This document shows, piece by piece, positions 1 through 64,000 of a stretch of 64,000 nucleotides of DNA; position 1 is the stretch's first letter; every line of letters begins with the position of its first letter. The translations under genes and the position numbers were made by a program. The notes beneath the pieces were generated by a model. It did no database searches, was not told where the DNA came from, and saw only the letters and a list, made by a program, of their open reading frames with translations. The stretch is from assembly GCA_965222655.1 (NCBI GenBank), contig CBDCUP010000003.1:103932-167931 (forward strand), given 5' to 3'. Source of the DNA: Acidobacteriota bacterium (lineage in GTDB: Bacteria > Acidobacteriota > UBA6911 > RPQK01 > JAJDTT01).

Positions 1-11
1 GTCGTCCCGAG

Positions 12-1286
12 CTATCTGGCCTTTGCTTCGAGGTGGTCACTCCCATTGGTCAACCACTCAAGATTGAATCGAGCCAGGTCAATTCGCGTATCCGTCCCCC
101 AGTCTACCTCCGCCTTGCCGAACCTTCGTGGTGGGACGTTATAGGACAGAAGAACGGTCATGTCGGGTGCCACCGCAAGATCCGAGTAGCCCCCCGGTCC
201 AGCGGTGACTACTCTCGACACCGGCCAGGTGCGGCACTCGTCGTAGCTGACCCTCACGGTCATGTGGGACCTGGCATCTGTCTTGGAAGGATGGGCCAAC
301 AACACACGATTCTTTCGGAAGCTCTCTTGATCTGTGAAGCGCACCAGGCTGCCCTGACAGGACGGTTCCGGGAGAGTGGCGTCGTTCCGAACCTCGGACC
401 AGGTTTGCCCCCCATCAGGGCTCCGGGCATAGGCACGGCGGAACGTCCTCTGACGGCTGCGCATGTTCATGTAAAGAGACCCATCCATGGTCTCGACCAC
501 TTCACACTCATCGGAGGCATTTTCCGTGAGCGGCTCTCCTCGTTTCCAGGTGGCGCCGTGGTCATCGCTGAAGGTAACGTAAGACAGCTGCACGCTCTGG
601 CCCCGCCAATGCGAACTCCAGATGAGGGGCAGTGAGATGTGGAAGATCAGGTCCAGGAGCTTCTCGGACTCGGGTCCAATCTGACCAGCCCAGGGGATTA
701 GCGCAGGGGTGATGTCCGCCCAACTTGGGATCAGCAATCGGCCACTCTTCAGCTGAATCCCGTGCCCCGGACCCGTGCCGACATAGCCCCAGGCCGGGTC
801 TCTTGCAGAACCGGTAATGTCTACGGGTTCGGACCAGGTTGCACCTTCGTCGGTGCTCTTCATGACAAAGACGCTACGGTTGTTCTTGCAGAAGGGCAAC
901 CAGATCGTCCCGGTCTCTCTATCCACCACCGGGCACGTGTTCCCCATGGTATGAGGACCCTCGTCGACAATCACCTGCACGTCGGTCCAGGTCTTGCCGT
1001 AGTCAAAGCTCCGGCGCAGAACGACATCGATGTCATCCCAATCCCGGCAACTGCGCTTCCTGGCTTCAGCCAGGACAAGAACGGTACCCTTCGGCGAGAC
1101 GATCAGCGAACTGTTTCGATAGCAGACATAGCCGTTTTCTCCGGCTCGAAACAGGGTCAACGTTTCAAACAGGCTTTCCTGACTCTGGCCTCTCGCTTCA
1201 AGCGTGAGAATCCCCAGGTCGGCGCCTGCCACAAAGAAAACAGAGACGCAGCACAGTAACAGCCATCCTAGGCGGGAACGAACCAT
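12..1286 (-). CDS. Exo-alpha-sialidase (GH33, BNR/Asp-box repeats), secreted
   Basis: There are four Asp-box motifs (SFDYGKTW, STDEGATWS, SDDHGATWK, SPDGGQTWS). The protein is strongly paralogous to the ORFs at 40783..42072 and 50979..52136. The start at 1286 gives MVRSRLGWLLLCC, a signal peptide, and is preceded by AAGGAG with a 6-nt spacer. The track's extension to 1328 is rejected. Confidence 0.85.
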   Translation of the reverse strand: MVRSRLGWLLLCCVSVFFVAGADLGILTLEARGQSQESLFETLTLFRAGENGYVCYRNSSLIVSPKGTVLVLAEARKRSCRDWDDIDVVLRRSFDYGKTWTDVQVIVDEGPHTMGNTCPVVDRETGTIWLPFCKNNRSVFVMKSTDEGATWSEPVDITGSARDPAWGYVGTGPGHGIQLKSGRLLIPSWADITPALIPWAGQIGPESEKLLDLIFHISLPLIWSSHWRGQSVQLSYVTFSDDHGATWKRGEPLTENASDECEVVETMDGSLYMNMRSRQRTFRRAYARSPDGGQTWSEVRNDATLPEPSCQGSLVRFTDQESFRKNRVLLAHPSKTDARSHMTVRVSYDECRTWPVSRVVTAGPGGYSDLAVAPDMTVLLSYNVPPRRFGKAEVDWGTDTRIDLARFNLEWLTNGSDHLEAKAR

Positions 1287-1500
1287 AATGATCTCCTTGT
1301 CACTCATGGGAGCCAACTTGCTTGTCATTGTCGACCATCGAAGAGAGCCAAATCAAGGACAGCCGAGATTTTACTTCGCAGCTCATTTTCGGATTGTGTT
1401 TCCTCGCGGGCGCCCTATAGTCTTACTCGAAAGAGAATCGGGGCCTTCGGTTACCCTGAGTCGAGGTAATAGCTTCCGAGAGCACAAGGGAGATATCTAG

Positions 1501-4386
1501 ATGAGACAGCTTTACTTCCTCATGTGTGCGCTTGCAGCAACGCTGACATGCGCCTTTGGGGAGGGGCTGGTGAGCTCAACGAGACAGCGCCTCAATCTCG
1601 ATGGAGTCTGGCAATTTCAGCTGGATCCCGAAGATCAAGGCGAGAAACTGGGGTGGGGTTCTGACCCCAGGGCTCTCTCAAACACAATTCGTGTACCCGG
1701 TATTTGGCAAACACAAGGTTTCGGCGAACCCCGCGGCCAGCTCCGCCATGATTACCAGGGCGCGGTCTGGTACAAGCGCACCTTCACGATTCCGGCCGAG
1801 TGGAAGGGGCGCGAGATTTGGCTGCACGTCGGGGGCATCCTTCGTCGCGCCCAGATCTATCTCAATGGGAAGACGGTGGGCAGCTATGACGGAATGATGA
1901 CGGCCTTCAGGGTCGACCTGAGGGATGCTCTTCTTCCGGGCCAGTCCAACTCGTTGGTGATCCGGGTGGATAACCGGATGCGATCCGGAAAGTATACTCC
2001 GGTTCCCCAGGGTGCCACTCCTTCACGAAAGTGGGACTTCTCCTCTCCCCTGGGAGCCTTCAACTTCGTCGGAAACTGGGGAGGCATCTATCGCAGTGTC
2101 TTCCTAGAAAGCACAGAAAGAATCTGGGTCGATCAGCAGTCGGTGCAGACGGATATCGATCAGCAAAAAGTGACGGTTTCCGTCCTGATTGGGAATCGTT
2201 CTGTCCAGGCCAATCAGAAGGTGGAGGTCAGCGTCACTCTCACGGGACCCCGGGGCCAGGTGGTGGCCGAGGAGAGCCGCCATTGTATCCTCCGGGGAGG
2301 CGAATTGGAGCCGGTGTCACTGGGAATAAGGGTACCGGCAATGCATCTCTGGTCGCCGGAAGACCCGGCCCTGTATACCGTACGCACTCGCGTACAGCTC
2401 GGCCGGCAGACGCTTGATGAGGTCCACGGCAGGTTCGGTATCAGGAAACTGTCCAAGCGCGATAACATTCTCCTTCTGAACAACCGGCCTTACTATTTGA
2501 GAGGCTATTCAGTGGGGCGGGGTGATCCGTTGGAGGGGATGATCCCTGTCAGCAAGGAATACTATCTGAAGCAATTTCGACTGGCTAAAGATTATGGATT
2601 CAACCATGTTCGCTACCACTCGATGACTCCACCCCCGGAAGCCTTCGAGGCCGCAGACGAAGTTGGAATCCTCCTCCATGTCGAACTGCCGGTGATGTTC
2701 ACCGGCTGGCTCATGCCAAGCGCAGATCTGTTGCGGCGGGAGATGGAAAGAATCCTGCTGGCTCATCGCAATCATCCTTCGCTTTTTGCCGTGGCTCTCG
2801 GCAATGAGTTCAATCTCCACCGCGACTTTGACACTGAAATGGAGAAGTCGGCTTTCCTCACCACGGTTGAGGACCTGCACCGGCTGGGCAGGCGCCTGGC
2901 CCCTCACATCTTCATCATGTCCAATGCCGGATATCCTCTTTTCCCCAGCGACCTGATAGCCAGCTATAAAGGCACCATCGCGGGTGTCCCTACGCTCAAA
3001 CACGAGTCCGGTGGCTATCACGACTCCTTGCCGGACATCGACCTGGCAGAGAGATTCACGGGGGTACTCAAATCAGACCAGCTGGCCGAGCGCGGCCGTT
3101 GGGTGGAGGAGAACGGCCTGAAAGCAATCTATCCGACACTGCGAAAACACTCGGAACGACTCCAGCAGATGGTGCGAAAATGGCATTTTGAGAGGGTGCG
3201 GAGCATACCGGAATTCTCCGGTTACCAATTCTGGCTGCTCATCGATTCTCCCGCCGACCACTACCAGGACTCCTGGGAAGACGGGCTTCTGAACTACTTT
3301 GGCGAGCCCAAGGCAATCACCAGACAGGAAATGCAGCAGATCAATGCACCGACTGTGGTTCTTATCGGCAGCGGAGTAGAGGATCGCGCCTTCTGGGCCG
3401 ACCGGGGAAAAACGGTTGACCTGTCCATATCCCACTACTCTTCCAAAGATCTTCAGAAGGCCAGGCTCGATTGGAAGCTCAAGCTGGAAGGGAAGACACT
3501 TCACCAGGGAACCGCCGAAAACATTCGGATCCGTACAGGGCAAGTGAAATACGTCACCACCGCTTCCATCCCCCCTCTTGCTCTTGAGCGCGCCACGCGG
3601 TTGGAGTTGTGGGTGGAATTGAAAGAAGACGATTTTCGACAAACCAATCATTGGAGCTTTTGGGCCTTTCCCAACACCGTCCTGGAGCGGGCCCAGGGAC
3701 TGATCAGCCTGAAGGGGGTGCGATCGGATTATCTGAAGCAGCGCTACCCATTCCTGACCGAATCTTCCAGGATTTCGCCTGAGGCCATGTTGGTGATCGC
3801 ATCACGATTGGACTGGAGCGTTTTCGACTACCTCCGCCGAGGGGGACGGGTGTTCTTGATGGTCGAACCCAATCAGTTTGACGAGCAAGTGGCGACGGAC
3901 TATTTTCCATTCATGGGCAAGTCGATTGGCACCTATGTCGACCCCAAACATCCTGCACTCGTAAACTACCCGCACCAGGGCTATTGCGATCTTCAATTCT
4001 TTGATCTCCTGGAAGGCGGCACCGCTCTCCGAATACCGGAATCTGCTGAGCTTTGGATGACCAGTGTGGGAGGTGACTTGGGACAGGGGAGACGCGACAG
4101 GCGAGTTGCCGAGCGAATTACGCCGATCGTCTGGGGACTGCAAAACAGAGGGGGAAGCTCGGGCGGCGGTTACCGCCGACTGGCCTGGCTGTCGGAGACC
4201 GGAGTGGGGGAGGGAAAGCTCCTCATCTGCACCCTACGACTGCGCGAGAATCTGGACGACGCTCGACCGGCAACCGTCTATCTATTCGACACCTTACTCC
4301 GATACGCGTTGTCTCCCGATTTCGCACCTGCCGGGTCCATTTCTGAAGAGGAGCTATCCGGCTTGTTGACACCCTACCTTCATTAA
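1501..4386 (+). CDS. Glycoside hydrolase family 2-like (beta-galactosidase/beta-glucuronidase type), secreted
   Basis: 961 aa with an N-terminal signal peptide. The GH2 sugar-binding-domain motif (WQTQGFGEPRG...YQGAVWYKRTF...LHVGGI....IYLNG) is followed by a TIM-barrel region. AAGGGAG lies upstream. Confidence 0.7.
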   Translation: MRQLYFLMCALAATLTCAFGEGLVSSTRQRLNLDGVWQFQLDPEDQGEKLGWGSDPRALSNTIRVPGIWQTQGFGEPRGQLRHDYQGAVWYKRTFTIPAEWKGREIWLHVGGILRRAQIYLNGKTVGSYDGMMTAFRVDLRDALLPGQSNSLVIRVDNRMRSGKYTPVPQGATPSRKWDFSSPLGAFNFVGNWGGIYRSVFLESTERIWVDQQSVQTDIDQQKVTVSVLIGNRSVQANQKVEVSVTLTGPRGQVVAEESRHCILRGGELEPVSLGIRVPAMHLWSPEDPALYTVRTRVQLGRQTLDEVHGRFGIRKLSKRDNILLLNNRPYYLRGYSVGRGDPLEGMIPVSKEYYLKQFRLAKDYGFNHVRYHSMTPPPEAFEAADEVGILLHVELPVMFTGWLMPSADLLRREMERILLAHRNHPSLFAVALGNEFNLHRDFDTEMEKSAFLTTVEDLHRLGRRLAPHIFIMSNAGYPLFPSDLIASYKGTIAGVPTLKHESGGYHDSLPDIDLAERFTGVLKSDQLAERGRWVEENGLKAIYPTLRKHSERLQQMVRKWHFERVRSIPEFSGYQFWLLIDSPADHYQDSWEDGLLNYFGEPKAITRQEMQQINAPTVVLIGSGVEDRAFWADRGKTVDLSISHYSSKDLQKARLDWKLKLEGKTLHQGTAENIRIRTGQVKYVTTASIPPLALERATRLELWVELKEDDFRQTNHWSFWAFPNTVLERAQGLISLKGVRSDYLKQRYPFLTESSRISPEAMLVIASRLDWSVFDYLRRGGRVFLMVEPNQFDEQVATDYFPFMGKSIGTYVDPKHPALVNYPHQGYCDLQFFDLLEGGTALRIPESAELWMTSVGGDLGQGRRDRRVAERITPIVWGLQNRGGSSGGGYRRLAWLSETGVGEGKLLICTLRLRENLDDARPATVYLFDTLLRYALSPDFAPAGSISEEELSGLLTPYLH

Positions 4387-4410
4387 CCTTACAACATCGA
4401 ACCGTGCACC

Positions 4411-5424
4411 ATGGTTGTGGATAAAGAATCCGTTGAGTTGGGCTTGATTGGCTGCGGGGGATTCGGCAGTCACCTTGCCACCGAGATTTTTCAGGATGTT
4501 GAAGGGCTGAGACTGGGGGCGGTCTATGACGTTGACCGTCCTGCGGCCCAGCGTCTGGGAGAGCAGCTGGCCGTCCCGGTGGTCAGTTGTGTCGAGGAAA
4601 TGTTCGGTATCCCTTCAGCGGATGCGGTTTTAATTGCCACACCGCACGATACCCACGAACGGCTGACTGTGATGGCGGCCGAAGCCGGCAAGCACATCTT
4701 CTGTGAGAAGGCGATGGCACGCACTGTGGACGAATGTCGTGTCATGATCGAGGCGGCCGAGATCCATGGAGTCAAGCTCATGGTGGGCCATAAGCGGCGC
4801 CTACGACCCGAGTACGCGCGACTGGCGGAAATCGTGCACAGCGGACGATTGGGAAAACCGGTTGCGGCAACCGTAACCGGCTTTCACTATTCGGACTACT
4901 ATCGGGGATGGTGGTCGGAGAAGAGGCGCTCGGGGGGAGAATTGCACTGTGCCGGTGCACACGATCTCGACTTCCTGCGGTTCCTCATGGGGGATGTGCA
5001 AACCGTCTTCGCGGTTGAGGGGCCGCGAATCAGCAGCGAGCATGATTGGCCAGATAGTATCCTGGTGACGCTGCAGTTTCGCAGCGGTGCGGTCGGCAGT
5101 CTTCAGATCGCGTTCAACTATCCGATGCTTTCCTTCCAGAACTCCTTTGCTACGCGAATAGCATGCGAGAGGGGGGCTGTCTGGTACGATCCTGAGCAGA
5201 TTACTGTGGCCTGGCAGGAAATCGGAGAAGAAGAACAAGAGGTGAAATTTTCGGATCACGGCTACAATGAAGCCTACCGTTTGGAACTGAAGAACTTTGT
5301 CGAATGGATCCAGCAAGATGCGGAGCCAGTCCTGACCGCAGAGAACGGACTTCGGTGTGTAGAACTGATGCAAGCCGCCTATCAGTCTGCTGCGGATGGA
5401 AAACCCATCCATTTGCCGCTCTAG
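4411..5424 (+). CDS. Gfo/Idh/MocA family NAD(P)-dependent oxidoreductase (sugar dehydrogenase-like)
   Basis: GLIGCGGFG Rossmann motif at the N-terminus, plus the EKAMA..........GHKRR pattern typical of the family. Confidence 0.8.
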   Translation: MVVDKESVELGLIGCGGFGSHLATEIFQDVEGLRLGAVYDVDRPAAQRLGEQLAVPVVSCVEEMFGIPSADAVLIATPHDTHERLTVMAAEAGKHIFCEKAMARTVDECRVMIEAAEIHGVKLMVGHKRRLRPEYARLAEIVHSGRLGKPVAATVTGFHYSDYYRGWWSEKRRSGGELHCAGAHDLDFLRFLMGDVQTVFAVEGPRISSEHDWPDSILVTLQFRSGAVGSLQIAFNYPMLSFQNSFATRIACERGAVWYDPEQITVAWQEIGEEEQEVKFSDHGYNEAYRLELKNFVEWIQQDAEPVLTAENGLRCVELMQAAYQSAADGKPIHLPL

Positions 5425-5481
5425 AGGCCGATTCAGCGGGCTTTCACGGCCTGGAAGCAGCCTCTTAGAAAGGGGAAAGAG

Positions 5482-6327
5482 ATGATTATTGATGTCCATT
5501 GCCACCTGGGAAAGTCGGAGTATCTAAAGCCGGATATCAAGGAAGAGGAGAAGAGGATCTCGGGAGGAAAGGAGCCACACTACGCCAGTGATGAGGAGGT
5601 GGCTGAAACGATCCGAGCACAGGTAGATCGGGCCATCCTCCTTCCCTTCCATTGGAGCCAACTAGGCGTCCATGTGAGCAACGAACGCGCCGCCGAATTC
5701 GTCGAAAAATACTCGGATACGTTTATCGGCTTCCTCTCGGTGGATCCACACTTGCCCGAAGCCTACGAGGATCTCAAGAAAGGGTTTTTCGAACTGGGAC
5801 TCAAGGGGGTGAAGATGAGCGCCATCTATCAGAACTTTGATCCCCTGGACGATAGGATGAAGCCCATTTACGCGTTCGCGGAGAAGCACGGTCTGCCAAT
5901 GATGCTGCATCAGGCGACGGTTCCGTTCCGTCGCTCTCTTTTGAAGTACGCGAGTCCCGCGTTGTTCGACGAGGTGGCGCTGGAATTTCCCAACCTGAAG
6001 ATGATCATGGCTCATATGGGACACCCCTGGGTCGAGGACTGCATCGTCATGGTTCGAAAGCATCCTCACGTCTACGCCGACGTCTCGGGGGTCTTACTGC
6101 GGCCCTGGATGGCCTATAACTTCCTCCGCTTGGCCACTGAGTGGGGGATATTGGACAAACTCCTTTTCGGGTCCGATTACCCCTTCGTGATGACCCCTCA
6201 AGAGACCATCGACCGCCTTCGCGGCATCAACGACATCTTGGAGGGCACCAAACTGCCACGGGTGCCGGAAGATGCGATCGAGAAGATCATCCACAGGGAT
6301 TCCTTGGCGATGCTCGGGTTAGAGTAG
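5482..6327 (+). CDS. Amidohydrolase_2 family metal-dependent hydrolase (candidate sugar lactonase)
   Basis: The N-terminus MIIDVHCHLG is the hallmark of amidohydrolase 2 TIM-barrel enzymes, a family that includes L-fucono- and L-rhamnono-lactonases. A GGGAAAGAG ribosome-binding site lies upstream. Confidence 0.7.
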   Translation: MIIDVHCHLGKSEYLKPDIKEEEKRISGGKEPHYASDEEVAETIRAQVDRAILLPFHWSQLGVHVSNERAAEFVEKYSDTFIGFLSVDPHLPEAYEDLKKGFFELGLKGVKMSAIYQNFDPLDDRMKPIYAFAEKHGLPMMLHQATVPFRRSLLKYASPALFDEVALEFPNLKMIMAHMGHPWVEDCIVMVRKHPHVYADVSGVLLRPWMAYNFLRLATEWGILDKLLFGSDYPFVMTPQETIDRLRGINDILEGTKLPRVPEDAIEKIIHRDSLAMLGLE

Positions 6328-6392
6328 CAGGACAACCGGTCCAAACGGGGACCCATTGCACCAAATGTTCTGTGATAGACGATCGAACAGAA

Positions 6393-7625
6393 ATGGCTAC
6401 TGATAGCTCTGAAGTAAACAAGGTTACAGTCCTGACCGTCAGTATTGGACTGGCCTTCTTGAGTGGCGCCACCATCAACTGGCTACCCGTCACTTACGCC
6501 CACTTTGAGAGAGAATTCGCTGCAGGGCTCCAGGCACAGGGCAGCACTTGGGGTCTTTTCTTCGTGGGTGGGATCGTCATTGCTGCGCTCGGCGGATGGC
6601 TCACCAAAAGCTTGGGCCTGAAACGAGCGGCGTCTGGCACCCTCTTGGTGCTCGGCCTCGGCATGTCGATCGTCGGGGGAGCACCACTCTTTGGGGTGTT
6701 GTTGATAGGGTGCTTTCTATTCGGCATGGGCATGAACTGGATGACGATCGTCTACAGCACCCTCATCTCCTCTCATTTCCAAGAGCGCCGCCAGTCGCTC
6801 TTCCTCTGGGCCAACGCCGCCCTGTCCGGAGGGTCTTTCCTGACTCTGCCTCTGCTCGGAATCTGGTTCGAGCACACGGAATACACGGGCGGATGGCGCT
6901 CCGCTTATTTGGGTCTGGGTGCGGGCGCGATCCTTGGAGGTGGATTGTTGTTTTGGTTGTGTAGCAGTCTGGAACCGGTCGCGACGGCCGAAGAGGAAAC
7001 GGGCACTAAAGAGTCCAGCGGTCTCAAATCCCTGCTGGGTCAGGGTGGGTTCTGGTTGATTGGGCTGTGCTTTTTTCTCTACGCCATGGCCCAGCTGGCA
7101 ATCTGTTCCTGGGTAGGACAGCTCTACCGCTACCGACTTTCAATCGACGATGCCCAGGCGGGTTCCCTGCTCGGGTTCAATTCACTCGGATACTTGATCG
7201 GACTGCTGATTCTCTCCTGGCTCTCCAGCAGGCGCAACTACAATGACCGTCTCCTGCTGGCGGTCTGCTGCGGAAGCGCCACCGTCGTTCTGATCGCCGT
7301 CATACTGAGTCAGGAATATACACTCGGTTTGGTTCTCATGACGCTGGAAGGAGCCACCATTGCCGGAAGTGGTCCCGCCATTTTCTCGTTTGTGGGCGCT
7401 CGTTTCCAGAAAGAAGGAGCCCTCGCTTTCGCCCTGTTGGTTGGTTTCTCCCAAGTGGGTGCTTCGGCCGGACCCTATTCGGTGGGATTCCTGGGAGAGA
7501 GACTCGGAGGGCTGGAGACCGCGATTTGGATCGTGCCCTTTCTAAGTGCGGTGGTAGCGCTGTTGAGCCTGACTTGGGAGTTCGGGGACAGGAAGCGACG
7601 AGGCAAGGCTCAAGGGGCGGCTTGA
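6393..7625 (+). CDS. MFS transporter
   Basis: About 410 aa with 12 predicted hydrophobic segments. The start is re-assigned to the ATG at 6393 (MATDSSEV); the track ORF runs from 6141 through the 3' end of the upstream gene. Confidence 0.75.
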   Translation: MATDSSEVNKVTVLTVSIGLAFLSGATINWLPVTYAHFEREFAAGLQAQGSTWGLFFVGGIVIAALGGWLTKSLGLKRAASGTLLVLGLGMSIVGGAPLFGVLLIGCFLFGMGMNWMTIVYSTLISSHFQERRQSLFLWANAALSGGSFLTLPLLGIWFEHTEYTGGWRSAYLGLGAGAILGGGLLFWLCSSLEPVATAEEETGTKESSGLKSLLGQGGFWLIGLCFFLYAMAQLAICSWVGQLYRYRLSIDDAQAGSLLGFNSLGYLIGLLILSWLSSRRNYNDRLLLAVCCGSATVVLIAVILSQEYTLGLVLMTLEGATIAGSGPAIFSFVGARFQKEGALAFALLVGFSQVGASAGPYSVGFLGERLGGLETAIWIVPFLSAVVALLSLTWEFGDRKRRGKAQGAA

Positions 7626-7640
7626 AGGTGGAGGAAGAAG

Positions 7641-8827
7641 ATGGAACGGATGCGTATCACGGGACTGCAGACCTTTCTGGTGAACGCGCATTGGCGCAAC
7701 TGGACGATCGTGCGGCTGGATACCGACAGCGGTCTGTCCGGCTACGGGGAAGGGACACTCGAGGGCCGTGAACAGACTGTCGAGACTGCCATCCGCGAGC
7801 TGGAGCGCTACCTGGTGGGCAAGGATCCCTTTCAGATCGAGCGCCACTTCCAGGAAATGTACCGACGAGCCTTCTGGACCGGGGGGGCCGTGCTCAACAG
7901 CGCCATCAGCGCAGTGGACATGGCACTTTGGGACATCAAGGGCAAGGCCCTGGGTGTTCCGGTCTACGAGCTCCTGGGTGGCCGGGTGCGTGACCGGATC
8001 AAGCTTTATGCCAACGCCTGGTACAAAGGTGGGGCTTCACCGGAAGAGATGGCGGATCAGGCCAAAGAGACAATAGCCCGGGATTCAAGGGACTCAAGTT
8101 CAACCCTTTTATACGCCGTGAGGGCTACGACTTCTACCGCCTGGACAACGACATCCTCTGGACCGGTGTCGACTGCGTTGCAGCCGTGAGAGAGGCGATA
8201 GGTCCCAGCATCGATCTCTACATCGACTGCAACGGTGTCTTCAACACGGTCGGGAACGCGGTCCGGGTAGCAAAGCTACTGGAGCCGTATAACATCGGCT
8301 TTATAGAGGAGCCGATCCCGCACGAGAACCTCTCGGAGATGGCTTACTTCCGCCGCAAGGTCAATATCCCTGTGGCAACCGGGGAACGTCTCTTCACGAC
8401 ATTTACGTTCCAGCAGCTCCTGGAGATTGAAGGTGCGGATATAGTTCAGCCTGATCTCTGCCATTGCGGCGGAATCTGGGAAGCTCGCAAGATTGCCGCC
8501 ATCGCCGACACTCACTATGTGGCCATGGCGCCCCACAACCCCAACGGCGCCGTCGGCCATAGCGCCACCGTCCAACTTGCCGCCTCTGTTCCGAACTTTC
8601 TGGTACTGGAATACTTCCCTCCCGAGAGCTGGCGCGAAAGTGTCGTTTCCGATTCTTTTGCAATTGAGGATGGCTGGCTGGAGATTGCCGACCGGCCTGG
8701 CCTCGGAATCGAATTCAATGAAGAGGAAGCAGCCAAGCGTCCCTACCAGCCTGTCGATCTATACGATCTGCACCGCAAGGAGTTCGAGCTGCACGTCCCC
8801 GGATTCGAGGAAGGGCCGGAGGAATGA
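7641..8827 (+). pseudogene. Enolase-superfamily sugar-acid dehydratase (D-galactonate/D-mannonate dehydratase-like), interrupted by a -1 frameshift near 8079-8083
   Basis: N-terminal part 7641..8189 ends in nonsense (TIARDSRDSSS...). The C-terminal part continues in the frame of ORF 8186..8827, with homologous sequence (GFKGLKFNPFIRREGYDFYRLDNDILWTGVDCVAAVREAIGPS) already readable upstream of 8186. The shift falls in the homopolymer run gcccggg at about 8076-8083. Confidence 0.75.
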
Positions 8828-8845
8828 TTGTCCACAAATCAAGCA

Positions 8846-9034
8846 CTTAGGGCTCGCGCAAGAATAACTTCGCAGAGCTGGCGCTCAGCTTTGCGCCAGA
8901 TTTGGTCGCGAACGATTGAGCGAAACCGCAGGCGTAGCCGGGCCTACGTTGAGGATTTTGTGATTGAGGAGCGGCCGAAGATGGTGTGAAGATGAGATGC
9001 CAGAATGTGAAGTTATTTTTGCGCGAGCCCTTAG
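8846..9034. repeat. MITE-like element with 26-bp terminal inverted repeats
   Basis: Left arm cttagggctcgcgcaagaataacttc (8846-8871) is the reverse complement of right arm gaagttatttttgcgcgagcccttag (9009-9034), with 1 mismatch. Internal hairpins lie at ctggcgc..gcgccag and cgtag-ccgggc-ctacg. The element sits between convergent genes. Confidence 0.5.
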
Positions 9035-9248
9035 ACGATCACATAGTGCTGGAACGTCTCTGCCGCCTGGCCCGGCTCTTTTGCCTCAATCGTCAGTCGA
9101 TGGCGGCCTTTGGATAGTGTCTCGCCCGGGATCGTCCATTCCCAGTGATGGGCTGGCTTGAGATTGGCGAAATACACCGAACTTGCCGAAGGTCTTAACA
9201 GTCTCGGAATTTCAATCAAGTGAGCTGTTCTCTGAGACCGCCCTTTCG

Positions 9249-10583
9249 TCACAGCCGGGGTGTCCCGAAACAGCCTTTTACGGCCTTGGCCGTCGGCACG
9301 AAGTGCCTACTTAAAGGGTTGACCGGCCGATAGTCGATGCGGGCAATGACTTCAGCCTGGTCGGTGCCGTCGAAGACGTTCACTTGCAGCGTCGCCGCTT
9401 TACCTTCCGGCAAACGTTTCGGACATCCCACGATTTCGCCGATCGCGCCGACTTTCGATTCGGCACTGCTTCGATACCTATGCGTGATCTTGGTGCCGTC
9501 CACGTCCAGAATCCGATAGCCGCGCGGTTCGCCGCTGACGCCGATCTCACGCTGGCCCTCAGGCGACTTCCACCAGGTGCCGCAAACGCTAATCGACTCG
9601 ACGAATTCGATCCCTTTGTGGAGCAGTCGGTTGTTCTCATGCAGATGTCCCTGCAATACCAGCCCAACGCCGTGTTTGGACAGCAGGTCGACGACTTCGT
9701 CCGCGTTCTGAATCACCCAGTGAGGGGTTTTGGCGGCCGTGGTGTCGCGCCGCTCGGGATAGTCGGTGTGCAGCGGAATGTGAATTGCCACCACCGTCTT
9801 CATGCCGTCAGGTACCGTGCGTAGGTCCTCAGCGAGCCAGTGCAGTTCTCGCCGTGAGACCTGCCCCTCGACCTTTTTGTAGCCATCGGATCCTCGATTT
9901 ACGCGACAGCCGTCGAGCGTGACATAATGCACCCGCCCCCAATCAAAAGAGTAATAAGTCGGCCCGAACAGCTGCTGGAACTCACCACGGGGGTCAGACT
10001 GTTCGACCAGCATCTCGTGATTACCTACGGCGTTGCGGACAGGGCACTTCAACCGACTGGTGAGTTCGACGTATTGGCGCCCCGTCTTGTTTTGCAGCGA
10101 GATGTCGCCTCCCATCCAGCACAGAGCCGGTAGGGGGTTCATTTCGTTGATCTCGTCGATAGTGGCTTGCAACCGTTTGAATGACTGGCGGTCCTGCCCC
10201 TGACCAAGATGGATATCGGCAAGGTACAGCGCTCGGTAGTCGTCCTGCTCCTCAGTCTTCCGGAGCCGAAAGACCGGCGGCTTCGCGACGGCCATCTCCG
10301 TGGGAATATAGAAGCGGTCGGTCCAATAACCGCGGGGTGTTGTAACGAACAAGAAGGGCCCGCTCCCAGACCCGACGGACATCCGAAACTGTCCCGCGCC
10401 ATCGGTGCTGACGACATCAAACCCGTTGGAAACGCGGACACCGGCGAGCGGCTCTGTCCCAACAACAACGTGCCCAGTGATTTCAGCTGGCTTGACCAGG
10501 GCGGCGAGCGTCAGGTTCCAACTCGGCGTGGCGAGCGTCAGCCCCAAGGCTGAAGTGCGTTGCAGAAATGTCCGTCGGTCCAT
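9249..10583 (-). CDS. Tat-secreted metallophosphoesterase (calcineurin-like) with N-terminal carboxypeptidase-regulatory-like domain
   Basis: Twin-arginine motif MDRRTFLQRTSALGL. Phosphoesterase motifs are GDISL, GNHE and the ...GHLHEN pattern. Start chosen at the Met just before the Tat motif (10583 or 10592). Confidence 0.7.
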   Translation of the reverse strand: MDRRTFLQRTSALGLTLATPSWNLTLAALVKPAEITGHVVVGTEPLAGVRVSNGFDVVSTDGAGQFRMSVGSGSGPFLFVTTPRGYWTDRFYIPTEMAVAKPPVFRLRKTEEQDDYRALYLADIHLGQGQDRQSFKRLQATIDEINEMNPLPALCWMGGDISLQNKTGRQYVELTSRLKCPVRNAVGNHEMLVEQSDPRGEFQQLFGPTYYSFDWGRVHYVTLDGCRVNRGSDGYKKVEGQVSRRELHWLAEDLRTVPDGMKTVVAIHIPLHTDYPERRDTTAAKTPHWVIQNADEVVDLLSKHGVGLVLQGHLHENNRLLHKGIEFVESISVCGTWWKSPEGQREIGVSGEPRGYRILDVDGTKITHRYRSSAESKVGAIGEIVGCPKRLPEGKAATLQVNVFDGTDQAEVIARIDYRPVNPLSRHFVPTAKAVKGCFGTPRL

Positions 10584-10747
10584 GGGGACCATCCTGATCT
10601 CGTGTTTTAGAGGATCTCTACACGTCTCGTGCGGTTTCATGATGCCATACGATGGGGCTTTGTGCATTACCCAAGTGCTGGAGTATCCTATCTTGACGGT
10701 GGCGTGGGGCCGTGCTATATAACCATCGATTAGAAAGGAAACCTTCG

Positions 10748-12046
10748 ATGAAGTCTTCAAGACGCGTCTTCGTTAAGTCCGGCCTAACCCTTGCGGCTGG
10801 AACCAGCCTGATCGGGAAATCCGCAGAGTCAGAGGCCACCCCTGGCGGTGAGAAGGGCGTCCTCTACGAAGGATATGCAATCAAACCCAGACCGAGCGTT
10901 CAGGAAGCAACTCTTGCGAAGTTGAAGGATGGGCGCTACTGGCTCCTTTTTGGTGAGGGTTCCAAGGGTGAGGCCTCTCACTACAAAGATCCGGGTTTTA
11001 TGAAGGGAAGGTTCTCCAACGATGGGGGGCGTTCCTGGCAGGAGACGATGCAGCTGCAGACCAAGGATGGATCGCCGATCGCGACGGCGCGGGTCACCCC
11101 CCACCACAGCCTGTTCAGGCTTCCTTCGGGCGCCCTGGGTTTGATCCATGGAGGACCCTATGCCCGATCGGGGCGGGACGGGACGGTCTTGTTCCGCAAA
11201 TCTACAGACGAAGGTCAGAGCTGGTCGGCTCCGGTGACCGTGGATCCCTACTTCTCCCTCAGCCGGACCGGCAGCGTTCGAGTCCTCAGCAACGGGCGCA
11301 TTTTGACGCCGGTCGTGTCCTGGATCAGCCCGGACGCGGGACCGACGTCGGAAAGCGTGGAACGTACCCTTTTCTTCACCTTGGTTTTCTACTCCGACAA
11401 TGAGGGAGAGTCATGGAATCGTGCCCTGAGCGAGTTGTTCATTCCCTGGGACAAAATGAACCTGGGTGCACAGAGCTTCGATGAGCCGGTCGTGGAAGAG
11501 CTGAAAGATGGCCGGGTCCTGATGTATGCACGAACCCAGATGGGGAATCTCTACCAGAGCGTTTCCGAAGACAGAGGGATTACATGGTCGGTTCCCTCCC
11601 CCTTGCCCCATGCCACATCTGATGCGCCCTGCACCCTCATTCGGATCCCGGCGACCTCCGATCTGCTGCTGGTCTGGAATCAGGTCTCCGAAGAGGAAAC
11701 CAAGGCCGGCCTGAATCGACACCGACTGTCTTGCGCGGTCTCGCAGGATGAGGGCAAGATCTGGAAACATCACAGAAACCTGGAATCGCTGGATGACACC
11801 ACCCATGTGCCACCTCCAGAGGGTCCCCTTCGCGTAATCAAATCAGGAAGTTACACTCAGCCGACCGATCGCAAGCGCTATCATCGAGCCCCGGGACCGC
11901 TTCGGGTGAGCTATTGCACCGTTGCCTTTACCGGAGATGAAGTGACTTTCGCCTACGACTACGGATACGGCGTCGGTGAGTTGTTAGATGCCCAGGCAAC
12001 CAAGATCAAGATCGTTTCTCTGGATTGGCTTTACGGTCGGGTTTGA
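10748..12046 (+). CDS. BNR/Asp-box repeat protein of the sialidase superfamily, secreted
   Basis: Asp-boxes are SNDGGRSWQ, STDEGQSWS, SDNEGESWN, SEDRGITWS and SQDEGKIWK. The signal is MKSSRRVFVKSGLTLAAG. It lacks the obvious RIP motif of the three GH33 paralogs, so its activity is uncertain. Confidence 0.65.
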   Translation: MKSSRRVFVKSGLTLAAGTSLIGKSAESEATPGGEKGVLYEGYAIKPRPSVQEATLAKLKDGRYWLLFGEGSKGEASHYKDPGFMKGRFSNDGGRSWQETMQLQTKDGSPIATARVTPHHSLFRLPSGALGLIHGGPYARSGRDGTVLFRKSTDEGQSWSAPVTVDPYFSLSRTGSVRVLSNGRILTPVVSWISPDAGPTSESVERTLFFTLVFYSDNEGESWNRALSELFIPWDKMNLGAQSFDEPVVEELKDGRVLMYARTQMGNLYQSVSEDRGITWSVPSPLPHATSDAPCTLIRIPATSDLLLVWNQVSEEETKAGLNRHRLSCAVSQDEGKIWKHHRNLESLDDTTHVPPPEGPLRVIKSGSYTQPTDRKRYHRAPGPLRVSYCTVAFTGDEVTFAYDYGYGVGELLDAQATKIKIVSLDWLYGRV

Positions 12047-12118
12047 GAGTGCTCAAAGCAGGGGCGCCGACCGTGCTCGCGGGGAAGCCTGAAGCGCGAG
12101 CGAGGGGTTGGGGATCTG

Positions 12119-12222
12119 CGAGATTGTGCTGTTGTCCGCTCTCTCCTGCCTGCGTCGTCCTCGACGGCCGGAACTTGGCCCCATATTGCAGACGATTCAA
12201 GCCGTGCGCGGCTCTGTTGGAT
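12119..12222 (-). repeat. Intergenic repeat family copy A (ATTGTGCTGTTG...GCGGCTCTGTTGG core), carrying a 30-nt insertion
   Basis: Alignable by eye to copies at 16575-16665, 32786-32865 and 59746-59822. The shared blocks are attgtgctgttg, ggaacttg, atattgcagacga, tcaag and gcggctctgttgg. Confidence 0.6.
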
Positions 12223-13159
12223 CGGCACTGGCATGTCTCTCGTCGTGCCTCTGCAGAGCCTCAAGGACCCGATCGGTCAGGATCTGGACGTATCTCGCCG
12301 TATCCTGATCCGGAGTGAAGGTGGCTGAGCGCACCATGCCGCTGGAGATCAATCCGCGCTCGAGGAGCAGCCGCTTCTCCATATACAAATACAACTCCAG
12401 ATTCTGGAGACTGAACACGATGTGGGGAAGAACATCCGAGAAGATGTCAAGGGCGGTCTTGACATCGCCCGCCTTGGCGAGTGAGAAGACCTCCTGAAGG
12501 AGTTCTGCCATCCCCAGTCCCGGCATTGAGCCGCAGGCGCCGGACAGGATCCCCTCCACCAGATAGAGGCCACCCCAACCTTCAAGTACCTCGACCCCTC
12601 CCTCGGTTTCCTCCTGGATCTGTCGCAGCTTTGGAGCCATGAGTGGCTCCTCCAGTTTGAGGTAGCGAAACTGTGGATACTCCCGATGCAGCCGCCCAGC
12701 AAATGACGGGCTCAGTGTCGCGCCGGTAGGGTTGAAATCCTGAATGAGCACAGGCAGGGAAGTCGCTTCCAGGAGGGTTGCCAGATAGCGAAAAATATCC
12801 TCGTCCGGGAGTGCGAAGAGACGGGGCACAGCCACCGAGATAGCTCCAGCACCCAACTCCTCATTCCTTTTCGCGATCTCGGCCGCCAACTTGGCCGAAT
12901 AATGATTGGACTGTGCGACGACGCGGAGCCGCCCGTCTGAGGCCTCGACTGCGGCTTCCACTAGAGCATACCGTTCGTCCAGGCTCAGCTTGTAGAACTC
13001 ACTTGCGTAGGCAGGCAGACAAACGGCAGGGAGTTGCTTGGCGACGGAGAACTTGACCAGGCGACGCAGAGAGTCCAGGTCCAGTTCCTCCCCGGCATCA
13101 AATGGTGCTACCAGAACGGGAACAATTCCTCGAATGTTCAGCCTTTCCTCACCTGTCAT
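12197..13159 (-). CDS. Dihydrodipicolinate synthase family aldolase/lyase (candidate N-acetylneuraminate lyase or 2-keto-3-deoxy-sugar-acid aldolase)
   Basis: DHDPS/NanA-family fold signatures over about 300 aa. The last roughly 10 codons are contributed by the repeat element, so the C-terminus is uncertain. Context is sialidases and sugar-acid dehydratases. Confidence 0.6.
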   Translation of the reverse strand: MTGEERLNIRGIVPVLVAPFDAGEELDLDSLRRLVKFSVAKQLPAVCLPAYASEFYKLSLDERYALVEAAVEASDGRLRVVAQSNHYSAKLAAEIAKRNEELGAGAISVAVPRLFALPDEDIFRYLATLLEATSLPVLIQDFNPTGATLSPSFAGRLHREYPQFRYLKLEEPLMAPKLRQIQEETEGGVEVLEGWGGLYLVEGILSGACGSMPGLGMAELLQEVFSLAKAGDVKTALDIFSDVLPHIVFSLQNLELYLYMEKRLLLERGLISSGMVRSATFTPDQDTARYVQILTDRVLEALQRHDERHASADPTEPRTA

Positions 13160-13325
13160 CTCATCTCTGCGATTCCAGACGCACGTAGCAGCGACTCTTC
13201 AAGTAGTCGCAACCATAGCAGTTCAAGGCATCCAGGACATCCAAATTGGAAGATCGCGAACAAAAGCATGCCAACTCCGAAATCCCGTGTCGCTCATGGA
13301 AAGAGGATGCTATTCTCTAGGGAAA

Positions 13326-15023
13326 ATGAAATCGAGTCATGACAACGTATTTCTGATCTTCTCCCTATTGCTTCTCGTCCCGTTCGGCTGCACAGCTTCG
13401 ACTAACGATCGAATCGTGATCCTGACCTTTGACGGGAGCTTCAAGTCCCACCGGACCTTGGTGGCACCGCTTCTCAAGGAGCTGGGTCTGGGTGCAACCT
13501 TCTTCGTGAACCACCCATCGAACGACCCATCGAACGACCAATCCGATTCCCTGACCTGGTCGGAAATCGCCGAGATCGACCAGATGGGTTTCGAGATCGG
13601 GAATCGCGGCTGGAGCTGTCTCGACCTTTCCGTGCCGAGAAACGCAGCTCGACTCCTTGGCGATCTCGCCCTGGTTGAATTCGAATTGGACAAGGTAGAA
13701 GTGCCTCGGCCGATCAGCTTTGCCTACTGCCAGGACAGCTTCGGTCCGGAAGCACTGGGAAAGTTGGATAGCCGCGGATACCGCTTCGGACGCCGAGGGG
13801 TCGAACCCAGGCCTTCGAGTCCTGGATTCGACCCGACAAACCATCATCCCCTTTCCATTCCCGCCTCCGGCAGCGTCGATTCAAACTGGACCGAAGAGGG
13901 TTTCAATCGATTGGTCAACCATGCCAGTGGCGAGTCGATTGTGGTATTGCGTTTTGGCGCGGTCGGGGACGCGAATCAAGCCGCCCCGAGTATCACCGCT
14001 GAGAGCTTCAGGAAGTTCATGAATCAACTCAAAGAGCAGAGGTATATGGTGGCTGCAATGAGGGATCTGGACGATCGCTTCAGCTGGCAGACCGAGGATC
14101 AAGATCCCGGTCTGCCCTCGCGACATCCAGAACCCCAACAAGGGCGCCTTTCGCTGCCAGAAGAAATGGAATCGACTCGGGACGAACTGGCTTTCTGGTT
14201 GAAGAACATGATCCGCGACCACGGATACAAGTGGGAGGAGGCGGCACAGGTGACCGGCCTCAGCCTGGATGCACTGCAGGAAGAGGCGGAGAAGCTCGGA
14301 TTGGGAGAGCTGTCTGCAAATGTCCCGACGGGAGGACTCCGAATTCTTCCCTACCCCGGAGGGCGTCATCCACGCATCGGCCACCTGGAAGCGGCCATCG
14401 ATCCCATGCGAGGCACCAAGGTAAGCATCTTCCTGCCCTGGGAAGGTGCTGGCTACGCCGTGATCGATCTTCCGGAGACCTTCGAGGCGGAGGGAGAGCA
14501 GCTCATCTTTCTCGCCCATGCCCACGTTCCCACGATCTGGAATCTGCAGAACCAATGGTTGGAGAACGTCGATTGGAGCCGAACCTCCGATGGCGGTGTG
14601 GAGAGCGAGCGCGTTCTACCGAATCAGGTATCCTTCGGATCCGCCGCTCGACTTGATGGAGAACAGGTGAAATTGGAGTTGTGGTTGAAGAACGGATCCA
14701 CCAAGACCCTCAAAGAGCTGCGGGCCGCCGTTTGTCTGATGCTCAAGGGTGCCCCGGACTTCAACACCCAGACGAAGGAAAATAAGATCTTTCGCTGTCC
14801 CGTATCAGCGGTCAGATCGGCAAAGGGAGATCGGTGGATATTGATCGCTTGGGATTACTGCCAAGTCCCGGGAGGCAACCAGGATGTTCCCTGCTTGCAC
14901 GCCGACCCCGTGTTTGAGGATTGCCCACCTGGAGAGGCAGTGCGAGCAGAGGGAAGAGTGTGGTTCTACGAAGGAGAAGACATTGAGGGCGAACTTGAGA
15001 AATCAGCCGGTCTATTCCGTTAA
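13326..15023 (+). CDS. Polysaccharide deacetylase (NodB homology domain) fused to a roughly 330-aa C-terminal domain of unknown function, secreted
   Basis: Start re-assigned to the ATG at 13326 (MKSSHDNVFLIFSLLLLVPFGC, a signal peptide). The NodB-like region is RIVILTFDGSFKSHRTL...ATFFV...; the C-terminal half has no family I recognise. Confidence 0.65.
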   Translation: MKSSHDNVFLIFSLLLLVPFGCTASTNDRIVILTFDGSFKSHRTLVAPLLKELGLGATFFVNHPSNDPSNDQSDSLTWSEIAEIDQMGFEIGNRGWSCLDLSVPRNAARLLGDLALVEFELDKVEVPRPISFAYCQDSFGPEALGKLDSRGYRFGRRGVEPRPSSPGFDPTNHHPLSIPASGSVDSNWTEEGFNRLVNHASGESIVVLRFGAVGDANQAAPSITAESFRKFMNQLKEQRYMVAAMRDLDDRFSWQTEDQDPGLPSRHPEPQQGRLSLPEEMESTRDELAFWLKNMIRDHGYKWEEAAQVTGLSLDALQEEAEKLGLGELSANVPTGGLRILPYPGGRHPRIGHLEAAIDPMRGTKVSIFLPWEGAGYAVIDLPETFEAEGEQLIFLAHAHVPTIWNLQNQWLENVDWSRTSDGGVESERVLPNQVSFGSAARLDGEQVKLELWLKNGSTKTLKELRAAVCLMLKGAPDFNTQTKENKIFRCPVSAVRSAKGDRWILIAWDYCQVPGGNQDVPCLHADPVFEDCPPGEAVRAEGRVWFYEGEDIEGELEKSAGLFR

Positions 15024-15036
15024 CCTCTTGCAGAAC

Positions 15037-16560
15037 ATGATCCGTCGAACTCGGATAATCGTATGCTGCCTGGGCATCTTGCTGGCCGCGCTGGTTGAGA
15101 CACCCGCAGGCGAGAAGGGCAATCCGGTAAAGCCTTATCGAGTCATCTTCAACTGTGACGGGCACGCAGTGGCAAAGGACGCGCAGGGGGATCTCAAGCA
15201 GTGGATTGAGAACCTGTTCGGGCCACTGGAGAACAGCCACGTCGACGCGCTGTTCTGGTGCGATGGTGCGGGAGGCAACACCGCCAATTACGAGAGCGAG
15301 GTGCTGGAGCGTACCGGAGCCCGTGCCGGCAAACCACGTAGCTACATTGACAAATGGATCGCCGAGGGAAATGACCCACCTAAAGTTGTCGTGAGAGAAG
15401 CTCACCAGCGCGGACTGGACGTCTTTTTCTCGTTTCGAATCAACGACATCCATGACTCCTTCATGCCGGACGAGCGGCCGACTTTCAAAGTAGAAAATCC
15501 CGGCTGGATGCTCGGCGAGCAGAATTATGGGAGCGTCACCAGTTTTCCGACCGCGTTGAATTTCACTGTGCCTCAGGTCCGCGACCTGAAGTTCAGGATC
15601 GTGGAAGAGATCTTTCAGAAGTACGACTTCGACGGGCTGGAGGTCGATTTCTTACGCAGCTCGCCCTACTTCATGCCGGGCACGGAGGCCCAAAACGCCC
15701 ATCTCCTCACCGGGTTGTTGCAGCGGATCCGCAAACACTTGAACGCGCGGGGAGCGGAGCGCGGCCGGCCTATTCGGCTGGCAGTTCGCGTCAATGAAAA
15801 TCTAAGTTCCTGCCGCCAGGACGGCTTCGATGTGCGCGCCTGGCTCGAGCAGGACCTGGTCGACATGATCGCGCTCGGCAGTGGCGTGATGGATATCGAG
15901 GTCGAGGAGTTCAAGCAGCTGGCCGCGAGGCACGGCGTCTATGTCTATCCCTGCCTCTACGGCTGGCCCAGCAAATACAATCCGATCCCGGCCGAGCTGG
16001 CTACCGGGCTGGCCCTGAACTACTGGGCACAGGGCGCCGACGGCATCTATTTGTTCAACTGGTTCCCGCATCCGAAGAATAATAGTGAAAAGCACGGTCC
16101 CTACATGACGGGATTGATGAAGCAGCTGGGGGATCCCGCCGCCTTGCGTGCCAGCCAGCGACACATCATGTTTGCCGCCGATCGGGGCCGGCCGCAACGG
16201 TCCTATCAATACAACTGGTTGCACTGTGTGTTGCCGGAGGCGCTGCCCCTGGACAAGCCGCTGCGGGCCACCATCCGCGCGTTCGAGCAATTTCCCGAGG
16301 GCGTGCAGTTAACTCTGCAGATGCAGGTGCAGAATCTGCAGGCCGACGATGAAATCGCGGTGCGCCTGGCTGGCCAACTAGTGACCGGCTGGCGGCGGGA
16401 CGCGAATGGCCGTCTGACGGCACCCGTCAAGCCCTCCCTGCTGCGACAGGGTTCGAACCCAGTGTCCATGCAGCTCATGGAACGCGCGGCCACGTCAGCA
16501 GCTCCGCGCACTGTCACCGCGCTGGAGCTGCACGCGGTACGAAAGATCGATAATCAATAG
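15037..16560 (+). CDS. Secreted TIM-barrel-like protein of an uncharacterised glycoside-hydrolase-like family (paralog of 42332..44089 and 59929..61677)
   Basis: Signal peptide MIRRTRIIVCCLGILLAALV. Shared blocks with the two Tat paralogs are HVDAL, RxNDxHD, F(D/E)(R/F)DP and LYLFNW. It sits 13 bp downstream of the deacetylase, in apparent operon. Confidence 0.55.
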   Translation: MIRRTRIIVCCLGILLAALVETPAGEKGNPVKPYRVIFNCDGHAVAKDAQGDLKQWIENLFGPLENSHVDALFWCDGAGGNTANYESEVLERTGARAGKPRSYIDKWIAEGNDPPKVVVREAHQRGLDVFFSFRINDIHDSFMPDERPTFKVENPGWMLGEQNYGSVTSFPTALNFTVPQVRDLKFRIVEEIFQKYDFDGLEVDFLRSSPYFMPGTEAQNAHLLTGLLQRIRKHLNARGAERGRPIRLAVRVNENLSSCRQDGFDVRAWLEQDLVDMIALGSGVMDIEVEEFKQLAARHGVYVYPCLYGWPSKYNPIPAELATGLALNYWAQGADGIYLFNWFPHPKNNSEKHGPYMTGLMKQLGDPAALRASQRHIMFAADRGRPQRSYQYNWLHCVLPEALPLDKPLRATIRAFEQFPEGVQLTLQMQVQNLQADDEIAVRLAGQLVTGWRRDANGRLTAPVKPSLLRQGSNPVSMQLMERAATSAAPRTVTALELHAVRKIDNQ

Positions 16561-16574
16561 GAAGTTCCTTTTAA

Positions 16575-16665
16575 GGAGGTAGATTGTGCTGTTGACCGGT
16601 CGCTCCTCGGAACTTGTGCTCATATTGCAGACGAGTCAAGTCGCTTGCGGCTCTGTTGGACTGCG
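16575..16665 (-). repeat. Intergenic repeat family copy B; contains perfect SD (AAGGAGG 16573-16579) and a GTG-initiated 33-codon ORF (16586..16687) on the + strand
   Basis: Sequence aaggaggtagattGTGctgttgaccggtcgctcctcggaacttg...gcggctctgttgg. The translation VLLTGRSSELVLILQTSQVACGSVGLRWLGTAH resembles the translations of the other copies. Confidence 0.6.
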
Positions 16666-16679
16666 CTGGCTAGGAACTG

Positions 16680-16707
16680 CTCACTGATCACTGCTTACTG
16701 CTCACTA
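16680..16707. repeat. Heptamer tandem repeat (CTCACTG ATCACTG CTTACTG CTCACTA), the reverse complement of a CAGTGAG array
   Basis: Direct reading. The same heptamer array in the opposite orientation occurs at 32684-32711. Both lie next to copies of the roughly 90-nt repeat. Confidence 0.7.
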
Positions 16708-16715
16708 TTCAAGTT

Positions 16716-17690
16716 TCAGATCACGGCGCTTTGGAACCGCTCGAGCTCTTTCTTTTCCCACTCGGATAAACGGCCAGCATATTCGTGAGCCTGGTTTACG
16801 AAGTCAACCCCAGCCATACGCTTCCATCCCTGCATCAGCTGCTGGAACACCGGTCCCGGCTTACCGTCTCCCACTAGCTGGCCCTCGAAGGAGCGGGCGT
16901 GTACCAGAGAGTAGGTTGTGGCGGTGCACAGGATCTCGTCGGCCTGGAGCGCCTCGTAGCGTCCCAGGTTGGCTTCCCGCGTGGGAATCCCCAATTCCCG
17001 GGCCACATCTAGCGTGGCACCCCGCGAGACCCCGAGCAAGATGTTCCGTCCCTCGGGACTGATCAGGACACCGTCCTTGACCAGGAACACGTTCCAGCCG
17101 GGACCTTCTGCCAGGAACCCGTCCGGGTCGAGAAGAATCGGCCACTTGTCTGCTCCCATCCGGGCTCCCTGCAGCTGGGCCAGCTGGTAGTGGAGGCGGC
17201 TGCGAGTCTTGGCCTTCGGATCCACTATATGGGCCGGTACTGCCTGCTGCGGGACGATGACCAGCTCGACTCCGGGGTCGTAGTTGGGGGCGAACTGGCC
17301 CATGTGGGTAATGAGAGGCCAGCAATTGATAGAGACCGTCGGCCTGACCCCCTGAGGAAAGACGGTGCGGTATAGGGACAATGGTCCCCTGGAGACATTG
17401 TGCATGATCAGCCAGTCCACGTCACCCGCCTCGGTGGGGGTATTCCGCTCCAAGATCTGGTGGGTGAGCTCCTCCATCTCCTCCAGCGAGATTCCCGATT
17501 CGATCTCCAGCAGACGGAGAGAGCCGTAGAGGCGATCGAGATGATGGCGGAGCCGGAAGGGCTTTCTCTGGAAGGTTCGGGTCATCTCAAAAGCCATATC
17601 TCCAAACATCGAAGACGAGTCGAAGATGGAAACCCGTGCTTCGGACTCCTGCACGTACTCACCATTGAAGTAGACGGTTCTTCCAGACAT
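16716..17690 (-). CDS. Class IV (branched-chain/D-amino-acid) aminotransferase
   Basis: 324 aa of PLP fold-type IV; the stretches MSGRTVYFNGEYV...EARVSIFD and ...ILLGVSRG...ELGIP match the ilvE/dat family. Confidence 0.7.
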   Translation of the reverse strand: MSGRTVYFNGEYVQESEARVSIFDSSSMFGDMAFEMTRTFQRKPFRLRHHLDRLYGSLRLLEIESGISLEEMEELTHQILERNTPTEAGDVDWLIMHNVSRGPLSLYRTVFPQGVRPTVSINCWPLITHMGQFAPNYDPGVELVIVPQQAVPAHIVDPKAKTRSRLHYQLAQLQGARMGADKWPILLDPDGFLAEGPGWNVFLVKDGVLISPEGRNILLGVSRGATLDVARELGIPTREANLGRYEALQADEILCTATTYSLVHARSFEGQLVGDGKPGPVFQQLMQGWKRMAGVDFVNQAHEYAGRLSEWEKKELERFQSAVI

Positions 17691-17917
17691 TAGTAACTCC
17701 TCCTGAGACCCTAGACACGGCCATACAACGAGTCCGGTGTCACAATCTTGATCTTGGCTGCACTCTCCCGGTTCTGGGGTGCACCGGCGCTATAGCCGAG
17801 GTTATACACTATGGCCACTTCGTTTTTATTGAAAACTACGGTGGGATAGCACACGCCGCTTCGAGAAATTCTCGCCGTGTTGCTCGCACAAATGCCTCAT
17901 TCTTGCGAGACGGCTCA

Positions 17918-19036
17918 CTATTTTACAGGCGGATACAACGGAATCGACCTTCGGCGGGCTACCTCACGGGCGACCTCCTCGACCTTTCCCTTCATGACAA
18001 ACATCGCGCCGCGAAGCACAGCAGTCTCACCCATAAGAAGATCGCCGGCAGTCGGATTGACGTGAAGACACTGCGAGCCTTTGGGTGAATCGCTCAGATC
18101 CGCGAAGACCGCACGAAAACGTCGCGCGGTGGCTGCCAGCACCTGGTCTCCGTCTTTGGATTGACGCAGGATGATCCCCGCCGTCACGCGGTCGGGGCTA
18201 ATTCCACACATATCGAAAGAGAACCCGTCTTCGGTTTTCGCCATCGGTCGCCCCTCCGGCTCGTAGTACTGGGCGGTGGGACGAAAAAGGAAACAGTCAC
18301 CCTTTTCGCCCTGGCACGGCTTGACCTGGTAACGCTTGGCATTGATGGGGGACTTCCACAGGCTGCGTCTGAGTTCGGTCATCTTCCGCAAGCCCTCAGC
18401 GGTGACCACAAACGTACGCTCACCCGTCAACTCTGCAAAGGTAGGACAGCTGACCAGTCCCCAGTGAAAATAGGCGTACGCGTCCCGCCAGTCCCAGGAG
18501 CTTTGGTTTTTCAGCCTGGCCTCGACCGCGACCATCTCCTTCTCCGCCTTCAAACGAACCTGGTATCGGAAGAGACCGGGCCTGGACACCGTTAGCTCGA
18601 ACTCTCTCTCAGAATCTTGTTTCCATTCGGTGAGTTGATCCTCGGTATTCAACTTGAGCAGCGTCTCCGGACCTCGAGTGAGGACGAAGGGTTTGCTCGA
18701 TCTCTCCTTCCGCCGACCTCTTCCGAAGATGGCATCTTTCGGATCGATCACCCGCATTTCGACGCCGGGCGGTTTGAATCCGGGATGAGCCACGTTGATG
18801 GCTTCAGTCCAGAATTCGATGGGGCCCTCGACCCCGGCAGCGTCTATTCTAATGGGATTTGAGCCTCGGTCTATGTGCTCGGTTGGGCCGAGTCGGAACA
18901 ACGATCGCTCCGGGGTGGTGGCTTGATCTTGGTCCTGAAGAAAGAACGGTGTGCTAGCCTGCACAAGTTCGCTGGAGCCTGCGGATAGTGCGCCAACAGC
19001 CGTCGTCCGAAGGAATTCCCGTCTCGATTGACTCAT
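17918..19036 (-). CDS. Tat-secreted hypothetical protein (no recognisable family)
   Basis: Twin-arginine signal MSQSRREFLRTTAVGALSAG. 372 aa with coding-like composition. It lies downstream of the TonB-like gene, after a terminator. Confidence 0.5.
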   Translation of the reverse strand: MSQSRREFLRTTAVGALSAGSSELVQASTPFFLQDQDQATTPERSLFRLGPTEHIDRGSNPIRIDAAGVEGPIEFWTEAINVAHPGFKPPGVEMRVIDPKDAIFGRGRRKERSSKPFVLTRGPETLLKLNTEDQLTEWKQDSEREFELTVSRPGLFRYQVRLKAEKEMVAVEARLKNQSSWDWRDAYAYFHWGLVSCPTFAELTGERTFVVTAEGLRKMTELRRSLWKSPINAKRYQVKPCQGEKGDCFLFRPTAQYYEPEGRPMAKTEDGFSFDMCGISPDRVTAGIILRQSKDGDQVLAATARRFRAVFADLSDSPKGSQCLHVNPTAGDLLMGETAVLRGAMFVMKGKVEEVAREVARRRSIPLYPPVK

Positions 19037-19064
19037 CGCCGCGCCAACTGATCTAAAGCCGCGG

Positions 19065-19097
19065 AAAAAAAAGTGGCGGGCTGTTCAGGCCCGCCAC
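19065..19097 (-). terminator. Rho-independent terminator for the TonB-receptor-like gene
   Basis: On the minus strand the stem gtggcgggc / gcccgccac (9 bp, with a 7-nt loop) is immediately followed by a run of 8 T (A-run 19065-19072 on the + strand). It sits 45 bp after the stop at 19142. Confidence 0.65.
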
Positions 19098-19141
19098 TCG
19101 TGAAACAGAATTGGGAAGTTCGCCTCTTGGATCGTCCTCAG

Positions 19142-22100
19142 CTAGAAGATGTACTTCAGAGCGAACTGCATGCTGCGCCCATCGGCGGCACCGGTTATCC
19201 GCCCGAAGGTGGAAGAAGTCAAGGCGGCACCGCCAAAACCCGCAGGGTTTCTCAGCACGGCATGATTCAAGACATTGAACATCTCCCAACGGAACTGGAG
19301 ACGGTGCGACTCTTTGAAGTTGAAGTCCTTGGTCAGTCCGAAGTCGAGCCAGAAAGCACTGGGCCCACGTTCGGAGAAGAGTCCAACATCACCGAATGAT
19401 CCGTTCGTCTCAGCCTGCCCACTGGCGGTACACCCCCCGCCTGGCGTGGGGAAGCAGAAAGCGGCTGGGTTGAGCCACGCCAATTTGTCCGGCCCAGTCA
19501 ACTGAACGTTCGCGCCGGTCCTGTTGGGCCGTTTTCCAAAGCCCAATCCATCGCCGCGGGTATCGAATCCGCTGATGACGTTGATGGGATAGGCACTCCG
19601 CCAACCCATGATTCCCGACAGATTCCACCCGTTCGTCAGGAAGCGCGCGGCCGAGTCTGATGCGCCGCCAGGAAGCGTATATATCCAGTTTCCCATAAAG
19701 CGACGGCGTGTATCTGAGGTCTTGGGACCGTAGGAGCCAGCAATGTTGCTGAAATCCTGTGTAAACCGGTCACCGGTACCAAAGCCCGCATCGACGGAAT
19801 GGTAGGTGTGTGCCTTTGCCAACACGAAGCTGGTGAGGAAGGTGAGGTCATCTCTTCGCCCCCTCAAACTCAGGTGCATGGAATGGTAATCGGTTCGGCC
19901 ATCACTGAGGCGCATCAGAATCGGGCCGAAATCGGGTCTTCCACGCTGCCCGGTCGCGGGATCGATCAGGTTGGGGAAAAAGTTGGTGAGTAGCTTGTTT
20001 CCCGCGCTGCCCACATAAGAGGCCGTGGCGCCCAGCCAGGGCGTCATCTGACGTTCCAGGCTCATATTCCAGTGAGAGGCGTATTCATCAGCCCGGTCGC
20101 GCTCGGCGGGCGAAGGAGTGGAGGGGAGCTCCAGTATCGATGCCGGGATCTGCGACAGGTCTCCACTCTTCAAACCGTCGATGACCGCTTCTTGAAATTC
20201 AAAGGGGAAGGGAAACCGAATCGGTTGGAAAGCGGCCGGAATATCGACCGGAGCGAACTGTGCGAAAGACGGAAACGTGGGGTCTGGCAAGAAAGCCATG
20301 TCGAAGTAATAGAAAGGCTGCGGAGGGGTGTAAGTCACTGCTCCGCCAAGCCGCAAGACCGTCGTCCCTTCGTCGTCCAGATCAATCACCATACCGAGAC
20401 GGGGGGCGAAATTGTTCTTGTCTGGGTCAAATATGGGTGTCTCCCGATTCGGGATGAAAGCCCCAAATATATCAGAGCCGGCGATATTCCAGGGTCCCAC
20501 GAATCCCGTGTAATACTCGTAGCGCAGTCCCAGGTTGAGCTGGACGCGATCGCTCACCCGCCAGTCGTCATTCACGTACCAACCCGTCTGCCAGTGTTCG
20601 AATCCGTCGAACCCATCGGGAAAGCCGAACCAGATTTGCAGATACAGCGGATCTCTCTCGAAGAGCAGATCGTCCACACTGGCGTAGCGAACGATCGGGT
20701 TCTCGGCGATGATCCGCTTGGAGTCCATTTTTCGGGCCTCGAAGCCGAATTTCAGATGGTGACGGTCCCGAACCCAGGAGAAGTTATCGGCGAGCGTATA
20801 GGTTTTCGTCTTGAAGTTGATGATGCACTGCCCGTCGATATTGGTCAATCCCGCGCTGCGAGCCGAACCTCCTCCGGCGGGAAACGAGCCACGCAGAGCG
20901 CCCTGCAGACGGGTCAGCTGGTTGCTGTTGATGCCGAAACGGAATTCGTTGAGGACTCTGGGTGAGAGGGTGTAATTGTGCTGAACTGCGAGATTTCTGA
21001 AGCGGGTCGGGAACTGACGGGTATGACCCTCAAACTCCGTGAAATTCGGGGTGATGAAATCCTGGTTGTTGAAGCTGTAGCGTGCCTGGAAGTGCTGCGT
21101 GTCGGTGAGCTCGACATCGCCTCTCCAGAGATAAGTCTTCTCGTCGTTGTTGGCCGCAGCGTTGCGCGCGTGAAAGCAGACTCGGGGATCGCTGGTGGGC
21201 GAGCAGTTTGCCGGGGTCAATTGCCGGTACAGGTCCGCGAGCATGGGATTGGGAGTGGCGTGTCTGATTCTTCCTATTTCAGGATCCACCAGGGTTGCAC
21301 TGTCAATACCAAGGTTGTTTGCAATCACCTCGTCTGTCAAGCGATTCCCGGAAACCGATCGGCCGCGATCGAGCTTTGCATTCTCGATGTTGAAAAAGAA
21401 AAAGGCCCGATCCTTCACAACGGGGCCGCCGATGTTTCCACCATATTGATCGTGCTTCAGGTCGGGCCGGGGCACTCCATTGGCGTTGCTGAAGAAGTTA
21501 TTGGCGTTGAACCTGTCCCTGCGAAAGAAATAGAAGGCGGTCCCGTGGAAGTCGTTGGTGCCCGACTTGGTGCTGATATTGATGACGGCACCGGTGGCGC
21601 GACCATACTCAGCCGAAAAGGAACTGCCGGTTGTCTTGAGCTCGGAAATGGCCTCAATGCTTATGGTGTTGATGACGGCTCCATTGCCGCCGGTCCCGGC
21701 GGCTTGGTCGCCGGCCGCGTTGTTTTCTCCGAAGGACATGTCAACGCCATCGAGCAGCCAGTTGTTGCCGTATCCGGGAGCACCGTAAAACTCGACGCCG
21801 CCCCGCTGGCCGGACAGACTTCCGGTTCCGCTTCCGGATCCAGGTTCCGCGTTGGAAGCGATCACTCCGGGTTGTAGATTGATCATGTCGAAGAAACTGC
21901 GGCCGTTCAGGGGCAGCTCCTTGGTCGTCTTTTCGTCCACGACAATCCCAAGCTGCGGATTGGATCGGTTAATCAGCGGTGTGGTCGCAACCACCTCCAC
22001 TTCCTCCGTGACCGCTCCGACCTCCAGCTGAAAGTCGATTCGGGGCCGGGTGCCTGATTCCAGGATGATTGTTCCACTGACGGCCTTCCGAAAACCCGGA

Positions 22101-22360
22101 ATCTCCACGGTCACGACGTAATCGCCGAGAGGCAACAGTGGAAATTCGTAGAACCCCCCATTGCCCGTGACGGTGGCGTTGATCTTGTTGGTCCCGACGT
22201 TGGTTGCGTTTACATCCGCTCCGGGGATGACGCCCCCGCTCTCATCGGTGACGCTTCCGAAGATCGCTGCTCCGCCTAGTTGGGCCCCCAAGCTCGTGAA
22301 GAGTAGAGGCGAAATCAATACCGCTATCAACAGCAAAGACCTACAATTCTTGTAATTCAT
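19142..22360 (-). CDS. TonB-dependent receptor-like outer-membrane protein with N-terminal carboxypeptidase-regulatory-like domain (Acidobacteria type)
   Basis: 1072 aa. Signal peptide MNYKNCRSLLLIAVLISPLLF. CarboxypepD_reg-like region is AAIFGSVTDESGGVIPGADVNATN...GFYEF..LPLGDYVVTVE, followed by a plug region (ELPLNGRSF) and a long beta-barrel. The C-terminal YIF is a porin-like terminal aromatic. GGGAGA lies upstream of the ATG at 22360. Confidence 0.75.
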   Translation of the reverse strand: MNYKNCRSLLLIAVLISPLLFTSLGAQLGGAAIFGSVTDESGGVIPGADVNATNVGTNKINATVTGNGGFYEFPLLPLGDYVVTVEIPGFRKAVSGTIILESGTRPRIDFQLEVGAVTEEVEVVATTPLINRSNPQLGIVVDEKTTKELPLNGRSFFDMINLQPGVIASNAEPGSGSGTGSLSGQRGGVEFYGAPGYGNNWLLDGVDMSFGENNAAGDQAAGTGGNGAVINTISIEAISELKTTGSSFSAEYGRATGAVINISTKSGTNDFHGTAFYFFRRDRFNANNFFSNANGVPRPDLKHDQYGGNIGGPVVKDRAFFFFNIENAKLDRGRSVSGNRLTDEVIANNLGIDSATLVDPEIGRIRHATPNPMLADLYRQLTPANCSPTSDPRVCFHARNAAANNDEKTYLWRGDVELTDTQHFQARYSFNNQDFITPNFTEFEGHTRQFPTRFRNLAVQHNYTLSPRVLNEFRFGINSNQLTRLQGALRGSFPAGGGSARSAGLTNIDGQCIINFKTKTYTLADNFSWVRDRHHLKFGFEARKMDSKRIIAENPIVRYASVDDLLFERDPLYLQIWFGFPDGFDGFEHWQTGWYVNDDWRVSDRVQLNLGLRYEYYTGFVGPWNIAGSDIFGAFIPNRETPIFDPDKNNFAPRLGMVIDLDDEGTTVLRLGGAVTYTPPQPFYYFDMAFLPDPTFPSFAQFAPVDIPAAFQPIRFPFPFEFQEAVIDGLKSGDLSQIPASILELPSTPSPAERDRADEYASHWNMSLERQMTPWLGATASYVGSAGNKLLTNFFPNLIDPATGQRGRPDFGPILMRLSDGRTDYHSMHLSLRGRRDDLTFLTSFVLAKAHTYHSVDAGFGTGDRFTQDFSNIAGSYGPKTSDTRRRFMGNWIYTLPGGASDSAARFLTNGWNLSGIMGWRSAYPINVISGFDTRGDGLGFGKRPNRTGANVQLTGPDKLAWLNPAAFCFPTPGGGCTASGQAETNGSFGDVGLFSERGPSAFWLDFGLTKDFNFKESHRLQFRWEMFNVLNHAVLRNPAGFGGAALTSSTFGRITGAADGRSMQFALKYIF

Positions 22361-22510
22361 AATTGATCTCCCAGTTTGGATACTGCCCTCGTTACAGGTT
22401 GGCGTTTCTAAGTGATGCCCGCCGGTTCTGCCGGTTCTGTAAGAGTCACATGCTGATTCTTTCATAGGCATTCTACAAATAAATTTCGGGACAGTTTACA
22501 ACGACACGCC

Positions 22511-22552
22511 GAGAAAAGCAAAGCAAAAACACGAGAAAAGCAAAGCAAAAAC
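22511..22552. repeat. 21-bp tandem direct repeat x2 (gagaaaagcaaagcaaaaaca) in the AT-rich region upstream of the TonB-like gene
   Basis: Direct reading: ...gccgagaaaagcaaagcaaaaacacgagaaaagcaaagcaaaaacatt... Confidence 0.7.
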
Positions 22553-23039
22553 ATTATTTAGGAGAATTTTGTAGGAATATGTACCCGTTCCAGTTCGATT
22601 AAAGACGTACAGCGAAGTATTCGGGACGGTCACCATTACAATCAATTACCCAGTTTCTGCAAGCGGCGGGCCAAACAGGTTCCAGCAATTTAAACTACTG
22701 ATTTAACACGGCTTATAACTCTGTTCAGAAAACGCTAGATCCAAGATATTGGATCAGCCAATTGGGACTGAACCGACATAAGAGTTAGCGTTTTCAACAA
22801 GTTATCTAAGAGTCCAAGGCCGATCCAAAAAACCGATTATCTTCGGGAAAATCCCAAGAAACTTGAGTTCCATAAGAGTCGCAGGTCGCTGAGTAAGAGA
22901 TCTATTGATGCAAGAGTAAGGAGTGTACCGTTCTTTCTGTAATTTCCCGTTAAGAGGGAATTTCTCGGGATACCGAGGATTGGGTTGACGAGGAACCTGG
23001 CGCGGCTCAGGCGGAAGGAGGCTGTAGGCCGAGTGCAGC

Positions 23040-24430
23040 CTGAGCCGTGCGGCGCGGCGCGCCGGGCCCCCCCGGAAGGGGGCCAAAGGCCGTCAGCCGA
23101 AGGGTTGAGCCGTCAGAGGTCTGGGACAAGATTCTCTAAATCATTCATCCAAAATGAAAGGAGAATCCAATGGCCCCAGACCTGGAAGACAGAGTACCAC
23201 GAGAGATCCTAGAGGCGTTGATCCAAGAAGGAACGGAGGCCTTTCGCAAGGTGTTGGAGAAGCTCTTGAACTTGGCCATGGGATTGGAACGGTCGGAGTT
23301 TCTGGGAGCCGAGCCCTACGAGAGAACGAGCCAGCGACGGGGCCACGCCAACGGTTACAAGGACAAGAAGATCGCCACGCGTGTGGGAGAGCTCCGACTG
23401 AAGATCCCTCAGGTGCGAGGGCTGTCGTTCTACCCTCAATCGCTGGAGAAGGGCTGCCGCTCGGAAAAGGCGCTGAAGTTGGCCATTGCCGAGATGTATG
23501 TCATGGGCGTCTCCACGCGCAAGGTCACGGAAATCACCGAGCAGCTGTGTGGCACGGAGATCTCCGCCAGCCAGGTCTCACGGGTCGCCTCCCTGCTGGA
23601 TGAGGAGCTGGAGAAGTTCCGTAGCCGGCCGCTGAGCGGTGAGTATCCCTTCGTCTACCTGGACGCCCATTACGAGAAAGTCCGTGTCGATGGACGAGTT
23701 CAGGACCTGGCCATCCTCAAGGCAGTCGGTGTGCAGGCTTCCGGTCACCGTGAGGTCTTGGGTCTGAGCGCCCGGCTGAGCGAGGCGGAGGTCCACTGGA
23801 GAGCGTTTTTTGAGGATCTGGCCGGGCGGGGACTCAAGGGAATGGAGCTCGTCGTCAGTGACGACCACGCGGGACTGAAGGCCGCTCGACGAGCGGTGTT
23901 TCCCGCGGTTCCCTGGCAGCGCTGCCAGTTTCATCTGAGCCAGAATGCTCAGCGCTTTGCCCGTCGGCTCCAAGAGCGGGGCCAGATCGGCCAAGCGATG
24001 CGGGACATCTTCAACAGCCCCACCCTCGAGGATGCCGAAGCCATGCTCAAACGCAAGATCAAGGCGTTCACCGAAACCAACCAGGCACTGGCCCAGTGGA
24101 TGGAAGACAACGTGCGCGAGGGGTTGACGGTCTACGCCTTCCCCCGCAGTCTGCACAAGAAGATCCGGACGATTAACGGCGTGGAGAATCTCAACAAACA
24201 GATCCGGCGCCGCACTCGAGTGGTGGGAATCTTCCCCCATATCGACTCGGCGTTGCGACTGATCTCAGCCGTGCTGGCGGAGATTCACGACGAGTGGCTC
24301 ACGGGCCGCTGCTATCTGAACCTGGAGAGCTGGCAAGAAGAGGAGGCATCCTAGAAGAGCGTTTCCCTAAACCCGAGACCCTCAGATCAGCGAGGGTTCT
24401 CGGTAAGGGGCAGCCCGCGATCGTGGCTCT
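23040..24430 (+). mobile_element. IS256-family insertion sequence (boundaries approximate)
   Basis: Contains a complete IS256/mutator-type transposase gene. Candidate outer inverted match TTTCTGTAATTTC at 22937 / GAAATTACAGAAA at 24627. The ends could not be resolved by eye. Confidence 0.4.
23170..24354 (+). CDS. IS256 family transposase (mutator-type)
   Basis: 394 aa. Characteristic blocks are KVLEKLLNLAMGLERSEFLGAEPYERT..RRGHANGYKDK, YLDAHYEKVR, LVVSDDHAGLK.A...FP....QRCQFH and the ...AEIHDEWLTGRCYL C-terminus. Confidence 0.9.
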   Translation: MAPDLEDRVPREILEALIQEGTEAFRKVLEKLLNLAMGLERSEFLGAEPYERTSQRRGHANGYKDKKIATRVGELRLKIPQVRGLSFYPQSLEKGCRSEKALKLAIAEMYVMGVSTRKVTEITEQLCGTEISASQVSRVASLLDEELEKFRSRPLSGEYPFVYLDAHYEKVRVDGRVQDLAILKAVGVQASGHREVLGLSARLSEAEVHWRAFFEDLAGRGLKGMELVVSDDHAGLKAARRAVFPAVPWQRCQFHLSQNAQRFARRLQERGQIGQAMRDIFNSPTLEDAEAMLKRKIKAFTETNQALAQWMEDNVREGLTVYAFPRSLHKKIRTINGVENLNKQIRRRTRVVGIFPHIDSALRLISAVLAEIHDEWLTGRCYLNLESWQEEEAS

Positions 24431-24821
24431 GAGGGCTTCTGACAGGGCCTCTTTTCTTGGAGAAGGAGGTGGGGGCGCTGAATCGCTCTCTGCGAGTAGT
24501 GCAAGCTGCTCCGGCCTCTCATTTTGATAGATCTGCTGGTTGCCTTAGAGAGATTCACAGCGAGCGGCTCACGGGCCACTGCTTTCTGCACCCGAGAGCC
24601 AAGAGAGGAGGATCCTGTCCCACAACCGACCCTGAAATTACAGAAAAATTGTTGCGCTGCCCAAGAGTAAAACAGTGCCGCGAACGGTGGAATGATCCAG
24701 CGCGGCTGGGGGGACTACGACAGCGACCGAAGTGTCGATCTCTACGCATCTGGCATGAGGGTAAGGCGCTGGGATATCCAGGTCCGGAAGGCGGGTGGAA
24801 GCAGTATGTGGAAGGGGCTCT

Positions 24822-26162
24822 CTATCGACTTTGAGAGGGTGACTTGCTGTTGTTTTCCACAATAGGCTTTCGACTTTTCAGGGCACGTTTCGCGGCCCTT
24901 AGCCGTGCCTGTTCTTTTTCCGAATAGGTCTTGAGCAGCTGGAATTGGCGAAGGTGTTCAACGGCTTTTTCGGCCTGGCCGGTCTGCTGGTAGAGTTGGC
25001 CGAGAAGATAGTGCGCCTGACTGTGGTTCGGCTGCCGACTCAGGGCCTCTAAAAAGTGTTTCTGAGCTTCCTCTAACTGATTGATCTCTTTAAACGTTTG
25101 TCCCAACTCGAGATGAAGCCGAAGGGCAGTCCCGTCAATCCCGAGTCCCTGGCGTAGCCACCCGAGGGCCTCCTGATGTCGACCCACCCGTCTGGCGGCT
25201 TGCCCCAGAGCCGCCAGGACGTCCACATTGTCAGCTTGCAGTTGATGGGCGTGCTCGAGTATCCGTACTGCCTGTTCCGCTCGCCCTGCCTGGGTGTAAG
25301 CTTGCCCCAAATAATAGTAGGCCGACCAGTTCTTCGGCTCCTCAGCGATCACCTCCTTAAAAGCCTTTTCAGCCTCACCAAATCGTAGCTGGCGAGTATG
25401 GAGCAAGCCCAGAAGAAGCCGGGTCGACGCCGAGACAGGCAGAGATGACAGGAGTTTTCCAGCTTTATCGTACTTGCCGAACTTGATCAAGAGATTGACG
25501 CCCTCCATCTTTTCCTCTGGCTTCAAAGTCAGCTTGTTTAACAAAGCCGAGGCCTGTTCATCCAAATCGAGGCGAAGAAGTTGTCTGAGAAGTTGCAGGG
25601 CGGTCGGGCCGTCCAACTGTGCGAAGGGCAAGCGAGTCAGTTGCTCGAAGGATTTCTCCAGGTTCCCCCGCGCTGATTCCAGTCGGGAATGCAAGATAAT
25701 CAAGCGGGGGTTTTTCGGCTCCAATCTCTCAGCGGAAGTCAGGTGTTGTTCGGCGGCCGCGAAGTCTTTCTGCAGAACGGTCTGCTCTGCCAGCGCTTCA
25801 TGTGCCGGCACAAAGCCGGGGTATTTGGAGAGGGCTTGATTCCAGGCCTGCCTGGCCGACTGCGGACGAGACTTGGCCTGTAGCGACTTCCCCCACGTCA
25901 CCAGACTCCAGGCGTGAAGATACCTCAACTCCTCGGAGTCCGGCTTCAATCGAACAGCCCCTTCGTACTCCAACACGGCGTCCGAAATTCGACCCTCCAT
26001 GAAAGCCCGTTTGGCAGCTTCCAGATGACTCAAAATGGCTTTCGTCGAGTCCTGGGCAATCGAGTAGATTTGGAGCAGGAGGAGCAAAGTTAGTAACAAG
26101 GAGCTGAATCGTACAATCCAATTCCAACGCACGTGTTTAGCATATTGGTCGAAGTTGCCCAT
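24822..26162 (-). CDS. TPR-repeat protein with N-terminal membrane anchor/signal
   Basis: Multiple 34-residue TPR-like repeats (W-LG-Y-----A---F---L) and a hydrophobic N-terminus LLLTLLLLLQIY. Confidence 0.65.
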   Translation of the reverse strand: MGNFDQYAKHVRWNWIVRFSSLLLTLLLLLQIYSIAQDSTKAILSHLEAAKRAFMEGRISDAVLEYEGAVRLKPDSEELRYLHAWSLVTWGKSLQAKSRPQSARQAWNQALSKYPGFVPAHEALAEQTVLQKDFAAAEQHLTSAERLEPKNPRLIILHSRLESARGNLEKSFEQLTRLPFAQLDGPTALQLLRQLLRLDLDEQASALLNKLTLKPEEKMEGVNLLIKFGKYDKAGKLLSSLPVSASTRLLLGLLHTRQLRFGEAEKAFKEVIAEEPKNWSAYYYLGQAYTQAGRAEQAVRILEHAHQLQADNVDVLAALGQAARRVGRHQEALGWLRQGLGIDGTALRLHLELGQTFKEINQLEEAQKHFLEALSRQPNHSQAHYLLGQLYQQTGQAEKAVEHLRQFQLLKTYSEKEQARLRAAKRALKSRKPIVENNSKSPSQSR

Positions 26163-26181
26163 GTAGAATTTCCAACATCAC

Positions 26182-26407
26182 CTACGCCGAAGGCGTTATT
26201 GCGGGTAGCCCAGGGTTAGCGATGCGAAGCGAGCTACCCTGGGTCAAGATCGGTCAACAAAATGCCTTACCCCAACGGGGTTACTGCCGACCGGAAACGT
26301 GTTGGCAATAACGCTTTCAGCGTAGAAAAGACGGGACGACTTAAACCCAGGGTAGCTCGCTTCGCATCGCCAACCCTGGGCTACCCGCAATAACGCCTTT
26401 GGCGTAG
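26182..26407. repeat. Large nested inverted-repeat element (two 63-bp arms, 2 mismatches, 100-bp spacer)
   Basis: Arm A 26182-26244 is ctacgccgaaggcgttattgcgggtagcccagggttagcgatgcgaagcgagctaccctgggt. Arm B 26345-26407 is its reverse complement, acccagggtagctcgcttcgcatcgccaaccctgggctacccgcaataacgcctttggcgtag. Each arm is itself an imperfect hairpin (gcccagggttagc / gctaccctgggt). The spacer contains a partial third copy, ggcaataacgctttcagcgtag. Confidence 0.75.
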
Positions 26408-26454
26408 ATCGAGGCCTATGGGAAAAAGCCGACGCACGAGACCGCGGGCCTCTG

Positions 26455-28176
26455 TTAGCGAATCGTTCTAAGATCTTTTCCCTCTTCCAGAAGAACACGG
26501 CGGTTAGCCGCAACATCCTTGAATTCCTGACGCTGGCCCGAGGGCCAGATAACCTCCAGACAGTCTACGATTGATCGATCCCCCAGCCCGAAATGAAACA
26601 TTCGTTGACTGTCAGACAAATAACTTGATCCTGCGTGCAGCTCTTGAGAGTGACTGGTTTCTCCCAACGTTGCTGTGACTCGCGCTCCGATGCCGTCTCG
26701 ATTCGAAGCGAGGCCTCTCAGATAAACCTGGAGGAAATTGGATCTGCCCGGAGCGTCATTGCGCAGCAAGTCGACGCGATCGTCCAGGTTGACGACTACG
26801 ATATCCAGGTCGCCATCGCGATCCCAGTCCAACCAGGCTGCGCCTCGTGACGACTTGATGATCCCCAGCCCCTCCCCCAGCGACTCCCCTACTTCAACAA
26901 ACCTGCCGTCCCCTCGGTTCTGGAACAACTGATTCGGTTGTCGATACTCAGTGCCCAGCTTGAAGCGATCGACCTCGGGATAGATGTGACCGTTTGCGAC
27001 GAAGATATCGGGTCGAAAATCGTTGTTGAAATCGGCCAGAAGCGCCCCGAAGCCCAAATAGCGAAATGTGACTTGGGCAACCTGCGCTGAGAACGTCGCG
27101 TCCGCAAAGTATGTTTTTCTATTCTGGTACAGCACATGGTAATCGTTCGAAAAGTTGGTCGAGTAGAGATCCAGCAAGCCATCGCCGTCGTAGTCCCCGA
27201 CGTCGACGCCCATGTTGGCCTGTTCCCGGCCGTCCTGATTGTAGGCCAGACCCATCAGGAGCGAGATCTCGGTAAAGGTGCCGTCTCCGTTGTTTCGCCA
27301 GAGGAAGTTCGGATTGCTGTCATTGGCGACAAACACATCGAGGTCTCCGTCGAGATCGACATCGGTCCAAAGCGGCTGAAAGCCGTAAGACCTTTTACTC
27401 GCCGAAACACCTGACTGATCCGAGACGTCTTCGAATGTCCCGTCGCCGTTGTTACGGAAAAGCCGGTCCTGTGCGCCCGGTAGACCTCTGGGACCGCAGG
27501 CAACGGCCACGCCGGCGTAGGAGCAGTACTGTGGATCACCGGATGATTTCTCGAAGTCGAACTCCAGATAGTTGGCCAGGTAAAGATCCAGATGTCCGTC
27601 CTTGTCGTAATCGCCGAAGGCTGCACCGGTGCTCCACCCAGGGTCGGCAACCGACCCGGTCACTCCAACCTCGGAGAATGTTCCGCTTCCCTGGTTACGG
27701 TAGAGGAAATTGGGACCGTAGTTTGTCACGTAGAGATCGGTGTCTCCGTCGTTGTCGTAGTCTGCGGTGACGCAACCCATGCCCCAGGCGCTGTCCCGGA
27801 GTCCGGCTGGAGCGGTCGCGTCAGAGAATGTTCCGTCGCGGTTGTTTCGGTAGAGTCGGTCACTGGGCCCCTTCTTCCTGTTCCAGGAGTGACGATCGGT
27901 GCCGTTTGCGAAAAACAGATCGGGCCATCCGTCTCCATCGAAGTCCAGCACGCAAACACCACCCGTCATAGTTTCCACCAGGAAGTCCTTTTCTGGCGTC
28001 CCCGCACTGACGATCAGGTCCACACCGGCGCTCTGAGTGACATCTTTGAAGTGCCAATAGTGCTGGGCAATTCCGAGATGGCTGTTGGTCGTAAAGAGTT
28101 GTAAGAGAAGGATTCCCGCAGTGTACGAGCGCCCCCTGGATCTCGTCGCAGGCGGATAGTTCCTTTGACACGACAC
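26455..28176 (-). CDS. ASPIC/UnbV-domain FG-GAP repeat protein (CRTAC1-like), secreted
   Basis: Repeated FG-GAP/calcium-binding D-x-D-x-D-G motifs (DFDGDGWPDLF, DYDNDGDTDLY, DYDKDGHLDLY, DYDGDGLLDLY, DWDRDGDLDIV) followed by a UnbV-ASPIC C-terminal region. It is paralogous to 44260..46116. Confidence 0.8.
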   Translation of the reverse strand: MSCQRNYPPATRSRGRSYTAGILLLQLFTTNSHLGIAQHYWHFKDVTQSAGVDLIVSAGTPEKDFLVETMTGGVCVLDFDGDGWPDLFFANGTDRHSWNRKKGPSDRLYRNNRDGTFSDATAPAGLRDSAWGMGCVTADYDNDGDTDLYVTNYGPNFLYRNQGSGTFSEVGVTGSVADPGWSTGAAFGDYDKDGHLDLYLANYLEFDFEKSSGDPQYCSYAGVAVACGPRGLPGAQDRLFRNNGDGTFEDVSDQSGVSASKRSYGFQPLWTDVDLDGDLDVFVANDSNPNFLWRNNGDGTFTEISLLMGLAYNQDGREQANMGVDVGDYDGDGLLDLYSTNFSNDYHVLYQNRKTYFADATFSAQVAQVTFRYLGFGALLADFNNDFRPDIFVANGHIYPEVDRFKLGTEYRQPNQLFQNRGDGRFVEVGESLGEGLGIIKSSRGAAWLDWDRDGDLDIVVVNLDDRVDLLRNDAPGRSNFLQVYLRGLASNRDGIGARVTATLGETSHSQELHAGSSYLSDSQRMFHFGLGDRSIVDCLEVIWPSGQRQEFKDVAANRRVLLEEGKDLRTIR

Positions 28177-28244
28177 GAACGCTATTATAGATTTACTGCT
28201 ATGGCTCTTGTGATTCCTTTTCTATCGGTATCAAGGGTTTCTAG

Positions 28245-29927
28245 ATGATGACAAGAATTCTCTTCTTCATCGCCGCTCTTTCCTTCTCACTTCCGCTGCA
28301 GTTTGAATCGCCTCGGGCTGAGTCTACCGAAGGCGACAAAAAGAAGACCAAACAGAGCAAAGCGGTGCAAAAAGAGGAAAGCGAAGATTACTTTGACCGC
28401 TGGATCAAGTCGGATGTGGTCTACATCATCAGCCCCGACGAAAAAGCAGTATTCGGCAAGCTGACGACGGCCGAGGAAAAAGAGCAGTTTATAGAGCAAT
28501 TCTGGTATCGTCGTGATCCCGATCCGCGATCGGCGGCGAACGAATTCAAAGCAGAGCACTATCGGCGTATCGCCTACGCCAATGAGCGTTTCAAGAGCGG
28601 CGGCCCCGGCTGGAGAAGCGACCGCGGACGTGTCTATATCATTCACGGTCCAGCCGACAGCATCGAATCCCACCCCTCAGGCGGCACCATGGATCGACCC
28701 GCCAACGAAGGCGGGGGGCAGGTCACCACCTATCCTTTCGAGGTCTGGTGGTATCGCCATATCGACGGGATTGGTTCGGTTGAGCTGGAATTTGTCGATC
28801 AGACCTACACCGGCAAGTATCACCTGGCAATTCATCCGGCGGAAAAGGATGCCCTGATGTTCAGTGGTGGGGTGAGTACCTCCACCTTGGCGGAAATGAT
28901 GGGGTTGTCGGAGAGGAAAGACCACCCTTATCTTTCGCCCTACGACCGTGACAACTATCCGTTCATGTCTCGCCGCATGCAGGACAATCCGTTCATCCGC
29001 TACGAAACCTGGGCCTTGGTACAACGTCCGCCCCGAATCAAGTACAAGGATCTTCAGGAGCTCGTCAACTTCGACATCTCTTATAACAGTCTTCCCTTCA
29101 AGACCAGGCAACATTATTTCCGACTCAATGAAGAACAGTCGATCGTTCCAATAACAATGGAGCTGCAAAATAGAGACCTGACGTTCGTCGAGGAAAACGG
29201 TGTCCATGTCGCTAGAATCGCCATGTACGGGATCGTCACAAGCATCACCAACAGGATCGTCAAGGAATTCGAAGAAGACCTGATCATTTCGTATACACCC
29301 GAGCAACTCCAGTCGGGTCTGTTGTCTCGCTCGGTCTACCAGCAGATCGTTTTGCTTCACCGGAAGGAGCGTTACAAGCTGGATCTGGTTCTCAAAGACC
29401 TGAACAGCAGCCACGTCGGCCTGGTTCAGCAAAGGATTGTCTCCCCGGCTTACGAGGTCGAAGAGCTAGCGGCCAGCTCGCTGATCCTCGCCGATTTGGT
29501 TGAACCCTTGGAGAGGATTTATTCGGACGATGAAATGTTTGTCTTGGGCGACGTCAAAGTCCGCCCTCGGCTGGATCATACTTTCTCTGAGAAAGAGACG
29601 CTGGGAATTTATCTACAGGTCTACAACACGAGTATCGACCAGTCCACATTGAGCCCCTCCATTTCCGTGGTTTACGAGATCACCCAGGGTGGAAAGACAG
29701 TGTTGCAGTTAGTCGATCAGGGTGGTCGATCTTTGTATTTCCATTCAGGGCAGCGCTTGGTGCTGCTGAAAAAGCTGAGGATCCTTGGAATCGAGCCTGG
29801 AAGGTACCGGATGCAGGTCACGGTAAGGGACCGAATCAGCGACCGCGCTGTGGTGGCGGCCGATGATTTCGAGATCGTCGCCACGCCAGCCCGGTTAGCC
29901 GCCAACATCAATTCTGCATCTGAATAA
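28245..29927 (+). CDS. GWxTD domain-containing protein, secreted
   Basis: Signal peptide MMTRILFFIAALSFSL. The GWxTD signature is FKSGGPGWRSDRGRVYIIHGPAD plus FWYRRD. This family is abundant in Acidobacteria. Confidence 0.75.
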   Translation: MMTRILFFIAALSFSLPLQFESPRAESTEGDKKKTKQSKAVQKEESEDYFDRWIKSDVVYIISPDEKAVFGKLTTAEEKEQFIEQFWYRRDPDPRSAANEFKAEHYRRIAYANERFKSGGPGWRSDRGRVYIIHGPADSIESHPSGGTMDRPANEGGGQVTTYPFEVWWYRHIDGIGSVELEFVDQTYTGKYHLAIHPAEKDALMFSGGVSTSTLAEMMGLSERKDHPYLSPYDRDNYPFMSRRMQDNPFIRYETWALVQRPPRIKYKDLQELVNFDISYNSLPFKTRQHYFRLNEEQSIVPITMELQNRDLTFVEENGVHVARIAMYGIVTSITNRIVKEFEEDLIISYTPEQLQSGLLSRSVYQQIVLLHRKERYKLDLVLKDLNSSHVGLVQQRIVSPAYEVEELAASSLILADLVEPLERIYSDDEMFVLGDVKVRPRLDHTFSEKETLGIYLQVYNTSIDQSTLSPSISVVYEITQGGKTVLQLVDQGGRSLYFHSGQRLVLLKKLRILGIEPGRYRMQVTVRDRISDRAVVAADDFEIVATPARLAANINSASE

Positions 29928-30014
29928 GCTTCCTGCGGTGGCACGACCGTCGCCAGAACAACAACACAATCCAGCACCGCGATCTTAGGGCTCCCGATTT
30001 TCAAGGGGAACAAC

Positions 30015-30629
30015 ATGGAAGGAAATCCGCAGCCAATGAAATTGGGTATGTTTCTAATGCCCGTTCACGATCCTGGCAAACCACTGGCCCAATGCTATGA
30101 CGAGGACCTGGAGCTGGTCTGTCTGGCGGCAAAAGGCTTTTTTCCCATCAGCCACCATATGGTCTCGACCGAGGTCTTGGTCAATCACTGGAGCACCTAC
30201 AGTGAGGGTGCCAGAGCCTCCGGACGCCAGATCAGCAAACGGGACTGGAGAATTTCACGGAATATTTTCGTCGCTCAGACGACCGCCGAGGCACGGGACA
30301 CGGCCCGCAGCAACTCGCTGGGTCAGTGCATCGAGTACATTCTGGAACTGACCCGGCGAGGTCCCGGAGTGGAGATGTGGAAGCGGAACTTGAACATGAC
30401 CGATGCAGAATGCGATCTCGAGTACTTTCTGGACGAGGTGATCATTGCAGGAGACCCCGAGGAGGTGACTCGGCAGCTGATTGCCCTGAGGGACGAGGTC
30501 GGCGACTTTGGCACATTGGTCCTTGTAGCTCACGACTGGGACGACAAACAACGCTGGCTGGAGAGCCTGGAGCTGTTCGGGCAAGAGGTCGTCCCAGCCC
30601 TGAACAAGCAACTGGGCGGAGTAAGTTAG
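30015..30629 (+). CDS. Luciferase-like monooxygenase (LLM) family protein, unusually short (204 aa), possibly degenerate
   Basis: N-terminal MKLGMFLMP and C-terminal ...GDPEEVTRQLIALRDEVGDFGTLVL... resemble LLM flavin oxidoreductases, but about 100 aa of the central barrel appear to be missing. Confidence 0.4.
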   Translation: MEGNPQPMKLGMFLMPVHDPGKPLAQCYDEDLELVCLAAKGFFPISHHMVSTEVLVNHWSTYSEGARASGRQISKRDWRISRNIFVAQTTAEARDTARSNSLGQCIEYILELTRRGPGVEMWKRNLNMTDAECDLEYFLDEVIIAGDPEEVTRQLIALRDEVGDFGTLVLVAHDWDDKQRWLESLELFGQEVVPALNKQLGGVS

Positions 30630-30703
30630 GGTTCGAGATCCTTTTGGATCGATCTATCGCGAACGGGGGGACAGATGATTTGGAATCAGGTTGGTACTTG
30701 GCG

Positions 30704-32674
30704 TTGAAGCCGGGTGCGGCGACTTGGAGCGTTTCCTGGCTACTCGCAACGTCGCTTGTTGGCGTCGCCTGCTCGAATGCTGGCGACTCTCCTGATTCCG
30801 TCCAGCTCGATGCCGGTGGATGGTCTGCGTACGGGGGTGACCCCGGCGGCTCTCGCTATTCCTCTCTCAACCAGATCAATCGAGAAAATGTTGATCGCCT
30901 CCAGATTGCCTGGACTCACCGAACGGGCGATGTTTCCGACGGCACGAAGTGGAAATCTCAGAGTCGTTTCGAAGCGACACCCATTCTCTTTGGCGGGACA
31001 CTCTACCTGAGCACACCCTTCAACCGGGTACTTGCACTGAACCCGACTACCGGCGATCTCCTTTGGAGCTATGATCCCGGACTGGATCTCTCCGCCGGCT
31101 ACTGGGCCTTGGTCTCGCGGGGAGTGGCCGCCTGGGAGGACGCTTCTCCTGCGAGTGGGGCGATCCCCCATCGGAGGATCTTCCTGGCGACCCAAGACGC
31201 ACGATTGATCTGCCTGGATGCGTCCAGTGGAAAACCATGTACGGATTTCGGGAACAACGGGCAGGTCGATCTCGCTCTGGGGGTGGGAGTAGTCGAACGC
31301 ATCAACTACGGAGTGACTTCGCCTCCGGCGATCATCGATGACCTGGTCGTGGTCGGCTCGTTCGTCGGGGACAACCGGGGAGTGGAGGTCGAAAGCGGGG
31401 TCGTCCGGGCCTTTGACGCCCGTACCGGAGAACCGAGATGGAGCTGGGACCCGATTCCCCGGAGTCCTGAGGCCGACGGCTGGGAGACATGGGAAGGCGA
31501 TGGAGCCCGGCGCACTGGGGCCGCCAATGCCTGGTCCATCATCTCGGCCGATCCAGAACGGGATCTCGTCTTTATCCCGACCGGGAGCGCCAGTCCTGAC
31601 TTTTATGGTGGGGAGCGCCTCGGCAGCAACCTCCACGCCAACTCGGTTGTTGCCCTTCGGGCTTCCAGCGGTGAGGTCGTTTGGCACTTTCAAGTCGTGC
31701 ATCATGATCTCTGGGACTATGATGTTGCCGCCCAGCCAACCCTGACCGTGGTTCCCCGCGACGGGAGCGTCATCCCCGCGACGGTCGTGTCTACCAAAAT
31801 GGGCCACATCTTCGTCCTGGATCGGGAATCCGGAGCCCCTCTCTTCCCGATCGAAGAACGCCCGGTGCCTGCGAGCGGTGTGCCCGGAGAAAAAGCCTGG
31901 CCCACTCAGCCTTTCCCGGTGCTCCCTCCTCCTCTTCATCCCCACTCGCTCACTCCCGAGGAGGCCTGGGGGATCACGGAGGAAGATCGTTCCGCTTGCA
32001 GAGAAATCTTGGAGGGCCTGAGCTACTCGGGCATCTATACGCCGCCCGGTTTGGAAAAGACCCTGCTTTACCCCGGCCTGGCCAGTGGGATCAATTGGGG
32101 GTCGGCAGCGGCTGACCCTGAACGAGGCGTCCTGGTCGTCAACGTCAACCGGTTCCCCGACTGGATCAAGCTCTTTCCACACAGCCAACTGGAAGAGGAG
32201 GGCCGCGGGCTGCCCGCCGAAGCTGCAGCCACCAATTTCGAGGGCACGCCCTACGGCATGGCTCTCAACCGCATCTTCTCACCCAGTGGGCTGCCCTGCA
32301 ATCCACCGCCCTGGGGAACCACGGTGGCGATCGACTTGGAACACGGAAAAGTGCTGTGGGAAACCCCGCTGGGGGTCATGCCTGCGGCGAAACATCATCC
32401 CGACGCATCCAAGTGGGGCTCGCTCAATTCGGGCGGACCCATCATTACGGGCGGGGGGCTCGTTTTCGTCGCAGCTGGCCAGGAGGACGTCCTGCGTGCG
32501 CTCGACATCGAAGACGGAAAAGAAGTCTGGCGGGCGGAGCTCCCGGCGGGCGGCCAGGCGACTCCCATGACTTACCAGCTGGACGGGAAACAGTACGTCG
32601 TCATCGCCGCCGGAGGCCACTCTGGGTGGGGTACGACGCTAGGTGACTACCTGGTGGCGTTTGCTTTGCCTTAG
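30704..32674 (+). CDS. PQQ-dependent dehydrogenase (quinoprotein alcohol/glucose dehydrogenase family), secreted
   Basis: The propeller signature WSAYGGDPGGSRYSSLNQINRENVDRLQIAWTHRTG is followed by W-containing blade motifs. The start is uncertain: TTG at 30704 gives MKPGAATWSVSWLLATSLVGVAC; alternatively TTG at 30680, which is preceded by GGGGGA. The track ORF from 30326 overlaps the LLM gene and is rejected. Confidence 0.7.
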   Translation: MKPGAATWSVSWLLATSLVGVACSNAGDSPDSVQLDAGGWSAYGGDPGGSRYSSLNQINRENVDRLQIAWTHRTGDVSDGTKWKSQSRFEATPILFGGTLYLSTPFNRVLALNPTTGDLLWSYDPGLDLSAGYWALVSRGVAAWEDASPASGAIPHRRIFLATQDARLICLDASSGKPCTDFGNNGQVDLALGVGVVERINYGVTSPPAIIDDLVVVGSFVGDNRGVEVESGVVRAFDARTGEPRWSWDPIPRSPEADGWETWEGDGARRTGAANAWSIISADPERDLVFIPTGSASPDFYGGERLGSNLHANSVVALRASSGEVVWHFQVVHHDLWDYDVAAQPTLTVVPRDGSVIPATVVSTKMGHIFVLDRESGAPLFPIEERPVPASGVPGEKAWPTQPFPVLPPPLHPHSLTPEEAWGITEEDRSACREILEGLSYSGIYTPPGLEKTLLYPGLASGINWGSAAADPERGVLVVNVNRFPDWIKLFPHSQLEEEGRGLPAEAAATNFEGTPYGMALNRIFSPSGLPCNPPPWGTTVAIDLEHGKVLWETPLGVMPAAKHHPDASKWGSLNSGGPIITGGGLVFVAAGQEDVLRALDIEDGKEVWRAELPAGGQATPMTYQLDGKQYVVIAAGGHSGWGTTLGDYLVAFALP

Positions 32675-32683
32675 GATTCTCCT

Positions 32684-32711
32684 GAGTGAGCAGTGAGCAG
32701 TGAGCAGTGAG
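32684..32711. repeat. Heptamer tandem repeat GAGTGAG (CAGTGAG)x3
   Basis: Direct reading, immediately after the PQQ-dehydrogenase stop codon. It is the inverse of the array at 16680-16707. Confidence 0.7.
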
Positions 32712-32785
32712 AAAACTCCAAGGGACAAGGTACAAACAAACAAACAAATTCCAAACGATGCGGCAGCAATACGCAGCGAAATTCA

Positions 32786-32865
32786 ACAGAGCCGCGAACG
32801 ACTTGACCTGTCGGCGAAGCGAGGCCAAGTTCCGAGGAGAGAGCTGGACAACAGCACAATCTCCC
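32786..32865 (+). repeat. Intergenic repeat family copy C
   Basis: Sequence aacagagccgcgaacgacttgacctgtcggcgaagcgaggccaagttccgaggagagagctggacaacagcacaatct aligns to copy D at 59746-59822 and to the reverse complements of copies A and B. Confidence 0.6.
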
Positions 32866-32900
32866 GTGATTTCAGCCAGAGTTTCCTCCCAAATTTGTGC

Positions 32901-33887
32901 TCAGCGCCCAGTCCCTCGAATCTCCGTTCTGACTTCAAATAGCGTCTTGCCTGCCGTCACATAGAGCGTCTTGAGATCGGGACCGCCGAAGGCACAGTTG
33001 GTCAAAGTATCCTCCGGAATAGGAATGAACTGCTTGAGTCGACCGTTCGGCGAGAAAACGTGGATCCCGCACTTCGTGTCGAGAGTTTCCGTGAGGTCAG
33101 GCCGAAGTCGGTTTCGACCGGCTGCGACGTAGAGGTTACCTTCCGTATCTACGGCCATGCCATCTCCGCTGCGACCCGGGAAGAAATCGTGAAACACCCT
33201 CATGTTGTCAACGCTGCCGTCGCTCAGCAGATCGTAGGCTCTGATCATTCGGGGCCCCGTTTCGGATTCCGCACCATCCTCGACCAGGTAGAGCGTCCTA
33301 TCGTCGTGGGAAATCACGATCCCGTTGGGTTGAACGATTTCAGGTTCGACAAGAATACGGGAAATCGCACCGTCCGGATCGATCCGGTAGACCGCATTGA
33401 CGCCGGTCTGGTCGGCGGCCGGATTCGGTGATGGCCGGTCGGTGAAGTAGATTCGCCCCGCGCTGTCGATGCTGAGATCATTGGGACCATGGAAGCGCTT
33501 TCCTTCGAACCTCGCGGCGATGATCTCGATCTCACCTGTCTCCATGTCGGTCCGGGTGACGCGTGGCTGATCCGTCTGCGGGTCACTGGCTTCGGTGGCA
33601 ACCAGCCGCCACCGGTGATCGAAGATGAGTCCCAGAGCTCGGTTGCTGGGCTGGCGAAAGGTAGAGAGTTGGCGGCTAGTCGACCACTTCATGATTCGGT
33701 CGTTGCGGGCATCGGTGAAGTAGACGTTTCCCTGGGCGTCGACAGTAGGCCCTTCGGTGAATGCAATGGTGGCCGCTACTTTCACCTCCGGTGGATCGGT
33801 GGTCTCGATCGTTTCTGCTGTCGAGGGAGCAGAGCAGCCCGGCAGCAACCAGGTTACCAGGAGCGACAGCGCTATTGCTTTTTTCAC
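32901..33887 (-). CDS. SMP-30/gluconolactonase/LRE-family lactonase, lipoprotein/secreted
   Basis: Six-bladed propeller motifs (EGPTVDAQGNVYFTD, HGPNDLSIDSAGRIYFTD, PNGIVISHDDRTLYLVE, GDGMAVDTEGNLYVA). Start re-assigned to the GTG at 33887 (MKKAIALSLLVTWLLPGC), which is preceded by GGAGAG. The track's 5' extension overlaps the divergent SDR gene. Confidence 0.65.
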   Translation of the reverse strand: MKKAIALSLLVTWLLPGCSAPSTAETIETTDPPEVKVAATIAFTEGPTVDAQGNVYFTDARNDRIMKWSTSRQLSTFRQPSNRALGLIFDHRWRLVATEASDPQTDQPRVTRTDMETGEIEIIAARFEGKRFHGPNDLSIDSAGRIYFTDRPSPNPAADQTGVNAVYRIDPDGAISRILVEPEIVQPNGIVISHDDRTLYLVEDGAESETGPRMIRAYDLLSDGSVDNMRVFHDFFPGRSGDGMAVDTEGNLYVAAGRNRLRPDLTETLDTKCGIHVFSPNGRLKQFIPIPEDTLTNCAFGGPDLKTLYVTAGKTLFEVRTEIRGTGR

Positions 33888-33978
33888 AATTCTCTCCGAC
33901 AGTGGAGTCCAGATCACCCGCTTCGGAGCCGCAGCCTCCTCTGACATGGGGTTCTGCATCATGGGCATACAATAGGGG

Positions 33979-34788
33979 TTGAAGACGATGGAATCAAAGG
34001 GCGTTAAAGACAAGGTTGTGATCGTTACCGGCGCCGCAAGAGGAATTGGCCTTGCCATTGCAAAGCGCTTCGCAGTTGAAGGCGCCTTGGTTGTCGTCGC
34101 TGATATCAATGCAGAGGGAGCGCGTTCGGTAGCAGAATCGATCAACGGCACAGGGGGTCGAGCTATTGCTGTCACAACAGATGTTTCTGATGACGGGCAG
34201 GTGAAAGCCCTGCTTGATCAAACAGTCGAACTCTATGGCACCATGGATGTCTTGGTCAATAATGCCGCTCTGGTGGCTCCAAATAGGCATTTTCTGGAGG
34301 CCGACAAGCCCTGGTGGGATAGGTTCATCGCAGTCAACCTGACAGGCTCATTTCTGTGCGGGTTGCGAGCTGCACAGATCATGGCTCGCAAGCGGAAGGG
34401 ATCTATCATCAATCTGTCGTCTGGCGGCGCCAGTAGAGCACATCGAGCTTTCGTTGCCTATGATGCGACCAAGGGGGGGATTGAAGCGATGACCCGAGCG
34501 ATGTCTCTCGACCTGGGTCCCTATGGGGTTCGAGTGAATGCGCTCGTACCAGGCTCGATCAATACGCAGGGCTACAACAGGAAAGAACGGAAACTACGGG
34601 GCGTGAATATTCCTCTGGGCCGGATCGGTGAGCCTGATGACCTGACAGGTGCAGCCCTCTTTCTTGCCTCTGACGATTCCTCCTATATCACGGGGCAGCG
34701 TATTGTGGTTGATGGTGGAATGGCTGCCCAACAGCGATCCGCCACGGTAGACATCTTTCCAACCAGCGAGTTTCCAACGCTAGACTAA
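33979..34788 (+). CDS. SDR family oxidoreductase (short-chain dehydrogenase)
   Basis: TGAARGIG NAD-binding motif, the NNAA motif and the catalytic YxxxK motif (YDATK). Confidence 0.85.
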   Translation: MKTMESKGVKDKVVIVTGAARGIGLAIAKRFAVEGALVVVADINAEGARSVAESINGTGGRAIAVTTDVSDDGQVKALLDQTVELYGTMDVLVNNAALVAPNRHFLEADKPWWDRFIAVNLTGSFLCGLRAAQIMARKRKGSIINLSSGGASRAHRAFVAYDATKGGIEAMTRAMSLDLGPYGVRVNALVPGSINTQGYNRKERKLRGVNIPLGRIGEPDDLTGAALFLASDDSSYITGQRIVVDGGMAAQQRSATVDIFPTSEFPTLD

Positions 34789-34803
34789 GACTAGAGAGAA
34801 TAG

Positions 34804-36453
34804 ATGCAATCGAGCACCGTACAGCCACGGCCTCGCGTCGCCGAAGTGGTTGCTTCAGTATTGAGGGCAAAGCGGGTTCCCTACTTGTTCGGAATCCCGG
34901 GTGGCGGCAGCTCGATTGACTTGATCGAGAGTTGTGGACAGAAGGGAATCCCCTTTGTTCTGGCTCAGCATGAGACCACCAGTGCCATGATGGCGGCTGT
35001 CTGCGGGCAGCTATCCGAGAGCTGCGGAGTTTGCCTCTCGATCATGGGACCGGGAGCCGTCAATCTGGCAGGTGGAGCCTCCTACGCTTACTGGGAACGG
35101 TATCCTCTGCTGGCGATGACGGAGAGCTACGGTTCCACCGAGGCTCCATCCATGTCGATTCAGAAGATGGACCACTCCCAACTGTTCGGTGGCTTTTCCA
35201 AGCAATCTGTCACTTTGGGATCCAGCGCACCCAGCCGACAACTGGAGGAGGCCATCAACCGTGCGTGCAGCGAAAGGCCGGGACCGGTTCACCTCGATCT
35301 TCCCCTTCACATCATGACCCAGCAGGCCACGTCCCCCCGAGCTTCCGAGCCGTCGAGTTCAGGCTGCTCGGCGCCTGAGGGAGGAGACCTGGACAGAGTG
35401 GCGCGCACGATTGAAGCAGCTGCTCGGCCTGTCCTGGTGGTCGGTCCGGTGGTTCAACGTCAGAAGGCAGAGTCAGCTCTGCTCGGCCTGGTTGAGAAAC
35501 TGCAGCTTGCGACGCTGGTCAGCTCGAAGGCCAGAGGAGTCATTGACGAGAATCATCCTCTCTTCGCGGGCGTGGTCACCGGTGCTTACGGGCAGACCAC
35601 CCTGGAGGGCAAGATCGTCCACCAGAGTGACCTCGTCATCGCCATCGGTTTGGACCGAATGGAACTCCTGTCACCCTGGCAGTATCCCCAACCCATGGTG
35701 TCCTTGGATGCGATCGCGGTTCCCGAGCAAGAAGAGGTAAGTCGACCGCTAGTCAAGGCATACGGCCCTCTCACCGACCTGCTCGAATCGCTCACCGAGC
35801 GACTCTCCGATCGCCGCATCTGGGACGCCACTGACCTCGAAGTGTTCTGGGACGAAGTCCGACATTCTCTCGGAGCCAACGGGGGAGATTTGAACGCTGC
35901 TTCGCTCCTGGCCAGGGCACGACAGCTGGCTCCTCGAGAGACCCTCCTGACCACGGAAACTGGGATCTACAATGCGGTGAACCTCTATCTTTGGAAGGTT
36001 CCGGCATCAGGAACCTATTTCGGCTCCAGCGGAGCCAACACCATGGGATACTCGATTCCGGCTGCCCTTGGGACTTCGCTGCTTCGACCGGATTGCAAGA
36101 CTGTGGCACTGGTCGGCGACGGAGGATTCCTGATGCGAGCGTCGGAGCTGGAGACAGCGCTGCGCCTGAAACTGGCCCCGGTGATCATCATCTTCGATGA
36201 CGGAACCCTGGGACTGATACGAATCAAACAGCGAGCCAAAGGCTATCGGAGAGCAGGGGTCGACCTCGCTTCAACTGACTTCGTTCGCCTGGCGGAGAGT
36301 TTTGGCGGGTGCGGCTGGATGGTCCGGACCCTCGAGGACTTTGATGCAGCCTTTCGAAGGGCGCTGTCCTCAGACCAGCTGACGGTCATCGACGCCCGAC
36401 TCGATTCGGACGTCTACGCTTCCCATATGGGTCCAATCAGAGGGATTCAGTGA
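34804..36453 (+). CDS. Thiamine-pyrophosphate-dependent enzyme (acetolactate synthase large-subunit-like)
   Basis: 549 aa with a three-domain TPP-enzyme layout and the C-terminal TPP-binding motif G.GGFLM. It starts 16 bp after the SDR stop, in operon. Confidence 0.75.
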   Translation: MQSSTVQPRPRVAEVVASVLRAKRVPYLFGIPGGGSSIDLIESCGQKGIPFVLAQHETTSAMMAAVCGQLSESCGVCLSIMGPGAVNLAGGASYAYWERYPLLAMTESYGSTEAPSMSIQKMDHSQLFGGFSKQSVTLGSSAPSRQLEEAINRACSERPGPVHLDLPLHIMTQQATSPRASEPSSSGCSAPEGGDLDRVARTIEAAARPVLVVGPVVQRQKAESALLGLVEKLQLATLVSSKARGVIDENHPLFAGVVTGAYGQTTLEGKIVHQSDLVIAIGLDRMELLSPWQYPQPMVSLDAIAVPEQEEVSRPLVKAYGPLTDLLESLTERLSDRRIWDATDLEVFWDEVRHSLGANGGDLNAASLLARARQLAPRETLLTTETGIYNAVNLYLWKVPASGTYFGSSGANTMGYSIPAALGTSLLRPDCKTVALVGDGGFLMRASELETALRLKLAPVIIIFDDGTLGLIRIKQRAKGYRRAGVDLASTDFVRLAESFGGCGWMVRTLEDFDAAFRRALSSDQLTVIDARLDSDVYASHMGPIRGIQ

Positions 36454-36477
36454 GATACCAATCGGGACGGCATTCGG

Positions 36478-36846
36478 CTATTGCAACTGATTTCGCCGGT
36501 CTCGGATGGGTCGGTAGCAGTATTCGTTCATAAGCGCTACGGCCCCAAGGTCTCCGTGGTCCCGGGCCACTTCTGCATAAGATTGCAGAGCTTGGCGAAT
36601 TGCCTGGTACGCGACTTCGGACTGGCTACGAGCATCCTCCTTTCGGCTGGTACGCAAGGCTCGACCCACGGCGCCGAAGGCGTCCGACGAGGATTTGTGC
36701 TCTGCTTTCAGGATCGGCGGTGTTCCCCATGACGACATCGGCTTCGTATAGTCTTTCCAGCATCGTTTCCAATTCGGCAGCGGCCAGGCGCTCAAGCGCC
36801 GGATTGCAGCCCTACAACAGCAACGCCGGCAACTAGCCACGTCCAA
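36478..36846 (-). pseudogene. Truncated C-terminal fragment paralogous to the C-terminus of the 784-aa protein at 53146..55500
   Basis: The end ...AEVARDHGDLGAVALMNEYCYRPIRD aligns with ...AKVVRDPSDLGALAVLNCYAYDYLKG, the last residues of 53146..55500. Nothing upstream matches the first roughly 650 aa. Confidence 0.5.
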
Positions 36847-36965
36847 TATTGCCTGGTCATCTTTTACGCTACGACTGCCTGTGAAGCGAGAACCCTGGAG
36901 CTCTTCGAAGGCCCGAGAGAAAGTAGGAGCAACCTGTTACACTGCTTCATAACACGGATATTGCT

Positions 36966-39254
36966 ATGAGTCCAACGTCCCCAGCCTTCACCTGTTTACC
37001 TCTGATCTTGATGGTGCTCGTTCCACTACAAGAGCAGAGGGGAAGGCCCAGGTCCGCGCCGCCTGAGACCCACGAGCAAGACTCCGTCGTTGGTGGCAGA
37101 AACGTACACTGGTCCTTTCAGCCAATCGAATCCCCGGCAGTGCCCGCAGCAGCGAACCGCTCCTGGGTCAGAAATCCAATCGATGCGTTTGTTCTAAGTA
37201 GACTGGAGAGCGAGAGCATTTCACCTTCTCCCGAAGCCGACAAGAACACCTTGATACGACGGGTCAGTCTGGACCTGGTCGGCTTCCCTCCGTCGCCAGA
37301 CCAGGTCAGCAGCTTCCTGAGCGATGAGCGTCCGGATGCCTACGAACGTTTGGTTGACGGGCTTCTCTCCTCGCCCCACTACGGGGAAAGGTGGGCCCTA
37401 TACTGGTTGGATCTAGCACGCTATGCCGACAGTGACGGCTACGAGGGTGACCGCGTACGACCTCACGCCTGGCGTTATCGTGAGTGGGTCATCAAAGCCC
37501 TCAATGAGGATATGCCATTCGACCAGTTCACTATCGAGCAAATCGCCGGTGACCTTCTTCCGGAGGCCACCATCAAACAGAAAGTAGCAACCGGATTTCA
37601 CCGCAATACATTGACCAACCGGGAAGGCGGCGTGGACGTCGAGCAGTTCCGCTTTGAGCAATTGGTCGACCGCAACAGAACGGTGGGGACCGTGTGGCTG
37701 GGACTCACGGTAGAGTGCGCCCAGTGCCATGACCACAAATATGACCCAATCACACAGAAGGACTACTATCGGCTGCTTGCCTTCTTCAACTCCGACGAGG
37801 AAGTCAATATCGACGCTCCTCTTGCCGGAGAGATGGGGTCCTACACTAGAGGACGACCGGAATATGACGCAAAGCGTCAGAAACTTCTGCAGGAATACGG
37901 CCTGTTTGAACTGCAGAGGCCCTGGGAATTGAAGATGCTTCAGGCCTCGGCCAACCCGGGAAAGTGGCCCGTTTGGGACGATGCCTATGTGATGTTCCAG
38001 TTGTTGCTGGATAACGGCGAAACCATTCTAGGCAACGATCCAGACCGGCGGACCCGCAAGGAGCAATTGGCACTCACGGCCCACTTCGTCGGCAACTACG
38101 GCCGCGTCATCACCAAGGAACGTTCCGAAGAACTCAGGCTCAAAGAACTCAGGAAGAAGCTGGACAATCTCAGCCGGGCTTTTCCGGCCTTGAGTGAGGC
38201 GCAAACGATTGCGGCAAGCGCGCATCCCCGCAAGTCCTACATCCACATCCGAGGGGACTATCGCAACAAGGGGATAGAAGTTCAGCCGGCAACCCCGGGT
38301 TTTCTCCATCCCATGCCGCAGGATTCAAACGGGTCACGGCTCACACTGGCGCGTTGGATAGCTGCCCCGAACAATCCTGTGACGCCCAGGGTGACCGTCA
38401 ATCGACTCTGGCAGGAGCTGCTCGGACGCGGCCTTGTGAGGACCTCGGAGGACTTTGGAAGCCGCGGCGATCGGCCTTCCCACCCGCAACTCCTCGACTG
38501 GCTGGCGAACGACTTTGTGAGTCGCGGTTGGAGTCTGAAGAAGGTGATGAGGCGGATCGTGACGTCTGCGACCTACCGACAATCATCCGCCCGAGGGCCA
38601 GAAATGGAATCCCGCGATCCAGACAACGTCCTGCTGAGCCGGCAGAATCGACTCCGACTCCCGGCCGAGCTGATTCGCGATTCGTCTCTGGCCGTGAGTG
38701 GCTTGCTCTACCCGGCCATCGGGGGAAGGAGCGTGCGGCCCCCCCAACCGGAGGCTGTGACGGGGTTGATGCACTTGAACTTCACATGGGAGGAAAGCCA
38801 GGGCCGGGACCGCTACCGTCGGGGGCTATACGTCCATCGTCAGCGCTCGATGCCCTACCCCCTTCTACAGAATTTCGATGCGCCGGAGTTCACCGTGACG
38901 CTTTGTCGCCGGGAGCGGTCCAACACGCCGCTGCAGGCGCTTAATCTGTTGAACGATCCGGTGTTTTTCGAAGCCGCGCAGGCGCTGGCTGTACGCATCC
39001 TGAGGGATGTGTCCGGGAGCTTTGACGACCGATTGGACCATGCCTTCCAGCTATGCCTTTCCCGCCCTCCCTATCCCAGCGAGCAGCAGCGCATGTCACA
39101 ATATTTTGCGCGCAAACTGAAGCTTTTGGACGAGGGTTCTGCCGAGTCTTTGTTCCCCATCGATCTGGAAGGTGAGAGCAGGATCGAGGCTGCGGCCTGG
39201 GTAGGACTGAGCAGCATCCTGCTCAACCTGGATGAGTTCATCACCAGAGAATAG
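36966..39254 (+). CDS. DUF1549/DUF1553 (PSCyt2/PSD1) domain protein, secreted
   Basis: DUF1549 block is W.RNPIDAF...L...G; DUF1553 blocks are WL.LARYADSDGYE.D..RPHAWRYR.WVI.A, TIEQIAGDLLP, REGGVD.EQFRFE and CAQCHDHKYDP. It is paralogous to 55602..58214. Confidence 0.85.
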   Translation: MSPTSPAFTCLPLILMVLVPLQEQRGRPRSAPPETHEQDSVVGGRNVHWSFQPIESPAVPAAANRSWVRNPIDAFVLSRLESESISPSPEADKNTLIRRVSLDLVGFPPSPDQVSSFLSDERPDAYERLVDGLLSSPHYGERWALYWLDLARYADSDGYEGDRVRPHAWRYREWVIKALNEDMPFDQFTIEQIAGDLLPEATIKQKVATGFHRNTLTNREGGVDVEQFRFEQLVDRNRTVGTVWLGLTVECAQCHDHKYDPITQKDYYRLLAFFNSDEEVNIDAPLAGEMGSYTRGRPEYDAKRQKLLQEYGLFELQRPWELKMLQASANPGKWPVWDDAYVMFQLLLDNGETILGNDPDRRTRKEQLALTAHFVGNYGRVITKERSEELRLKELRKKLDNLSRAFPALSEAQTIAASAHPRKSYIHIRGDYRNKGIEVQPATPGFLHPMPQDSNGSRLTLARWIAAPNNPVTPRVTVNRLWQELLGRGLVRTSEDFGSRGDRPSHPQLLDWLANDFVSRGWSLKKVMRRIVTSATYRQSSARGPEMESRDPDNVLLSRQNRLRLPAELIRDSSLAVSGLLYPAIGGRSVRPPQPEAVTGLMHLNFTWEESQGRDRYRRGLYVHRQRSMPYPLLQNFDAPEFTVTLCRRERSNTPLQALNLLNDPVFFEAAQALAVRILRDVSGSFDDRLDHAFQLCLSRPPYPSEQQRMSQYFARKLKLLDEGSAESLFPIDLEGESRIEAAAWVGLSSILLNLDEFITRE

Positions 39255-39256
39255 CT

Positions 39257-40693
39257 ATGGAATTCGACGAGCTCAGACGGATCCTAACCCGCCGAGACTT
39301 CTTGGGAAGTTGCGCCGCCGGCATCGAAACGATTGCGCTGGCCCAACTGTTGGCCACCGAAGGACGGGCGGAGGGGAACGAACCACCGATCGATAATCCC
39401 TTGGCTCCCAGACCCCCTCATTTCGAACCGACCGCAAAGAACCTGATCGTCCTGTTCATGGCGGGAGCCCCGAGTCAGATTGATTTGTTCGATCCCAAAC
39501 CCGAACTTCAGAAATGGCATGGCCAGTCGCTGCCCCCGTCGATGACCGAGGGGATGAAGCTGGCCTTCATTGAGCCCAGCGCCAAGGTCTTTGCCAGTTC
39601 TCGAACCTTCAAACCCTACGGGGAAAGCGGCATAGAGTTTTCCGATTACCTGCCCCACCTGGCAACCTGTGCCGACGATATCTGCCTGATTCGGTCGATG
39701 TACACCGAAGCCTTCAACCACCATCCAGGCCAACTGTTGCTGATGACGGGCAGCATGCAGTTTGGCCGCCCCACCCTGGGGTCCTGGGTGTCCTATGGTC
39801 TGGGCAGTGAGAGCCAGGACCTTCCCGGGTTCGTGGTTCTGAGCTCGGGAAAGGGAACCAGTGGTGGAACGACCAACTGGTCCTCCGGGTTTCTGCCGTC
39901 GGTGTACCAGGGGGTGCCATTCCGGGATCAGGGAGACCCGATTCTCTATCTGTCCAACCCTGGGGGGATGAGCCAGGAAATGCAGCGGGAGCGGCTGGAC
40001 GCCCTGCGGGACTTGAACCAACAGCATTATCTGAGAACCCGCGATCGTGAAATCGCCTCGCGCATTGCTTCCTACGAGCTGGCCTTTCGAATGCAGGCGG
40101 CTGCCCCACAGTTGATCGATTTCTCGGATGAGCCCAAACACGTCCTCGACAGCTACGGTGTCAACGATGAAACAACCCGGCCTTTCGCTGTCAATTGTCT
40201 GTTGGCCCGCAGAATGGTCGAGCAGGGGGTCCGGTGCATCCTGCTGGCACACTCCAGCTGGGACGACCACGAGCAGATCGACAAGAGGTTGAAAAAGAAC
40301 TGCGCCATTACGGATCAGCCCGCAGCAGCTCTGTTGAAGGACTTAAAGGAGCGAGGCCTGTTGGACAGCACGCTCGTCGTGTGGGGAGGTGAGTTCGGCC
40401 GCACTCCCCTGGCTCAGATCATCCGGGAAAATGAGGGTGCGGGGCGGGATCACCACCCCGACTGCTTTACCATGTGGATGGCAGGAGGCGGGGTCCGCGG
40501 CGGTCAGGTCATCGGGAAAACCGATGAGTTCGGTTTGAGGATCGTCCAGGACAAGGTACACGTCCATGATCTGCAAGCCACGATTCTGCACCTTCTAGGC
40601 CTGGACCATACCCGTTTAACATACCGCCACATGGGCCGCGATTTCCGCCTGACCGATGTGGCTGGCGAGGTGGTGAAAAAAGTTCTCGCTTGA
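39257..40693 (+). CDS. DUF1501 domain protein (sulfatase/alkaline-phosphatase-superfamily-like), Tat-secreted
   Basis: Tat motif LTRRDFLGSCAAG. The DUF1501 blocks are FMAGAPSQ.DLFDPKPEL, HHPGQ, VVWGGEFGRTP and GRDHHP.CF. It starts 2 nt after the DUF1553 stop, so translation is coupled. It is paralogous to 58219..59655. Confidence 0.85.
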   Translation: MEFDELRRILTRRDFLGSCAAGIETIALAQLLATEGRAEGNEPPIDNPLAPRPPHFEPTAKNLIVLFMAGAPSQIDLFDPKPELQKWHGQSLPPSMTEGMKLAFIEPSAKVFASSRTFKPYGESGIEFSDYLPHLATCADDICLIRSMYTEAFNHHPGQLLLMTGSMQFGRPTLGSWVSYGLGSESQDLPGFVVLSSGKGTSGGTTNWSSGFLPSVYQGVPFRDQGDPILYLSNPGGMSQEMQRERLDALRDLNQQHYLRTRDREIASRIASYELAFRMQAAAPQLIDFSDEPKHVLDSYGVNDETTRPFAVNCLLARRMVEQGVRCILLAHSSWDDHEQIDKRLKKNCAITDQPAAALLKDLKERGLLDSTLVVWGGEFGRTPLAQIIRENEGAGRDHHPDCFTMWMAGGGVRGGQVIGKTDEFGLRIVQDKVHVHDLQATILHLLGLDHTRLTYRHMGRDFRLTDVAGEVVKKVLA

Positions 40694-40775
40694 CGTGGCG
40701 GTGGTCTCCAGGCCGCCGTATTCTTTGTTCCGAGCCTATGGCTCGACGCACGGCGGCCTGGAGACCACCGCCACG
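40694..40775. repeat. Long hairpin repeat (25-bp perfect stem cgtggcggtggtctccaggccgccg / cggcggcctggagaccaccgccacg, 32-nt loop), exactly filling the gap between convergent genes
   Basis: Direct reading. It begins 1 nt after the DUF1501 stop and ends 8 nt before the stop of the minus-strand sialidase gene. A second, more eroded copy lies at 44139-44201. Confidence 0.7.
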
Positions 40776-40782
40776 ACCCCGT

Positions 40783-42072
40783 TCAGGGGGCCTTTTTCTG
40801 CAAGCTATCAGCCCCGTCAGTCAACCATTCCAGGTCGAAGCGAGCGACTGAAACCTTGGCGTCCGGTCCGGGGTAGCCAGCACCCGAAGTCCAGACCAGG
40901 TCCTTGGTGTAAATGCAGAGAATGCTCATGTCAGGCGCAACCGCAAGGTTCGAGTAGCCGGCCGATCCCGGGTAGAGGACCTTCGATACCGGCCAGGTTT
41001 TGCCCTCGTCGTAGCTGAGCCTGATCGTCATCTGGGATCTCTCAGTCGTGCTGGCCGGGTTGGACACTAGGATACGATTCTTGTTGAAACTCTCCTGATC
41101 GGTGAAGCGCACCACGCTGCCCTGACAGGAAGGCTCGGGGAGCGTCTCGTCGTATTTCACCTCCGACCAGGTTTCCCCACCGTCCTTGCTCCAGGCATAG
41201 CCGCGGCGATGGCTCTGATCAATAACTCGAGATGATGGCCACCTTTGCTTAGCAGTACGGCTCCTCAGAGTCATGTACAAGGTACCGTCAACGGTTTCTA
41301 CGGCCTCACACTCATCGGATTTGTCCTTGGTCAGAATTTCGCCTCGCTTCCAGGTTTCTCCGTGATCGTCGCTGAAGAAGGCATAGGACCACTGGACATT
41401 CTGGGGGCGCCACTGCCTCCAGATCACGGGTCGCATAAGGGAGTAGACCATCTCGATCACGTCCTTTAGTTGGCCCTCGGCGCCCTCTGCTAATTCGACG
41501 GGTCCCGGAGTTTCATCTCCCCAGGCCGGTATCAGAAGCCGTCCACTCTTCAGCTGGATGCCGTGCCCCGGACCTGACCCAAGGAAACTCCAGACGGGAT
41601 CCTTGACGTCGTCGGTGATTTCGACCGGCTCCGACCAGGTCTCACCATCGTCTGTGCTTTTCTTCACGAAGACCTGGCGGTTGTTCTTGCAGTAGAGGAG
41701 CACAATGGTTCCGGTCTGGTGATCCACCACCGGACATTCATTGCCAATCGTGTGTTTCCCGTCATCGGCCACGACCTGCATCTCCTCCCAGGTCTGGCCG
41801 CTATCGAAACTGCGTCTGAGCACAATGTCGGTATCGTCCCAATCATGGCCGTCGTTCTTCCTGGCTTCGGCAAAGGCGAGGATCGTCCCCTTGGTCGAAA
41901 CCGCTAGCGCAGGAATCCGGTAGAGAAAGTACCCTCCCTCTCCAACTTTAAACAAAGCCGTTTCAACCGGCGACCCCGCGCTTTCCTGGCTTTCTGGATC
42001 CGACATTGGCGGTTCCGAAGCCGTGCAGCCTAAAAGGAAGGCAGTAAGAAGTATCGGGATGATGTGTCTCAT
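40783..42072 (-). CDS. Exo-alpha-sialidase (GH33), lipoprotein
   Basis: Lipobox MRHIIPILLTAFLLGC. YRIP motif (YFLYRIPALAVS). Asp-boxes are SFDSGQTW, STDDGETWS, SDDHGETWK and SKDGGETWS. It is about 55-60% identical by eye to 12..1286. Confidence 0.85.
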   Translation of the reverse strand: MRHIIPILLTAFLLGCTASEPPMSDPESQESAGSPVETALFKVGEGGYFLYRIPALAVSTKGTILAFAEARKNDGHDWDDTDIVLRRSFDSGQTWEEMQVVADDGKHTIGNECPVVDHQTGTIVLLYCKNNRQVFVKKSTDDGETWSEPVEITDDVKDPVWSFLGSGPGHGIQLKSGRLLIPAWGDETPGPVELAEGAEGQLKDVIEMVYSLMRPVIWRQWRPQNVQWSYAFFSDDHGETWKRGEILTKDKSDECEAVETVDGTLYMTLRSRTAKQRWPSSRVIDQSHRRGYAWSKDGGETWSEVKYDETLPEPSCQGSVVRFTDQESFNKNRILVSNPASTTERSQMTIRLSYDEGKTWPVSKVLYPGSAGYSNLAVAPDMSILCIYTKDLVWTSGAGYPGPDAKVSVARFDLEWLTDGADSLQKKAP

Positions 42073-42331
42073 GACTCAGCCTCCTGTGATTGTTTCTGGA
42101 AGTGGTTCTGGACATCGCTTGAAGGATCCTTCCAAGTAGTAGGCTCTTCTGGGGCCTAAGTCAACAGGCCGGACGACGATACGGCCCTTATTTCGAGAGG
42201 AGACTGATCCGTTCGAACGAGGGGGGATACAAATCTTGCCTCGTCGGCGCAGTGGGAGTACATTGGTCAATCATTATCAGGCAGTCTTTCTGTCAAGTCT
42301 TTTTCTACCCAACCAAAGGAGGGAACCAATC

Positions 42332-44089
42332 ATGTCTTCCAACCGAAGGAATTTCTTGAAGACCGTGGCTGCGGCAGGCGGAACCGCTGCTGCTGCTGGC
42401 ACACTTTCCGCATCCACAGGCCCAGGGGCTGTCTCCAGCGCCGAGTCTCACGGCAGTAAAGAAAAACCCCCGTTTCGTTTGATCTGGGAGGGGGAGTGGA
42501 ACGATGTGCCCTGCTCCGACTATCCACTGACCCCGGAAAGATGGGCCAAAGAAGCCCTGGCGCCCCTGGCCAACACCCACGTGGACGCTTTGGCCTACAA
42601 CGTCTGCAGCAGCGACGGCTATGTCGCCCAGCTGGAGCACGGGGAATTGCTGCTCGACAACGTCGAGCAGTTCGAAGATGCCTGGTATTGGAGATACCGG
42701 GAAAACACCAAGGGGCTGATCAAGGCAGGCGCCAACCCTCCCGACATGGCCGTCAAGTATGGACAGAAATACGGGATGAAGATCTTCGCGGTCATCCGGA
42801 TGAACGATCCCCACGACCAGGTCTACGCCTTCAGGCACGAGGTAAGTAATTTCAAGCTAAACCACCCTGAGTATTTGCTGGGAAACCCGCACTGGGAAGT
42901 AGGTGACAAGGCTCAAAAGGAATACGCGCCGGATACCATGGAATCCTTCACCTGGGGCCTGTTTGACTACTCTCACAAGGCGGTGCGGGATCACAAGCTG
43001 GCCATCATCAATGAGTTCGCCACTCGCTGGGATAACGATGGAGTCATGCTGGATTTCGAGCGGGATCCCATGTACTTCTGGCCTCCCCAGGGAGGTGGGG
43101 CTAAGCCCGAGAACCAGGAGAAGATGACCGATCTGATCCGATCAATCAGAGCGACGCTGGACAAAGTTCAGGCTCAACGCGGGAAAAAGCAGTTACTGAT
43201 GGTGCGGGGAGTTGCCAACATCCAGTTGTGTCAGGAGCGTGGATTGGATATCCCCACCTGGGTCAAGGAAGGCCTGGTGCAAGTAATCATTCCAGGAGCG
43301 GGCTACGCACCCTTCACGTTGAACCTGAAGCCCTGGCTGGAGCTGGTGGAAGGTAAGGAGTGTTGGATCTATCCTTCGAACAACCATTGGAAACATACCG
43401 AGGTCACCAGGGCCTGGGCGCTCCAGATGCTCGACGAAGGAGCCCATGGGCTCTACCTCTTCAACTGGGGCCATCTGATATTCGGTTACAGGGCGGCCGA
43501 GTCCCCCTTGGTTCCCGTCGGTTCCAACTGGCGCGGGAGCGCCTATTCGGTCTGGTACGATGAGGCCCCTCCCGACTTCTACACCACTCTGCACGAGATC
43601 GGAGATATTCGAGCCGTGCAGTTCAAGAACAAGCGGTACGTCCTGGATTCGATCCCGCATGAGGTGATGAAGGATCGGCTGCGGGGCGGCAAGATAGGTA
43701 GCCGGCTGTATCGAGGAATCGACGATGTCGTGCTACCCGTGGAGCTCTCAGTCGGCCGGCATGAGGTCCCATTCCGGATCTCTGACGCTCTGCAATCGGC
43801 TCACGAGTACGGATTCGATCCCAAGGCCACACTCACGATGATGATCGTGAATCACACTCATCCTGATCGCTTCACGGTAACCTTGAACGATACGCTTCTG
43901 AACGATGACACCCGCTCGAGCCGGGATGTCTACATCATGAACAACTTCTCCAGGGTGCAGTATCCGATTCCGTTAGAGGCGCTGAATCATGGACAGAACA
44001 CGCTGAAGCTCCACATGACCAAGACCAATCCGCAGATGAGGCCCAACCCGGTGCTGCAGAACGTGGATATCTCGATCGAGTACGTCTGA
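42332..44089 (+). CDS. Tat-secreted TIM-barrel-like protein of an uncharacterised glycoside-hydrolase-like family (paralog)
   Basis: Tat motif MSSNRRNFLKTVAAAGG. Start at ATG 42332, preceded by AAGGAGGG. It is about 70% identical to 59929..61677 (PPFRLIWEGEWNDVPCSDYPLTPE.WA, IRMND.HDQ, AIINEFATRWDNDGVMLDF.RDPM.FWPPQGG, LYLFNWGHL). Confidence 0.6.
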   Translation: MSSNRRNFLKTVAAAGGTAAAAGTLSASTGPGAVSSAESHGSKEKPPFRLIWEGEWNDVPCSDYPLTPERWAKEALAPLANTHVDALAYNVCSSDGYVAQLEHGELLLDNVEQFEDAWYWRYRENTKGLIKAGANPPDMAVKYGQKYGMKIFAVIRMNDPHDQVYAFRHEVSNFKLNHPEYLLGNPHWEVGDKAQKEYAPDTMESFTWGLFDYSHKAVRDHKLAIINEFATRWDNDGVMLDFERDPMYFWPPQGGGAKPENQEKMTDLIRSIRATLDKVQAQRGKKQLLMVRGVANIQLCQERGLDIPTWVKEGLVQVIIPGAGYAPFTLNLKPWLELVEGKECWIYPSNNHWKHTEVTRAWALQMLDEGAHGLYLFNWGHLIFGYRAAESPLVPVGSNWRGSAYSVWYDEAPPDFYTTLHEIGDIRAVQFKNKRYVLDSIPHEVMKDRLRGGKIGSRLYRGIDDVVLPVELSVGRHEVPFRISDALQSAHEYGFDPKATLTMMIVNHTHPDRFTVTLNDTLLNDDTRSSRDVYIMNNFSRVQYPIPLEALNHGQNTLKLHMTKTNPQMRPNPVLQNVDISIEYV

Positions 44090-44138
44090 TTTCCAAGACG
44101 CCACCGCGGCCGTGATTGAGGTTGGCGGACGTAGCTTT

Positions 44139-44201
44139 GGTCTCCAGGCCGAAGTCTTCTGCTCTCGAGCCTTCGGCTCGAAGCACGGCGGCCTGGAGAC
44201 C
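44139..44201. repeat. Second copy of the GGTCTCCAGGCCG...CGGCCTGGAGACC hairpin repeat, between convergent genes
   Basis: tttggtctccaggccgaagtcttctgctctcgagccttcggctcgaagcacggcggcctggagaccaccgctacgac aligns with 40705-40778. The 5' arm is partly eroded. Confidence 0.65.
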
Positions 44202-44259
44202 ACCGCTACGACTTCCTCTGAAGTCTCGGCATGAATGATCCAGGGGCGTTGAAGCATGT

Positions 44260-46116
44260 TTACCCGTCTCTCTTGGAATCCTGTCCTGTGGTCGTGACGA
44301 CCGGCTCGGGCTCGCCTTCCTGGATCGTGATTATGCGATTGACAGGGAGGTCGGCGACGGTAGAAGTCTTACCGCTGGCCCATCGGATCTCGACTTTTTC
44401 CACCTGTTCGGCCGAACCCAGACCGAAGTGTAGCCGCAGATCCGAGTGGGAGGCATAGCTGCCTCCACTAATCACGTCCCCTCTCTGCCGCTTACCGTCG
44501 GCAGTCAAGAACACGGTGGTTCCGATCGCATCGCTCGGGCTCTTCTCAGTCCCGATCAGGCGCAGGAGAATCCAATTGTTGCTGCTGCCGGCTCGGTTGA
44601 TCAGGATCTTTGGAGAACCGTCGACGCAGTTCATGACCACATCGACCGCTCCATCATTGTTCAAATCGCCGAAGGCGGCCCCCCGCGCCGGTACGACCAC
44701 TGCGAGGCCACTTCCGGCCAGTGGCGGGACTCCCGTGAAGCGCTTTCCGGCGAGATTTTGAAAGAGCAAGGGGCGCTGCGCCCAGCTTGTACCCCAGTTG
44801 TACTGATCGACTCCGGGGTAGGTATGACCGTTGGCAACGAACAGATCCTTGAAGCCGTCGTTGTCGAAATCTAGAAATCCGGTTCCCCAGCCCAGGAACG
44901 GGATTGTTGGTCGAGCCAGACCATACCGAAAGGTGGCGTCCACAAAGAATCCCTCCCCCTCATTTCGGTACAGTGTGTTGTAGTCGTCGGAAAAATTGGT
45001 GATGTAAAAATCGACGCCCCCGTCGTTATCGAAATCCCCCACGGCGATCCCCATACCAGCCTGCTCGGCCCCCGACTCGCTCAGCGCAAAGCCTGATCGA
45101 TAGCTGATGTCCTGAAAGGCTCCGTCACCCTTGTTTCGGTAGAGGTAGTTGGGGGTAGAGTCATTGGCGACGACCAAATCAATCCAACCGTCGTCGTCGA
45201 CGTCAACCCAGGCTGCGCCGAAGCCATAATATCCTTTGGGATCGTCCACTCCGGCTTCGACCGCCACCTCTTTGAAGGTATGATCTCCGTTATTCACAAA
45301 CAGGAAATCCCGAGTCCCCTCGAGGCCCCGCGGACCACACATCACCGGCTTCCCCCGAAACTGGCAGAAGCTGTCGTCGATCGAATTGACCTCGGGATCG
45401 GGGAGACTGGCAGGGTCGAATTTCAGATAGCCGCAAACGAAAAGATCGAGGTGACCGTCGCGGTTGAAGTCGCCGAACGAGGCTGCGGTCGACCATTTGC
45501 CCAGGGCAACACCGGCCTTCTCGGCCACATCGGTGAAGGTCCCGTCACCGTCATTCTGATAGAGCCGGTTCTTGCCGAAGTTGGTCACATAGAGATCGGG
45601 CCAGCCGTCGTTGTTGTAATCACCAACAGTTGCACCGAAACCCCATCTTTCGTTGGCCACCTTGGCCTCTGAGGTCACCTCCTTGAAGGTGCCATCCTGA
45701 TTGTTCCGAAAAAGAGCCGATCTGGGTGAATCCTCTTTGCCCTGGAGGGCCTCATAGGTGGAGCCACTGACCAGATAGATATCGAGCCATCCGTCCCGGT
45801 CGTAGTCGATCAGAGCGACTCCACCTGATGGGACCTCGAGAATATAGCTCTTGGACTTGGACCCGGAGCGGTGAATGAATCGATCTACTCCGCTTTGGGA
45901 GGTGACATCGGCAAAGATCTCCGGTGCGTCGTCGACAAAGCCGCCGGCCGTGATCGGGCGCATCTCTTTGTCGAAGACAGGAGGGTGGGCTTCACCAGAG
46001 ACGACGCCCGACTTCTGCTGAGTCTGACCTGAAAGTTGCTGGAGCCAAGGCCAGGCGACACACGGGACAAGGGCGAGTACCCATATCCACTGAAATGACT
46101 TCGATCTCATGAACAC
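44260..46116 (-). CDS. ASPIC/UnbV-domain FG-GAP repeat protein, secreted (paralog of 26455..28176)
   Basis: Motifs DYDRDGWLDIY, DYNNDGWPDLY, DFNRDGHLDLF, DVDDDGWIDLV, DFDNDGGVDFY and DLNNDGAVDVV, with a UnbV-ASPIC C-terminus. Confidence 0.8.
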   Translation of the reverse strand: MFMRSKSFQWIWVLALVPCVAWPWLQQLSGQTQQKSGVVSGEAHPPVFDKEMRPITAGGFVDDAPEIFADVTSQSGVDRFIHRSGSKSKSYILEVPSGGVALIDYDRDGWLDIYLVSGSTYEALQGKEDSPRSALFRNNQDGTFKEVTSEAKVANERWGFGATVGDYNNDGWPDLYVTNFGKNRLYQNDGDGTFTDVAEKAGVALGKWSTAASFGDFNRDGHLDLFVCGYLKFDPASLPDPEVNSIDDSFCQFRGKPVMCGPRGLEGTRDFLFVNNGDHTFKEVAVEAGVDDPKGYYGFGAAWVDVDDDGWIDLVVANDSTPNYLYRNKGDGAFQDISYRSGFALSESGAEQAGMGIAVGDFDNDGGVDFYITNFSDDYNTLYRNEGEGFFVDATFRYGLARPTIPFLGWGTGFLDFDNDGFKDLFVANGHTYPGVDQYNWGTSWAQRPLLFQNLAGKRFTGVPPLAGSGLAVVVPARGAAFGDLNNDGAVDVVMNCVDGSPKILINRAGSSNNWILLRLIGTEKSPSDAIGTTVFLTADGKRQRGDVISGGSYASHSDLRLHFGLGSAEQVEKVEIRWASGKTSTVADLPVNRIITIQEGEPEPVVTTTGQDSKRDG

Positions 46117-46283
46117 CCTTCCTCACCTACGCACGGTTGACCGCTCTGTTGGTCATCATCGATACAGATTGTAATACGATGATAGTCCGGAAAGTTGACA
46201 GCCACAGGATTGTTGGCAAGTTTTTGAAAGAGCGCGTAAGGTTGTCAATAATTTGGAAGCACGGCGGAGCCGAAAACGGAACA

Positions 46284-47441
46284 ATGCAGATTCTAGAGTG
46301 CGCGGGCATTTCTCGTCGAAGATGGTTTTCCCTGTTCTCGGGCATGCTGGCTTTCGGCCTGCGCTTCTGGGAAAGCCTGGGCAGCGCTGGTCCAGCTTCG
46401 ACCCAATCCCAACCTGCCCAAGGGACAGTCCACTCCCAGCCACATCTCAGCGATGATGGTTATCGACCCAGCTCCCTCGCCGACGTAGAGGGAAACATAA
46501 CACCAGCGGATAAGTTCTTTGTTCGCAGTCACCACCCTGAACCCGAACTGTCGTTCGTGAACTGGAAGCTTCGCATCGAAGGTAAAGTCAGCAAACCTCT
46601 GGAGCTTACCTTCAGCGACCTGATTGAAGCGCCTACGAGAAAACAAGAGGTGCTGCTGGAGTGTGCTGGGAATACCCACAGTCTCATCAGCAACGGCCTC
46701 TGGGAAGGTGTGGCGCTGTCCTACCTTCTGGAGCAGGCGGCGCTCCTGCCGGAGGCGCAGCGGGTCATGCTGGTGGGTGCGGATTCGGGGACGCTGCTGA
46801 GCGAGAGTCGGATCTCACCCTTTGCTCGGGTATTGCCTCTCGACAAGTGCCTGGCACCGGAAGCGGTGGTGAGTTTCAGGTTGAATGACCAATTCCTTCC
46901 CCTCAGGAATGGTTTCCCAGCTCGTGCCATCTTTCCCGGATGGTATGCCATGGATTCCGTCAAGTGGCTGCAGCGCATCGTGGTGCTGGGCCCGTCCGAC
47001 TGGCCGGACGCTTACTACGCCAGCGGCATGGACCTTCTGTACCACCGCTGGATAAAGGGTAGGACCGAGGAGAAGGTCACCACGCGCGTCTCTGAGATTC
47101 TGTTGAAATCCTCCATCGCCTTTCCCAGCTCCGAGTCTCGGTTGGCCGTCGGAACCTATCGTGTGTCGGGTTTCGCCTGGGCGGGAGAACGGACAGTCCG
47201 AGCTGTGCGGGTGAGCGTTGACGGTGGCACGAAATGGAACCCAGCCAGCCTCGAGGCCTCCTCCAGACCCTTTACCTGGGTCAGATGGAACTACGATTGG
47301 AGCGCGGAACCAGGTGACTTCGTCCTTATGAGTCAGGCCCAGGACAGCACCGGCAAATGGCAGCCGCTGCAACGGGACCGGGCGCGAAGCGATGGCTATG
47401 AGCTGAACTCGGTCCTGCCGGTCAGGTGCTCGGTAAAATAG
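46284..47441 (+). CDS. Molybdopterin-dependent oxidoreductase, sulfite-oxidase family (Oxidored_molyb plus Mo-co dimerisation domain), Tat-like signal
   Basis: Start re-assigned to the ATG at 46284 (MQILECAGISRRRWFSLFSGMLAFG). The Moco-domain core is FFVRSHHPEPELSFVNWKLRIEGKV.KPLELTFSDL...EVLLECAGNTHS. The C-terminal dimerisation region is VSGFAWAGERTVRAVRVSVDGGTKW. Confidence 0.7.
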   Translation: MQILECAGISRRRWFSLFSGMLAFGLRFWESLGSAGPASTQSQPAQGTVHSQPHLSDDGYRPSSLADVEGNITPADKFFVRSHHPEPELSFVNWKLRIEGKVSKPLELTFSDLIEAPTRKQEVLLECAGNTHSLISNGLWEGVALSYLLEQAALLPEAQRVMLVGADSGTLLSESRISPFARVLPLDKCLAPEAVVSFRLNDQFLPLRNGFPARAIFPGWYAMDSVKWLQRIVVLGPSDWPDAYYASGMDLLYHRWIKGRTEEKVTTRVSEILLKSSIAFPSSESRLAVGTYRVSGFAWAGERTVRAVRVSVDGGTKWNPASLEASSRPFTWVRWNYDWSAEPGDFVLMSQAQDSTGKWQPLQRDRARSDGYELNSVLPVRCSVK

Positions 47442-47474
47442 CATGTTCTGGGCTCTTCCCGGGTGCAGCGCCTT

Positions 47475-49550
47475 ATGAGAAAAACAGTCGCCATCCTGTG
47501 TCTCGCTCCCCTGATCTCCTCGATCGCCTTGGGGTTCCCACAGAAGAGCTCCCGCGATTTGGTCGGGGCTCAACGAGCGCAGGCCGCCGAGCTCATTCAA
47601 AAGGCTCAGGGAGAGTTGAAGCGTCGAGACTATCCGCAGGCGGCCAAGTATTTCCGAAGTCTCACGGAGTTGATTCCTGACAATGCTCAGGCGCACCTGG
47701 GTCTGGCCACGGCGCTCATGGGAATGCGCGATTTGACGGGCGCCGATGCTGCCCTCGAGAAGGCCGCTCGCCTGGCGCCCGAGGACCTGAATATCTTCCT
47801 GGCACGCGCCAAAGTCGAAGCCTCTCTGGGGAAGCTCGAGAAGGCCCGCCGAACTCTGGCCAAAGCCAGGTCGATGAGTCCCAATGACCCCCGGGTCGAA
47901 CTTCGCTCGATTGAAGTCGAACTGGCTGCCAATCAGACGGCCGAGGTTCTGCAGCAGGCCAAAGATCTTTCGAGGGCACATCCAGGAGACCCGTCCATTC
48001 ACGCGTACCTGGGTTCATTGTTGATGTCGGCGAACCTCTTGGAGGCGGCGGCAGAGGAACTGGAGTTGGCTCACAAGCTCGATCCGTCTGAGGAGCCCTA
48101 TGCCCTCGAACTGGCAGAGGCCTGGGTTCGCTTGGACCGCGATCGCGAGGCTCTCGGTTTGCTGCGGCCACTGAAAACGGGGACCTCCCAAAGACAGCAA
48201 CCGGGCCGCTTCTACCCGTTGCTGGCCCGAGCCGAGCTGGGCAGCGGACATCTGCCTGCTGCCCTGGAAAGCATCGAGAGGGCCATCCAAGGGCAGCCGA
48301 AAGATCCGGCAAGCTGGCTGCTCCTTGCCTTGATCCGGCTCGAGTCCCAGCAAGCTTCCGAGGCCGAGACTGCTCTACAAGAGGCTATTGCCCTGGCGCC
48401 CACTTCCCTCAAGCTTCACGCAGGGGCCCTCGCCGTGTACGTGGAGAGGCAGGAGTATGAAGCCGGGCGGCGTTTCTTCACACGCCTGTCCAAGGAGCAT
48501 CCTGAGAACCCCCTTTTCCTGGTCGATCTGCTGAGACTCAACGTTTCCGGCAAAGATACGGCCAAGGTGAAGGAGGTCCTGAGATCGGCGGCCCGGTATT
48601 TTCCTTCCGACGGCCAGCTACACAAGCTGCTGGGCCAGGTTCTCTATTCCGAAGAGCTCGAGGCATTGGCTCTAGCCGAGTTCCTCCGTTGCCATCAGTC
48701 CGGCATGACAGATCCAGAGGTCTCCCTGCAGCTGGCACGGTTGGGAAGCAGGGCTGGTGCCTTTCAGGATGCGGTGGAGAGGGGACTTTCAGTCGTCGGC
48801 AGGACTGACCTCGCGGCGAGCATAAGGGCAGCCGCGGCCTCAGTGGTAGGGGAGAGCCATGCCGCCGTGGGAGAGACGCAAAAGGCCGTCGAGTATCTCA
48901 ACCTTGCAGTTGAACTGGATCCTGAGACGGACGAATTCTACATTTCGCTGGCACGAGTCCATGAGAACGCCGATGACAACGTCGCCGCGTCGACCGTGCT
49001 GAGAAAGGGTCTCAACCGAAACCCGGACTCGGGAGACTTGAGGCTGGCACTGGGATTGAATCTGATTGCCCTGGGCGACTTCGGCGGCGCTATCGAGGTG
49101 CTGGAGAAATTGACCAAGCGTTTTCCTGACCGGCTGGAGGCCTACAGACCGCTGGCAGATGCCTACACCTCGACGGGAAATTCGGAAGCATCCACAAAGA
49201 CCCTTCGTCGACTCCATGGCAGACAGCCCGATTACCCGATGATTCAGGTGTTATTGGCCCAGTCTTTGCTCGAGCAGGGCGCCCCTCAACAGGAGGTCTT
49301 GAGCCTGCTCGAGGGCGCTCGCAAGGCTTCCCCCTCGGACGCAGAGATCTACTTGTTGCTAGGAAGAATCTACAGTTCGATGGGGAGGGCTGAAGATGCT
49401 CTGGTGGAGCTCAAGCGCGCGGTTGAATTGGAACCTGCTTCGCCCACGTATCGCTATCAACTGGGCCTGATCTATCATCGGTTGGGGAAAGAGGAACTTG
49501 CGGAGGAGCAATTTGTCCGAAAGGCCCACTTGGAAAGGGTCGATCCCTGA
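47475..49550 (+). CDS. TPR-repeat protein, secreted
   Basis: Signal peptide MRKTVAILCLAPLISS, followed by more than 15 TPR-like repeats (A...L..A....P.......LG). ATG chosen at 47475 rather than the track's GTG at 47463. Confidence 0.65.
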   Translation: MRKTVAILCLAPLISSIALGFPQKSSRDLVGAQRAQAAELIQKAQGELKRRDYPQAAKYFRSLTELIPDNAQAHLGLATALMGMRDLTGADAALEKAARLAPEDLNIFLARAKVEASLGKLEKARRTLAKARSMSPNDPRVELRSIEVELAANQTAEVLQQAKDLSRAHPGDPSIHAYLGSLLMSANLLEAAAEELELAHKLDPSEEPYALELAEAWVRLDRDREALGLLRPLKTGTSQRQQPGRFYPLLARAELGSGHLPAALESIERAIQGQPKDPASWLLLALIRLESQQASEAETALQEAIALAPTSLKLHAGALAVYVERQEYEAGRRFFTRLSKEHPENPLFLVDLLRLNVSGKDTAKVKEVLRSAARYFPSDGQLHKLLGQVLYSEELEALALAEFLRCHQSGMTDPEVSLQLARLGSRAGAFQDAVERGLSVVGRTDLAASIRAAAASVVGESHAAVGETQKAVEYLNLAVELDPETDEFYISLARVHENADDNVAASTVLRKGLNRNPDSGDLRLALGLNLIALGDFGGAIEVLEKLTKRFPDRLEAYRPLADAYTSTGNSEASTKTLRRLHGRQPDYPMIQVLLAQSLLEQGAPQQEVLSLLEGARKASPSDAEIYLLLGRIYSSMGRAEDALVELKRAVELEPASPTYRYQLGLIYHRLGKEELAEEQFVRKAHLERVDP

Positions 49551-49557
49551 GGCGAAA

Positions 49558-50955
49558 ATGAACCAGGGCAATACCATCCCCAACCCCATTGTCACTGGAC
49601 TAGCAATTCCGGTCGTTTTCTCGTTATGCCTCTTCTCCCAAGGCTCAGATGCATGGATCGACGAGGCCCGAGATTTGCTGAGCGGCAAACGCTATTCGGA
49701 GGCCTTGACTTTCTTCGACGAGGCCAAACGTAAGGCTCCCGAGGATCCCAACCCCTACTTCTATTCAGGCGTTGCCCTAGCCGAGTTGCGACGCTTAAGC
49801 GAAGCTGCTGCCGAGCTAAGAGGAGCGATTCGTTTGGACCCCAAGACGGCGAGGTACGGACTCGTCTATGCGGACGTACTCGCCAACCTGGGAGACGATA
49901 CCGCTGCGGTCAAGGCTCTGGAGGCCTTTGAGGAGCAGAGCTATTCCGTACAGCTGACGAAGGAACGCCTTTGGCTGCTTTCCGATCTCTATTTCCGCCT
50001 GGGGAAGTTTGATGAGGCTTTGAGGGCGCTGGGTTGGTTTGCCGAGCAGAATCCCGAAGACGAGCGCCTGGAACTTCACCGGGGGGAGATCTACCTGGCT
50101 GCCGGGAACCTCGAGCCCGCCGAGGTAGCGTTTCGAAAGGCTCTGGAACGTGCCAGCAACGAGGCGGGTGCCCATTACGGTCTCGGCTTTGCGCTGTGGA
50201 TGAAGAATGAGCTGGATGATTCCAAAGAAGCGCTGCTCGAGGCTGTGGAGCTCGATCCGTCGAATGCCAAATACCTTCGCCAGCTGGGTGAAGTATGTCT
50301 TGCTCGCCAGGAAGCCAAAGAAGCTATCGAGTATCTAGAGCGTGCCGACGCGACTGGCCCTAAGCTGCCACAGCTGTATCGCGCATTAGGGAGGGCCTAC
50401 CGGAAGGTGGGCAAGCCGGAAAAGGCGAATGGGTACTTGGAGAAGTTCGAAGCGTTGATGTCGTCCCAGCAGAGCGAAAAGGATAAGGGAAGCAGGCTTC
50501 AGTATCTGATGGTCCAAGGGAAGACACAACTCGAGAAAGGACAGCTCTCGGAGTCCCTCGATCTATTCCACCAGGCTCTGGAAGTAGATCCCGATCTTTG
50601 GGTGGCCCACAGCTTTCTGGCCAAGCTCTACATCTCTTCGCGCTATTGGGAACAAGCGCGCCAGCATCTGAAGAAGCTGGAAGAGCTTGCACCTGATGCC
50701 TACGAAGGAAGATACTTGATGGCGTTGTTCTGGTACGAACGAGGAGACCCCGAGCGTGCCCTGCAGTATGGGGAAAAAGCGAAGGAGCTGTGGCGTGGCG
50801 ATGCGACCCTGCGCAATCTCATGGGCAACATCCTCTCGTCTCTTGGACGCCCGGAGAGCGCCTTGGTAGAATATTCCTCGGCCGTAGCGATGGACCCCGG
50901 TCAGGTTGCCTACGAGATGAACTACGAGGTTCTGGCTCGACGGCTTGGCAAATAA
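49558..50955 (+). CDS. TPR-repeat protein, secreted
   Basis: Start at ATG 49558 (MNQGNTIPNPIVTGLAIPVVFSLCLFSQG), followed by TPR repeats. It lies tandem to the previous TPR gene. Confidence 0.65.
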   Translation: MNQGNTIPNPIVTGLAIPVVFSLCLFSQGSDAWIDEARDLLSGKRYSEALTFFDEAKRKAPEDPNPYFYSGVALAELRRLSEAAAELRGAIRLDPKTARYGLVYADVLANLGDDTAAVKALEAFEEQSYSVQLTKERLWLLSDLYFRLGKFDEALRALGWFAEQNPEDERLELHRGEIYLAAGNLEPAEVAFRKALERASNEAGAHYGLGFALWMKNELDDSKEALLEAVELDPSNAKYLRQLGEVCLARQEAKEAIEYLERADATGPKLPQLYRALGRAYRKVGKPEKANGYLEKFEALMSSQQSEKDKGSRLQYLMVQGKTQLEKGQLSESLDLFHQALEVDPDLWVAHSFLAKLYISSRYWEQARQHLKKLEELAPDAYEGRYLMALFWYERGDPERALQYGEKAKELWRGDATLRNLMGNILSSLGRPESALVEYSSAVAMDPGQVAYEMNYEVLARRLGK

Positions 50956-50978
50956 GCAGAAGGGAGATGGAGGGAACA

Positions 50979-52136
50979 ATGAACTTGAGATCGTGGCTGT
51001 TGTTGTCTGTCTGTGTCAGTGTGCTAACGTCGTGCGGCTCGCCCCAGCCGGAACAATTGACCGAAGAGCCAAAGGGGACGAATCCGCTCTTCGAAGAAAC
51101 CAGCCTGTTCGAAAAGGGAGAGAAGGACTATTTCTGCTTCCGGATCCCCGCCCTGGTGACTTCAACCAAGGGCACCCTCCTAGCCTTCGCCGAGGCCAGA
51201 AACACCATCTGCCGGGACGATGCTGACATCGAGCTGGTTCTGAAACGAAGTCTGGATAATGGAAAAACCTGGAGCGACCTCCAGATAGTCGTCGACGACG
51301 GGATCCATACCGCCGGCAATCCCTGCCCCGTGGTGGACCAGACGACTGGGACCATTTGGCTGCCCTATACCAAGAACAACCAACGGGTTCTCGTTACCAA
51401 GAGCACCGACGACGGAGTGAGCTGGTCGGAGCCGGTCGAGATCACCGAGTCGGTCAAGGACCCCACCTGGAAATACCTGGGAACCGGACCGGGACACGGA
51501 ATCCAGTTGGCGAGCGGCAGGCTGCTGATTCCCAGTTGGGGAGACACCAGCCCCGGTCCGGCGACCTGGAAGCCCGATAAGCCCAACTGGGGTAAGGTCC
51601 AGTTCTCCTATACCTTCTTCAGTGATGACCACGGAGCCACCTGGCAGAGAGGAGAAACCCTGACCAACGATATGTCGGATGAGTGCGAAGCCGTGGAGAC
51701 CGTGGATGGTTCCATTTACATGAACATGCGCAGCCGCCAGAAAAAGCATCGTCGAGCCTATTCGAGGAGTCAGGATGGCGGAAACACCTGGTCGGACGTG
51801 GAATTTGACGAAACGCTCCCGGAGCCGTCCTGTCAAGCCGGCCTGGTGCGTTTCACCCATCAGGACCAATTCCAGAAGAATCGAGTCCTGCTTACCCATC
51901 CTTCCAACACCGAAGAGAGATCGCACATGACGGCGAGAGTCAGCTATGATGAAGGGAAGACCTGGCCGGTTTCGAAATTGGTCTATGAAGGTTGGGCGGC
52001 CTACTCTGACCTTGCGATAGCCCCTGATATGACGATCGCGTGTCTATACGAGGTAGACAGATACGCCAAGATTATCCTGGCCCGCTTCAATATCGAGTGG
52101 CTGACGGAGGGAAGTGATTCTCTCCAAGCGAGGTAG
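50979..52136 (+). CDS. Exo-alpha-sialidase (GH33), lipoprotein
   Basis: Start at ATG 50979, preceded by GGAGGG. Lipobox MNLRSWLLLSVCVSVLTSC. FRIP motif (YFCFRIPALVTS). Asp-boxes are SLDNGKTWS, STDDGVSWS, SDDHGATWQ and SQDGGNTWS. The track's 5' extension from 50790 overlaps the TPR gene and is rejected. Confidence 0.85.
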   Translation: MNLRSWLLLSVCVSVLTSCGSPQPEQLTEEPKGTNPLFEETSLFEKGEKDYFCFRIPALVTSTKGTLLAFAEARNTICRDDADIELVLKRSLDNGKTWSDLQIVVDDGIHTAGNPCPVVDQTTGTIWLPYTKNNQRVLVTKSTDDGVSWSEPVEITESVKDPTWKYLGTGPGHGIQLASGRLLIPSWGDTSPGPATWKPDKPNWGKVQFSYTFFSDDHGATWQRGETLTNDMSDECEAVETVDGSIYMNMRSRQKKHRRAYSRSQDGGNTWSDVEFDETLPEPSCQAGLVRFTHQDQFQKNRVLLTHPSNTEERSHMTARVSYDEGKTWPVSKLVYEGWAAYSDLAIAPDMTIACLYEVDRYAKIILARFNIEWLTEGSDSLQAR

Positions 52137-52216
52137 AGAGTTTGATGCGCCGTGTCCCCTGCTATTGCGCGGAGAAAGGTTGCTCAGGGAATTCTTGCTT
52201 AAGGAGCGAGGTCTCG

Positions 52217-53134
52217 ATGGGTAGGAGCATCCTCGCAATCTTCGTGCTCGTCCTGGGATCGAGTTTCGCCCTTGCCTCATCGAGCAGCTTGACCGATTTT
52301 CAGTCCTCCTCTGTCGGCAGCGCCTACGGCATTGTAAGCAGAGTGAGCTTCTCGACGGGCTTGATGATGCTGGAGCCGGACGCATTGGCCCACTCGCCGG
52401 TCGGATCCATGCAGAACTTCAGCTTCCCTGAGCCGGTGTGGATGATCGGCTACCGTTCGGAGATCTTGGACTGGCAAGGCCAGAAGCCGAAGGAAAACCA
52501 CCTCTGTCACACCTTCTTCGGGGACCAGATGGTCCATCAGGACAACGACCAGGTGATGAAGGCCATCTATTCGGATGCCTTCACCGAGGAGATTCGATTC
52601 CCTGACGGCTTTGGGATGCGCCTGAAAGCCGGAGAGTCACTACACTGGATGCCCTTGTTCAACAACCGTACCGAACGCCCGGTGCGGGTGGGCATGAAGT
52701 GTGAGGTGCTCTTGATCCGTGAAAAGGACCTGAAGCAACAGCTACGCCCACTGCATGCCATCATGCGCAGCGTGAACATGCCTCACCTGTTCTTCGTTCC
52801 ACCCGGTCGGCACCAGCACGAAAGCACCTTCAAGCTTCCTTTCAACGGCCGGATCCACGCCATGGGGACCCATATCCATCCTCATGGCCAATCGGTCGAG
52901 CTATTTAATGTGACGCGTCAGGAAAACGTCTGGAAGGGAATGCAGAAGACCGACGAACGAGGTGAGATGGTGGCCATGGAAGTCTATTCGAATACTGAGG
53001 GCTACCCAGTTCGTTCAGGCGAGACCTACCGCGTGAAGAGCGTCTACCAGAATCCCACCGACCAAAAGATCGATGCCATGGCGGGTCTTTTCATCTTCTA
53101 TTCCCTGGATGAGCCTGATCCTTCCAATCCCTGA
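52217..53134 (+). CDS. Secreted hypothetical protein with a C-terminal His-rich motif (HAMGTHIHPHGQ)
   Basis: Start at ATG 52217 with AAGGAG upstream. Signal peptide MGRSILAIFVLVLGSSFALA. No family recognised. It lies 11 bp upstream of the glycoside-hydrolase-like (GH-like) gene at 53146, in operon. Confidence 0.5.
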   Translation: MGRSILAIFVLVLGSSFALASSSSLTDFQSSSVGSAYGIVSRVSFSTGLMMLEPDALAHSPVGSMQNFSFPEPVWMIGYRSEILDWQGQKPKENHLCHTFFGDQMVHQDNDQVMKAIYSDAFTEEIRFPDGFGMRLKAGESLHWMPLFNNRTERPVRVGMKCEVLLIREKDLKQQLRPLHAIMRSVNMPHLFFVPPGRHQHESTFKLPFNGRIHAMGTHIHPHGQSVELFNVTRQENVWKGMQKTDERGEMVAMEVYSNTEGYPVRSGETYRVKSVYQNPTDQKIDAMAGLFIFYSLDEPDPSNP

Positions 53135-53145
53135 AGAGGTAGCGC

Positions 53146-55500
53146 ATGAGCAACAGGCTTTTCGCCGCGGTCCTTTCCTGCTTACTGTTTCCTTGCCCAA
53201 GTCTGGAAGCCTCCATCGAGGCTCAGAGTGCGCTGGATGGGAAGAGCCTTGCGCTTGTCCTGTCGCCCAAGGCACCGGATCTGGAGAAATTCGCCGCCAG
53301 CGAGCTGAAGCGGTATCTGGACGACCTCTACGGAATTCAGGCCCGGATCGTTGCCTCGCTGGGACCTGTGGAGGAGATCTCCATCGTCCTGGGCAGCCCC
53401 GCCACCAACCCGGCCGTCGAAGCAGTTCTTTCCTCAGCGCCCTGGCCTGAGGTCAGCGATCAGGGGATCGTCCTGAAACGGGTTGGCAGGCAGGGACGGC
53501 CGATTCTTCTCATCGGAGGAGGCAGCCCTGCGGCAACGCTCTGGGCCGTCTACGACTTCGTCCAGCTGTGTGGGGTGCGCTTCCTGCTGGAGAAGGATGT
53601 GCTTCCCGAGAAGCCCTCCCCTTTTCCTCCGTCGACCCTGGATCTGGTTCACGAACCTGAACTCCGCTTCCGGTCCTATCGCGGAATCAACGATCTCGCC
53701 ACTTCCCTCGTGTTCTACGGGATGGAAGACTACCGGCATCTGATCGACCAGCTGGCGAAGCTGAAGTTCAATGTACTCTACGTTCAGACCTATCCTTCCC
53801 AACCCTTTGTCCATTATGAGTTTCGTGGGCAGTCGAAGACCACCGGAGTATTGCATTACGGCTGGAAACTGCCCATCCATCCCCAGACCATCGGCCGGAA
53901 GCTCTTTAGGGGAATGAGTGAGTTCACCAATCCCGACTTCGAAACTGCTCGGAGCTATGAGGAGAGAGTAGTCGCAGCTGAGGAGCTGCTTCACAACATC
54001 TTCGCCTATGCGAAGAGTCGAGGAATGCAGACCGGCCTCATGTTCTGGATCAATCAGTTCACCTCGGAGTTCAATCGGCGTCTACCGGAGTGGTCGGATC
54101 GGGAATACATCCCGATCGAAGCCATCAAGGGATTTCGGACCGCCCGCCTGGGGGTTTCGGAATTTGGAGTGAACCCCAGCTTTTTTTCCTATCTGACACC
54201 CGGGAACCCGGTCGTGACCGACTTGAACCGGACCATCATCCGGGCTCATGTCAAAACCTACCCGGAAGCGGACTACTACGGTATCTTCCAGCCGGAACTG
54301 CCCAAATCGGGTGAGGAATACCTCTCGATCTGGGAGCGTCTGGACAAGAAGTACAAGCTCCAGCCAAAGTTCAAACTAGAGCAGCTGATCCACTCCGCGC
54401 GCACCAACACCCTGCCGGTCGGTGTTCGCAAGGGGGAACGACCCTTGCAGGAGCTGAAAGCCGCGATCGCCTACGCCGGCGTTCTGGACCAGTTGATCAA
54501 TGAAGAGAAGATTCTCGACTCCACCGAGAACCCGAAAGCTACCATTGTCGCCAGCACCTTCAGTGACGAGTTCTATCCAGTGATGGCTGAGATCTTCCCA
54601 GAGCGGGTCATGCTGCAGGTTCAGATGGACTATCTTTCCTCGCTGGCGGCGGAGCGGACCGAGATGCTCTCTTTCGCCGCCTCGACTCCCATGAAGGTTG
54701 GAGTCATGGCGACGCTCGCGGATGACAACATCGGCGTTCTTCCACAGCTACCCACCCCGTCCCTGCACCGCATCCTGAAGGCGATGAAGCGCTACAAGGT
54801 TCACGGATTCTTCGGGCGCAACTTCCTGGTCACGAAGCTTGAAGCGGCTACCGCATACCTGGCGCAGGCGTCCTGGAGATCGGACCTCACACCCGAAGCC
54901 GTCTACCGGGATCAGGTGGAACAGGTTTGTGGGCGGGCATCGGTTGCCGACATGCTCGAGGTCTACCGGCTACTGGAAGCGGTTACTTTGAAATCCGATC
55001 AGTCAGCCATGGGATTTCTCTTTCCGGTGCCCAACCTGATGCGAAAGCACTGGCTTGACGACTCCGGTCCAGTGGCGGCGTGGGACCAGTTGACGACGGA
55101 CTATCGCCGAGCGATCCCCCTGCTGGAATCCGCCCTGAGCAAGAGTCGGCCCCAGGGAAAGAGTTACATAGAGCAACTCTTGGGGCAGCTCAAGTCCAGC
55201 GCTCAATACATTGGTTCGGTTCAACAGGTGCGACAGGCCAGGCTGGCGTATCTCAAGGCGCAGAGGAGTCGGGAGGCGAAGGATCCAGCTGGGTATGAAG
55301 AGAGCATCGTAGAGTCTCGAGAAGGACTTCAGAGAGCTCTGAGCCTTCTCGAAGCGGCCATTGAGGACTGGGCCAAGGTGGTCCGAGACCCTTCTGATCT
55401 GGGCGCCCTCGCGGTCTTGAACTGCTACGCTTACGATTACCTCAAGGGCGTGGCCTGGGACGTGTACCTGGAGTCGCAACGATGGAGCATTACCTTCTAA
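53146..55500 (+). CDS. Secreted putative glycoside hydrolase (GH20b/GH67-N-like N-terminal domain plus TIM-barrel region; DUF4838-like architecture)
   Basis: 784 aa with signal peptide MSNRLFAAVLSCLLFPCPSLEA. The N-terminal domain resembles the non-catalytic N-domains of hexosaminidases and alpha-glucuronidases (IVLGSPATNPAVEAVLSS...GIVLKRVG.QGRPILLIGGGSPAATLWAVYDFV). The family assignment is tentative. Confidence 0.5.
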   Translation: MSNRLFAAVLSCLLFPCPSLEASIEAQSALDGKSLALVLSPKAPDLEKFAASELKRYLDDLYGIQARIVASLGPVEEISIVLGSPATNPAVEAVLSSAPWPEVSDQGIVLKRVGRQGRPILLIGGGSPAATLWAVYDFVQLCGVRFLLEKDVLPEKPSPFPPSTLDLVHEPELRFRSYRGINDLATSLVFYGMEDYRHLIDQLAKLKFNVLYVQTYPSQPFVHYEFRGQSKTTGVLHYGWKLPIHPQTIGRKLFRGMSEFTNPDFETARSYEERVVAAEELLHNIFAYAKSRGMQTGLMFWINQFTSEFNRRLPEWSDREYIPIEAIKGFRTARLGVSEFGVNPSFFSYLTPGNPVVTDLNRTIIRAHVKTYPEADYYGIFQPELPKSGEEYLSIWERLDKKYKLQPKFKLEQLIHSARTNTLPVGVRKGERPLQELKAAIAYAGVLDQLINEEKILDSTENPKATIVASTFSDEFYPVMAEIFPERVMLQVQMDYLSSLAAERTEMLSFAASTPMKVGVMATLADDNIGVLPQLPTPSLHRILKAMKRYKVHGFFGRNFLVTKLEAATAYLAQASWRSDLTPEAVYRDQVEQVCGRASVADMLEVYRLLEAVTLKSDQSAMGFLFPVPNLMRKHWLDDSGPVAAWDQLTTDYRRAIPLLESALSKSRPQGKSYIEQLLGQLKSSAQYIGSVQQVRQARLAYLKAQRSREAKDPAGYEESIVESREGLQRALSLLEAAIEDWAKVVRDPSDLGALAVLNCYAYDYLKGVAWDVYLESQRWSITF

Positions 55501-55601
55501 CGGCCTGGGCGAGGGAGTCCTTGGCTTGGCTTGATTGCCCATACTAGAAGGTCCAGAATGGACCCAAGTTGATCGTGTTCGAACCATCCACATTGCCCCA
55601 G

Positions 55602-58214
55602 ATGAACTTGAAGCGTCTGGGACTGGTCACGCTTTCAGGGATTCTCCTTACCTCCTTCACCTCGCAAAACCCCGGGGGAGCGGCTGCCGAAGAGCTTCCA
55701 CCGCCAGCAGAAAGCGGAGCGGATTTCATCCGTGACGTAAAACCCATTTTCGAGAGCCGCTGCTACAGCTGCCACGGCTCCCAACAGCAATTGGGTGGCC
55801 TGCGCCTTAATCGCCGAGAGGACGCCCTTCGAGGAGGTAATTCCGGCCCCTCGATCCATCCGGGAAATAGTGCGGAAAGCAAGTTGATCCACCTGGTAGC
55901 GGGCGTCAAGGAAGGTGAAGTGATGCCCCTGGTAGGAGAGAGGCTCACCCGCCAGGAAGTCGGAATCCTTCGCACCTGGATCGATGATGGTGCGGACTGG
56001 CCGGTGGTCGCGGATCCCCAGAATACAAAGGCTGACACCGATTCTTCCAGCGAAAACAACTCGCACTGGTCCTTCCAACCGATTGAGCGACCTGAAGTTC
56101 CCGCGGTTCGGAAGCGGAACTGGATCAGGAACCCGATCGACGCCTTTATTATGGCCAGGCTGGAGGAGGAAGGAATCGCGCCTTCCGCACAGGCCGATCA
56201 GATCACGCTGATTCGTCGGCTGAGTCTCGACTTGATCGGGCTCCCCCCGACTCCCGAGGACGTCTCGAAGTTCCTGATGGACAACCGCTCGGATGCCTAC
56301 GAGCATCTGGTCGACCGATTCCTAGAATCTGAGCACTACGGTGAGAAGTGGGCCGTGCACTGGCTTGATCTTGCCCGCTATGCCGACAGTGACGGCTACG
56401 AGAAAGATTGGGTCAGGCCCCACGCCTGGCGCTACCGCCATTGGGTCATCGACGCCCTGAATCGAGACATGCCTTTCAACCAGTTCACGATCGAGCAGAT
56501 CGCGGGCGACTTGCTTCCCAACGCTACCACTGCACAAAAGGTAGCCACAGGTTTTCATCGGAACACGCTGACCAACCGTGAGGGCGGCGTCGACATCGAA
56601 CAGTTCCGCTTCGAGCAGGTTATCGACCGAGCCAACACCGTGGGAACGGTCTGGCTGGGACTGACCGTAGGCTGCGCACAGTGTCACGATCACAAATACG
56701 ACCCGATTTCCCAGAAAGACTACTATCGCCTCTTCGCCTTCTTCGACGGGGACGAGGAGGTCAACATCGAAGCCCAGCTCCCCGGTGAGATGGGGCCCTA
56801 TTTGCAAGCTCTTCCTGGATATCTCGAAAGGCGCCAGGCCTTGTTGGAAGAGTACGGAGCTCCCGCACTTCAACCCGCCTGGGAAAAGAGGATGCTGGAG
56901 ACGGCGGCCAATCCGGGTAAGTGGACCGACTGGGACGAGGCTTATGACGCTTTGGAGAAGACCCTGGATAACGGCAACAAGATTCTGAAAACCGACCCGC
57001 CCAGACGCACGCGGAAAGAAGGAACGGCGCTAGAGGATCATTTCGCAAGAAACTACAACCGGGTGCTGAGCAAGGAGCGCCAGGAGGAGCTCAAGTTCAA
57101 AGAGCTGTACGAAAAGCTTGTTGAAATGCGGGAATCGTTCCCGGCTTTGAGTCAGGCGCAGACGATTGCCACGAGCCAGAGCCCGATCGAAACGCATGTC
57201 CATCTCCGGGGAGACTATCAAGCGAAAGGCATCCAGGTTCAACCAGGAACCCCCGAGTTCTTGAATTCAGTGCCCTCTGATCCCAAGCCCAACCGACTCA
57301 CGCTGGCTCGCTGGATCACCTCTGACGAGAACCCCCTGACCGCCAGAGTGGCCGTGAACCGCCTCTGGCAGGAACTGTTCGGCCAGGGGCTCGTAAGGAC
57401 TTCCGAAGACTTCGGAACACAGGGGCAGAGACCTTCTCATCCGAAGCTCCTGGACTGGCTGGCGACGGAGTTCGTGAGCCGCGACTGGAGCATCAAGGCG
57501 ATGATCAAGACCATCGTAGTGTCAGCCGCCTACCGGCAGTCCTCCCAGGAGAGGCCCTCGCTGGAGTCTGGTGAACAGGAAAATTCGCTGATCGCCCGTC
57601 AATCCCGTCTGCGGCTGCCCGCTGAGTTGATCCGAGACGCGGCGCTGTCAGCAAGTGGCCTCTTGAACCCATCCATCGGGGGAAAGAGTGTAAGGCCCCC
57701 TCAACCGAAGGAGGTTGTCGACGTGGGCTTTGGCAATTCTGTGAAATGGGAAGAGAGTCGAGGCGCTGGTCGGTACCGCCGCGGACTTTACATTCATTTC
57801 CAGCGGACGGTTCCGTATCCGTTCTTGATGAATTTCGATGCTTCCGAAAAGAACATCACCTCCTGCCGGAGGAACCGCTCGAACACGCCCCTACAGGCTC
57901 TAAACCTGCTGAATGATCCAGTATTCCTGGAAGCGGCCCAGGCACTTGCTGCCCGCACACTGCGGGAGGTCCCGGGCAGTTTTGATAATCGCCTGGGGCA
58001 CGCATTTCGGCTCTGCCTGGCCCGCGACCCCAGATCGAGCGAGCGCACGAGGCTGACCGAGTACTTTCGACAGCAGCAGCAGATGTTGGATTCGGAAACG
58101 GCCCAGGTGCTGTTCCCACTCGATCTCGACGGCGTCGATCGGATTCAAGCAGCGGCCTGGGTGGGTCTCAGCAGTGTCCTGTTGAACCTGGACGAGTTCG
58201 TCAGCCGGGAGTAG
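55602..58214 (+). CDS. PSCyt1 (CxxCH cytochrome-c-like) plus DUF1549 plus DUF1553 domain protein, secreted
   Basis: Start at ATG 55602 (MNLKRLGLVTLSGILLTSF). The heme motif CYSCHG lies within the PSCyt1 block FIRDVKPIFESRCYSCHGSQQQLGGLRL. DUF1549/DUF1553 blocks are as in 36966..39254 (WLDLARYADSDGYEKDWVRPHAWRYRHWVIDA, CAQCHDHKYDP). Confidence 0.85.
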   Translation: MNLKRLGLVTLSGILLTSFTSQNPGGAAAEELPPPAESGADFIRDVKPIFESRCYSCHGSQQQLGGLRLNRREDALRGGNSGPSIHPGNSAESKLIHLVAGVKEGEVMPLVGERLTRQEVGILRTWIDDGADWPVVADPQNTKADTDSSSENNSHWSFQPIERPEVPAVRKRNWIRNPIDAFIMARLEEEGIAPSAQADQITLIRRLSLDLIGLPPTPEDVSKFLMDNRSDAYEHLVDRFLESEHYGEKWAVHWLDLARYADSDGYEKDWVRPHAWRYRHWVIDALNRDMPFNQFTIEQIAGDLLPNATTAQKVATGFHRNTLTNREGGVDIEQFRFEQVIDRANTVGTVWLGLTVGCAQCHDHKYDPISQKDYYRLFAFFDGDEEVNIEAQLPGEMGPYLQALPGYLERRQALLEEYGAPALQPAWEKRMLETAANPGKWTDWDEAYDALEKTLDNGNKILKTDPPRRTRKEGTALEDHFARNYNRVLSKERQEELKFKELYEKLVEMRESFPALSQAQTIATSQSPIETHVHLRGDYQAKGIQVQPGTPEFLNSVPSDPKPNRLTLARWITSDENPLTARVAVNRLWQELFGQGLVRTSEDFGTQGQRPSHPKLLDWLATEFVSRDWSIKAMIKTIVVSAAYRQSSQERPSLESGEQENSLIARQSRLRLPAELIRDAALSASGLLNPSIGGKSVRPPQPKEVVDVGFGNSVKWEESRGAGRYRRGLYIHFQRTVPYPFLMNFDASEKNITSCRRNRSNTPLQALNLLNDPVFLEAAQALAARTLREVPGSFDNRLGHAFRLCLARDPRSSERTRLTEYFRQQQQMLDSETAQVLFPLDLDGVDRIQAAAWVGLSSVLLNLDEFVSRE

Positions 58215-58218
58215 AAAG

Positions 58219-59655
58219 ATGGATCTGAGAACATTCAAACTCTCTCAAACCCGTCGTGATTTTCTCAGCAGATGTGCCGGCGGAATCGGGACTGTTGCCC
58301 TGGCGCATCTGATGGCGTTGGAGGGGCGTACCGCTACGAGTCGGTTGACCGGGACCAATCCTCTGGCTCCCAAGTCTCCTCACTTCGCCCCCACCGCCAA
58401 GAACATGATCTTCCTTTTCATGGCGGGTGCTCCCAGCCAGCTCGACCTGTTCGATCCCAAACCGGAGCTAGTGAAGTGGCACGGAAAGCCGCTTCCCGGC
58501 TCCATGACGAAGGATCTAAAACTGGCATTCATCAAACCGTCGGCAAAGATCTTGGCGAGCGCTCGGCAGTTCAAGAAATATGGTGAGTGCGGTATGGAGT
58601 TTTCCGACTACCTGCCTCACACGGCGTCCAAGGCCGATGACATCTGTCTGATTCGTTCCATGCACACCGAGGCATTCAACCACCATCCGGGTCAGATGCT
58701 GTTGACGAGCGGTACGACCCAATTCGGGCGACCCACCGTGGGGTCCTGGGCGGTGTACGGACTGGGCAGCGAAAACCAGGACCTGCCCGGCTTCGTCGTC
58801 CTCAGCTCGGGTCGAGGGACCAGCGGAGGCTCCAACAATTGGTCGAGCGGTTTTCTCCCCTCACTGTACCAGGGAGTCCCTTTTCGAAGCAAAGGAGCCC
58901 CGATCCTCTATTTGCCCAACCCCCCGGGAGTCGGTCCGGAGATGCAGCGGGCCCGGCTGGACGCCCTTCGCGACCTCAACCAGGACGAGTATCTGGAAAC
59001 GGGAGATCGCGAGATCCTCTCTCGAATCGCATCCTACGAACTGGCCTATCGGATGCAGATGTCGGCCCCAGATTTGCTCGATTTCTCCGACGAACCCAAA
59101 CATATTCTGGACCTCTACGGTGTCAACCAAGAGCCTACCGGGCCCTACGCAACCAATTGTTTGCTGGCGAGGCGGATGGTCGAACGGGGGGTTCGCTTCG
59201 TCATGCTGGCCCATGCAAGCTGGGACGATCACGATAAGATCGACGAAGGCCTGAAGAAGAACTGTGAGATCACCGATCAGCCCATAGCTGCGCTCTTGCA
59301 GGACCTGAAGCAGCGCGGGCTATTAGACACCACCTTGGTTGTCTGGGGCGGCGAATTCGGCCGCACGCCCCTGTCCCAGGCTGGCCGTGCCGACCAGGCG
59401 CCGGGACGCGATCACCATCCAGATTGTTTCAGCATGTGGTTAGCCGGCGGAGGAATCCGAGGCGGCCAGACCATCGGCAAAACGGACGAACTCGGTTTGA
59501 ACGTGGTTGAGGACAAGATCCACATTCACGACCTACAGGCCACTATCCTCAAGTGTCTGGGCTTCGACCACACAAAGCTGACCTACCACCACATGGGACG
59601 AGACTTTCGCCTCACAGATGTCGGAGGGAAGGTCGTTGAAAAACTGCTGGTGTAG
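58219..59655 (+). CDS. DUF1501 domain protein (sulfatase-like), Tat-secreted
   Basis: Tat motif QTRRDFLSRCAGG. Roughly 75% identical to 39257..40693. It starts 4 nt after the DUF1553 stop. Confidence 0.85.
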   Translation: MDLRTFKLSQTRRDFLSRCAGGIGTVALAHLMALEGRTATSRLTGTNPLAPKSPHFAPTAKNMIFLFMAGAPSQLDLFDPKPELVKWHGKPLPGSMTKDLKLAFIKPSAKILASARQFKKYGECGMEFSDYLPHTASKADDICLIRSMHTEAFNHHPGQMLLTSGTTQFGRPTVGSWAVYGLGSENQDLPGFVVLSSGRGTSGGSNNWSSGFLPSLYQGVPFRSKGAPILYLPNPPGVGPEMQRARLDALRDLNQDEYLETGDREILSRIASYELAYRMQMSAPDLLDFSDEPKHILDLYGVNQEPTGPYATNCLLARRMVERGVRFVMLAHASWDDHDKIDEGLKKNCEITDQPIAALLQDLKQRGLLDTTLVVWGGEFGRTPLSQAGRADQAPGRDHHPDCFSMWLAGGGIRGGQTIGKTDELGLNVVEDKIHIHDLQATILKCLGFDHTKLTYHHMGRDFRLTDVGGKVVEKLLV

Positions 59656-59745
59656 CCCTTTTTGCAGGCTTCTAAGCTGACTTCATTTGGTTTCAGATTA
59701 CAGGTTAAAGGTTCCCGTTTGCCGAAAAACATGAAACGAAATCCG

Positions 59746-59822
59746 ACAGAGCCGCGAGCGACTTGACTCGTCAGCAACATGAGGCCAATTTCCGAGGAGC
59801 GACCGGTCAGCAGCACAATCTA
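59746..59822 (+). repeat. Intergenic repeat family copy D
   Basis: gacagagccgcgagcgacttgactcgtcagcaacatgaggccaatttccgaggagcgaccggtcagcagcacaatct. Its reverse strand encodes MLLTGRSSEIGLMLLTSQVARGSVGF (track ORF 59583..59816). Confidence 0.6.
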
Positions 59823-59928
59823 CCCTGTACTCAACCGGAGTTTCTTTCTCGAATGGGGCCAGCTCGGCTGGGGGCGCGACCTGTAAAGATAGTACGACCC
59901 TGGAACAACCACAACGGAAGGAGATCCC

Positions 59929-61677
59929 ATGTCTTTCAACCGCAGGAACTTTCTAAGAACTGTAGCGGCAGCAGGCGGAACTGCCGCTTCGGCCAGTGCC
60001 TTGGCGAAAGCCTCAGCAGCTCGAGGCCCAAGCGGTACTGCCGCGACAGAGGACAATCGTCCCCCCTTTCGACTCATCTGGGAAGGTGAATGGAACGACG
60101 TTCCCTGTTCGGATTACCCCCTGACACCAGAGAAGTGGGCGCAGGAATCGATCACTCCGATCGTCAACACCGACGTGGATGCCTTGGTCTACAACCTTTG
60201 CAGCAGCGACGGCTACGTCGCCGAGCTGAAGAACGGCGAGCGGCTACTCGCCAACGTCAAGCAGTTTGACGATTCCTGGATCTGGCGCTATCGAGAAAAC
60301 ACCAAACGGCTGATCGAGGCGGGGGCCAACCCCCCCGATCTGGCGGTCAAATATGGGCGCAGGTATGGGTTGAAGATCTTCCCGGCCATCCGCATGAACG
60401 ATGCCCACGATCAATACTTTCTTCCCGAGGTAAGCGACTTCAAGCTGAAGAATCCGCAGTACCTCCTCGGCAATCCGCACTGGGGAGAGAAGGAGCAAAA
60501 GGAATATCCACTGGGCAAGATGGAGTGCTTCACCTGGGGCATGTTTGATTTTTCCCATAAGGCAATACGGGACCACAAGCTGGCTATCATCAACGAGTTT
60601 GCAACCCGCTGGGATAACGACGGAGTGATGCTGGATTTCGATCGCGATCCCATGTTCTTCTGGCCGCCTCAGGGCGGTGGTGGCAAGCCAGAGAATCAGG
60701 AGAAGATGACCGATCTGATCCGATCGGTGCGTGCCACCCTGGATAAAGTCGAAACAGAACGAGGAAAGAAGCAATTCCTGATGGTACGCCTGATCCCCAG
60801 CATCGAGGTTTGCCTCGAGAGGGGATTGGATGTCGCCACCTGGGTGAAGGAAGGTCTGGTTCAGGTGATTATTCCCGGCTCGGGTTTCGCTCCCCTGACG
60901 CTGGACCCGAAGCCCTGGCTGGAGTTGGTGGAAGGAAAGGAATGTTGGATCTACCCGGGAAACTGGCACTGGAGACCCACCAGGGAGACGCGGGCCTGGG
61001 CCGCTCAGATGCTCGACCAGGGAGCCCACGGGCTCTACCTGTTCAACTGGGGTCATCTTCTGATGGGGTACAGGCCAGGAGACCGACCCCCACCCCCGCT
61101 GCTGGGCCGCACGGAATGGCGCAATCAAGGCGGTTCGGTCTGGAGGAGTGAACTCGATCCCGATTACTACACCACCTTGAGTGAGATTGGTGACATTCGG
61201 AAAGTGCAGTTCAAGGCCAAGACCTACCTGCTGGATTCGCACCCGCACGAGCTGATCGAGAGACATGGAAGAACCCACGGAAAGCTGTTCCGCGAATACC
61301 GGGCGATCGATGACGTGGTTCTGCCCATCACCCTTTCGGTCGGCCGGCACGAGGTTCCCTTCCGAATCGGCGACGATCTCGCTCTGGCTCAGGAGGCCGC
61401 CTTCGCTCCCCGAGCAAGGCTCAAGATGGTGATCGTCAATACCACTCATCCAGACCGCTTCAGCGTGACACTGAACGACATCCCTCTGGATGACGCGACC
61501 CGTACGACTCGAGATGTGTTCATCATGAACAACTTCACTAGGGTGGAGTATCCCCTCCCGGTGGAAGCACTCGAGAGAGGCAAGAACCGGCTGAGGATCG
61601 AGATGCATGAAACCAATCCTCAGATGCGTGTGGATCCCGTCCTCGATAGCGTGGAGATTGAGATCGACTACGCATGA
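59929..61677 (+). CDS. Tat-secreted TIM-barrel-like protein of an uncharacterised glycoside-hydrolase-like family (paralog)
   Basis: Tat motif MSFNRRNFLRTVAAAGG, with AAGGAG upstream. See 42332..44089. Confidence 0.6.
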   Translation: MSFNRRNFLRTVAAAGGTAASASALAKASAARGPSGTAATEDNRPPFRLIWEGEWNDVPCSDYPLTPEKWAQESITPIVNTDVDALVYNLCSSDGYVAELKNGERLLANVKQFDDSWIWRYRENTKRLIEAGANPPDLAVKYGRRYGLKIFPAIRMNDAHDQYFLPEVSDFKLKNPQYLLGNPHWGEKEQKEYPLGKMECFTWGMFDFSHKAIRDHKLAIINEFATRWDNDGVMLDFDRDPMFFWPPQGGGGKPENQEKMTDLIRSVRATLDKVETERGKKQFLMVRLIPSIEVCLERGLDVATWVKEGLVQVIIPGSGFAPLTLDPKPWLELVEGKECWIYPGNWHWRPTRETRAWAAQMLDQGAHGLYLFNWGHLLMGYRPGDRPPPPLLGRTEWRNQGGSVWRSELDPDYYTTLSEIGDIRKVQFKAKTYLLDSHPHELIERHGRTHGKLFREYRAIDDVVLPITLSVGRHEVPFRIGDDLALAQEAAFAPRARLKMVIVNTTHPDRFSVTLNDIPLDDATRTTRDVFIMNNFTRVEYPLPVEALERGKNRLRIEMHETNPQMRVDPVLDSVEIEIDYA

Positions 61678-62552
61678 GCTCTGAGCCAAAAGGGTTGCCG
61701 AAGTATGACAAGCGTCGGATCGTTCATATCAAGGGAGTGGACCATCCCGAGTCCATTGGTGTTGGACCGGGAGGTGAAGCCTATACCACCGGGACCGGGT
61801 GTCAGGTGTATCGCCTGGACCTGGACAACAACACAGCGAAACAGTTCGCTCAAACTGAATCTCGTTGTCTGGGCTCAGTAGTCGACTCGGAGGGGAATCT
61901 GTATCTGGCACACACGGCGGGTGATGTCCTGAAGATCACACTCGACGGGGAAACCCGCGTCTACGCTGCGGGGCCAGGCGGCCAACCCTTCCTTTGCACC
62001 AACTACCCTGCCTTCGACCAGCGCGGCAACATGTATCTCTCCGACAGTGGTGATTGGTCGGAGAAGATCAACGGACATATCTATCGGGTGAAGCCCGGAG
62101 GAGGAGAGGCCGGGCTATGGTACCCCGAGCCGCTCGACACACCCAACGCCATCGCACTCGATGCCAAAGAAGAGAACCTGTACTTCGTAGAGACGCACGG
62201 CGGTGCTATTGCTCGAATCGAGATCAACGAGGACGGTTCGGCAGGTGCCTTCGAGAGAATCGTACACATGCCACGCCACGTGCCCGACGGCATCGCTTTC
62301 GACAACGACGGGAGACTCTGGATCGCTTGCCATCGTCCTGACGCGATCTACTACTTCGATCTCCAGTCCAAGCGCCTGGAACTGTTCTGTGAAGATTGGG
62401 CGGGAGAGGCGCTTCGGGGGCCGACGGACATCTCATTCGCGGGGCCTGACCGCGAGATCATGCTGGCCGCTTCTCTGGACAACCTGGTGGTCCACCGCTT
62501 CGACGGCACCGGCGTCAGAGGACTGGAGCTCAACAATCCTGTGATCGGATAA
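61674..62552 (+). CDS. SMP-30/gluconolactonase/LRE-like beta-propeller protein (candidate sugar lactonase), cytoplasmic
   Basis: Propeller blade motifs (VVDSEGNLYLA, DQRGNMYLSD, PNAIALDAKEENLYFVE, PDGIAFDNDGRLWIA). It overlaps the upstream stop by 4 nt (ATGA). Confidence 0.6.
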   Translation: MSSEPKGLPKYDKRRIVHIKGVDHPESIGVGPGGEAYTTGTGCQVYRLDLDNNTAKQFAQTESRCLGSVVDSEGNLYLAHTAGDVLKITLDGETRVYAAGPGGQPFLCTNYPAFDQRGNMYLSDSGDWSEKINGHIYRVKPGGGEAGLWYPEPLDTPNAIALDAKEENLYFVETHGGAIARIEINEDGSAGAFERIVHMPRHVPDGIAFDNDGRLWIACHRPDAIYYFDLQSKRLELFCEDWAGEALRGPTDISFAGPDREIMLAASLDNLVVHRFDGTGVRGLELNNPVIG

Positions 62553-62622
62553 TGGAGCGTTTGGCTCCACCCGAACGGTCCCGAAGCCGAGTCGATCCGA
62601 GGGAAGATGCCAGGAGGACTCC

Positions 62623-63795
62623 ATGAAGATCAGTGACATCAAAGTGCACATCATGAGCGTTCCCCGACCCGACGGCAGCCGGGTGATGCGCAACTGGATC
62701 TTTGTCGAGGTTTCCACCGACGAAGGGATCACCGGTATCGGCGAAGCAACGACTGAATACCACGAACTGGCAATCAAGGCTCAGATTGAGACGGAATTGA
62801 AGCCCAGGCTGCTGGGCATGGACCCAACCGACATCGAGCGGATCTGGCAGCTTGGATACCGGGACTTCTGGTGGCGACGAGGTGTCGTACAGAGCAGCGC
62901 CATGAGTGGTATCGACCAGGCCCTATGGGACATCAGTGGCAAGGCCGCGGGACTTCCCGTGTTCAAACTGCTGGGTGGCGCGGTGCGAGACAAGGTTCGC
63001 TGCTATATCCGCTATGGCCCCGAGTTTTATGGGGTCAGTCTCGAAGATGCCGTCCGAGCTGCCCTCGAGATGGGATTCGACGCCTTTAAACTCGGTTTTG
63101 GCTCGGTGACGAAACCCTATAACATGAGTCGGCAGACAGAGATTGCCATCGCGGAGCACACCAAGGTGAGGGAGATCATGGGTCCCGGGGTAGCGCTGAT
63201 GATCGACGCCGCTTGCATGTTTGACCCGCAGTCCGCGCACCGGCTCATTGCAGGGTTACGGCCCTTGGACATGACTTTCGTCGAGGAGCCGACCAACATG
63301 GACACGATCGAACCGACGCGGCGACTGAAGCGGGACTTCCCCGACGTCAAGATCGCCTTGGGAGAACGTCTGAACACCCGCTGGGATTTCCGTCCCTGGT
63401 TCGAGCAGCAGGCGATCGACGTCTGTCAGGCCGACATATGTCACGCCGGGGGGATCAGCGAGTTGATGAAGATCGCCCACTTCGCCGAGGTCTACGGGAT
63501 CCTGATGGCACCGCACAATCCGTACGGTCCGGTCGCGCTGGCAGCATGCGCACATGCCGCCGCGGCCATTCAGAATTTCCTGATCCTGGAACACTGTCCC
63601 ATTCAGCCCTGGTTCGAACAGGTGCAGCGGGTCGAGATACCAGTTCGACAGGGTCATATTGACGTGGCTGAACTTGCCCAGCATCCGGGATTGGGAGTAG
63701 AACTCGACATGGACCTCGTCCGCTCACGCAATCAACACCTCCCCATGGAGGCTTCGCGCTACACTGCCGTAGACGGCTCTACACCGTTGCTTTAA
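62623..63795 (+). CDS. Enolase-superfamily dehydratase (mandelate racemase / D-galactonate dehydratase-like)
   Basis: N-terminal capping domain MKISDIKVH...WIFVEVSTDEGITGIGEAT. The barrel regions include GLPVFKLLGGAVRD and a C-terminal region beginning with KIAHFAEVYGILMAPHN. It is paralogous to the frameshifted gene at 7641..8827. Confidence 0.8.
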   Translation: MKISDIKVHIMSVPRPDGSRVMRNWIFVEVSTDEGITGIGEATTEYHELAIKAQIETELKPRLLGMDPTDIERIWQLGYRDFWWRRGVVQSSAMSGIDQALWDISGKAAGLPVFKLLGGAVRDKVRCYIRYGPEFYGVSLEDAVRAALEMGFDAFKLGFGSVTKPYNMSRQTEIAIAEHTKVREIMGPGVALMIDAACMFDPQSAHRLIAGLRPLDMTFVEEPTNMDTIEPTRRLKRDFPDVKIALGERLNTRWDFRPWFEQQAIDVCQADICHAGGISELMKIAHFAEVYGILMAPHNPYGPVALAACAHAAAAIQNFLILEHCPIQPWFEQVQRVEIPVRQGHIDVAELAQHPGLGVELDMDLVRSRNQHLPMEASRYTAVDGSTPLL

Positions 63796-63826
63796 TCTCT
63801 AAGGAGGGAGGAGTCGATGAAACTAG

Positions 63827-64000
63827 GCTTGTCACAGGCATCCTATCGCTGGTTGTGCTATCCCCCGCTTCGTCATGACAACGCCGGTATCTACCTGTTC
63901 AACGTGACCGATCCGGCCTTCCTCAACTATGGACGTCCGCTTCCCTATGTAAATTCGCTCCAGGGTCCGGAACCGGGAAAGCATATTGAATGGCTGATTG
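63827..64000 (+). CDS. Partial CDS (N-terminus only), possibly a sugar-phosphate isomerase/epimerase-like TIM-barrel protein
   Basis: MKLGLSQASYRWLCYPP... with GGAGGGAGGAG ribosome-binding site upstream. It runs off the window end. Family assignment is weak. Confidence 0.3.

Follow-up and report, generated by a model that had tools for sequence, protein, structure and literature searches.

Does a stretch of Acidobacteriota DNA with several sialidase genes hold a locus dedicated to sialoglycans or related nonulosonic sugars? An initial annotation had proposed this from three GH33 genes, a more distant BNR protein, a deacetylase fusion, a GH2 gene and a lyase. We analysed the whole stretch of 64,000 nucleotides (the window) and found that the GH33 trio shares it with three GH156-like genes, in the genome of an uncultured soil Acidobacteriota (Terriglobia-type). 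The proposed acidobacterial origin was borne out: the exact sialB protein is present on long-read soil-MAG contigs and the best species-representative match is a Terriglobia MAG. The idea of one dedicated locus did not survive, as the genes are scattered across 64 kb with no single operon and with unrelated genes between them (Mutator transposase, PQQ dehydrogenase, TPP enzyme, TPR, GWxTD and ASPIC genes). Genes directed at glycans with acidic-sugar caps are nevertheless enriched in the region. The sialic/nonulosonic-acid theme was strengthened by the three GH156-like genes, annotated "hypothetical" and missed at first, and by compact operons elsewhere with the same families.

GH33 paralogues and their active sites

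Four BNR-type genes are found in the window:

12..1286, minus strand: sialA, predicted secreted GH33 exo-sialidase paralogue, 424 aa (Pfam BNR_2, 111.6 bits)
40783..42072, minus strand: sialB, predicted GH33 exo-sialidase lipoprotein, 429 aa (BNR_2, 122 bits)
50979..52136, plus strand: sialC, predicted GH33 exo-sialidase lipoprotein, 385 aa, clade-typical form (BNR_2, 131 bits)
10748..12046, plus strand: BNR-D, divergent GH33-like beta-propeller with a TAT-type signal (BNR_2, 89 bits)

The first three are single-domain ORFs and, as had been claimed, clearly paralogous: BLASTP shows 54-57% pairwise identity (E ~1e-162 to 1e-164), with sialA 55-57% identical to sialB and sialC, and the BNR_2 scores of 111-131 bits compare with a cut-off of 31.4. 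Signal peptides or lipoprotein signals were read directly from the sequences. Solved GH33 chains matching at E<=1e-3 number 82; sialC matches 4bbw (Bacteroides thetaiotaomicron BTSA) at 2.4e-43 and 1eur (M. viridifaciens NedA) at 3.6e-41. Like these two enzymes, the trio are secreted six-bladed BNR propellers with 4-5 Asp-boxes, an Arg triad, an Asp acid/base and a Glu/Tyr pair, and their single catalytic domain corresponds to the 41-kDa M. viridifaciens form. Unlike NedA and BTSA, to which they are only distantly related (E 1e-41 to 1e-43), they carry no CBM or BNR_assoc_N domain and have a shorter loop after blade 1; sialA and sialB share a rare, hydrophobic 22-aa insert, and sialA has YRNS in place of YRIP. 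sialB carries a further 12-aa insert. The YRIP-type motifs noted earlier are present in sialB (YRIP) and sialC (FRIP) and not in sialA, whose R-NS variant occurs in one of 120 homologues. Strict S-x-D-x-G-x-x-W Asp-boxes number four in sialA and BNR-D and five in sialB and sialC, so that the "four each" of the initial annotation is approximate. The fifth box of sialA reads SYDECRTW.

Residues were mapped in M. viridifaciens 1eur numbering, with positions counted along the printed alignment; we take MvNA residues 68, 92, 260, 276, 342 and 370 to be the catalytic set. Arg68, Glu260, Arg276, Arg342 and Tyr370 each have an identical aligned residue in sialC. The arginine triad R55/R251/R314 of sialC aligns with R68/R276/R342 and is also found in sialA and sialB, and the Tyr/Glu pair Y342/E235 aligns with Y370/E260. 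MvNA Asp92 aligned to Arg79 of sialC, not to an Asp; the acid/base Asp80 was assigned from the 4bbw (BTSA) alignment and family invariance. The assigned residues are:

sialA: R57, D82, E260, R276, R339, Y367
sialB: R52, D77, E254, R270, R345, Y373
sialC: R55, D80, E235, R251, R314, Y342

These six positions are common to the trio and invariant in 42 of 42 family members, and such invariance across diverse homologues argues for selection on catalysis. By residue set, sialA, sialB and sialC are predicted to be catalytically complete GH33-type retaining exo-sialidases. The alignments show the full putative retaining machinery: an Arg triad for the carboxylate, an Asp acid/base and a Glu-activated Tyr nucleophile.

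BNR-D is the more distant BNR protein of the initial annotation, and its BNR_2 score upholds that description. Its alignment to the GH33 clade by hhalign has a probability of 98.8. In the BNR-D family, E246, R262, R324 and Y389 (equivalents of the Glu, two Arg and the Tyr) are invariant; the first Arg is the majority residue only and the acid/base Asp is not conserved. The last two features, together with the departure of sialA from the RIP motif, are what one could cite for non-catalytic lectins or structural beta-propellers. All six catalytic positions in sialA, sialB and sialC contradict that reading, as do the four invariant residues of the BNR-D family, and we regard it as highly improbable.

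The trio had been described as an expansion unusual for a soil-type lineage. We found the opposite: of 8000 candidates scored, 6510 reach E<=1e-20, and they come from many phyla. The clade has thousands of members, spanning Acidobacteriota, Planctomycetota, Verrucomicrobiota, Armatimonadota and others. Published work already describes an expansion of GH33 among soil Acidobacteria, and one to eight GH33 genes per genome in Isosphaeraceae. GH33 genes are therefore widespread in soil bacteria and a sialidase trio is ordinary. The expansion is also old: each paralogue has its own orthologues in other genomes at 64-98% identity. The three genes are old paralogues in a very large environmental clade.

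GH156-like genes

Three further genes lie on the plus strand:

59929..61677, plus strand: GH156-like paralogue 1 (unk582), 582 aa, TAT signal (phmmer, profile, AF2/Foldseek)
42332..44089, plus strand: GH156-like paralogue 2, 585 aa from M33, TAT signal (NCBIfam TAT)
15037..16560, plus strand: GH156-like paralogue 3, the most divergent, Pfam label GHL10 (35.7 bits)

Paralogue 2, which has a 585-aa gene call in locus L081, is 69% identical to paralogue 1. Paralogue 3 is 26% identical to the other two and aligns with unk582 and unk617. Paralogue 1 matches the sialidase EnvSia156 (6rzd) at 6e-17 by phmmer and at 2.6e-25 by profile search. Its AF2 model (pLDDT 85) gave EnvSia156 structures as the top Foldseek matches (6s04/6rzd/6s00; PMC6254351, PMC6811678), at full length with E ~1e-32 and TM 0.69/0.80; the next family, Cwp19/GHL10, reached only 5e-13 and TM 0.38. 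The modelled fold is an EnvSia156-type (beta/alpha)8 barrel with a C-terminal beta-sandwich. None of the 99 detected relatives has a Pfam domain, and every source-named one is called hypothetical.

The residue numbering was checked through the P0250-6rzd alignment, and roles were taken from the active-site study of EnvSia156 (PMC6811678). Paralogue 1 keeps equivalents of R129, D132 and H134 (the R-M-N-D-x-H motif), R202, R246 and N346. The corresponding motifs are RMNDAHD, DFDR and LFNW in paralogue 1, RMNDPHD, DFER and LFNW in paralogue 2, and RINDIHD, DFLR, AVRV and LFNW in paralogue 3. Equivalents of the carboxylate triad Arg129/Arg202/Asn346 and of the acid His134 are present in all three. 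For the general base Asp14 of EnvSia156, HMMER left the N-terminal strand of the GH156-like proteins unaligned; conserved acidic candidates are E54, D57 and D62, following beta1 (residues 49-54). The three genes are thus predicted to have the fold of the GH156 inverting exo-sialidase family with most of its active-site residues. The alignments show the proposed acid and the putative carboxylate-binding Arg/Arg/Asn kept without the aglycone platform.

The proteins differ from EnvSia156 in their low identity (19%), their TAT signal, a DUF386/YhcH operon partner (see below) and the replacement of the +1 platform. The aromatic residues Trp164/Phe203/Phe278/Trp279 are absent in unk582 (W164 to F, F203 to D, F278/W279 to G/S). 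This platform is conserved among close EnvSia156 homologues and does not define the family; its loss means that the GH156-like substrate may differ. EnvSia156 itself accepts Neu5Ac, Neu5Gc and KDN (PMC6811678). The co-location with GH33 and CE4 genes is as reported for gut GH156, GH156 proper being known fused or adjacent to both (bioRxiv 10.1101/2022.06.28.497753).

Genes with predicted roles in deacetylation, uptake and sugar oxidation

The remaining genes considered are as follows:

1501..4386, plus strand: GH2 glycosidase, beta-galactosidase-like, divergent from sialA (Pfam Glyco_hydro_2_N, Glyco_hydro_2)
4411..8827, plus strand: sugar-oxidation block of GFO/IDH/MocA dehydrogenase, Amidohydro_2 (lactonase-type) protein, MFS transporter and MR_MLE (Pfam, NCBIfam)
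12197..13159, minus strand: DHDPS-family enzyme, nearest to L-2-keto-3-deoxyarabonate dehydratase (PDB 7c0c/3fkk, 6e-30)
13326..15023, plus strand: CE4 (NodB) lipoprotein, N-terminal deacetylase domain plus ~410 aa (Polysacc_deac_1)
16716..22471, minus strand: TonB operon of the next three genes (Pfam, NCBIfam)
16716..17690, minus strand: class-IV aminotransferase (Pfam/NCBIfam)
17918..19036, minus strand: TAT-signal protein, no assigned function (Pfam/NCBIfam)
19142..22471, minus strand: CarboxypepD_reg TonB-dependent outer-membrane receptor (Pfam)
36966..40693, plus strand: PSCyt2/PSD1 and DUF1501 proteins, copy a, convergent with sialB (Pfam)
52217..53134, plus strand: secreted His-rich (HIHPHG) protein, ~305 aa, in the sialC operon
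53146..55500, plus strand: unk784, unclassified glycoside-hydrolase-like protein with GH67N/GH20b-type N-domain, TIM barrel and helical C-domain
55569..59655, plus strand: PSCyt1/PSCyt2/PSD1 and DUF1501 proteins, copy b (Pfam)
61674..63795, plus strand: SGL/SMP-30 lactonase-type protein and MR_MLE, immediately following GH156-like paralogue 1 (Pfam)

The CE4 gene ends 13 bp upstream of GH156-like paralogue 3. Its deacetylase domain scores 40.1 bits against 23.1 for Polysacc_deac_1 (residues 121-249 of the long ORF). The reported NodB fusion is therefore real; from the likely start at 13326, which like the lipobox was read from sequence, its unassigned C-terminal part comes to ~410 aa and not 330. 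The nearby GH2 gene was also as described, and its best NCBIfam match is an exo-beta-1,4-galactosidase (301 bits, under the cut-off). The MR_MLE dehydratase gene of the 4411..8827 block is split by a frameshift at ~8186, with its halves in different frames; the galactonate-dehydratase-like MR_MLE at 61674..63795 scores 287 bits against a cut-off of 311 for NCBIfam galactonate dehydratase.

The "NanA-like lyase" of the initial annotation is a genuine DHDPS-family gene, nearer to L-2-keto-3-deoxyarabonate dehydratase (6e-30) than to NanA (4.5e-14). The match to AraD (3fkk/7c0c) is nearly full-length and moderate only, and all NCBIfam matches of this gene fall far under their cut-offs. A NanA identity was rejected: the two NanA models score 64 and 57 bits, where their cut-offs are 281 and 382. 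The gene lies among dehydrogenase, lactonase and dehydratase genes, a combination typical of non-phosphorylative sugar oxidation. Oxidation of galactose, arabinose or fucose would explain these sugar-acid genes no less well than a link to sialic acid.

Among window ORFs of at least 150 aa, Pfam and NCBIfam searches found none of the canonical nan genes (NanA, NanK, NanE) and no recognisable sialate transporter. The nan clusters of Bacteroidota (Tannerella/Bacteroides) encode TonB-dependent NanOU, NanH sialidase, NanS esterase and NanA/NanE/NanT. The window resembles them in that sialidases are encoded together with a TonB-dependent receptor, an enzyme for deacetylation and glycosidases directed at underlying sugars. 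It differs in that the receptor is of the CarboxypepD_reg/OMP_b-brl_4 type without a SusD partner, the deacetylase is CE4 and not SGNH, NanA, NanE, NanK and NanT are lacking, the genes are dispersed over >60 kb, and the set has in addition a class-IV aminotransferase and an inverting-type enzyme.

In the sialC operon, the His-rich protein has no match in Pfam, NCBIfam or PDB and is kept beside sialC only in a 90% relative (L079), where the synteny of the sialC operon and copy b is also kept. The AF2 model of unk784, its partner in this operon, (pLDDT 91.5) matches GH138, GH115, GH67 and GH20C in Foldseek at TM 0.45-0.5 and 10-13% identity, and its N-domain resembles a DUF4838 protein; relatives number 223 cluster representatives at E<=1e-30. 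Copies a and b of the PSD/DUF1501 genes appear paralogous, judged indirectly from sequence: the copy-b orthologues in L079 share 65-72% identity with copy a.

Linkage in other genomes and competing readings

Seen from the GH33 side, linkage is rare: over 80 GH33-seeded loci almost no neighbour recurs, GH156-like genes are found in two and DUF386 in none. From the GH156-like side, DUF386 adjoins the GH156-like gene in four independent loci, and the clade repeatedly has genes for a class-IV aminotransferase, DAO and P450 in its vicinity. Four gene sets are:

L082: TonB receptor, GH156-like, DUF386, PhyH, GH33, GH156-like
L088: GH156-like, DUF386, PhyH, sialC-like (64%), Mo-oxidoreductase, aminotransferase, GH33
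L092: GH33, TonB receptor, GH156-like, DUF386, BNR-D-like, sialC-like (62%)
L093: TonB receptor, class-IV aminotransferase, BNR_2 protein, GH156-like, DUF386, sialC-like (60%), GH33

Among the 22 close GH156-like loci that span 6 kb or more, 8 contain a BNR/GH33-type gene and 8 the aminotransferase, counts that include near-duplicate contigs (L088/L089; L097-L099) and so represent fewer independent loci. In L082, L092 and L093, GH156-like and GH33 genes have as neighbours the receptor and aminotransferase families of the window's TonB operon. BNR-D homologues adjoin GH156-like genes in L091, L092, L095 and L105, and L085, too, has an SGL and MR_MLE pair close to a GH156-like gene. By tblastn, DUF386 was not found in the window. 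These compact operons support a dispersed system in the window for harvesting glycans capped with sialic or nonulosonic acids.

Alternatively, the window could be an unremarkable part of a large soil genome that happens to be rich in CAZymes, its GH33 proteins being independent scavengers from a ubiquitous clade whose proximity to each other and to the other hydrolases means nothing beyond general glycan foraging. The GH33 family is enormous and phylogenetically scattered, the paralogues are old, unrelated genes and a transposase lie between them, and the GH33-seeded loci share almost no neighbour. DUF1501 genes are highly frequent in some genomes of these phyla. The same has been reported for PSCyt/PSD genes (PMC5615132), so that the adjacency could be chance. 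Against this, chance would hardly put three genes of GH33 and three of the GH156-like kind into 64 kb, at least four independent metagenomic contigs have the same families packed into one operon, and the PSD-DUF1501-(GH33)-GH156-like module is duplicated inside the window. We consider the ordinary-stretch explanation rather unlikely.

The true substrates may also be non-sialic ulosonic acids, such as Kdo/Dha (plant rhamnogalacturonan-II, bacterial LPS/capsules) or the strictly bacterial 5,7-diamino nonulosonic acids (pseudaminic/legionaminic acid), with "sialidase" a nominal label. KDNases and Kdo hydrolases also belong to GH33. Such substrates would fit the soil setting, the architecture of unk784 (that of alpha-uronidases including GH138, which targets RG-II), the altered GH156-like aglycone site, the lack of NanA in the window, and the aminotransferase, DAO and P450 genes, which suit an amino-sugar acid. 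At the position aligned to MvNA Leu170, where the fungal KDNase presumably has an Arg, the GH33 proteins of the window have Leu or Phe, which counts against this reading as far as an uncertain loop alignment allows. The partner DUF386/YhcH is characterised as a Neu5Ac anomerase (PMC8141875), and EnvSia156 takes Neu5Ac and Neu5Gc as well as KDN. On balance, non-sialic substrates seem rather unlikely.

The explanation that we favour, and think fairly probable, is that the window of this soil Acidobacteriota encodes dispersed exported enzymes that would strip terminal acidic sugars of the sialic-acid kind (nonulosonic acids) from environmental glycans. Working at the cell surface or in the periplasm, the GH33 and GH156-like enzymes would attack nonulosonic-acid caps that differ in linkage or modification. 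The CE4 deacetylase, whose gene is probably coupled in translation to one of the GH156-like genes, may take off blocking acetyl groups. The TonB-dependent receptor would bring in oligosaccharides, and the underlying sugars would be removed by the galactosidase-like GH2 enzyme and the GH67/115/138-like hydrolase. Released neutral sugars could then enter non-phosphorylative oxidation through dehydrogenase, lactonase, enolase-superfamily dehydratase and DHDPS-type dehydratase; for the released acid, the window appears to encode no canonical NanA/NanK/NanE route. Counting against this explanation, even the closest GH33 enzyme of solved structure matches only distantly (E ~1e-43), EnvSia156 is only 19% identical, and many unrelated genes and a transposase interrupt the gene set. 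The unaligned Asp14, the replaced +1 platform, the lack of DUF386 and nan genes in the window, the rare linkage seen from the GH33 side and the good fit of the sugar-acid genes to neutral-sugar oxidation weigh in the same direction.

A broader proposal is more tentative, and we give it a low probability: Acidobacteriota and Planctomycetota may share an undescribed system for harvesting sialic or other nonulosonic acids, in which retaining GH33 enzymes would be paired with a TAT-exported clade of inverting GH156-like enzymes, a TonB receptor of the CarboxypepD_reg type and an anomerase of the YhcH type. NanA might be bypassed, e.g., by CE4 de-N-acetylation and then transamination (class-IV aminotransferase; DAO in relatives), and the natural substrates would be microbial exopolymers, not animal glycans.

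The three GH33 genes are of a familiar kind, and the GH33/GH156-like pairing is the part worth testing. One likely mis-annotation is corrected, the DHDPS-family gene being not NanA. Sialidases have been studied mostly in pathogens and gut commensals, yet bacteria of soil and water carry this GH33 clade in abundance. The GH156-like trio, which has the rarer, inverting-sialidase fold, and the linked operons are testable candidates for the soil recycling of nonulosonic-acid-capped polymers, possibly fungal, protist or bacterial exopolysaccharides, and they could widen the biochemical range of GH156, a family with very few characterised members.

Three GH33 sialidase paralogues

The initial annotation placed exo-sialidases at three positions in the window (G+C content 57-58%), and open reading frames were present at all three. 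Protein lengths are those obtained with its start codons.

sialA: 12..1286, minus strand, GH33 sialidase, 424 aa, type-I-like signal
sialB: 40783..42072, minus strand, GH33 sialidase, 429 aa, lipoprotein signal (LLGC)
sialC: 50979..52136, plus strand, GH33 sialidase, 385 aa, lipoprotein signal (LTSC)

The Pfam BNR_2 domain was found in each (111-131 bits, cut-off 31.4), and pairwise identities of 54-57% (E ~1e-162 to 1e-164) agree with the proposed paralogy. The motifs had been described less exactly. Four Asp-boxes is the correct number for sialA (four strict, plus SYDECRTW), but sialB and sialC have five each; the YRIP-type motif occurs as YRIP in sialB and FRIP in sialC, but sialA has YRNS. 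Beside the first Arg sialA thus carries N-S vs I-P in 109 of 120 homologues.

sialC matched 82 solved GH33 chains, the best being the B. thetaiotaomicron sialidase BTSA (4bbw, 2.4e-43) and the M. viridifaciens sialidase MvNA (1eur, 3.6e-41). MvNA residues were located by counting along the 1eur-sialC alignment, in which a numbering offset of 42 reproduces R68 and D92. R55, E235, R251, R314 and Y342 of sialC align with R68, E260, R276, R342 and Y370 of MvNA, which we take to be the catalytic set. Opposite MvNA Asp92 stands Arg79, and the acid/base of sialC was assigned to D80 from the BTSA alignment. All of these catalytic residues are kept in sialA and sialB. Because they are present and also show no variation among 42 diverse aligned homologues, sialA, sialB and sialC are predicted to be catalytically competent GH33 enzymes. 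The alternative of non-enzymatic lectins was rejected on the same invariance. The residue opposite MvNA Leu170 is Leu or Phe in the sialidases, which bears weakly on a KDNase versus a Neu5Ac pocket; the counterpart in the A. fumigatus KDNase is presumably Arg171.

A hydrophobic insert of 22-23 residues between GHGIQ and the third Asp-box is common to sialA and sialB and otherwise rare (5 of ~101 homologues). We therefore consider sialA and sialB to be products of one duplication and sialC to be the typical form. A rough neighbor-joining tree (without bootstrap) groups sialA with sialB, with sialC beside them. Since each paralogue has its own orthologues in several genomes (64-98% identity), the triplication is old.

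The sialidases had been thought unusual for a soil-type lineage. This was not borne out: a word-indexed search returned at least 6510 matches at E<=1e-20 among 8000 scored candidates, with source names such as exo-alpha-sialidase and sialidase-1. Species-representative genomes with relatives include Terriglobia, Bryobacterales and many Planctomycetota, and further Verrucomicrobiota, Armatimonadota, Bacteroidota, Calditrichota and Latescibacterota. GH33 expansion has already been reported for one soil Acidobacteria genus (bioRxiv 10.1101/2021.04.09.439258), and Isosphaeraceae carry one to eight GH33 genes per genome (PMC5352709). The GH33 trio adds new members to a kind that is well known and very abundant. 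The window derives from an uncultured soil MAG assembled from long reads. Each of the three proteins is identical to members of database clusters that occur on multi-megabase contigs, and sialB is encoded exactly, with the same neighbours, on a 781-kb ENA contig. The guess of an acidobacterial source was right: among species-representative genomes, a Terriglobia MAG gave the best match to sialC (64%).

Three GH156-like genes

The GH33 trio was correctly listed among the sialidase-type genes, but a second trio had not been flagged.

GH156-like-1: 59929..61677, 582 aa
GH156-like-2: 42332..44089, 69% identical to GH156-like-1, same motifs kept
GH156-like-3: 15037..16560, 26% identical to GH156-like-1, Pfam GHL10, directly downstream of the CE4 gene, same motifs kept

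EnvSia156 is the founding GH156 inverting exo-sialidase. GH156-like-1 matched it at 6e-17 by phmmer and at 2.6e-25 with a 32-sequence family profile. In a Foldseek search with the AlphaFold model of GH156-like-1 (pLDDT 85, pTM 0.87) the top matches were three EnvSia156 entries (E ~1e-32, TM 0.69/0.80, full length), and the next fold (Cwp19, GHL10) was far behind (5e-13, TM 0.38). The EnvSia156 numbering was transferred through the alignment of a bridging homologue, and residue roles were taken from the literature (PMC6811678). AIRMNDAHD of GH156-like-1 corresponds to SMRMNDVHY of EnvSia156 (R129, D132, H134), and R202, R246 and N346 are also kept. R129 to N346 could be mapped; the general base Asp14 had no aligned counterpart with a fragment query, the family profile or the bridging homologue. 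Candidates for it are three acidic residues, E54, D57 and D62, which are conserved and come after strand beta1. Because the +1 aromatic platform of EnvSia156 is replaced in GH156-like-1, its aglycone preference should differ. It was concluded that three window genes share the GH156 inverting-sialidase fold and most of its active-site residues. In the database their clade is small: it comprises 99 matches, all lacking Pfam domains, and wherever a source gives a name, that name is "hypothetical". Planctomycetes are the main known source of GH156 proper, and gut genomes carry it next to, or as a fusion with, GH33 and CE4 modules (bioRxiv 10.1101/2022.06.28.497753).

Gene order and operon partners

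The window layout is modular.

Left module, first part: sialA, then GH2, dehydrogenase, lactonase-type, MFS, MR_MLE
Left module, second part: BNR-D (divergent BNR protein), DHDPS-type, CE4 then GH156-like-3; minus-strand aminotransferase, TAT protein, TonB receptor
Middle module: PSCyt/PSD, DUF1501, sialB, GH156-like-2
Right operon, start: Mo-oxidoreductase, TPR, TPR, sialC, unk330, unk784
Right operon, end: PSCyt/PSD, DUF1501, GH156-like-1, SGL, MR_MLE

Gaps in the right operon are 4-70 bp, except for 273 bp before GH156-like-1 and a 4-bp overlap after it, and a 90% relative has kept the operon. Two copies of the PSD-DUF1501-GH156-like unit are present in the window. An intact Mutator-family transposase gene (23170-24354; Transposase_mut, 370 bits) separates the TonB-receptor operon from the TPR/ASPIC genes, possibly as the trace of a rearrangement by which the modules became dispersed. 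At 7641-8827 the N- and C-terminal parts of an MR_MLE (enolase-superfamily) gene are separate ORFs in different frames (overlap 8186-8189); the gene is either a pseudogene or carries a homopolymer error of long-read sequencing. The gene for the TAT-signal protein (17918-19036, 372 aa, without family match) has the TonB receptor gene on one side and the class-IV aminotransferase gene on the other. Paralogous FG-GAP/ASPIC-UnbV proteins are found at 26455-28176 and 44260-46116, with homologues near GH33 genes in three loci (L002, L023 and the 90% relative L079).

Loci outside the window were seeded on the GH156-like clade, and the window proteins were then mapped onto them. There the window's families are gathered in single operons.

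L092: GH33 with BNR_assoc_N, TonB receptor, GH156-like, DUF386, BNR-D-like, sialC-like (62%)
L093: TonB receptor, class-IV aminotransferase, BNR_2 protein, GH156-like, DUF386, sialC-like (60%), GH33
L088: GH156-like, DUF386, PhyH, sialC-like (64%), Mo-oxidoreductase, NHL protein, epimerase, aminotransferase, GH33
L082 (Bryobacteraceae): TonB receptor, GH156-like, DUF386, PhyH, GH33, GH156-like

Four independent loci have DUF386 after the GH156-like gene, an arrangement absent from all 80 GH33-seeded loci. DUF386/YhcH has been characterised as a Neu5Ac anomerase (PMC8141875), and this links the GH156-like clade to a product resembling sialic acid. A BNR/GH33-type gene and an aminotransferase each occur in 8 of 22 close GH156-like loci (>=6 kb), counts that exceed the independent observations because near-duplicate contigs are included (L088/L089 and L097-L099, the latter all in the aminotransferase count). 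Few of the GH33-seeded loci show the association (2/80); the GH33 clade is therefore much broader than the GH33 plus GH156-like system. L082 and L084 both carry DAO-family oxidase and cytochrome P450 genes near GH156-like genes, and an HpcH/HpaI aldolase is encoded in L082; combined with the class-IV aminotransferase, these hint at catabolism of an amino-sugar acid. The SoxC/SorA-like molybdopterin oxidoreductase (46137-47441) heads the TPR-TPR-sialC operon, and a 55% homologue directly follows the sialC-like gene in L088/L089 (L088 5882-7060).

unk784 (53146-55500) gave a confident model (pLDDT 91.5) of a three-domain hydrolase with GH138/GH115/GH67/GH20C architecture (TM 0.45-0.5, identity only 10-13%). 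With 223 cluster representatives at E<=1e-30, it may be an unclassified GH family. Several of the similar families are alpha-uronidases, a hint that the substrates may be acidic heteropolysaccharides. The N-domain of unk784 is similar to that of a DUF4838 protein near a GH156-like gene on a Phycisphaeraceae contig, where the SGL and MR_MLE pair after GH156-like-1 also recurs. unk330 (52217-53134), between sialC and unk784, is a secreted protein of ~305 aa with a His-rich stretch (HIHPHG); it matched nothing in Pfam, NCBIfam or PDB, and its conservation is limited to the 90% relative.

Paralogous PSCyt/PSD and DUF1501 pairs (36966-40693, copy a; 55569-59655, copy b) each adjoin a GH33 and a GH156-like gene. 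Copy a shows 65-72% identity to the copy b orthologues in the 90% relative, and similar pairs lie within 10 kb of GH33 in Terriglobia and Bryobacterales (L001, L002, L005, L021, L080, L134). We know of no assigned function for DUF1501, and a combined DUF1501/DUF1553 literature search found nothing. One paper (PMC5615132) describes PSCyt/PSD genes as being of unknown function, perhaps related to carbohydrates. Within 10 kb of GH33, PSD was found in 9 of 80 loci and DUF1501 in 7 of 80, mostly acidobacterial; as these counts lack a background rate, a specific partnership with the sialidases is unproven.

Accessory genes and the proposed system

The more distant BNR protein BNR-D (10748..12046) is real, with BNR_2, a TAT signal and a relationship to the GH33 clade (hhalign probability 98.8). 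Its family has 350 matches, mostly named "hypothetical" or "sialidase family protein". Glu, two Arg and Tyr are invariant in the family, and the first Arg and the acid/base Asp are not conserved; catalysis by BNR-D is plausible. The GH2 gene was also confirmed and is beta-galactosidase-like. The NodB deacetylase fusion does contain a CE4/NodB domain, but its unassigned C-terminal remainder is ~410 residues, not 330. From its probable start at 13326 the fusion would be a lipoprotein, and its gene ends 13 bp before GH156-like-3. The fusion had no matches in 165 related loci, so the link to GH156-like-3 rests on that spacing.

The DHDPS-family gene had been read as a NanA-like lyase. Its best solved relative is L-2-keto-3-deoxyarabonate (L-KDA) dehydratase (6e-30) vs 4.5e-14 for NanA, and NanA identity was rejected with model scores of 57-64 bits vs cut-offs of 281-382. 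NanK, NanE, a sialate transporter and YhcH of canonical sialate catabolism were not found within the 64-kb window. Judged by family membership, the SGL, MR_MLE, GFO-type dehydrogenase, Amidohydro_2 and L-KDA-dehydratase-like genes would fit non-phosphorylative oxidation of neutral sugars beneath the cap and would not fit sialate catabolism. The MR_MLE protein after GH156-like-1 scores just below the galactonate dehydratase cut-off.

The initial annotation was thus sound in its observations; of its interpretation, the catalytic GH33 trio stood and the NanA-like lyase and the rarity in soil did not. The window encodes exported, catalytically complete GH33 enzymes and GH156-fold enzymes with acid and carboxylate-binding residues, in conserved neighbourhoods. 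In the proposed system, retaining and inverting enzymes would each take on nonulosonic-acid caps that differ in linkage or substitution, and the CE4 protein would unblock acetylated residues. Fragments would be imported by the TonB receptor, the next sugars trimmed by GH2 and unk784, and the trimmed sugars consumed by the oxidative enzymes. Neu5Ac, KDN, Pse, Leg and Kdo are candidate substrates. The GH156-like trio, with its recurring operon partners, is what adds value, and as a lead it is modest but testable.

Follow-up and report, generated by a model that had tools for sequence, protein, structure and literature searches.

Four short, related elements recur in the 64-kb stretch of Acidobacteriota DNA analysed here (the window), and the question they raise is what kind of element they represent. 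The first-pass annotation had offered three possibilities: a small-protein gene, a small RNA, or a REP- or MITE-like DNA repeat. All four copies do lie where that annotation had placed them, and they are real, far beyond chance. With up to one mismatch, the motif ACAGAGCCGC matched 13 times against 5.3 expected, and with up to two mismatches CARCAGCACAATCT matched 6 times against 0.63 expected; in both cases, the observed count was reached in 0 of 100 shuffles. No fifth copy was returned from the window by a profile search with filters off. Between window copies, the cores share 82-91% identity, slightly above the 75-85% first given. In the orientation ACAGAGCCGC...CAGCACAATCT, in which all core coordinates are stated, the copies are as follows:

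12121-12217, minus strand: core of copy A, a GCAC variant of subtype S1, 97 nt including an insert
16581-16656, minus strand: core of copy B, subtype S2, 76 nt
32786-32862, plus strand: core of copy C, subtype S1, 77 nt
59746-59821, plus strand: core of copy D, subtype S2, 76 nt

The core is 76-77 nt long and is built of two conserved blocks, each with CAACAG at its start, around a more variable middle of ~30 nt. Block 1 reads (C)AACAGAGCCGCGAnCGACTTGA and block 2 reads CCGAGGAG(A/C)GA..CCGG(A/T)C(A/G)(A/G)CAGCACAATCT, and the CAACAG direct repeats are spaced 63-64 bp apart in most copies. Subtypes S1 and S2 differ by 1 nt, and the 1-nt indel reported between copies C and B is present; one related locus (L065) holds an S1/S2 chimera. 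Indels in the middle amount to +15, +15, +6, +21, and -3 nt, plus one nested MITE. Conserved end blocks around a free middle are also expected of recombinase or transposase recognition sites. The purine-rich block before ATTGTG, which had been described for every copy, is common without being universal: it is the complement of a C-rich run 3′ of the core, and this run is replaced by CTCGCA, CTACGA, or CTATCT in some copies. Gene positions bear out the convergent setting claimed for three copies, and copy D is placed between a DUF1501 gene and a co-directional 582-aa gene. The description "always intergenic" needs an exception for copy A, which is overlapped over 21 nt by the upstream DHDPS-family ORF (12197-13159, minus strand) that takes its stop codon from the conserved CTTGA of the core.

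Pattern and profile searches gathered 56 distinct copies, all of them in five Acidobacteriota MAGs (species-level) or in metagenome contigs related to these; their genomic context was taken as 8-kb stretches around the matches (L-numbered). The pattern search gave 35 true matches in the five MAG species along with about six chance matches, as expected, and the exact-pattern copy number was ~9-10 per roughly 9-Mb MAG. The search pattern itself made both end motifs invariant in most retrieved copies; in copies obtained by profile search or from orthologous loci fetched through neighboring proteins, conservation is ~96% for block 1 and ~86% for the final 11 nt of block 2. A metagenome scan yielded only 23 stretches, and those confirmed by the core profile were related contigs. 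Rfam returned nothing relevant for the whole window at the gathering threshold or for two elements at E up to 10, plasmid and phage collections held no match to the element, and nothing on this family was found in the literature on acidobacterial intergenic repeats or MITEs. The core is a lineage-specific module of a narrow Acidobacteriota clade.

It is also one module of a BIME-like mosaic system of intergenic repeats. Its partners are (AGTGAGC)n heptamer arrays, an AC-rich module, a palindromic module (D1), and a second downstream module (D2), and the modules U0 with heptamers, U2, U3, core, D1, and D2 combine differently from locus to locus, with recurring junction motifs. The following parts accompany the four cores in the window:

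12071-12120, minus strand: module D2 (CGCAGATCCCCAACCCCTCGCTCGCGCTTCAGGCTTCC...), downstream of copy A
12148-12168, minus strand: 21-nt hairpin insert GCCGTCGAGGACGACGCAGGC, inside copy A
16669-16718, minus strand: upstream modules of copy B, namely TGAAACTTGAATAG, then heptamers, then a linker
16676-16706, minus strand: heptamer array of copy B, about 4.4 units
32685-32711, plus strand: heptamer array of copy C, a perfect (AGTGAGC) x 3.9
32712-32785, plus strand: AC-rich module (U3-like), between the heptamer array and core C
32863-32900, plus strand: partial left arm of palindromic D1 (CCCGTGATTTCAGCCAGAGTTTCC...), after core C
59823-59882, plus strand: palindromic module D1 (...GAATGGGGCCAGCTCGGCTGGGGGC...), after core D

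The insertion in copy A, earlier put at 30 nt, measures 21 nt and is a small hairpin. It is missing in the orthologous copy of L039 and stands at the equal core position in L032 (4169-4275), L067, and L071, its presence or absence between orthologues going in both directions. Module D2 is common to L004, L026, L039, L041, L055, and L073. Heptamer arrays had been noticed at two copies; they adjoin B and C, and the window contains no others. That of copy C begins 10 nt past the stop of a PQQ dehydrogenase gene and carries TGA in all three frames, with about two units at the equivalent site in L071, and the TGA of TGAAACTTGAATAG upstream of copy B is the stop codon of the aminotransferase gene. 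Heptamer arrays in general offer TGA in each of the three frames, many composites have the stop codon of the upstream gene inside a module, and TGA is conserved within the core itself in two forward frames (52 and 46 of the 56 copies). In orthologous comparison, the AC-rich module at copy C diverges far more than the core, while the partial D1 arm after core C is nearly fully kept in L071, with mismatches only near its 3′ end. Module D1 also stands alone elsewhere in related genomes and is palindromic, CCAGC/GCTGG alternating with CCGGC/GCCGG; the G-U versus A-C asymmetry in its stem, which bears on the RNA strand, was 10 against 15.

The orientation of the core is tied to that of its neighbors. 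The upstream gene shares the core's strand for 40 of 53 copies, and in co-directional intergenic regions forward copies outnumber reverse ones by 23 to 5. Convergent regions hold 15 of the 51 classified copies and divergent regions eight, and two copies, in L003 (3155) and L014, are antisense to both large neighbors. Within 64 kb, A and B are minus-strand and C and D plus-strand copies, so that the bias follows transcription and not replication, and a replication-strand bias of the IS200/IS605 kind was rejected, as copies on both strands within this distance track gene direction. The upstream genes are unrelated: 52 neighboring proteins match 72 Pfam families, no family stood out among those scanned, and a regulon of related genes was rejected because the neighbors are too diverse. 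The orientation bias could also reflect selection against the reverse strand, with its SD-like purine run, start codon, and two stop-free frames.

Comparison of orthologous loci revealed both conservation and reshuffling. Intact orthologous cores diverge by 1-5% against 18-26% at four-fold degenerate sites: copy A differs from its L039 counterpart at 1 of 77 positions against 18% at four-fold sites (P = 4e-6), and copy C from that of L071 at 4 of 77 against 24-26% (P = 5e-6). This conservation extends to positions that vary between paralogues. The divergence between copy B and L065 is about neutral (85% identity by alignment count, or roughly 87% if counted by eye around the MITE insertion, and 88% at third codon positions), and here the L065 counterpart is split by a MITE and appears partly converted. 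Between L011 and L030, the blocks are identical, the middle has diverged, and synteny breaks exactly at the element's left edge; L035 and L037 carry differing subtypes upstream of one orthologous gene; and L073 and L074 carry an entirely different composite at locus D, where their downstream flanking protein is 97% identical to the window's. Identity within genomes (0.821) equals that between genomes (0.815), and the top within-genome pair is ≤0.935, so that no recent burst has taken place. No inverted-repeat pair brackets any copy, no target-site duplication was seen flanking the copies, and none of the four orthologous loci examined was empty, whereas two true MITEs in the same genome comparisons are presence/absence polymorphic. 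Purifying selection maintains the copies, and what reshuffles them is recombination or gene conversion among themselves rather than cut-and-paste transposition.

Several established signals were considered as the identity of the core and set aside. Consensus scans found neither a sigma-70 -35/-10 pair nor an intrinsic terminator in or beside the four copies, and a sigma-70 or ECF promoter via TTGACT or GGAAC was rejected on misfitting spacings and these negative scans. On the reverse strand, TGGCCTCATATTGCA is similar by eye to a sigma-54 promoter, but its GG-GC gap is 9 nt, not the required 10, and it falls in the variable part of the core. Integron attC sites were dismissed on several grounds: by inspection, GTCCAAC precedes some copies and GTCCGAC or AGCCAAC others, the other end is without GTTRRRY, there is no fold, and the copies are scattered over both strands. 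For a group II intron domain V (GAGCCG...), the complementary arm is missing. As for a Rho utilization site, C is about equal to G in the core (by eye), the heptamers are G-rich, and the only G-poor part is the AC-rich module.

Among the three possibilities first proposed, the coding one would require the ATTGTG strand to encode a protein of ~25-35 residues, its start codon being GTG in S2 and TTG in S1, with the core peptide ...SSELGLIL.TSQV.RGSVG. In 54 of 56 copies no stop interrupts this frame within the core, a purine-rich run precedes an in-frame GTG or TTG in each subtype, indels 5′ of block 2 are multiples of 3, and a gene caller predicts a 90-aa ORF over the element in L067; the details reported for copy B, with AAGGAGG 6 nt 5′ of GTG and a 33-codon ORF on the strand opposite to the core, are accurate. 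The variability of alignment columns, however, shows no period of three bases (0.43, 0.53, and 0.51 in the three codon phases), and at some codons positions 1 and 2 change freely. Neither the start nor the stop of the open frame is conserved, its length runs from 17 to 161 codons, and the C-terminal extensions are unrelated. The S1 and S2 proteins would have entirely different N-termini, and in most copies the frame would have to be transcribed against the direction of the adjacent gene. The strand is poor in A, and a second reverse frame is, as this predicts, just as free of stops; stop-codon avoidance in the reverse frames is not significant considering strand composition and block conservation (an assessment made partly by reasoning). 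Frame conservation, named beforehand as the mark of a small protein, is therefore not seen, given also the 1-nt difference between subtypes, and a coding function is very improbable. We find a structured small RNA, ribozyme, or riboswitch-like element equally hard to credit. The family has several intergenic copies and is conserved from species to species, its variable-length hairpin insertion at a fixed site recalls many structured RNAs, and a potential ACTTG/CAAGT helix is available in most copies (86% of cells paired). Yet only one side of this helix has varying columns, the ACGTG and CACGT variants each exist but no copy combines them, and compensatory change is absent from it and from the helices proposed by RNAalifold. 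Covariation, the other test put forward at the outset, was no better than in shuffled controls (the observed score was reached by 241 and 265 of 500 shuffles), and folds are weak on both strands: the consensus reaches -3.9 kcal/mol forward and -3.0 kcal/mol reverse, single-copy z-scores range from -1.2 to +2.3, and their means over the 56 copies (-0.26 and +0.26) match shuffled sequence. Rfam gave no match even at the permissive threshold.

The third possibility, a DNA repeat, came closest, but not as the plain REP- or MITE-like repeat proposed, because palindrome, terminal inverted repeats, and target duplication are all absent. No internal inverted repeat was reported within the core and its folding equals that of shuffled sequence, which excludes a REP/BIME palindromic unit, while the ends ACAGAGCCGC and CAGCACAATCT are not complementary, which excludes a MITE. 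A broader version, in which the core is selfish non-autonomous mobile DNA with no host function, is unlikely on balance. A trans-acting recombinase or transposase with dissimilar ends would recognize blocks 1 and 2, no constraint would act on the middle, and motifs like CTRAGCTGAAACTT would be the junctions at which modules travel or are traded as cassettes. The conserved ends and indel-tolerant middle with its nested MITE agree with this, as do the swapped composite at locus D, the differing subtypes in L035 and L037, the synteny break between L011 and L030, the mosaic with its recurring junctions, and the real MITEs present in these genomes. It sits poorly with the occupied orthologous sites, with the missing near-identical copies within genomes, with the low exact-pattern copy number, with the absence from plasmids and phages in the collections searched, and with intact orthologues conserved even where paralogues vary. 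Alternatively, the core could be a double-stranded DNA site for a host protein (a nucleoid-associated, topoisomerase, or recombination protein), with the CAACAG-led blocks, ~63 bp or roughly six helical turns apart, as its contacts; host-protein DNA sites have been proposed for parts of E. coli BIMEs. Sequence conservation without structure or coding signal, the fixed spacing of the direct repeats, the frequent convergent setting, and the associated palindromic unit, as in BIMEs, would all suit such a site. Gene direction should matter little to it, though, and the orientation is 23 to 5; insertions of 6, 15, and 21 bp, which shift the helical phase between the blocks, are tolerated, and triple-frame stop arrays fit an RNA-level role better, so that we judge it decidedly improbable.

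The core itself is non-coding, non-palindromic, strand-specific, and without an RNA fold. The reading we favor, tentatively and with slightly less than even confidence, is that it is a selected cis element on the sense transcript, reshuffled by recombination; that the element is transcribed is an assumption based on its position, and the mechanism is one that we infer. The core would act in cis on the sense transcript of the neighboring gene, as an unstructured, sequence-specific docking site for a putative partner, protein or RNA, in 3′-untranslated or intercistronic RNA. The heptamer arrays and the core's conserved TGAs would halt ribosomes in every frame, before or inside the core, and this halting may keep the core ribosome-free, with the adjoining D1 hairpin giving the cassette its structured portion. 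What would probably result is control of the fate of the mRNA 3′ end (stability, processing, or termination). A bolder form of this proposal, which we regard as distinctly doubtful, is that core, heptamer arrays, and D1 make up an undescribed gene-end cassette that combines a three-frame stop, a long RNA platform that is conserved in sequence and deliberately unstructured, and a dedicated RNA-binding factor. Such a recombination-shuffled unit would join stop codons directly, and its factor would govern what becomes of many unrelated mRNAs. By analogy with the ring-shaped proteins HutP and TRAP, the (NAG-N4)n heptamers could be read by a protein of this kind.

Intergenic repeats of the interspersed kind are widespread, and the majority have been regarded as structural or selfish DNA. 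The BIMEs of E. coli consist of REP palindromic units and non-palindromic motifs, and the present system resembles them as an extragenic mosaic of a palindromic unit (here D1) and other short motifs in variable combinations, frequent at gene 3′ ends and between convergent genes with unrelated neighbors. Unlike BIMEs, the core is 77 nt long, non-palindromic, often without a palindromic unit, strongly orientation-biased, and low-copy; a sequence relationship is neither expected nor seen, and the likeness is one of architecture, not homology. BOX elements of Streptococcus pneumoniae have a modular boxA-boxB-boxC build with stable folds and recognizable ends, and an effect on expression has been proposed for them. 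Their modularity, variable internal unit number, intergenic location, and co-transcription with neighbors (assumed for the core) are shared, whereas the core does not fold and the host phyla are unrelated. The ERIC/IRU elements of enterobacteria are imperfect palindromes found in both orientations; they are similar in length (~100 nt), cross-species conservation, location in transcribed intergenic regions (again assumed for the core), and fixed-site internal insertions, and differ in that the core is non-palindromic and orientation-biased. The STRR sequences of heterocystous cyanobacteria are heptanucleotide tandem repeats, and they likewise form intergenic arrays of 7-nt units whose length differs between relatives; here, in contrast, the unit is AGTGAGC, and the arrays lie at stop codons, are tied to the core, and supply TGA in three frames. 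MITEs, which include the Correia elements of Neisseria, are, like the core, small, non-coding, and dispersed beside unrelated genes, but the core has no terminal inverted repeats, target duplication, or empty orthologous sites.

To our knowledge, nearly all interspersed intergenic repeat families described so far are palindromic (REP, ERIC, BOX, and Correia). The present element is set apart as long, unstructured, oriented with transcription, and, in intact orthologues, several-fold more conserved than four-fold degenerate sites; it is further set apart by its fusion to every-frame stop arrays, and yet it can be swapped wholesale between close relatives. As gene callers predict spurious ORFs over the element, such as the one in L067, knowledge of the family improves annotation. 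If the core proves to be selfish DNA, it would represent a non-inverted-repeat mobile module spreading by recombination. If instead it acts on the sense transcript, it would point to a lineage-specific post-transcriptional system in poorly known, uncultured, large-genome Acidobacteriota, and its sequence would serve as a clean handle in the search for the binding partner.

Taking the orientation ACAGAGCCGC...CAGCACAATCT as forward, four copies of the core, an intergenic repeat module, lie in the window where the first-pass annotation had placed them:

Core A: 12121-12217, minus strand
Core B: 16581-16656, minus strand
Core C: 32786-32862, plus strand
Core D: 59746-59821, plus strand

Both core end motifs are far commoner in the window than in shuffled sequence, and a profile search with filters off found no fifth copy there. 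The insertion in copy A, previously put at 30 nt, measures 21 nt, and the description of the copies as always intergenic fails for copy A, whose core overlaps the 3′ end of the upstream DHDPS-family ORF; this ORF terminates at the TGA within the core's conserved CTTGA. The heptamer arrays reported beside two copies are indeed present immediately upstream of cores B and C and are the only two in the window.

The core is one module of a mosaic repeat system and is confined to a narrow acidobacterial clade. When one genome per species was scanned with an exact pattern of 21 specified bases, 41 stretches were returned. Of these, 35 are clear homologues, which come without exception from five Acidobacteriota MAGs (CBDCMS, CBDCLS, CBDCOR, JAKZYH, and CAUZIZ/UBA6911); the remaining 6 came from unrelated phyla, about the number expected by chance for such a pattern. 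Only 23 stretches came from the metagenome collection, which is far larger, and those confirmed by the core profile are related contigs; the plasmid and phage collections held no match to the element, and Rfam gave none even at E-values up to 10. Synteny with CBDCMS at ~90% nucleotide identity places the window in the clade of the copy-bearing MAGs. After profile searches of all retrieved DNA, the set comprised 56 distinct copies.

The core is 76-77 nt long, with a variable middle of ~30 nt between two highly conserved blocks, block 1 ((C)AACAGAGCCGCGAnCGACTTGA) and block 2 (CCGAGGAG...CAGCACAATCT), and every genome carries both of its subtypes, S1 (77 nt; ...CGAAC...GAGAGAGCYGGACAAC) and S2 (76 nt; ...CGAGC...GAGCGA-CCGGTCAGC). 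The search pattern forced invariance of both end motifs in most retrieved copies; in those from the profile search or from orthologous loci fetched through neighboring proteins, conservation is ~96% for block 1 and ~86% for the final 11 nt of block 2. Indels of +15, +15, +6, and -3 nt are tolerated in the middle, where a recurrent 21-nt hairpin (a CGTCG-AGGA-CGACG stem-loop with a GGA-containing loop) occupies one fixed site after GTTCCG. It is found at exactly this position at window 12148-12168 and in the related stretches L071, L032 (4169-4275), and L067, and its presence varies among orthologues both ways, copy A having it and its L039 counterpart not, and L071 having it and copy C not; it may have arisen by gene conversion or by a very small site-specific insertion. 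In three copies (L049 6216-6290, L005 3437-3508, and L062 6568-6642), block 2 is broken after GGACAAC by 1-2 units of TCTTCCCCACG(G/C)AGTGAC. Upstream of the core stands either TGAAACTTGAATAG followed by (AGTGAGC)n and GTACCGGAAACAGCTGCAGCC or an AC-rich module; on its 3′ side stands the palindromic unit D1 or, alternatively, a distinct module, D2. The outer stem of D1 is GAAGTTTC/GAAACTTC, its inner stem CCAGC/GCTGG alternates with the compensated CCGGC/GCCGG, and D1 is about equally frequent alone and next to a core.

Window loci compared with orthologous loci in related stretches
Locus A and L039: four-fold sites 81-83% identical; core 1/77 mismatches (P = 4e-6)
Locus C and L071: four-fold sites 74-76% identical; core 4/77 mismatches (P = 5e-6); heptamer number unequal, AC-rich module freely divergent
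Locus B and L065: third codon positions 88% identical; core ~85-87% identical, near neutral; L065 copy an S1/S2 chimera, split by a ~170-nt TA-flanked inverted-repeat element
Locus D and L073, L074: downstream protein 97% identical; entire composite of core and partners different (window, S2 core + D1; L073, TGAAACTTGG + AC-rich module + S1 core + D2)

Another pair, L011 and L030, has identical blocks and a diverged middle, and its synteny stops at the element's left edge; L035 and L037 carry unlike subtypes upstream of one orthologous gene. Mean core identity is the same within genomes (0.821) as between them (0.815), and within-genome pairs all lie at or below 0.935. From these comparisons, we conclude that the family is old, that intact copies are under purifying selection, and that copies have been reshuffled by recombination or gene conversion, not by recent transposition bursts. 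The insert in L065 (4062-4232) has the ends TACACAACGTCATAAGTAATTGCGTATAG...GCGCAATTACTTAAGGCGCTGTGTA; L066, from the same population in another sample, has a different, longer sequence at this point.

The genes upstream of the element are unrelated (a DHDPS-family protein, a class IV aminotransferase, a PQQ dehydrogenase, DUF1501, GFO/IDH/MocA oxidoreductases, TPP enzymes, ThiG, KARI, and others), and 52 neighboring proteins matched 72 Pfam families; the element is therefore generic and not a regulon marker. Counted with rough gene calls, 40/53 copies are co-stranded with the gene nearest upstream, and co-directional intergenic regions hold 23 forward versus 5 reverse copies (each two-sided P < 0.001, normal approximation to the binomial), with 15 copies in convergent-gene intervals and 8 in divergent ones. 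Within 64 kb, both strands are used (minus for A and B, plus for C and D) and each copy shares the strand of the gene upstream, so the bias tracks transcription, not replication. TGA is conserved in two frames of the forward core (52/56 and 46/56 copies), and the heptamers carry it in all three frames. Many composites have a module that contains the stop of the gene upstream, namely TGAAACTT..., the first heptamer, or CTRAGCTGAAACTT; the last of these also forms the right end of the D1 palindrome. At window 16669-16718 and 32675-32711 and many other loci, the repeat itself often supplies this stop, through the TGA in TGAAACTTGAATAG, the first heptamer, or a TAA/TGA in CTRAGCTGAAACTT; this suggests stop-codon targeting or selection for direct fusion to stops.

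The first-pass annotation had offered a small protein, a small RNA, or a REP/MITE-like repeat. On the ATTGTG strand, the reverse of the forward orientation, one frame runs through the core without a stop in 54/56 copies; this is weak evidence for a small protein because a second frame there lacks stops too and the strand is poor in A. Core column variability shows no codon periodicity (0.43, 0.53, and 0.51 by phase), the ORF varies in start, stop, and length (17-161 codons), its tails are unrelated, and S1 and S2 are offset by 1 nt, so a small-protein gene was rejected as highly improbable. A public 90-aa gene call in L067 (3967-4239, minus strand) lies wholly over a reverse-oriented copy and is probably a spurious ORF arising from the stop-free reverse frames. 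A structured RNA fared no better and is hardly credible: the consensus folds are weak (-3.9 kcal/mol forward and -3.0 reverse, ~99 aligned columns), folding z-scores are near zero (window copies 0.02, 0.55, -1.21, and 2.31 forward and -0.01, 1.25, -0.43, and 1.24 reverse; means of 56 copies -0.26 and +0.26), and the covariation scores of two candidate structures were reached in 241/500 and 265/500 shuffles. Variation in the ACTTG/CAAGT columns is confined to one side. The repeat proposal survives in part: the core is a conserved, noncoding, unstructured, orientation-biased module of a BIME-like mosaic repeat system; it lacks a palindrome and terminal inverted repeats and is not flanked by a duplication. 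An attC site was rejected, attC core sites being absent, and no sigma-70 promoter or intrinsic terminator was found within or adjoining any window copy.

Other repeats and features in the window are as follows:

8846-9034: ~180-nt element with terminal inverted repeats (CTTAGGGCTCGCGCAAGAATAACTT... and complement) and CTTAG on either side
22510-22553: two perfect tandem copies of a 22-nt sequence (CGAGAAAAGCAAAGCAAAAACA), a short way upstream of where the 1109-aa ORF starts, 19142-22471 (minus)
26182-26407: inverted repeat, 63-nt arms 97% complementary and 100 nt apart, intergenic between ORFs 24822-26162 (minus) and 26455-28176 (minus)
36966-44089 and 55569-61677: paralogous three-gene clusters, DNA 66-80% identical, encoding a PSCyt/DUF1549/DUF1553 protein, a DUF1501 protein, and a 580-620-aa protein without Pfam match; core only in the second
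40694-40775: perfect 26-bp inverted repeat (CGTGGCGGTGGTCTCCAGGCCGCCGT, 30-nt loop) directly after the DUF1501 paralogue's stop; third arm at 44185-44210, 3.4 kb off

The 8846-9034 element, missing from L039, where the orthologous site reads GCACTCAGAC, and with relatives in L019 and L036, has the appearance of a true MITE whose target is of the YTAR type, as in the IS5 family. The 26182-26407 repeat may be a further element with terminal inverted repeats, and the 40694-40775 repeat, with related GGTCTCCAGGCC-containing repeats in L016 and L040, represents another repeat family, possibly a terminator-like one.

The classification of the element is much firmer than its mechanism. The main rival explanation, selfish recombination-driven mobile DNA with the end blocks as recombinase or transposase sites, has to be set beside both the reshuffled composites and the loci compared, where no empty orthologous site for the core was found and two true MITEs are, unlike the core, presence/absence polymorphic; we consider it unlikely. 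Ranked third, a double-stranded DNA-binding site, weighed with the conserved blocks and the strand bias, seems more doubtful still. Judging from sequence, we tentatively prefer an action in cis on the sense transcript. The core would be a putative ribosome-free, single-stranded docking sequence in 3′-untranslated or intercistronic RNA, from which the stop-rich heptamers would remove ribosomes and to which D1 would provide a hairpin; for this reading as a whole, the chances are a little short of even. Interspersed mosaic repeats are a known kind of element. Among them, a long module that is non-palindromic and strand-specific, is under selective constraint, and is tied to triple-frame stop arrays is an unusual variant and seems not to have been described before.

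Follow-up and report, generated by a model that had tools for sequence, protein, structure and literature searches.

Three predicted exported proteins of a free-living acidobacterium are probable divergent members of glycoside hydrolase family GH156

Three genes of an acidobacterium, here termed A, B, and C, probably encode divergent, exported members of glycoside hydrolase family GH156 that would also share the mechanism of this family. The relationship was observed directly in homology, fold, residue conservation, and gene linkage. An initial annotation of the window (the whole 64-kb stretch of DNA that was analysed) had described three paralogues of a secreted family, and these are indeed three intact, homologous open reading frames on the + strand:

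15037..16560, + strand: paralogue A, 507 aa, probable A-type GH156 enzyme; Sec-like signal at aa 1 to ~25, (beta/alpha)8 barrel at ~34-375, C-terminal beta-sandwich at ~376-507
42332..44089, + strand: paralogue B, 585 aa, probable B/C-type GH156-like enzyme; TAT signal, barrel at ~aa 47-390, C-terminal beta-sandwich at ~aa 430-585
59929..61677, + strand: paralogue C, 582 aa, probable B/C-type GH156-like enzyme with a TAT motif

What is new here is the placing of these proteins in a known family, GH156, and a B/C sub-clade that was previously unstudied. The full-length identity of B and C is 68%, and about 347 aa of A align with B at 28% identity (E 9e-36, far above chance), which agrees with the earlier account of two copies about 70% identical to each other and a third that had diverged. 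Searches of all six reading frames of the window with the HMMs of each clade recovered exactly A, B, and C and no further paralogue. The sequence blocks quoted as shared are real, but only part of them is common to the three proteins: HVDAL, R[IM]ND.HD, and G[LI]YLFNW occur in A, B, and C, whereas the long block AIINEFATRWDNDGVMLDF.RDP is specific to B and C and is matched loosely by A (RIVEEIFQKYDFDGLEVDFLRSSP). The FNCDGH of A aligns opposite WEGEWN in B and C.

The founding member of GH156, EnvSia156 (ORF12p), is an exo-alpha-sialidase from a hot-spring metagenome, whose inverting character was established with enzyme assays and 1H-NMR (Chuzel et al. 2018, PMC6254351) and for which structures are available (Bule et al. 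2019, PMC6811678; PDB 6rzd, 6s00, 6s04, 6s0e, 6s0f). It is, with one gut enzyme, the only member of the family assayed so far. The paralogues had been left without a glycoside hydrolase family, and CAZy GH156 now fills this place by sequence, profile, and fold. The search of the PDB with phmmer gave 6rzd (EnvSia156) as the sole strong match (A 1.3e-24, B 4.1e-15), and the family profiles matched the same entry at 8e-31 (A) and 3.6e-27 (B/C). The comparison of profiles with hhalign against the EnvSia156 clade gave 1.5e-41 over the full length for A and 5.3e-35 for B/C. We built an HMM from the EnvSia156 clade alone, as a proxy for the dbCAN/CAZy model of GH156, and it scored A at 128 bits, C at 87 bits (2.1e-26), and B at 83 bits. 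The identity to EnvSia156 is low, about 28% by BLAST and 17-20% in structure-based alignments.

The AF2 models (pLDDT 88.7 for A; pLDDT 82.4 and pTM 0.84 for B) have eight barrel strands followed by a C-terminal all-beta domain, the same architecture of (beta/alpha)8 barrel and beta-sandwich as EnvSia156; the sandwich of GH156 is eight-stranded. The best PDB matches of these models in Foldseek, a check that the initial annotation had proposed, are GH156 structures (A: 6s00, E 3e-34, TM 0.76/0.78; B: 6rzd, E 3e-32, TM 0.69/0.81), and the alignments to 6rzd/6s00 take in both the barrel and the beta-sandwich. Models and matches bear out the secreted (beta/alpha)8 glycosidase-like fold suggested at first. 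The NCBIfam scan of A, B, and C returned TAT-signal models and spurious BslA matches far under cutoff, and no function. A relationship with GH18 chitinases was rejected (A 16.7 and B 13.2 bits against a cutoff of 29.6; PDB chitinases at E of at least 0.006), this similarity being at the level of the fold or noise, and the sub-threshold CBM-like/BslA matches in Pfam were taken in the same way.

The catalytic residues follow a layout other than the Glu/Asp pair on strands 4 and 7 that had been expected. A, B, and C have the GH156 constellation, with a base (putative in B and C) ending beta1, an Arg and a His after beta3, an Arg after beta4, an Arg in beta5, and an Asn after beta8. The models contain a TIM-barrel, and the conserved blocks map onto this constellation, in a predicted active-site-like pocket. 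The principal residues are the following:

15157..15159, + strand: A Asp41, equivalent of EnvSia156 Asp14, C-terminal end of beta1 (strand 36-41)
15436..15453, + strand: A Arg134-Ile-Asn-Asp137-Ile-His139, EnvSia156 Arg129, Asp132, His134 (HMMER; 116/116)
15655..15657, + strand: A Arg207, EnvSia156 Arg202; followed by Ser208 for Phe203
16057..16059, + strand: A Asn341 (LFNW), EnvSia156 Asn346
42494..42496, + strand: B Glu55 (IWEGEW), Glu where the GH156 general base Asp sits
42797..42814, + strand: B Arg156-Met-Asn-Asp159-Pro-His161, EnvSia156 Arg129, Asp132, His134 (90/90)
43061..43063, + strand: B Arg244, EnvSia156 Arg202; followed by Asp245 for Phe203
43295..43303, + strand: B Gly322-Ala-Gly324, after beta6, in place of Phe278/Trp279
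43463..43465, + strand: B Asn378 (LFNW), EnvSia156 Asn346
60088..60090, + strand: C Glu54
60391..60408, + strand: C Arg155/Asp158/His160
60643..60645, + strand: C Arg239
60787..60789, + strand: C Arg287
61045..61047, + strand: C Asn373

The positions of EnvSia156 Arg129, Asp132, His134, Arg202, buried Arg246, and Asn346 have identical occupants in A, B, and C, which 97-100% of the 116 A-type and 90 B/C-type homologues retain (counts from hmmalign alignments). The AF2 models place all of them at C-terminal ends of the barrel strands. The general acid His134 corresponds to His139 in A, His161 in B, and His160 in C and is kept in 116/116 A-type and 90/90 B/C-type proteins. The carboxylate triad Arg129/Arg202/Asn346 corresponds to Arg134/Arg207/Asn341 in A, each found in 116/116 A-type homologues, and to Arg156/Arg244/Asn378 in B (90/90, 90/90, and 89/90 of the B/C-type).

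The general base required a different procedure: Asp14 falls outside the HMMER local alignments, both with single sequences and with the two family profiles. We mapped it in A by rebuilding the EnvSia156-clade alignment from a fragment query and then using hhalign, and in B/C by way of A. Asp41 of A is the equivalent of Asp14 (IFNCDGH against ALNEDNSH), in a similar N-x-D motif of beta1, and is an Asp in 113/113 A-type homologues. Opposite Asp41 stands Glu55 in B and Glu54 in C in the hhalign of the family profiles, with which MAFFT agrees. Glu occupies the position in 88/88 members of the B/C clade, and in the wider superfamily 43/44 aligned members have Asp. The B/C profile alignment to the EnvSia156 clade begins past beta1, so that the assignment of Glu55 rests on the alignment of A to B/C and on the strand boundaries of the model, in which Glu55 ends the beta1 strand 50-55. 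B and C would thus have a changed catalytic residue, with Glu as putative base. They also carry Glu in place of the invariant Asn two residues before, and the beta1 motif of their clade is E-x-E-W as opposed to N-x-D-G.

The hydrophobic +1 platform of EnvSia156 (Trp164, Phe203, Phe278, Trp279) is kept in neither the A-type nor the B/C-type proteins, whereas the EnvSia156 clade has Phe203 and Phe278 throughout (110/110) and Trp279 in 103/110. In A, Ser208 takes the place of Phe203, and Gly281-Ser282 that of Phe278/Trp279; the substitutes in B are Asp245 and Gly322-Ala323, respectively. The aromatic pocket is accordingly replaced by Ser and G-S-G in A and by Asp and G-[A/S]-G-[Y/F] in B/C (G-[C/A]-G-Y across the clade), with Gly322 and Gly324 of B found in 90/90 B/C-type proteins. 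Asn15 and Ser16, which contact the glycerol side chain in EnvSia156, are substituted in both clades. Since both sets of residues are replaced, specificity may differ from that of EnvSia156; the +1 platform is a matter of specificity, not of family membership.

A survey listed 556 putative GH156 sialidases, of which 212 come from Planctomycetes, and made a functional test on one gut enzyme only; to be listed, a protein had to keep at least four out of the five residues of the active site, and a single polar substitution was tolerated (Mann, Shekarriz and Surette, bioRxiv 2022.06.28.497753). By the same count, A scores 5/5 and B/C score 4/5 with the conservative change of Asp to Glu. The proteins of that set are typically 500-600 aa long, as are A, B, and C, have GH33 or CE4 domains fused or colocated, and share a mean pairwise identity of 28%, equal to the distances found here. 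The text of the survey makes no mention of a clade with a Glu base.

Export is where the paralogues depart from most of the EnvSia156 clade, in which 87/109 proteins begin directly at the barrel. The twin-arginine signals claimed for two copies are there as canonical motifs at the N-termini of B (SNRRNFLK) and C (FNRRNFLR); against TIGR01409 (cutoff 16.7), B scores above, at 21.4, and C slightly below, at 14.3. A has a Sec-like N-terminal helix (MIRRTRIIVCCLGILLAALV; helix 2-20 in the model). The predicted routes would therefore be TAT for B and C and Sec for A. AAGGAG(G) ribosome-binding motifs lie 6-8 nt 5' of the ATG of B and C. A scan for promoters and terminators around A was uninformative, with fewer sites than shuffled sequence gave.

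The expansion had been placed inside a glycan-degradation region, and the neighbouring genes agree with this:

12..1328, - strand: BNR_2 sialidase-like protein, four Asp-boxes
10712..12046, + strand: BNR_2 sialidase-like protein, TAT-like N-terminus, four Asp-boxes
12197..13159, - strand: DHDPS-family lyase or dehydratase; top NCBIfam match N-acetylneuraminate lyase, far under cutoff
13296..15023, + strand: CE4-type (Polysacc_deac_1) domain protein (Pfam), ending 13 nt before the ATG of A
40783..42072, - strand: GH33-type sialidase (BNR_2), YRIP, five Asp-boxes, divergent neighbour of B
50790..52136, + strand: GH33-type sialidase (BNR_2), FRIP, five Asp-boxes
61674..63795, + strand: SGL (SMP-30/gluconolactonase-like) gene, then enolase-superfamily (MR_MLE) gene (Pfam)

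Four BNR_2/GH33-type genes are thus present, two of them with the Y/FRIP motif and five Asp-boxes. GH33 exo-sialidases are six-bladed beta-propellers with a retaining mechanism, a Tyr/Glu nucleophile pair, and an Arg triad; their fold, catalytic residues, and stereochemical outcome are all unrelated to those of GH156. The substrate class is probably common to the two families, which are encoded side by side in the window. In other genomes, A-type homologues (60-65% identity) are fused in a single polypeptide to BNR_2 sialidase domains, or to SGNH esterase domains. The literature describes GH156-GH33 and GH156-CE4 fusions (Mann et al., bioRxiv 2022.06.28.497753). BNR-type genes lie at most 10 kb from B/C-type genes in 14/23 loci (Acidobacteriota, Opitutales, Planctomycetota, and others), in several cases adjacent and on the same strand; sulfatases, in 3 loci, and SGL, in 4, are linked to the B/C-type less often. 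This context supports a role with sialic or other ulosonic acids. The CE4 gene and A, whose ATG is 13 nt past the preceding stop codon, are probably in one transcript. Translation of C is coupled to that of the lactonase-like SGL gene, which overlaps the stop codon of C by 4 nt. The module of SGL and the enolase-superfamily gene is kept downstream of C orthologues (loci L004 and L009); it stands outside the canonical pathway of sialic acid. With every match below cutoff, the DHDPS-family neighbour cannot be named as NanA. A class-IV aminotransferase is encoded at 16716..17690. A conserved unannotated neighbour of 784 aa had no match in a sequence search of the PDB. An IS256-family transposase is also encoded in the window. 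A horizontally acquired island was considered and rejected: despite this transposase, GC content is even across the window (0.53-0.60), and compositional support for an island is therefore absent.

EnvSia156 cleaves off terminal sialic acid in a single displacement with inversion, and we infer that A, B, and C do likewise with their own substrates. By homology, the Arg/Arg/Asn triad would clamp the carboxylate beside the anomeric carbon of a 2-ulosonic acid, the His that follows beta3 (His139 in A, His161 in B, His160 in C) would protonate the leaving group, and the carboxylate ending beta1 (Asp41 in A, Glu55/Glu54 in B/C) would activate the attacking water. A has the features of an orthodox GH156 enzyme and would probably work with the CE4 esterase/deacetylase encoded upstream and the neighbouring GH33-type sialidases. 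Sialylated substrates, placed first among the assays suggested by the initial annotation, are the right choice. B and C form part of a separate, uncharacterised clade of uncertain substrate, with about 90 members in Acidobacteriota, Planctomycetota, Verrucomicrobiota, Lentisphaerota, and others, for which there is no Pfam or NCBIfam model. This clade has lost the aromatic +1 pocket, and the copies B and C carry TAT motifs. It would most likely act on a different ulosonic-acid glycoside, or in a different linkage or aglycone context.

The alternative that survives best agrees with ours in mechanism, of which it is a sub-case, and rivals it in substrate. B and C, and possibly A, would be GH156-fold hydrolases acting on Kdn, Kdo, legionaminic, or pseudaminic acids of microbial exopolymers and not on Neu5Ac-type sugars, with the product entering a non-NanA route. 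We hold this to be unlikely, although with a real chance of being right. Both the Glu at the base position and the E-x-E-W motif are confined to the B/C clade, the +1 and glycerol-contact residues are substituted, the conserved module of C also comprises SGL, an enolase-superfamily gene, and an MFS transporter, and the B/C-type genes of other phyla are linked to Aminotran_4, Amidohydro_2, AP_endo2, and PhyH. EnvSia156 itself accommodates Kdn, and different ulosonic acids have been raised as a possibility (Mann et al., bioRxiv 2022.06.28.497753). However, a GH33-type sialidase is still the strongest conserved neighbour, the carboxylate triad and the acid are unchanged, the replacement of Asp by Glu is conservative, and no result here points to a specific alternative sugar. 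We put forward, as a speculation that is rather improbable as it stands, a more definite version for the B/C clade: a functionally distinct GH156 subfamily that would act on microbial or algal polymers of the environment and free an ulosonic acid other than Neu5Ac, for instance Kdn, Kdo, or one of the bacterial nonulosonic acids, into an undescribed catabolic route. The markers of such a route would be the SGL lactonase, the enolase-superfamily dehydratase, and the MFS transporter in Acidobacteriota, and AP_endo2, Amidohydro_2, and a class-IV aminotransferase in Lentisphaeria.

The proteins could instead be glycosidases for neutral, uronic, or sulfated sugars, in which the Arg/Arg/Asn set serves another role and the lactonase, dehydratase, and sulfatase neighbours mirror the true substrate. 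The coupling of C to SGL and an enolase-superfamily dehydratase fits this idea, as do an Opitutales locus with three B/C-type copies interleaved with sulfatases and the GFO/IDH, Amidohydro_2, enolase-superfamily, and MFS genes of the window, which are typical of oxidative aldose/uronate pathways. Some CAZy GH156 entries may also target neutral sugars (Mann et al., bioRxiv 2022.06.28.497753), but these were suspected because they lack the dyad or the triad, which are kept here in essentially every member. The triad stands beside the dyad as required for a carboxylate on the anomeric carbon, and linkage to sialidases is much commoner than to sulfatases or SGL. We consider such substrates improbable.

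Much less probable is that these are cell-wall glycan hydrolases or lytic transglycosylases of the type of Pfam GHL10 (PF02638), a group of the same barrel superfamily whose structural representative is Cwp19 of Clostridioides difficile (PDB 5oq2). A exceeds the gathering cutoff (36.1 against 27.9 bits), as do many EnvSia156-clade proteins, each by little, and Cwp19 is the second-best match by sequence and by fold. Of the A-type homologues listed, all but three have a precomputed PF02638 match, and it is these scores over threshold that give A-type proteins the NCBI name 'family 10 glycosylhydrolase'. Yet the match of A covers about one third of the profile (positions 45-163 of 311), B and C are sub-threshold, with no Pfam match to GHL10 at E up to 1, and none of the B/C-type homologues has a precomputed match. 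The matches to Cwp19 are far weaker than those to GH156 by sequence (E 2e-3 to 5e-5 against 1e-24 to 1e-31) and by fold (E 1e-11 to 1e-13 against 1e-32 to 1e-34), with a query TM of 0.37-0.49 over the barrel only and no match for the beta-sandwich. Cwp19 lacks the active-centre residues of GH156, the two active centres not being conserved between them (Bule et al., PMC6811678), and the gene context is that of glycan catabolism, not cell-wall metabolism. We have dropped this reading. It is just as hard to believe that one or more paralogues are catalytically dead carbohydrate-binding proteins: multi-copy families sometimes hold pseudoenzymes and the base position is altered in B/C, but the catalytic and substrate-binding positions, Glu included, are invariant in ~90 B/C-type and ~116 A-type proteins, as is typical where purifying selection acts on an active site.

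Placing A, B, and C in GH156 bears on annotation, on the family, and on the organism. GH156, discovered in 2018, is among the few sialidase families without a beta-propeller and has an unusual inverting mechanism based on His and Asp. The A-type proteins now named 'family 10 glycosylhydrolase' and the B/C-type proteins named 'hypothetical' would be relatives of this family with, as judged from their residues, an intact active site. Its putative Glu base, together with the altered aglycone site and the distinctive partners, makes the B/C clade a defined target in the search for new specificities of use in glycan analysis or glycocalyx editing. Finally, a free-living acidobacterium has three GH156-type and four GH33-type genes inside 64 kb, a concentration that speaks for sialic or other nonulosonic acids as an important source of carbon in the environment, outside animal hosts.

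The three paralogs A, B and C are open reading frames lying exactly where the initial annotation had placed them:

15037..16560, + strand, paralog A (507 aa)
42332..44089, + strand, paralog B (585 aa)
59929..61677, + strand, paralog C (582 aa)

B and C share 68% identity from end to end, and A matches B at 28% identity over about 347 residues (E 9e-36). Clade-built HMMs searched against a six-frame translation of the window returned A, B and C alone, with no fourth copy. An AAGGAG(G) ribosome-binding motif lies 6-8 nt 5' of the ATG in B and C, and 13 nt separate the stop of the upstream gene from the ATG of A. Twin-arginine signals had been attributed to two paralogs, and canonical motifs indeed open B and C; the TAT signal model TIGR01409 scores B above its cutoff and C slightly under it. 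The N-terminus of A is modelled by AlphaFold2 as a Sec-like hydrophobic helix.

The initial annotation predicted a (beta/alpha)8 glycosidase-like fold with no assignable glycoside hydrolase family. The fold was right and the family is already known, because PDB, profile, model and Foldseek matches all lead to GH156. The single strong match in a PDB sequence search with A (1.3e-24) and B (4.1e-15) is 6rzd, titled "exosialidase from uncultured bacterium pG7". This is EnvSia156, on which CAZy family GH156 was founded. The enzyme was found through functional metagenomics, and NMR showed that it inverts anomeric configuration, a first for a wild-type exo-sialidase (PMC6254351); it consists of a (beta/alpha)8 barrel (residues 6-376) and a beta-sandwich (377-502) (PMC6811678). 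Profiles of the window clades improve the PDB match to 8e-31 (A) and 3.6e-27 (B/C). We rebuilt the EnvSia156-clade alignment from database relatives at most 83% identical to the crystallised enzyme; profile-profile comparison with it gave a full-length match across both domains for A (E 1.5e-41) and E 5.3e-35 for B/C, and the A and B/C profiles matched each other at E 1.7e-57. The AlphaFold2 models of A (pLDDT 88.7, pTM 0.88) and B (pLDDT 82.4, pTM 0.84) comprise eight barrel strands and then an all-beta domain, and GH156 structures top their Foldseek searches of the PDB (E 3e-34 for A, 3e-32 for B, TM 0.76-0.81). A, B and C are new members of GH156.

In EnvSia156, the catalytic base is Asp14, the acid is His134, and Arg129, Arg202 and Asn346 bind the carboxylate; there is also a buried conserved Arg246, and Trp164, Phe203, Phe278 and Trp279 form a hydrophobic +1 pocket (Bule et al., PMC6811678). 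The alignments give the following equivalents, with the Glu residues of B and C placed by way of Asp41 in A.

Active-site residues of EnvSia156 and aligned residues of the paralogs
Asp14 (base): A Asp41, B Glu55, C Glu54
Arg129: A Arg134, B Arg156, C Arg155
His134 (acid): A His139, B His161, C His160
Arg202: A Arg207, B Arg244, C Arg239
Arg246: A Arg251, B Arg292, C Arg287
Asn346: A Asn341, B Asn378, C Asn373

These residues lie at or just past the C-terminal ends of modelled strands beta1, beta3, beta4, beta5 and beta8, i.e., on the catalytic face. The conserved blocks quoted in the initial annotation are real in the alignment, and this mapping therefore identifies them as GH156 active-site motifs: RMND-HDQ contains the equivalents of Arg129, Asp132 and His134, ...LDF-RDP that of Arg202, and GLYLFNW that of Asn346. 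The beta1 base motif, FNCDGH in A, is aligned to WEGEWN in B/C. Among all retrieved A-type homologs, Asp41 is present in 113/113 aligned sequences, and Arg134, His139, Arg207 and Asn341 each in 116/116; among the B/C-type homologs, the counts are 88/88 for Glu55, 90/90 each for Arg156, His161 and Arg244, and 89/90 for Asn378. The beta1 motif of the wider superfamily is N-x-D-G, with Asp in 43 of the 44 sequences aligning there, so E-x-E-W marks out the B/C clade. The +1 pocket differs too: Phe203 and Phe278 are invariant in the EnvSia156 clade (Trp279 in 103/110), whereas all three are substituted in both other clades, by Ser208 and Gly-Ser-Gly in A and by Asp245 and Gly-Ala-Gly-Tyr in B. The altered pocket in both clades, together with the putative Glu base and E-x-E-W in B/C, suggests specificities different from that of EnvSia156.

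The analysis establishes homology, fold, residue conservation and gene linkage; chemistry, export route and substrate are inferred. By homology, the most likely role of all three proteins is that of exported, inverting exo-glycosidases acting on sugars with a carboxylate at the anomeric carbon: the Arg/Arg/Asn triad would hold this carboxylate, the His past beta3 would serve as proton donor to the leaving group, and water would be activated by the carboxylate at beta1, which is Asp in A and Glu in B/C. They are probably ulosonic-acid (sialidase-type) hydrolases; if so, a preference of B/C for an ulosonic acid other than Neu5Ac is possible, though less likely than not. Action on a neutral, uronic or sulfated sugar is possible but disfavoured, given the invariance of triad and dyad. 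The evidence also speaks against a cell-wall enzyme of the Cwp19/GHL10 type: Cwp19 is the next Foldseek match, but about 20 orders of magnitude weaker than GH156 structures, and does not share the active centre (PMC6811678). The strict conservation of the active site argues against pseudoenzymes.

The A-type, B/C-type and EnvSia156-type clades are discrete (at least 41% identity within, 20-40% between), and the medians between them (27-29%) match the mean pairwise identity of GH156 as a whole, 28% (Mann et al., bioRxiv 2022.06.28.497753). When B was run with HMMER against all 1.84 billion representatives, 2,396 clusters were retrieved at E <=1e-3 (1,265 at <=1e-10), mostly 28-37% identical and 500-560 aa long; within these, the B/C clade proper reduces to essentially a single full-length sequence. 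Thus, B/C is a minor offshoot of a GH156-like superfamily that is large and continuous. Nearly all A-type homologs have a Pfam GHL10 match and, where named, are mostly Planctomycetota proteins labelled "family 10 glycosylhydrolase"; B/C-type homologs have no Pfam match and are all labelled "hypothetical". Some of the latter reach about 700 aa, ~120 residues over B (P0009, P0010, P0013, P0025, P0041, P0042, P0058 and others), and Pfam scans of P0010 and P0058 found no match anywhere, extension included. In the EnvSia156 clade (P0218-P0337), 87/109 proteins begin directly at the barrel motif, without signal peptide; the window proteins are predicted to be exported, so GH156 clades may differ in cell compartment. 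Among genome records, the closest is an Acidobacteriota MAG (B 90%, A 91% identical), which makes an acidobacterial origin of the window most likely. A syntenic Acidobacteriota MAG (L007, CBDCMS010000004.1), matching the window at about 19-42 kb, has an additional B/C-type copy, 50% identical to B, between PQQ dehydrogenase and SGL (SMP-30/gluconolactonase-like) genes; the corresponding interval of the window (32674..32901) spans just 227 nt. Paralog number therefore differs among close relatives. An IS256/Mutator transposase gene (Transposase_mut, E 1.8e-110; 23170..24354, +), between a TonB-type outer-membrane protein gene and TPR/ASPIC genes, is missing at the syntenic position in L007.

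The window also holds four classical sialidase-type genes:

12..1328, - strand, BNR_2/GH33-type
10712..12046, + strand, BNR_2/GH33-type
40783..42072, - strand, BNR_2/GH33-type
50790..52136, + strand, BNR_2/GH33-type

Two of the proteins carry a Y/FRIP motif and five Asp-boxes. A gene with a CE4 (deacetylase/esterase-type) domain adjoins A, and a little upstream lies a DHDPS-family gene whose best match, below threshold, is N-acetylneuraminate lyase. Further genes encode GH2, GFO/IDH, Amidohydro_2, MFS and enolase-superfamily proteins; the run of GFO/IDH/MocA dehydrogenase, Amidohydro_2, MFS transporter and enolase-superfamily genes (4411..8827, +), adjoined by the GH2 gene (1501..4386), is reminiscent of an oxidative (non-phosphorylative) route for aldoses or uronates. 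Two PSCyt2/PSD1 (DUF1549/DUF1553) plus DUF1501 gene pairs (36966..40693 and 55569..59655, +) lie upstream of the sialidase gene adjoining B and immediately before C, respectively. Such pairs are characteristic of Planctomycetota, yet the present ones belong to an apparent acidobacterium. A 784-aa protein (53146..55500, +) with no Pfam or PDB sequence match has homologs near B/C-type genes in five loci (L003, L004, L005, L009, L024), one of which (L009:16608-19112) weakly matches Glyco_hydro_67N (27 bits, cutoff 24.3). The 784-aa protein may be a further glycoside hydrolase that is as yet unclassified.

Elsewhere, A-type homologs (60-65% identity) occur as fusions with BNR_2 sialidase or SGNH esterase domains, and GH156 fusions to GH33 and CE4 were independently reported (Mann et al., bioRxiv 2022.06.28.497753). 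Of 23 B/C-type loci, drawn from at least six phyla, 14 have a BNR-type gene within 10 kb of the B/C-type gene, several of them adjacent on the same strand. Taken together, these observations link both clades with glycan processing of the sialidase type. Some conserved partners fall outside the canonical sialic-acid pathway: an SGL/enolase module, a Lentisphaeria string and sulfatases. The stop of C overlaps an SGL gene by 4 nt (ATGA), followed by an enolase-superfamily (MR_MLE) gene (61674..63795, +), and this module, with an MFS transporter further downstream, is kept in two other acidobacterial loci (L004, L009, ~11.7-16.2 kb); weak SGL-like and enolase-like matches also lie upstream of the copy in a locus from Phycisphaeraceae (L022). 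Lentisphaeria conserve a string of GH156-like, AP_endo2, Amidohydro_2 and class-IV aminotransferase (Aminotran_4) genes, the last closing the string, with a divergent PhyH dioxygenase there too. An Aminotran_4 gene (16716..17690, -), under all NCBIfam equivalog cutoffs, is convergent with A, and others stand beside B/C-type genes in 6/23 loci of other phyla (L006, L008, L011, L012, L018, L025); this recurrence may reflect a pathway for an amino sugar acid that has yet to be described. An Opitutales MAG (L020) has three B/C-type copies in 14 kb, interleaved with sulfatase genes, which hints that some clade members act on sulfated glycans.

A specialist would not be surprised to find GH156 in a soil or water bacterium that degrades polysaccharides, because Planctomycetes and Acidobacteria were already noted among the carriers (PMC6254351; Mann et al., bioRxiv 2022.06.28.497753). 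B and C belong to an unstudied, unannotated GH156 sub-clade with a distinctive putative catalytic motif. With its putative Glu base and unusual gene partners, this clade offers a lead that is modest but open to testing.
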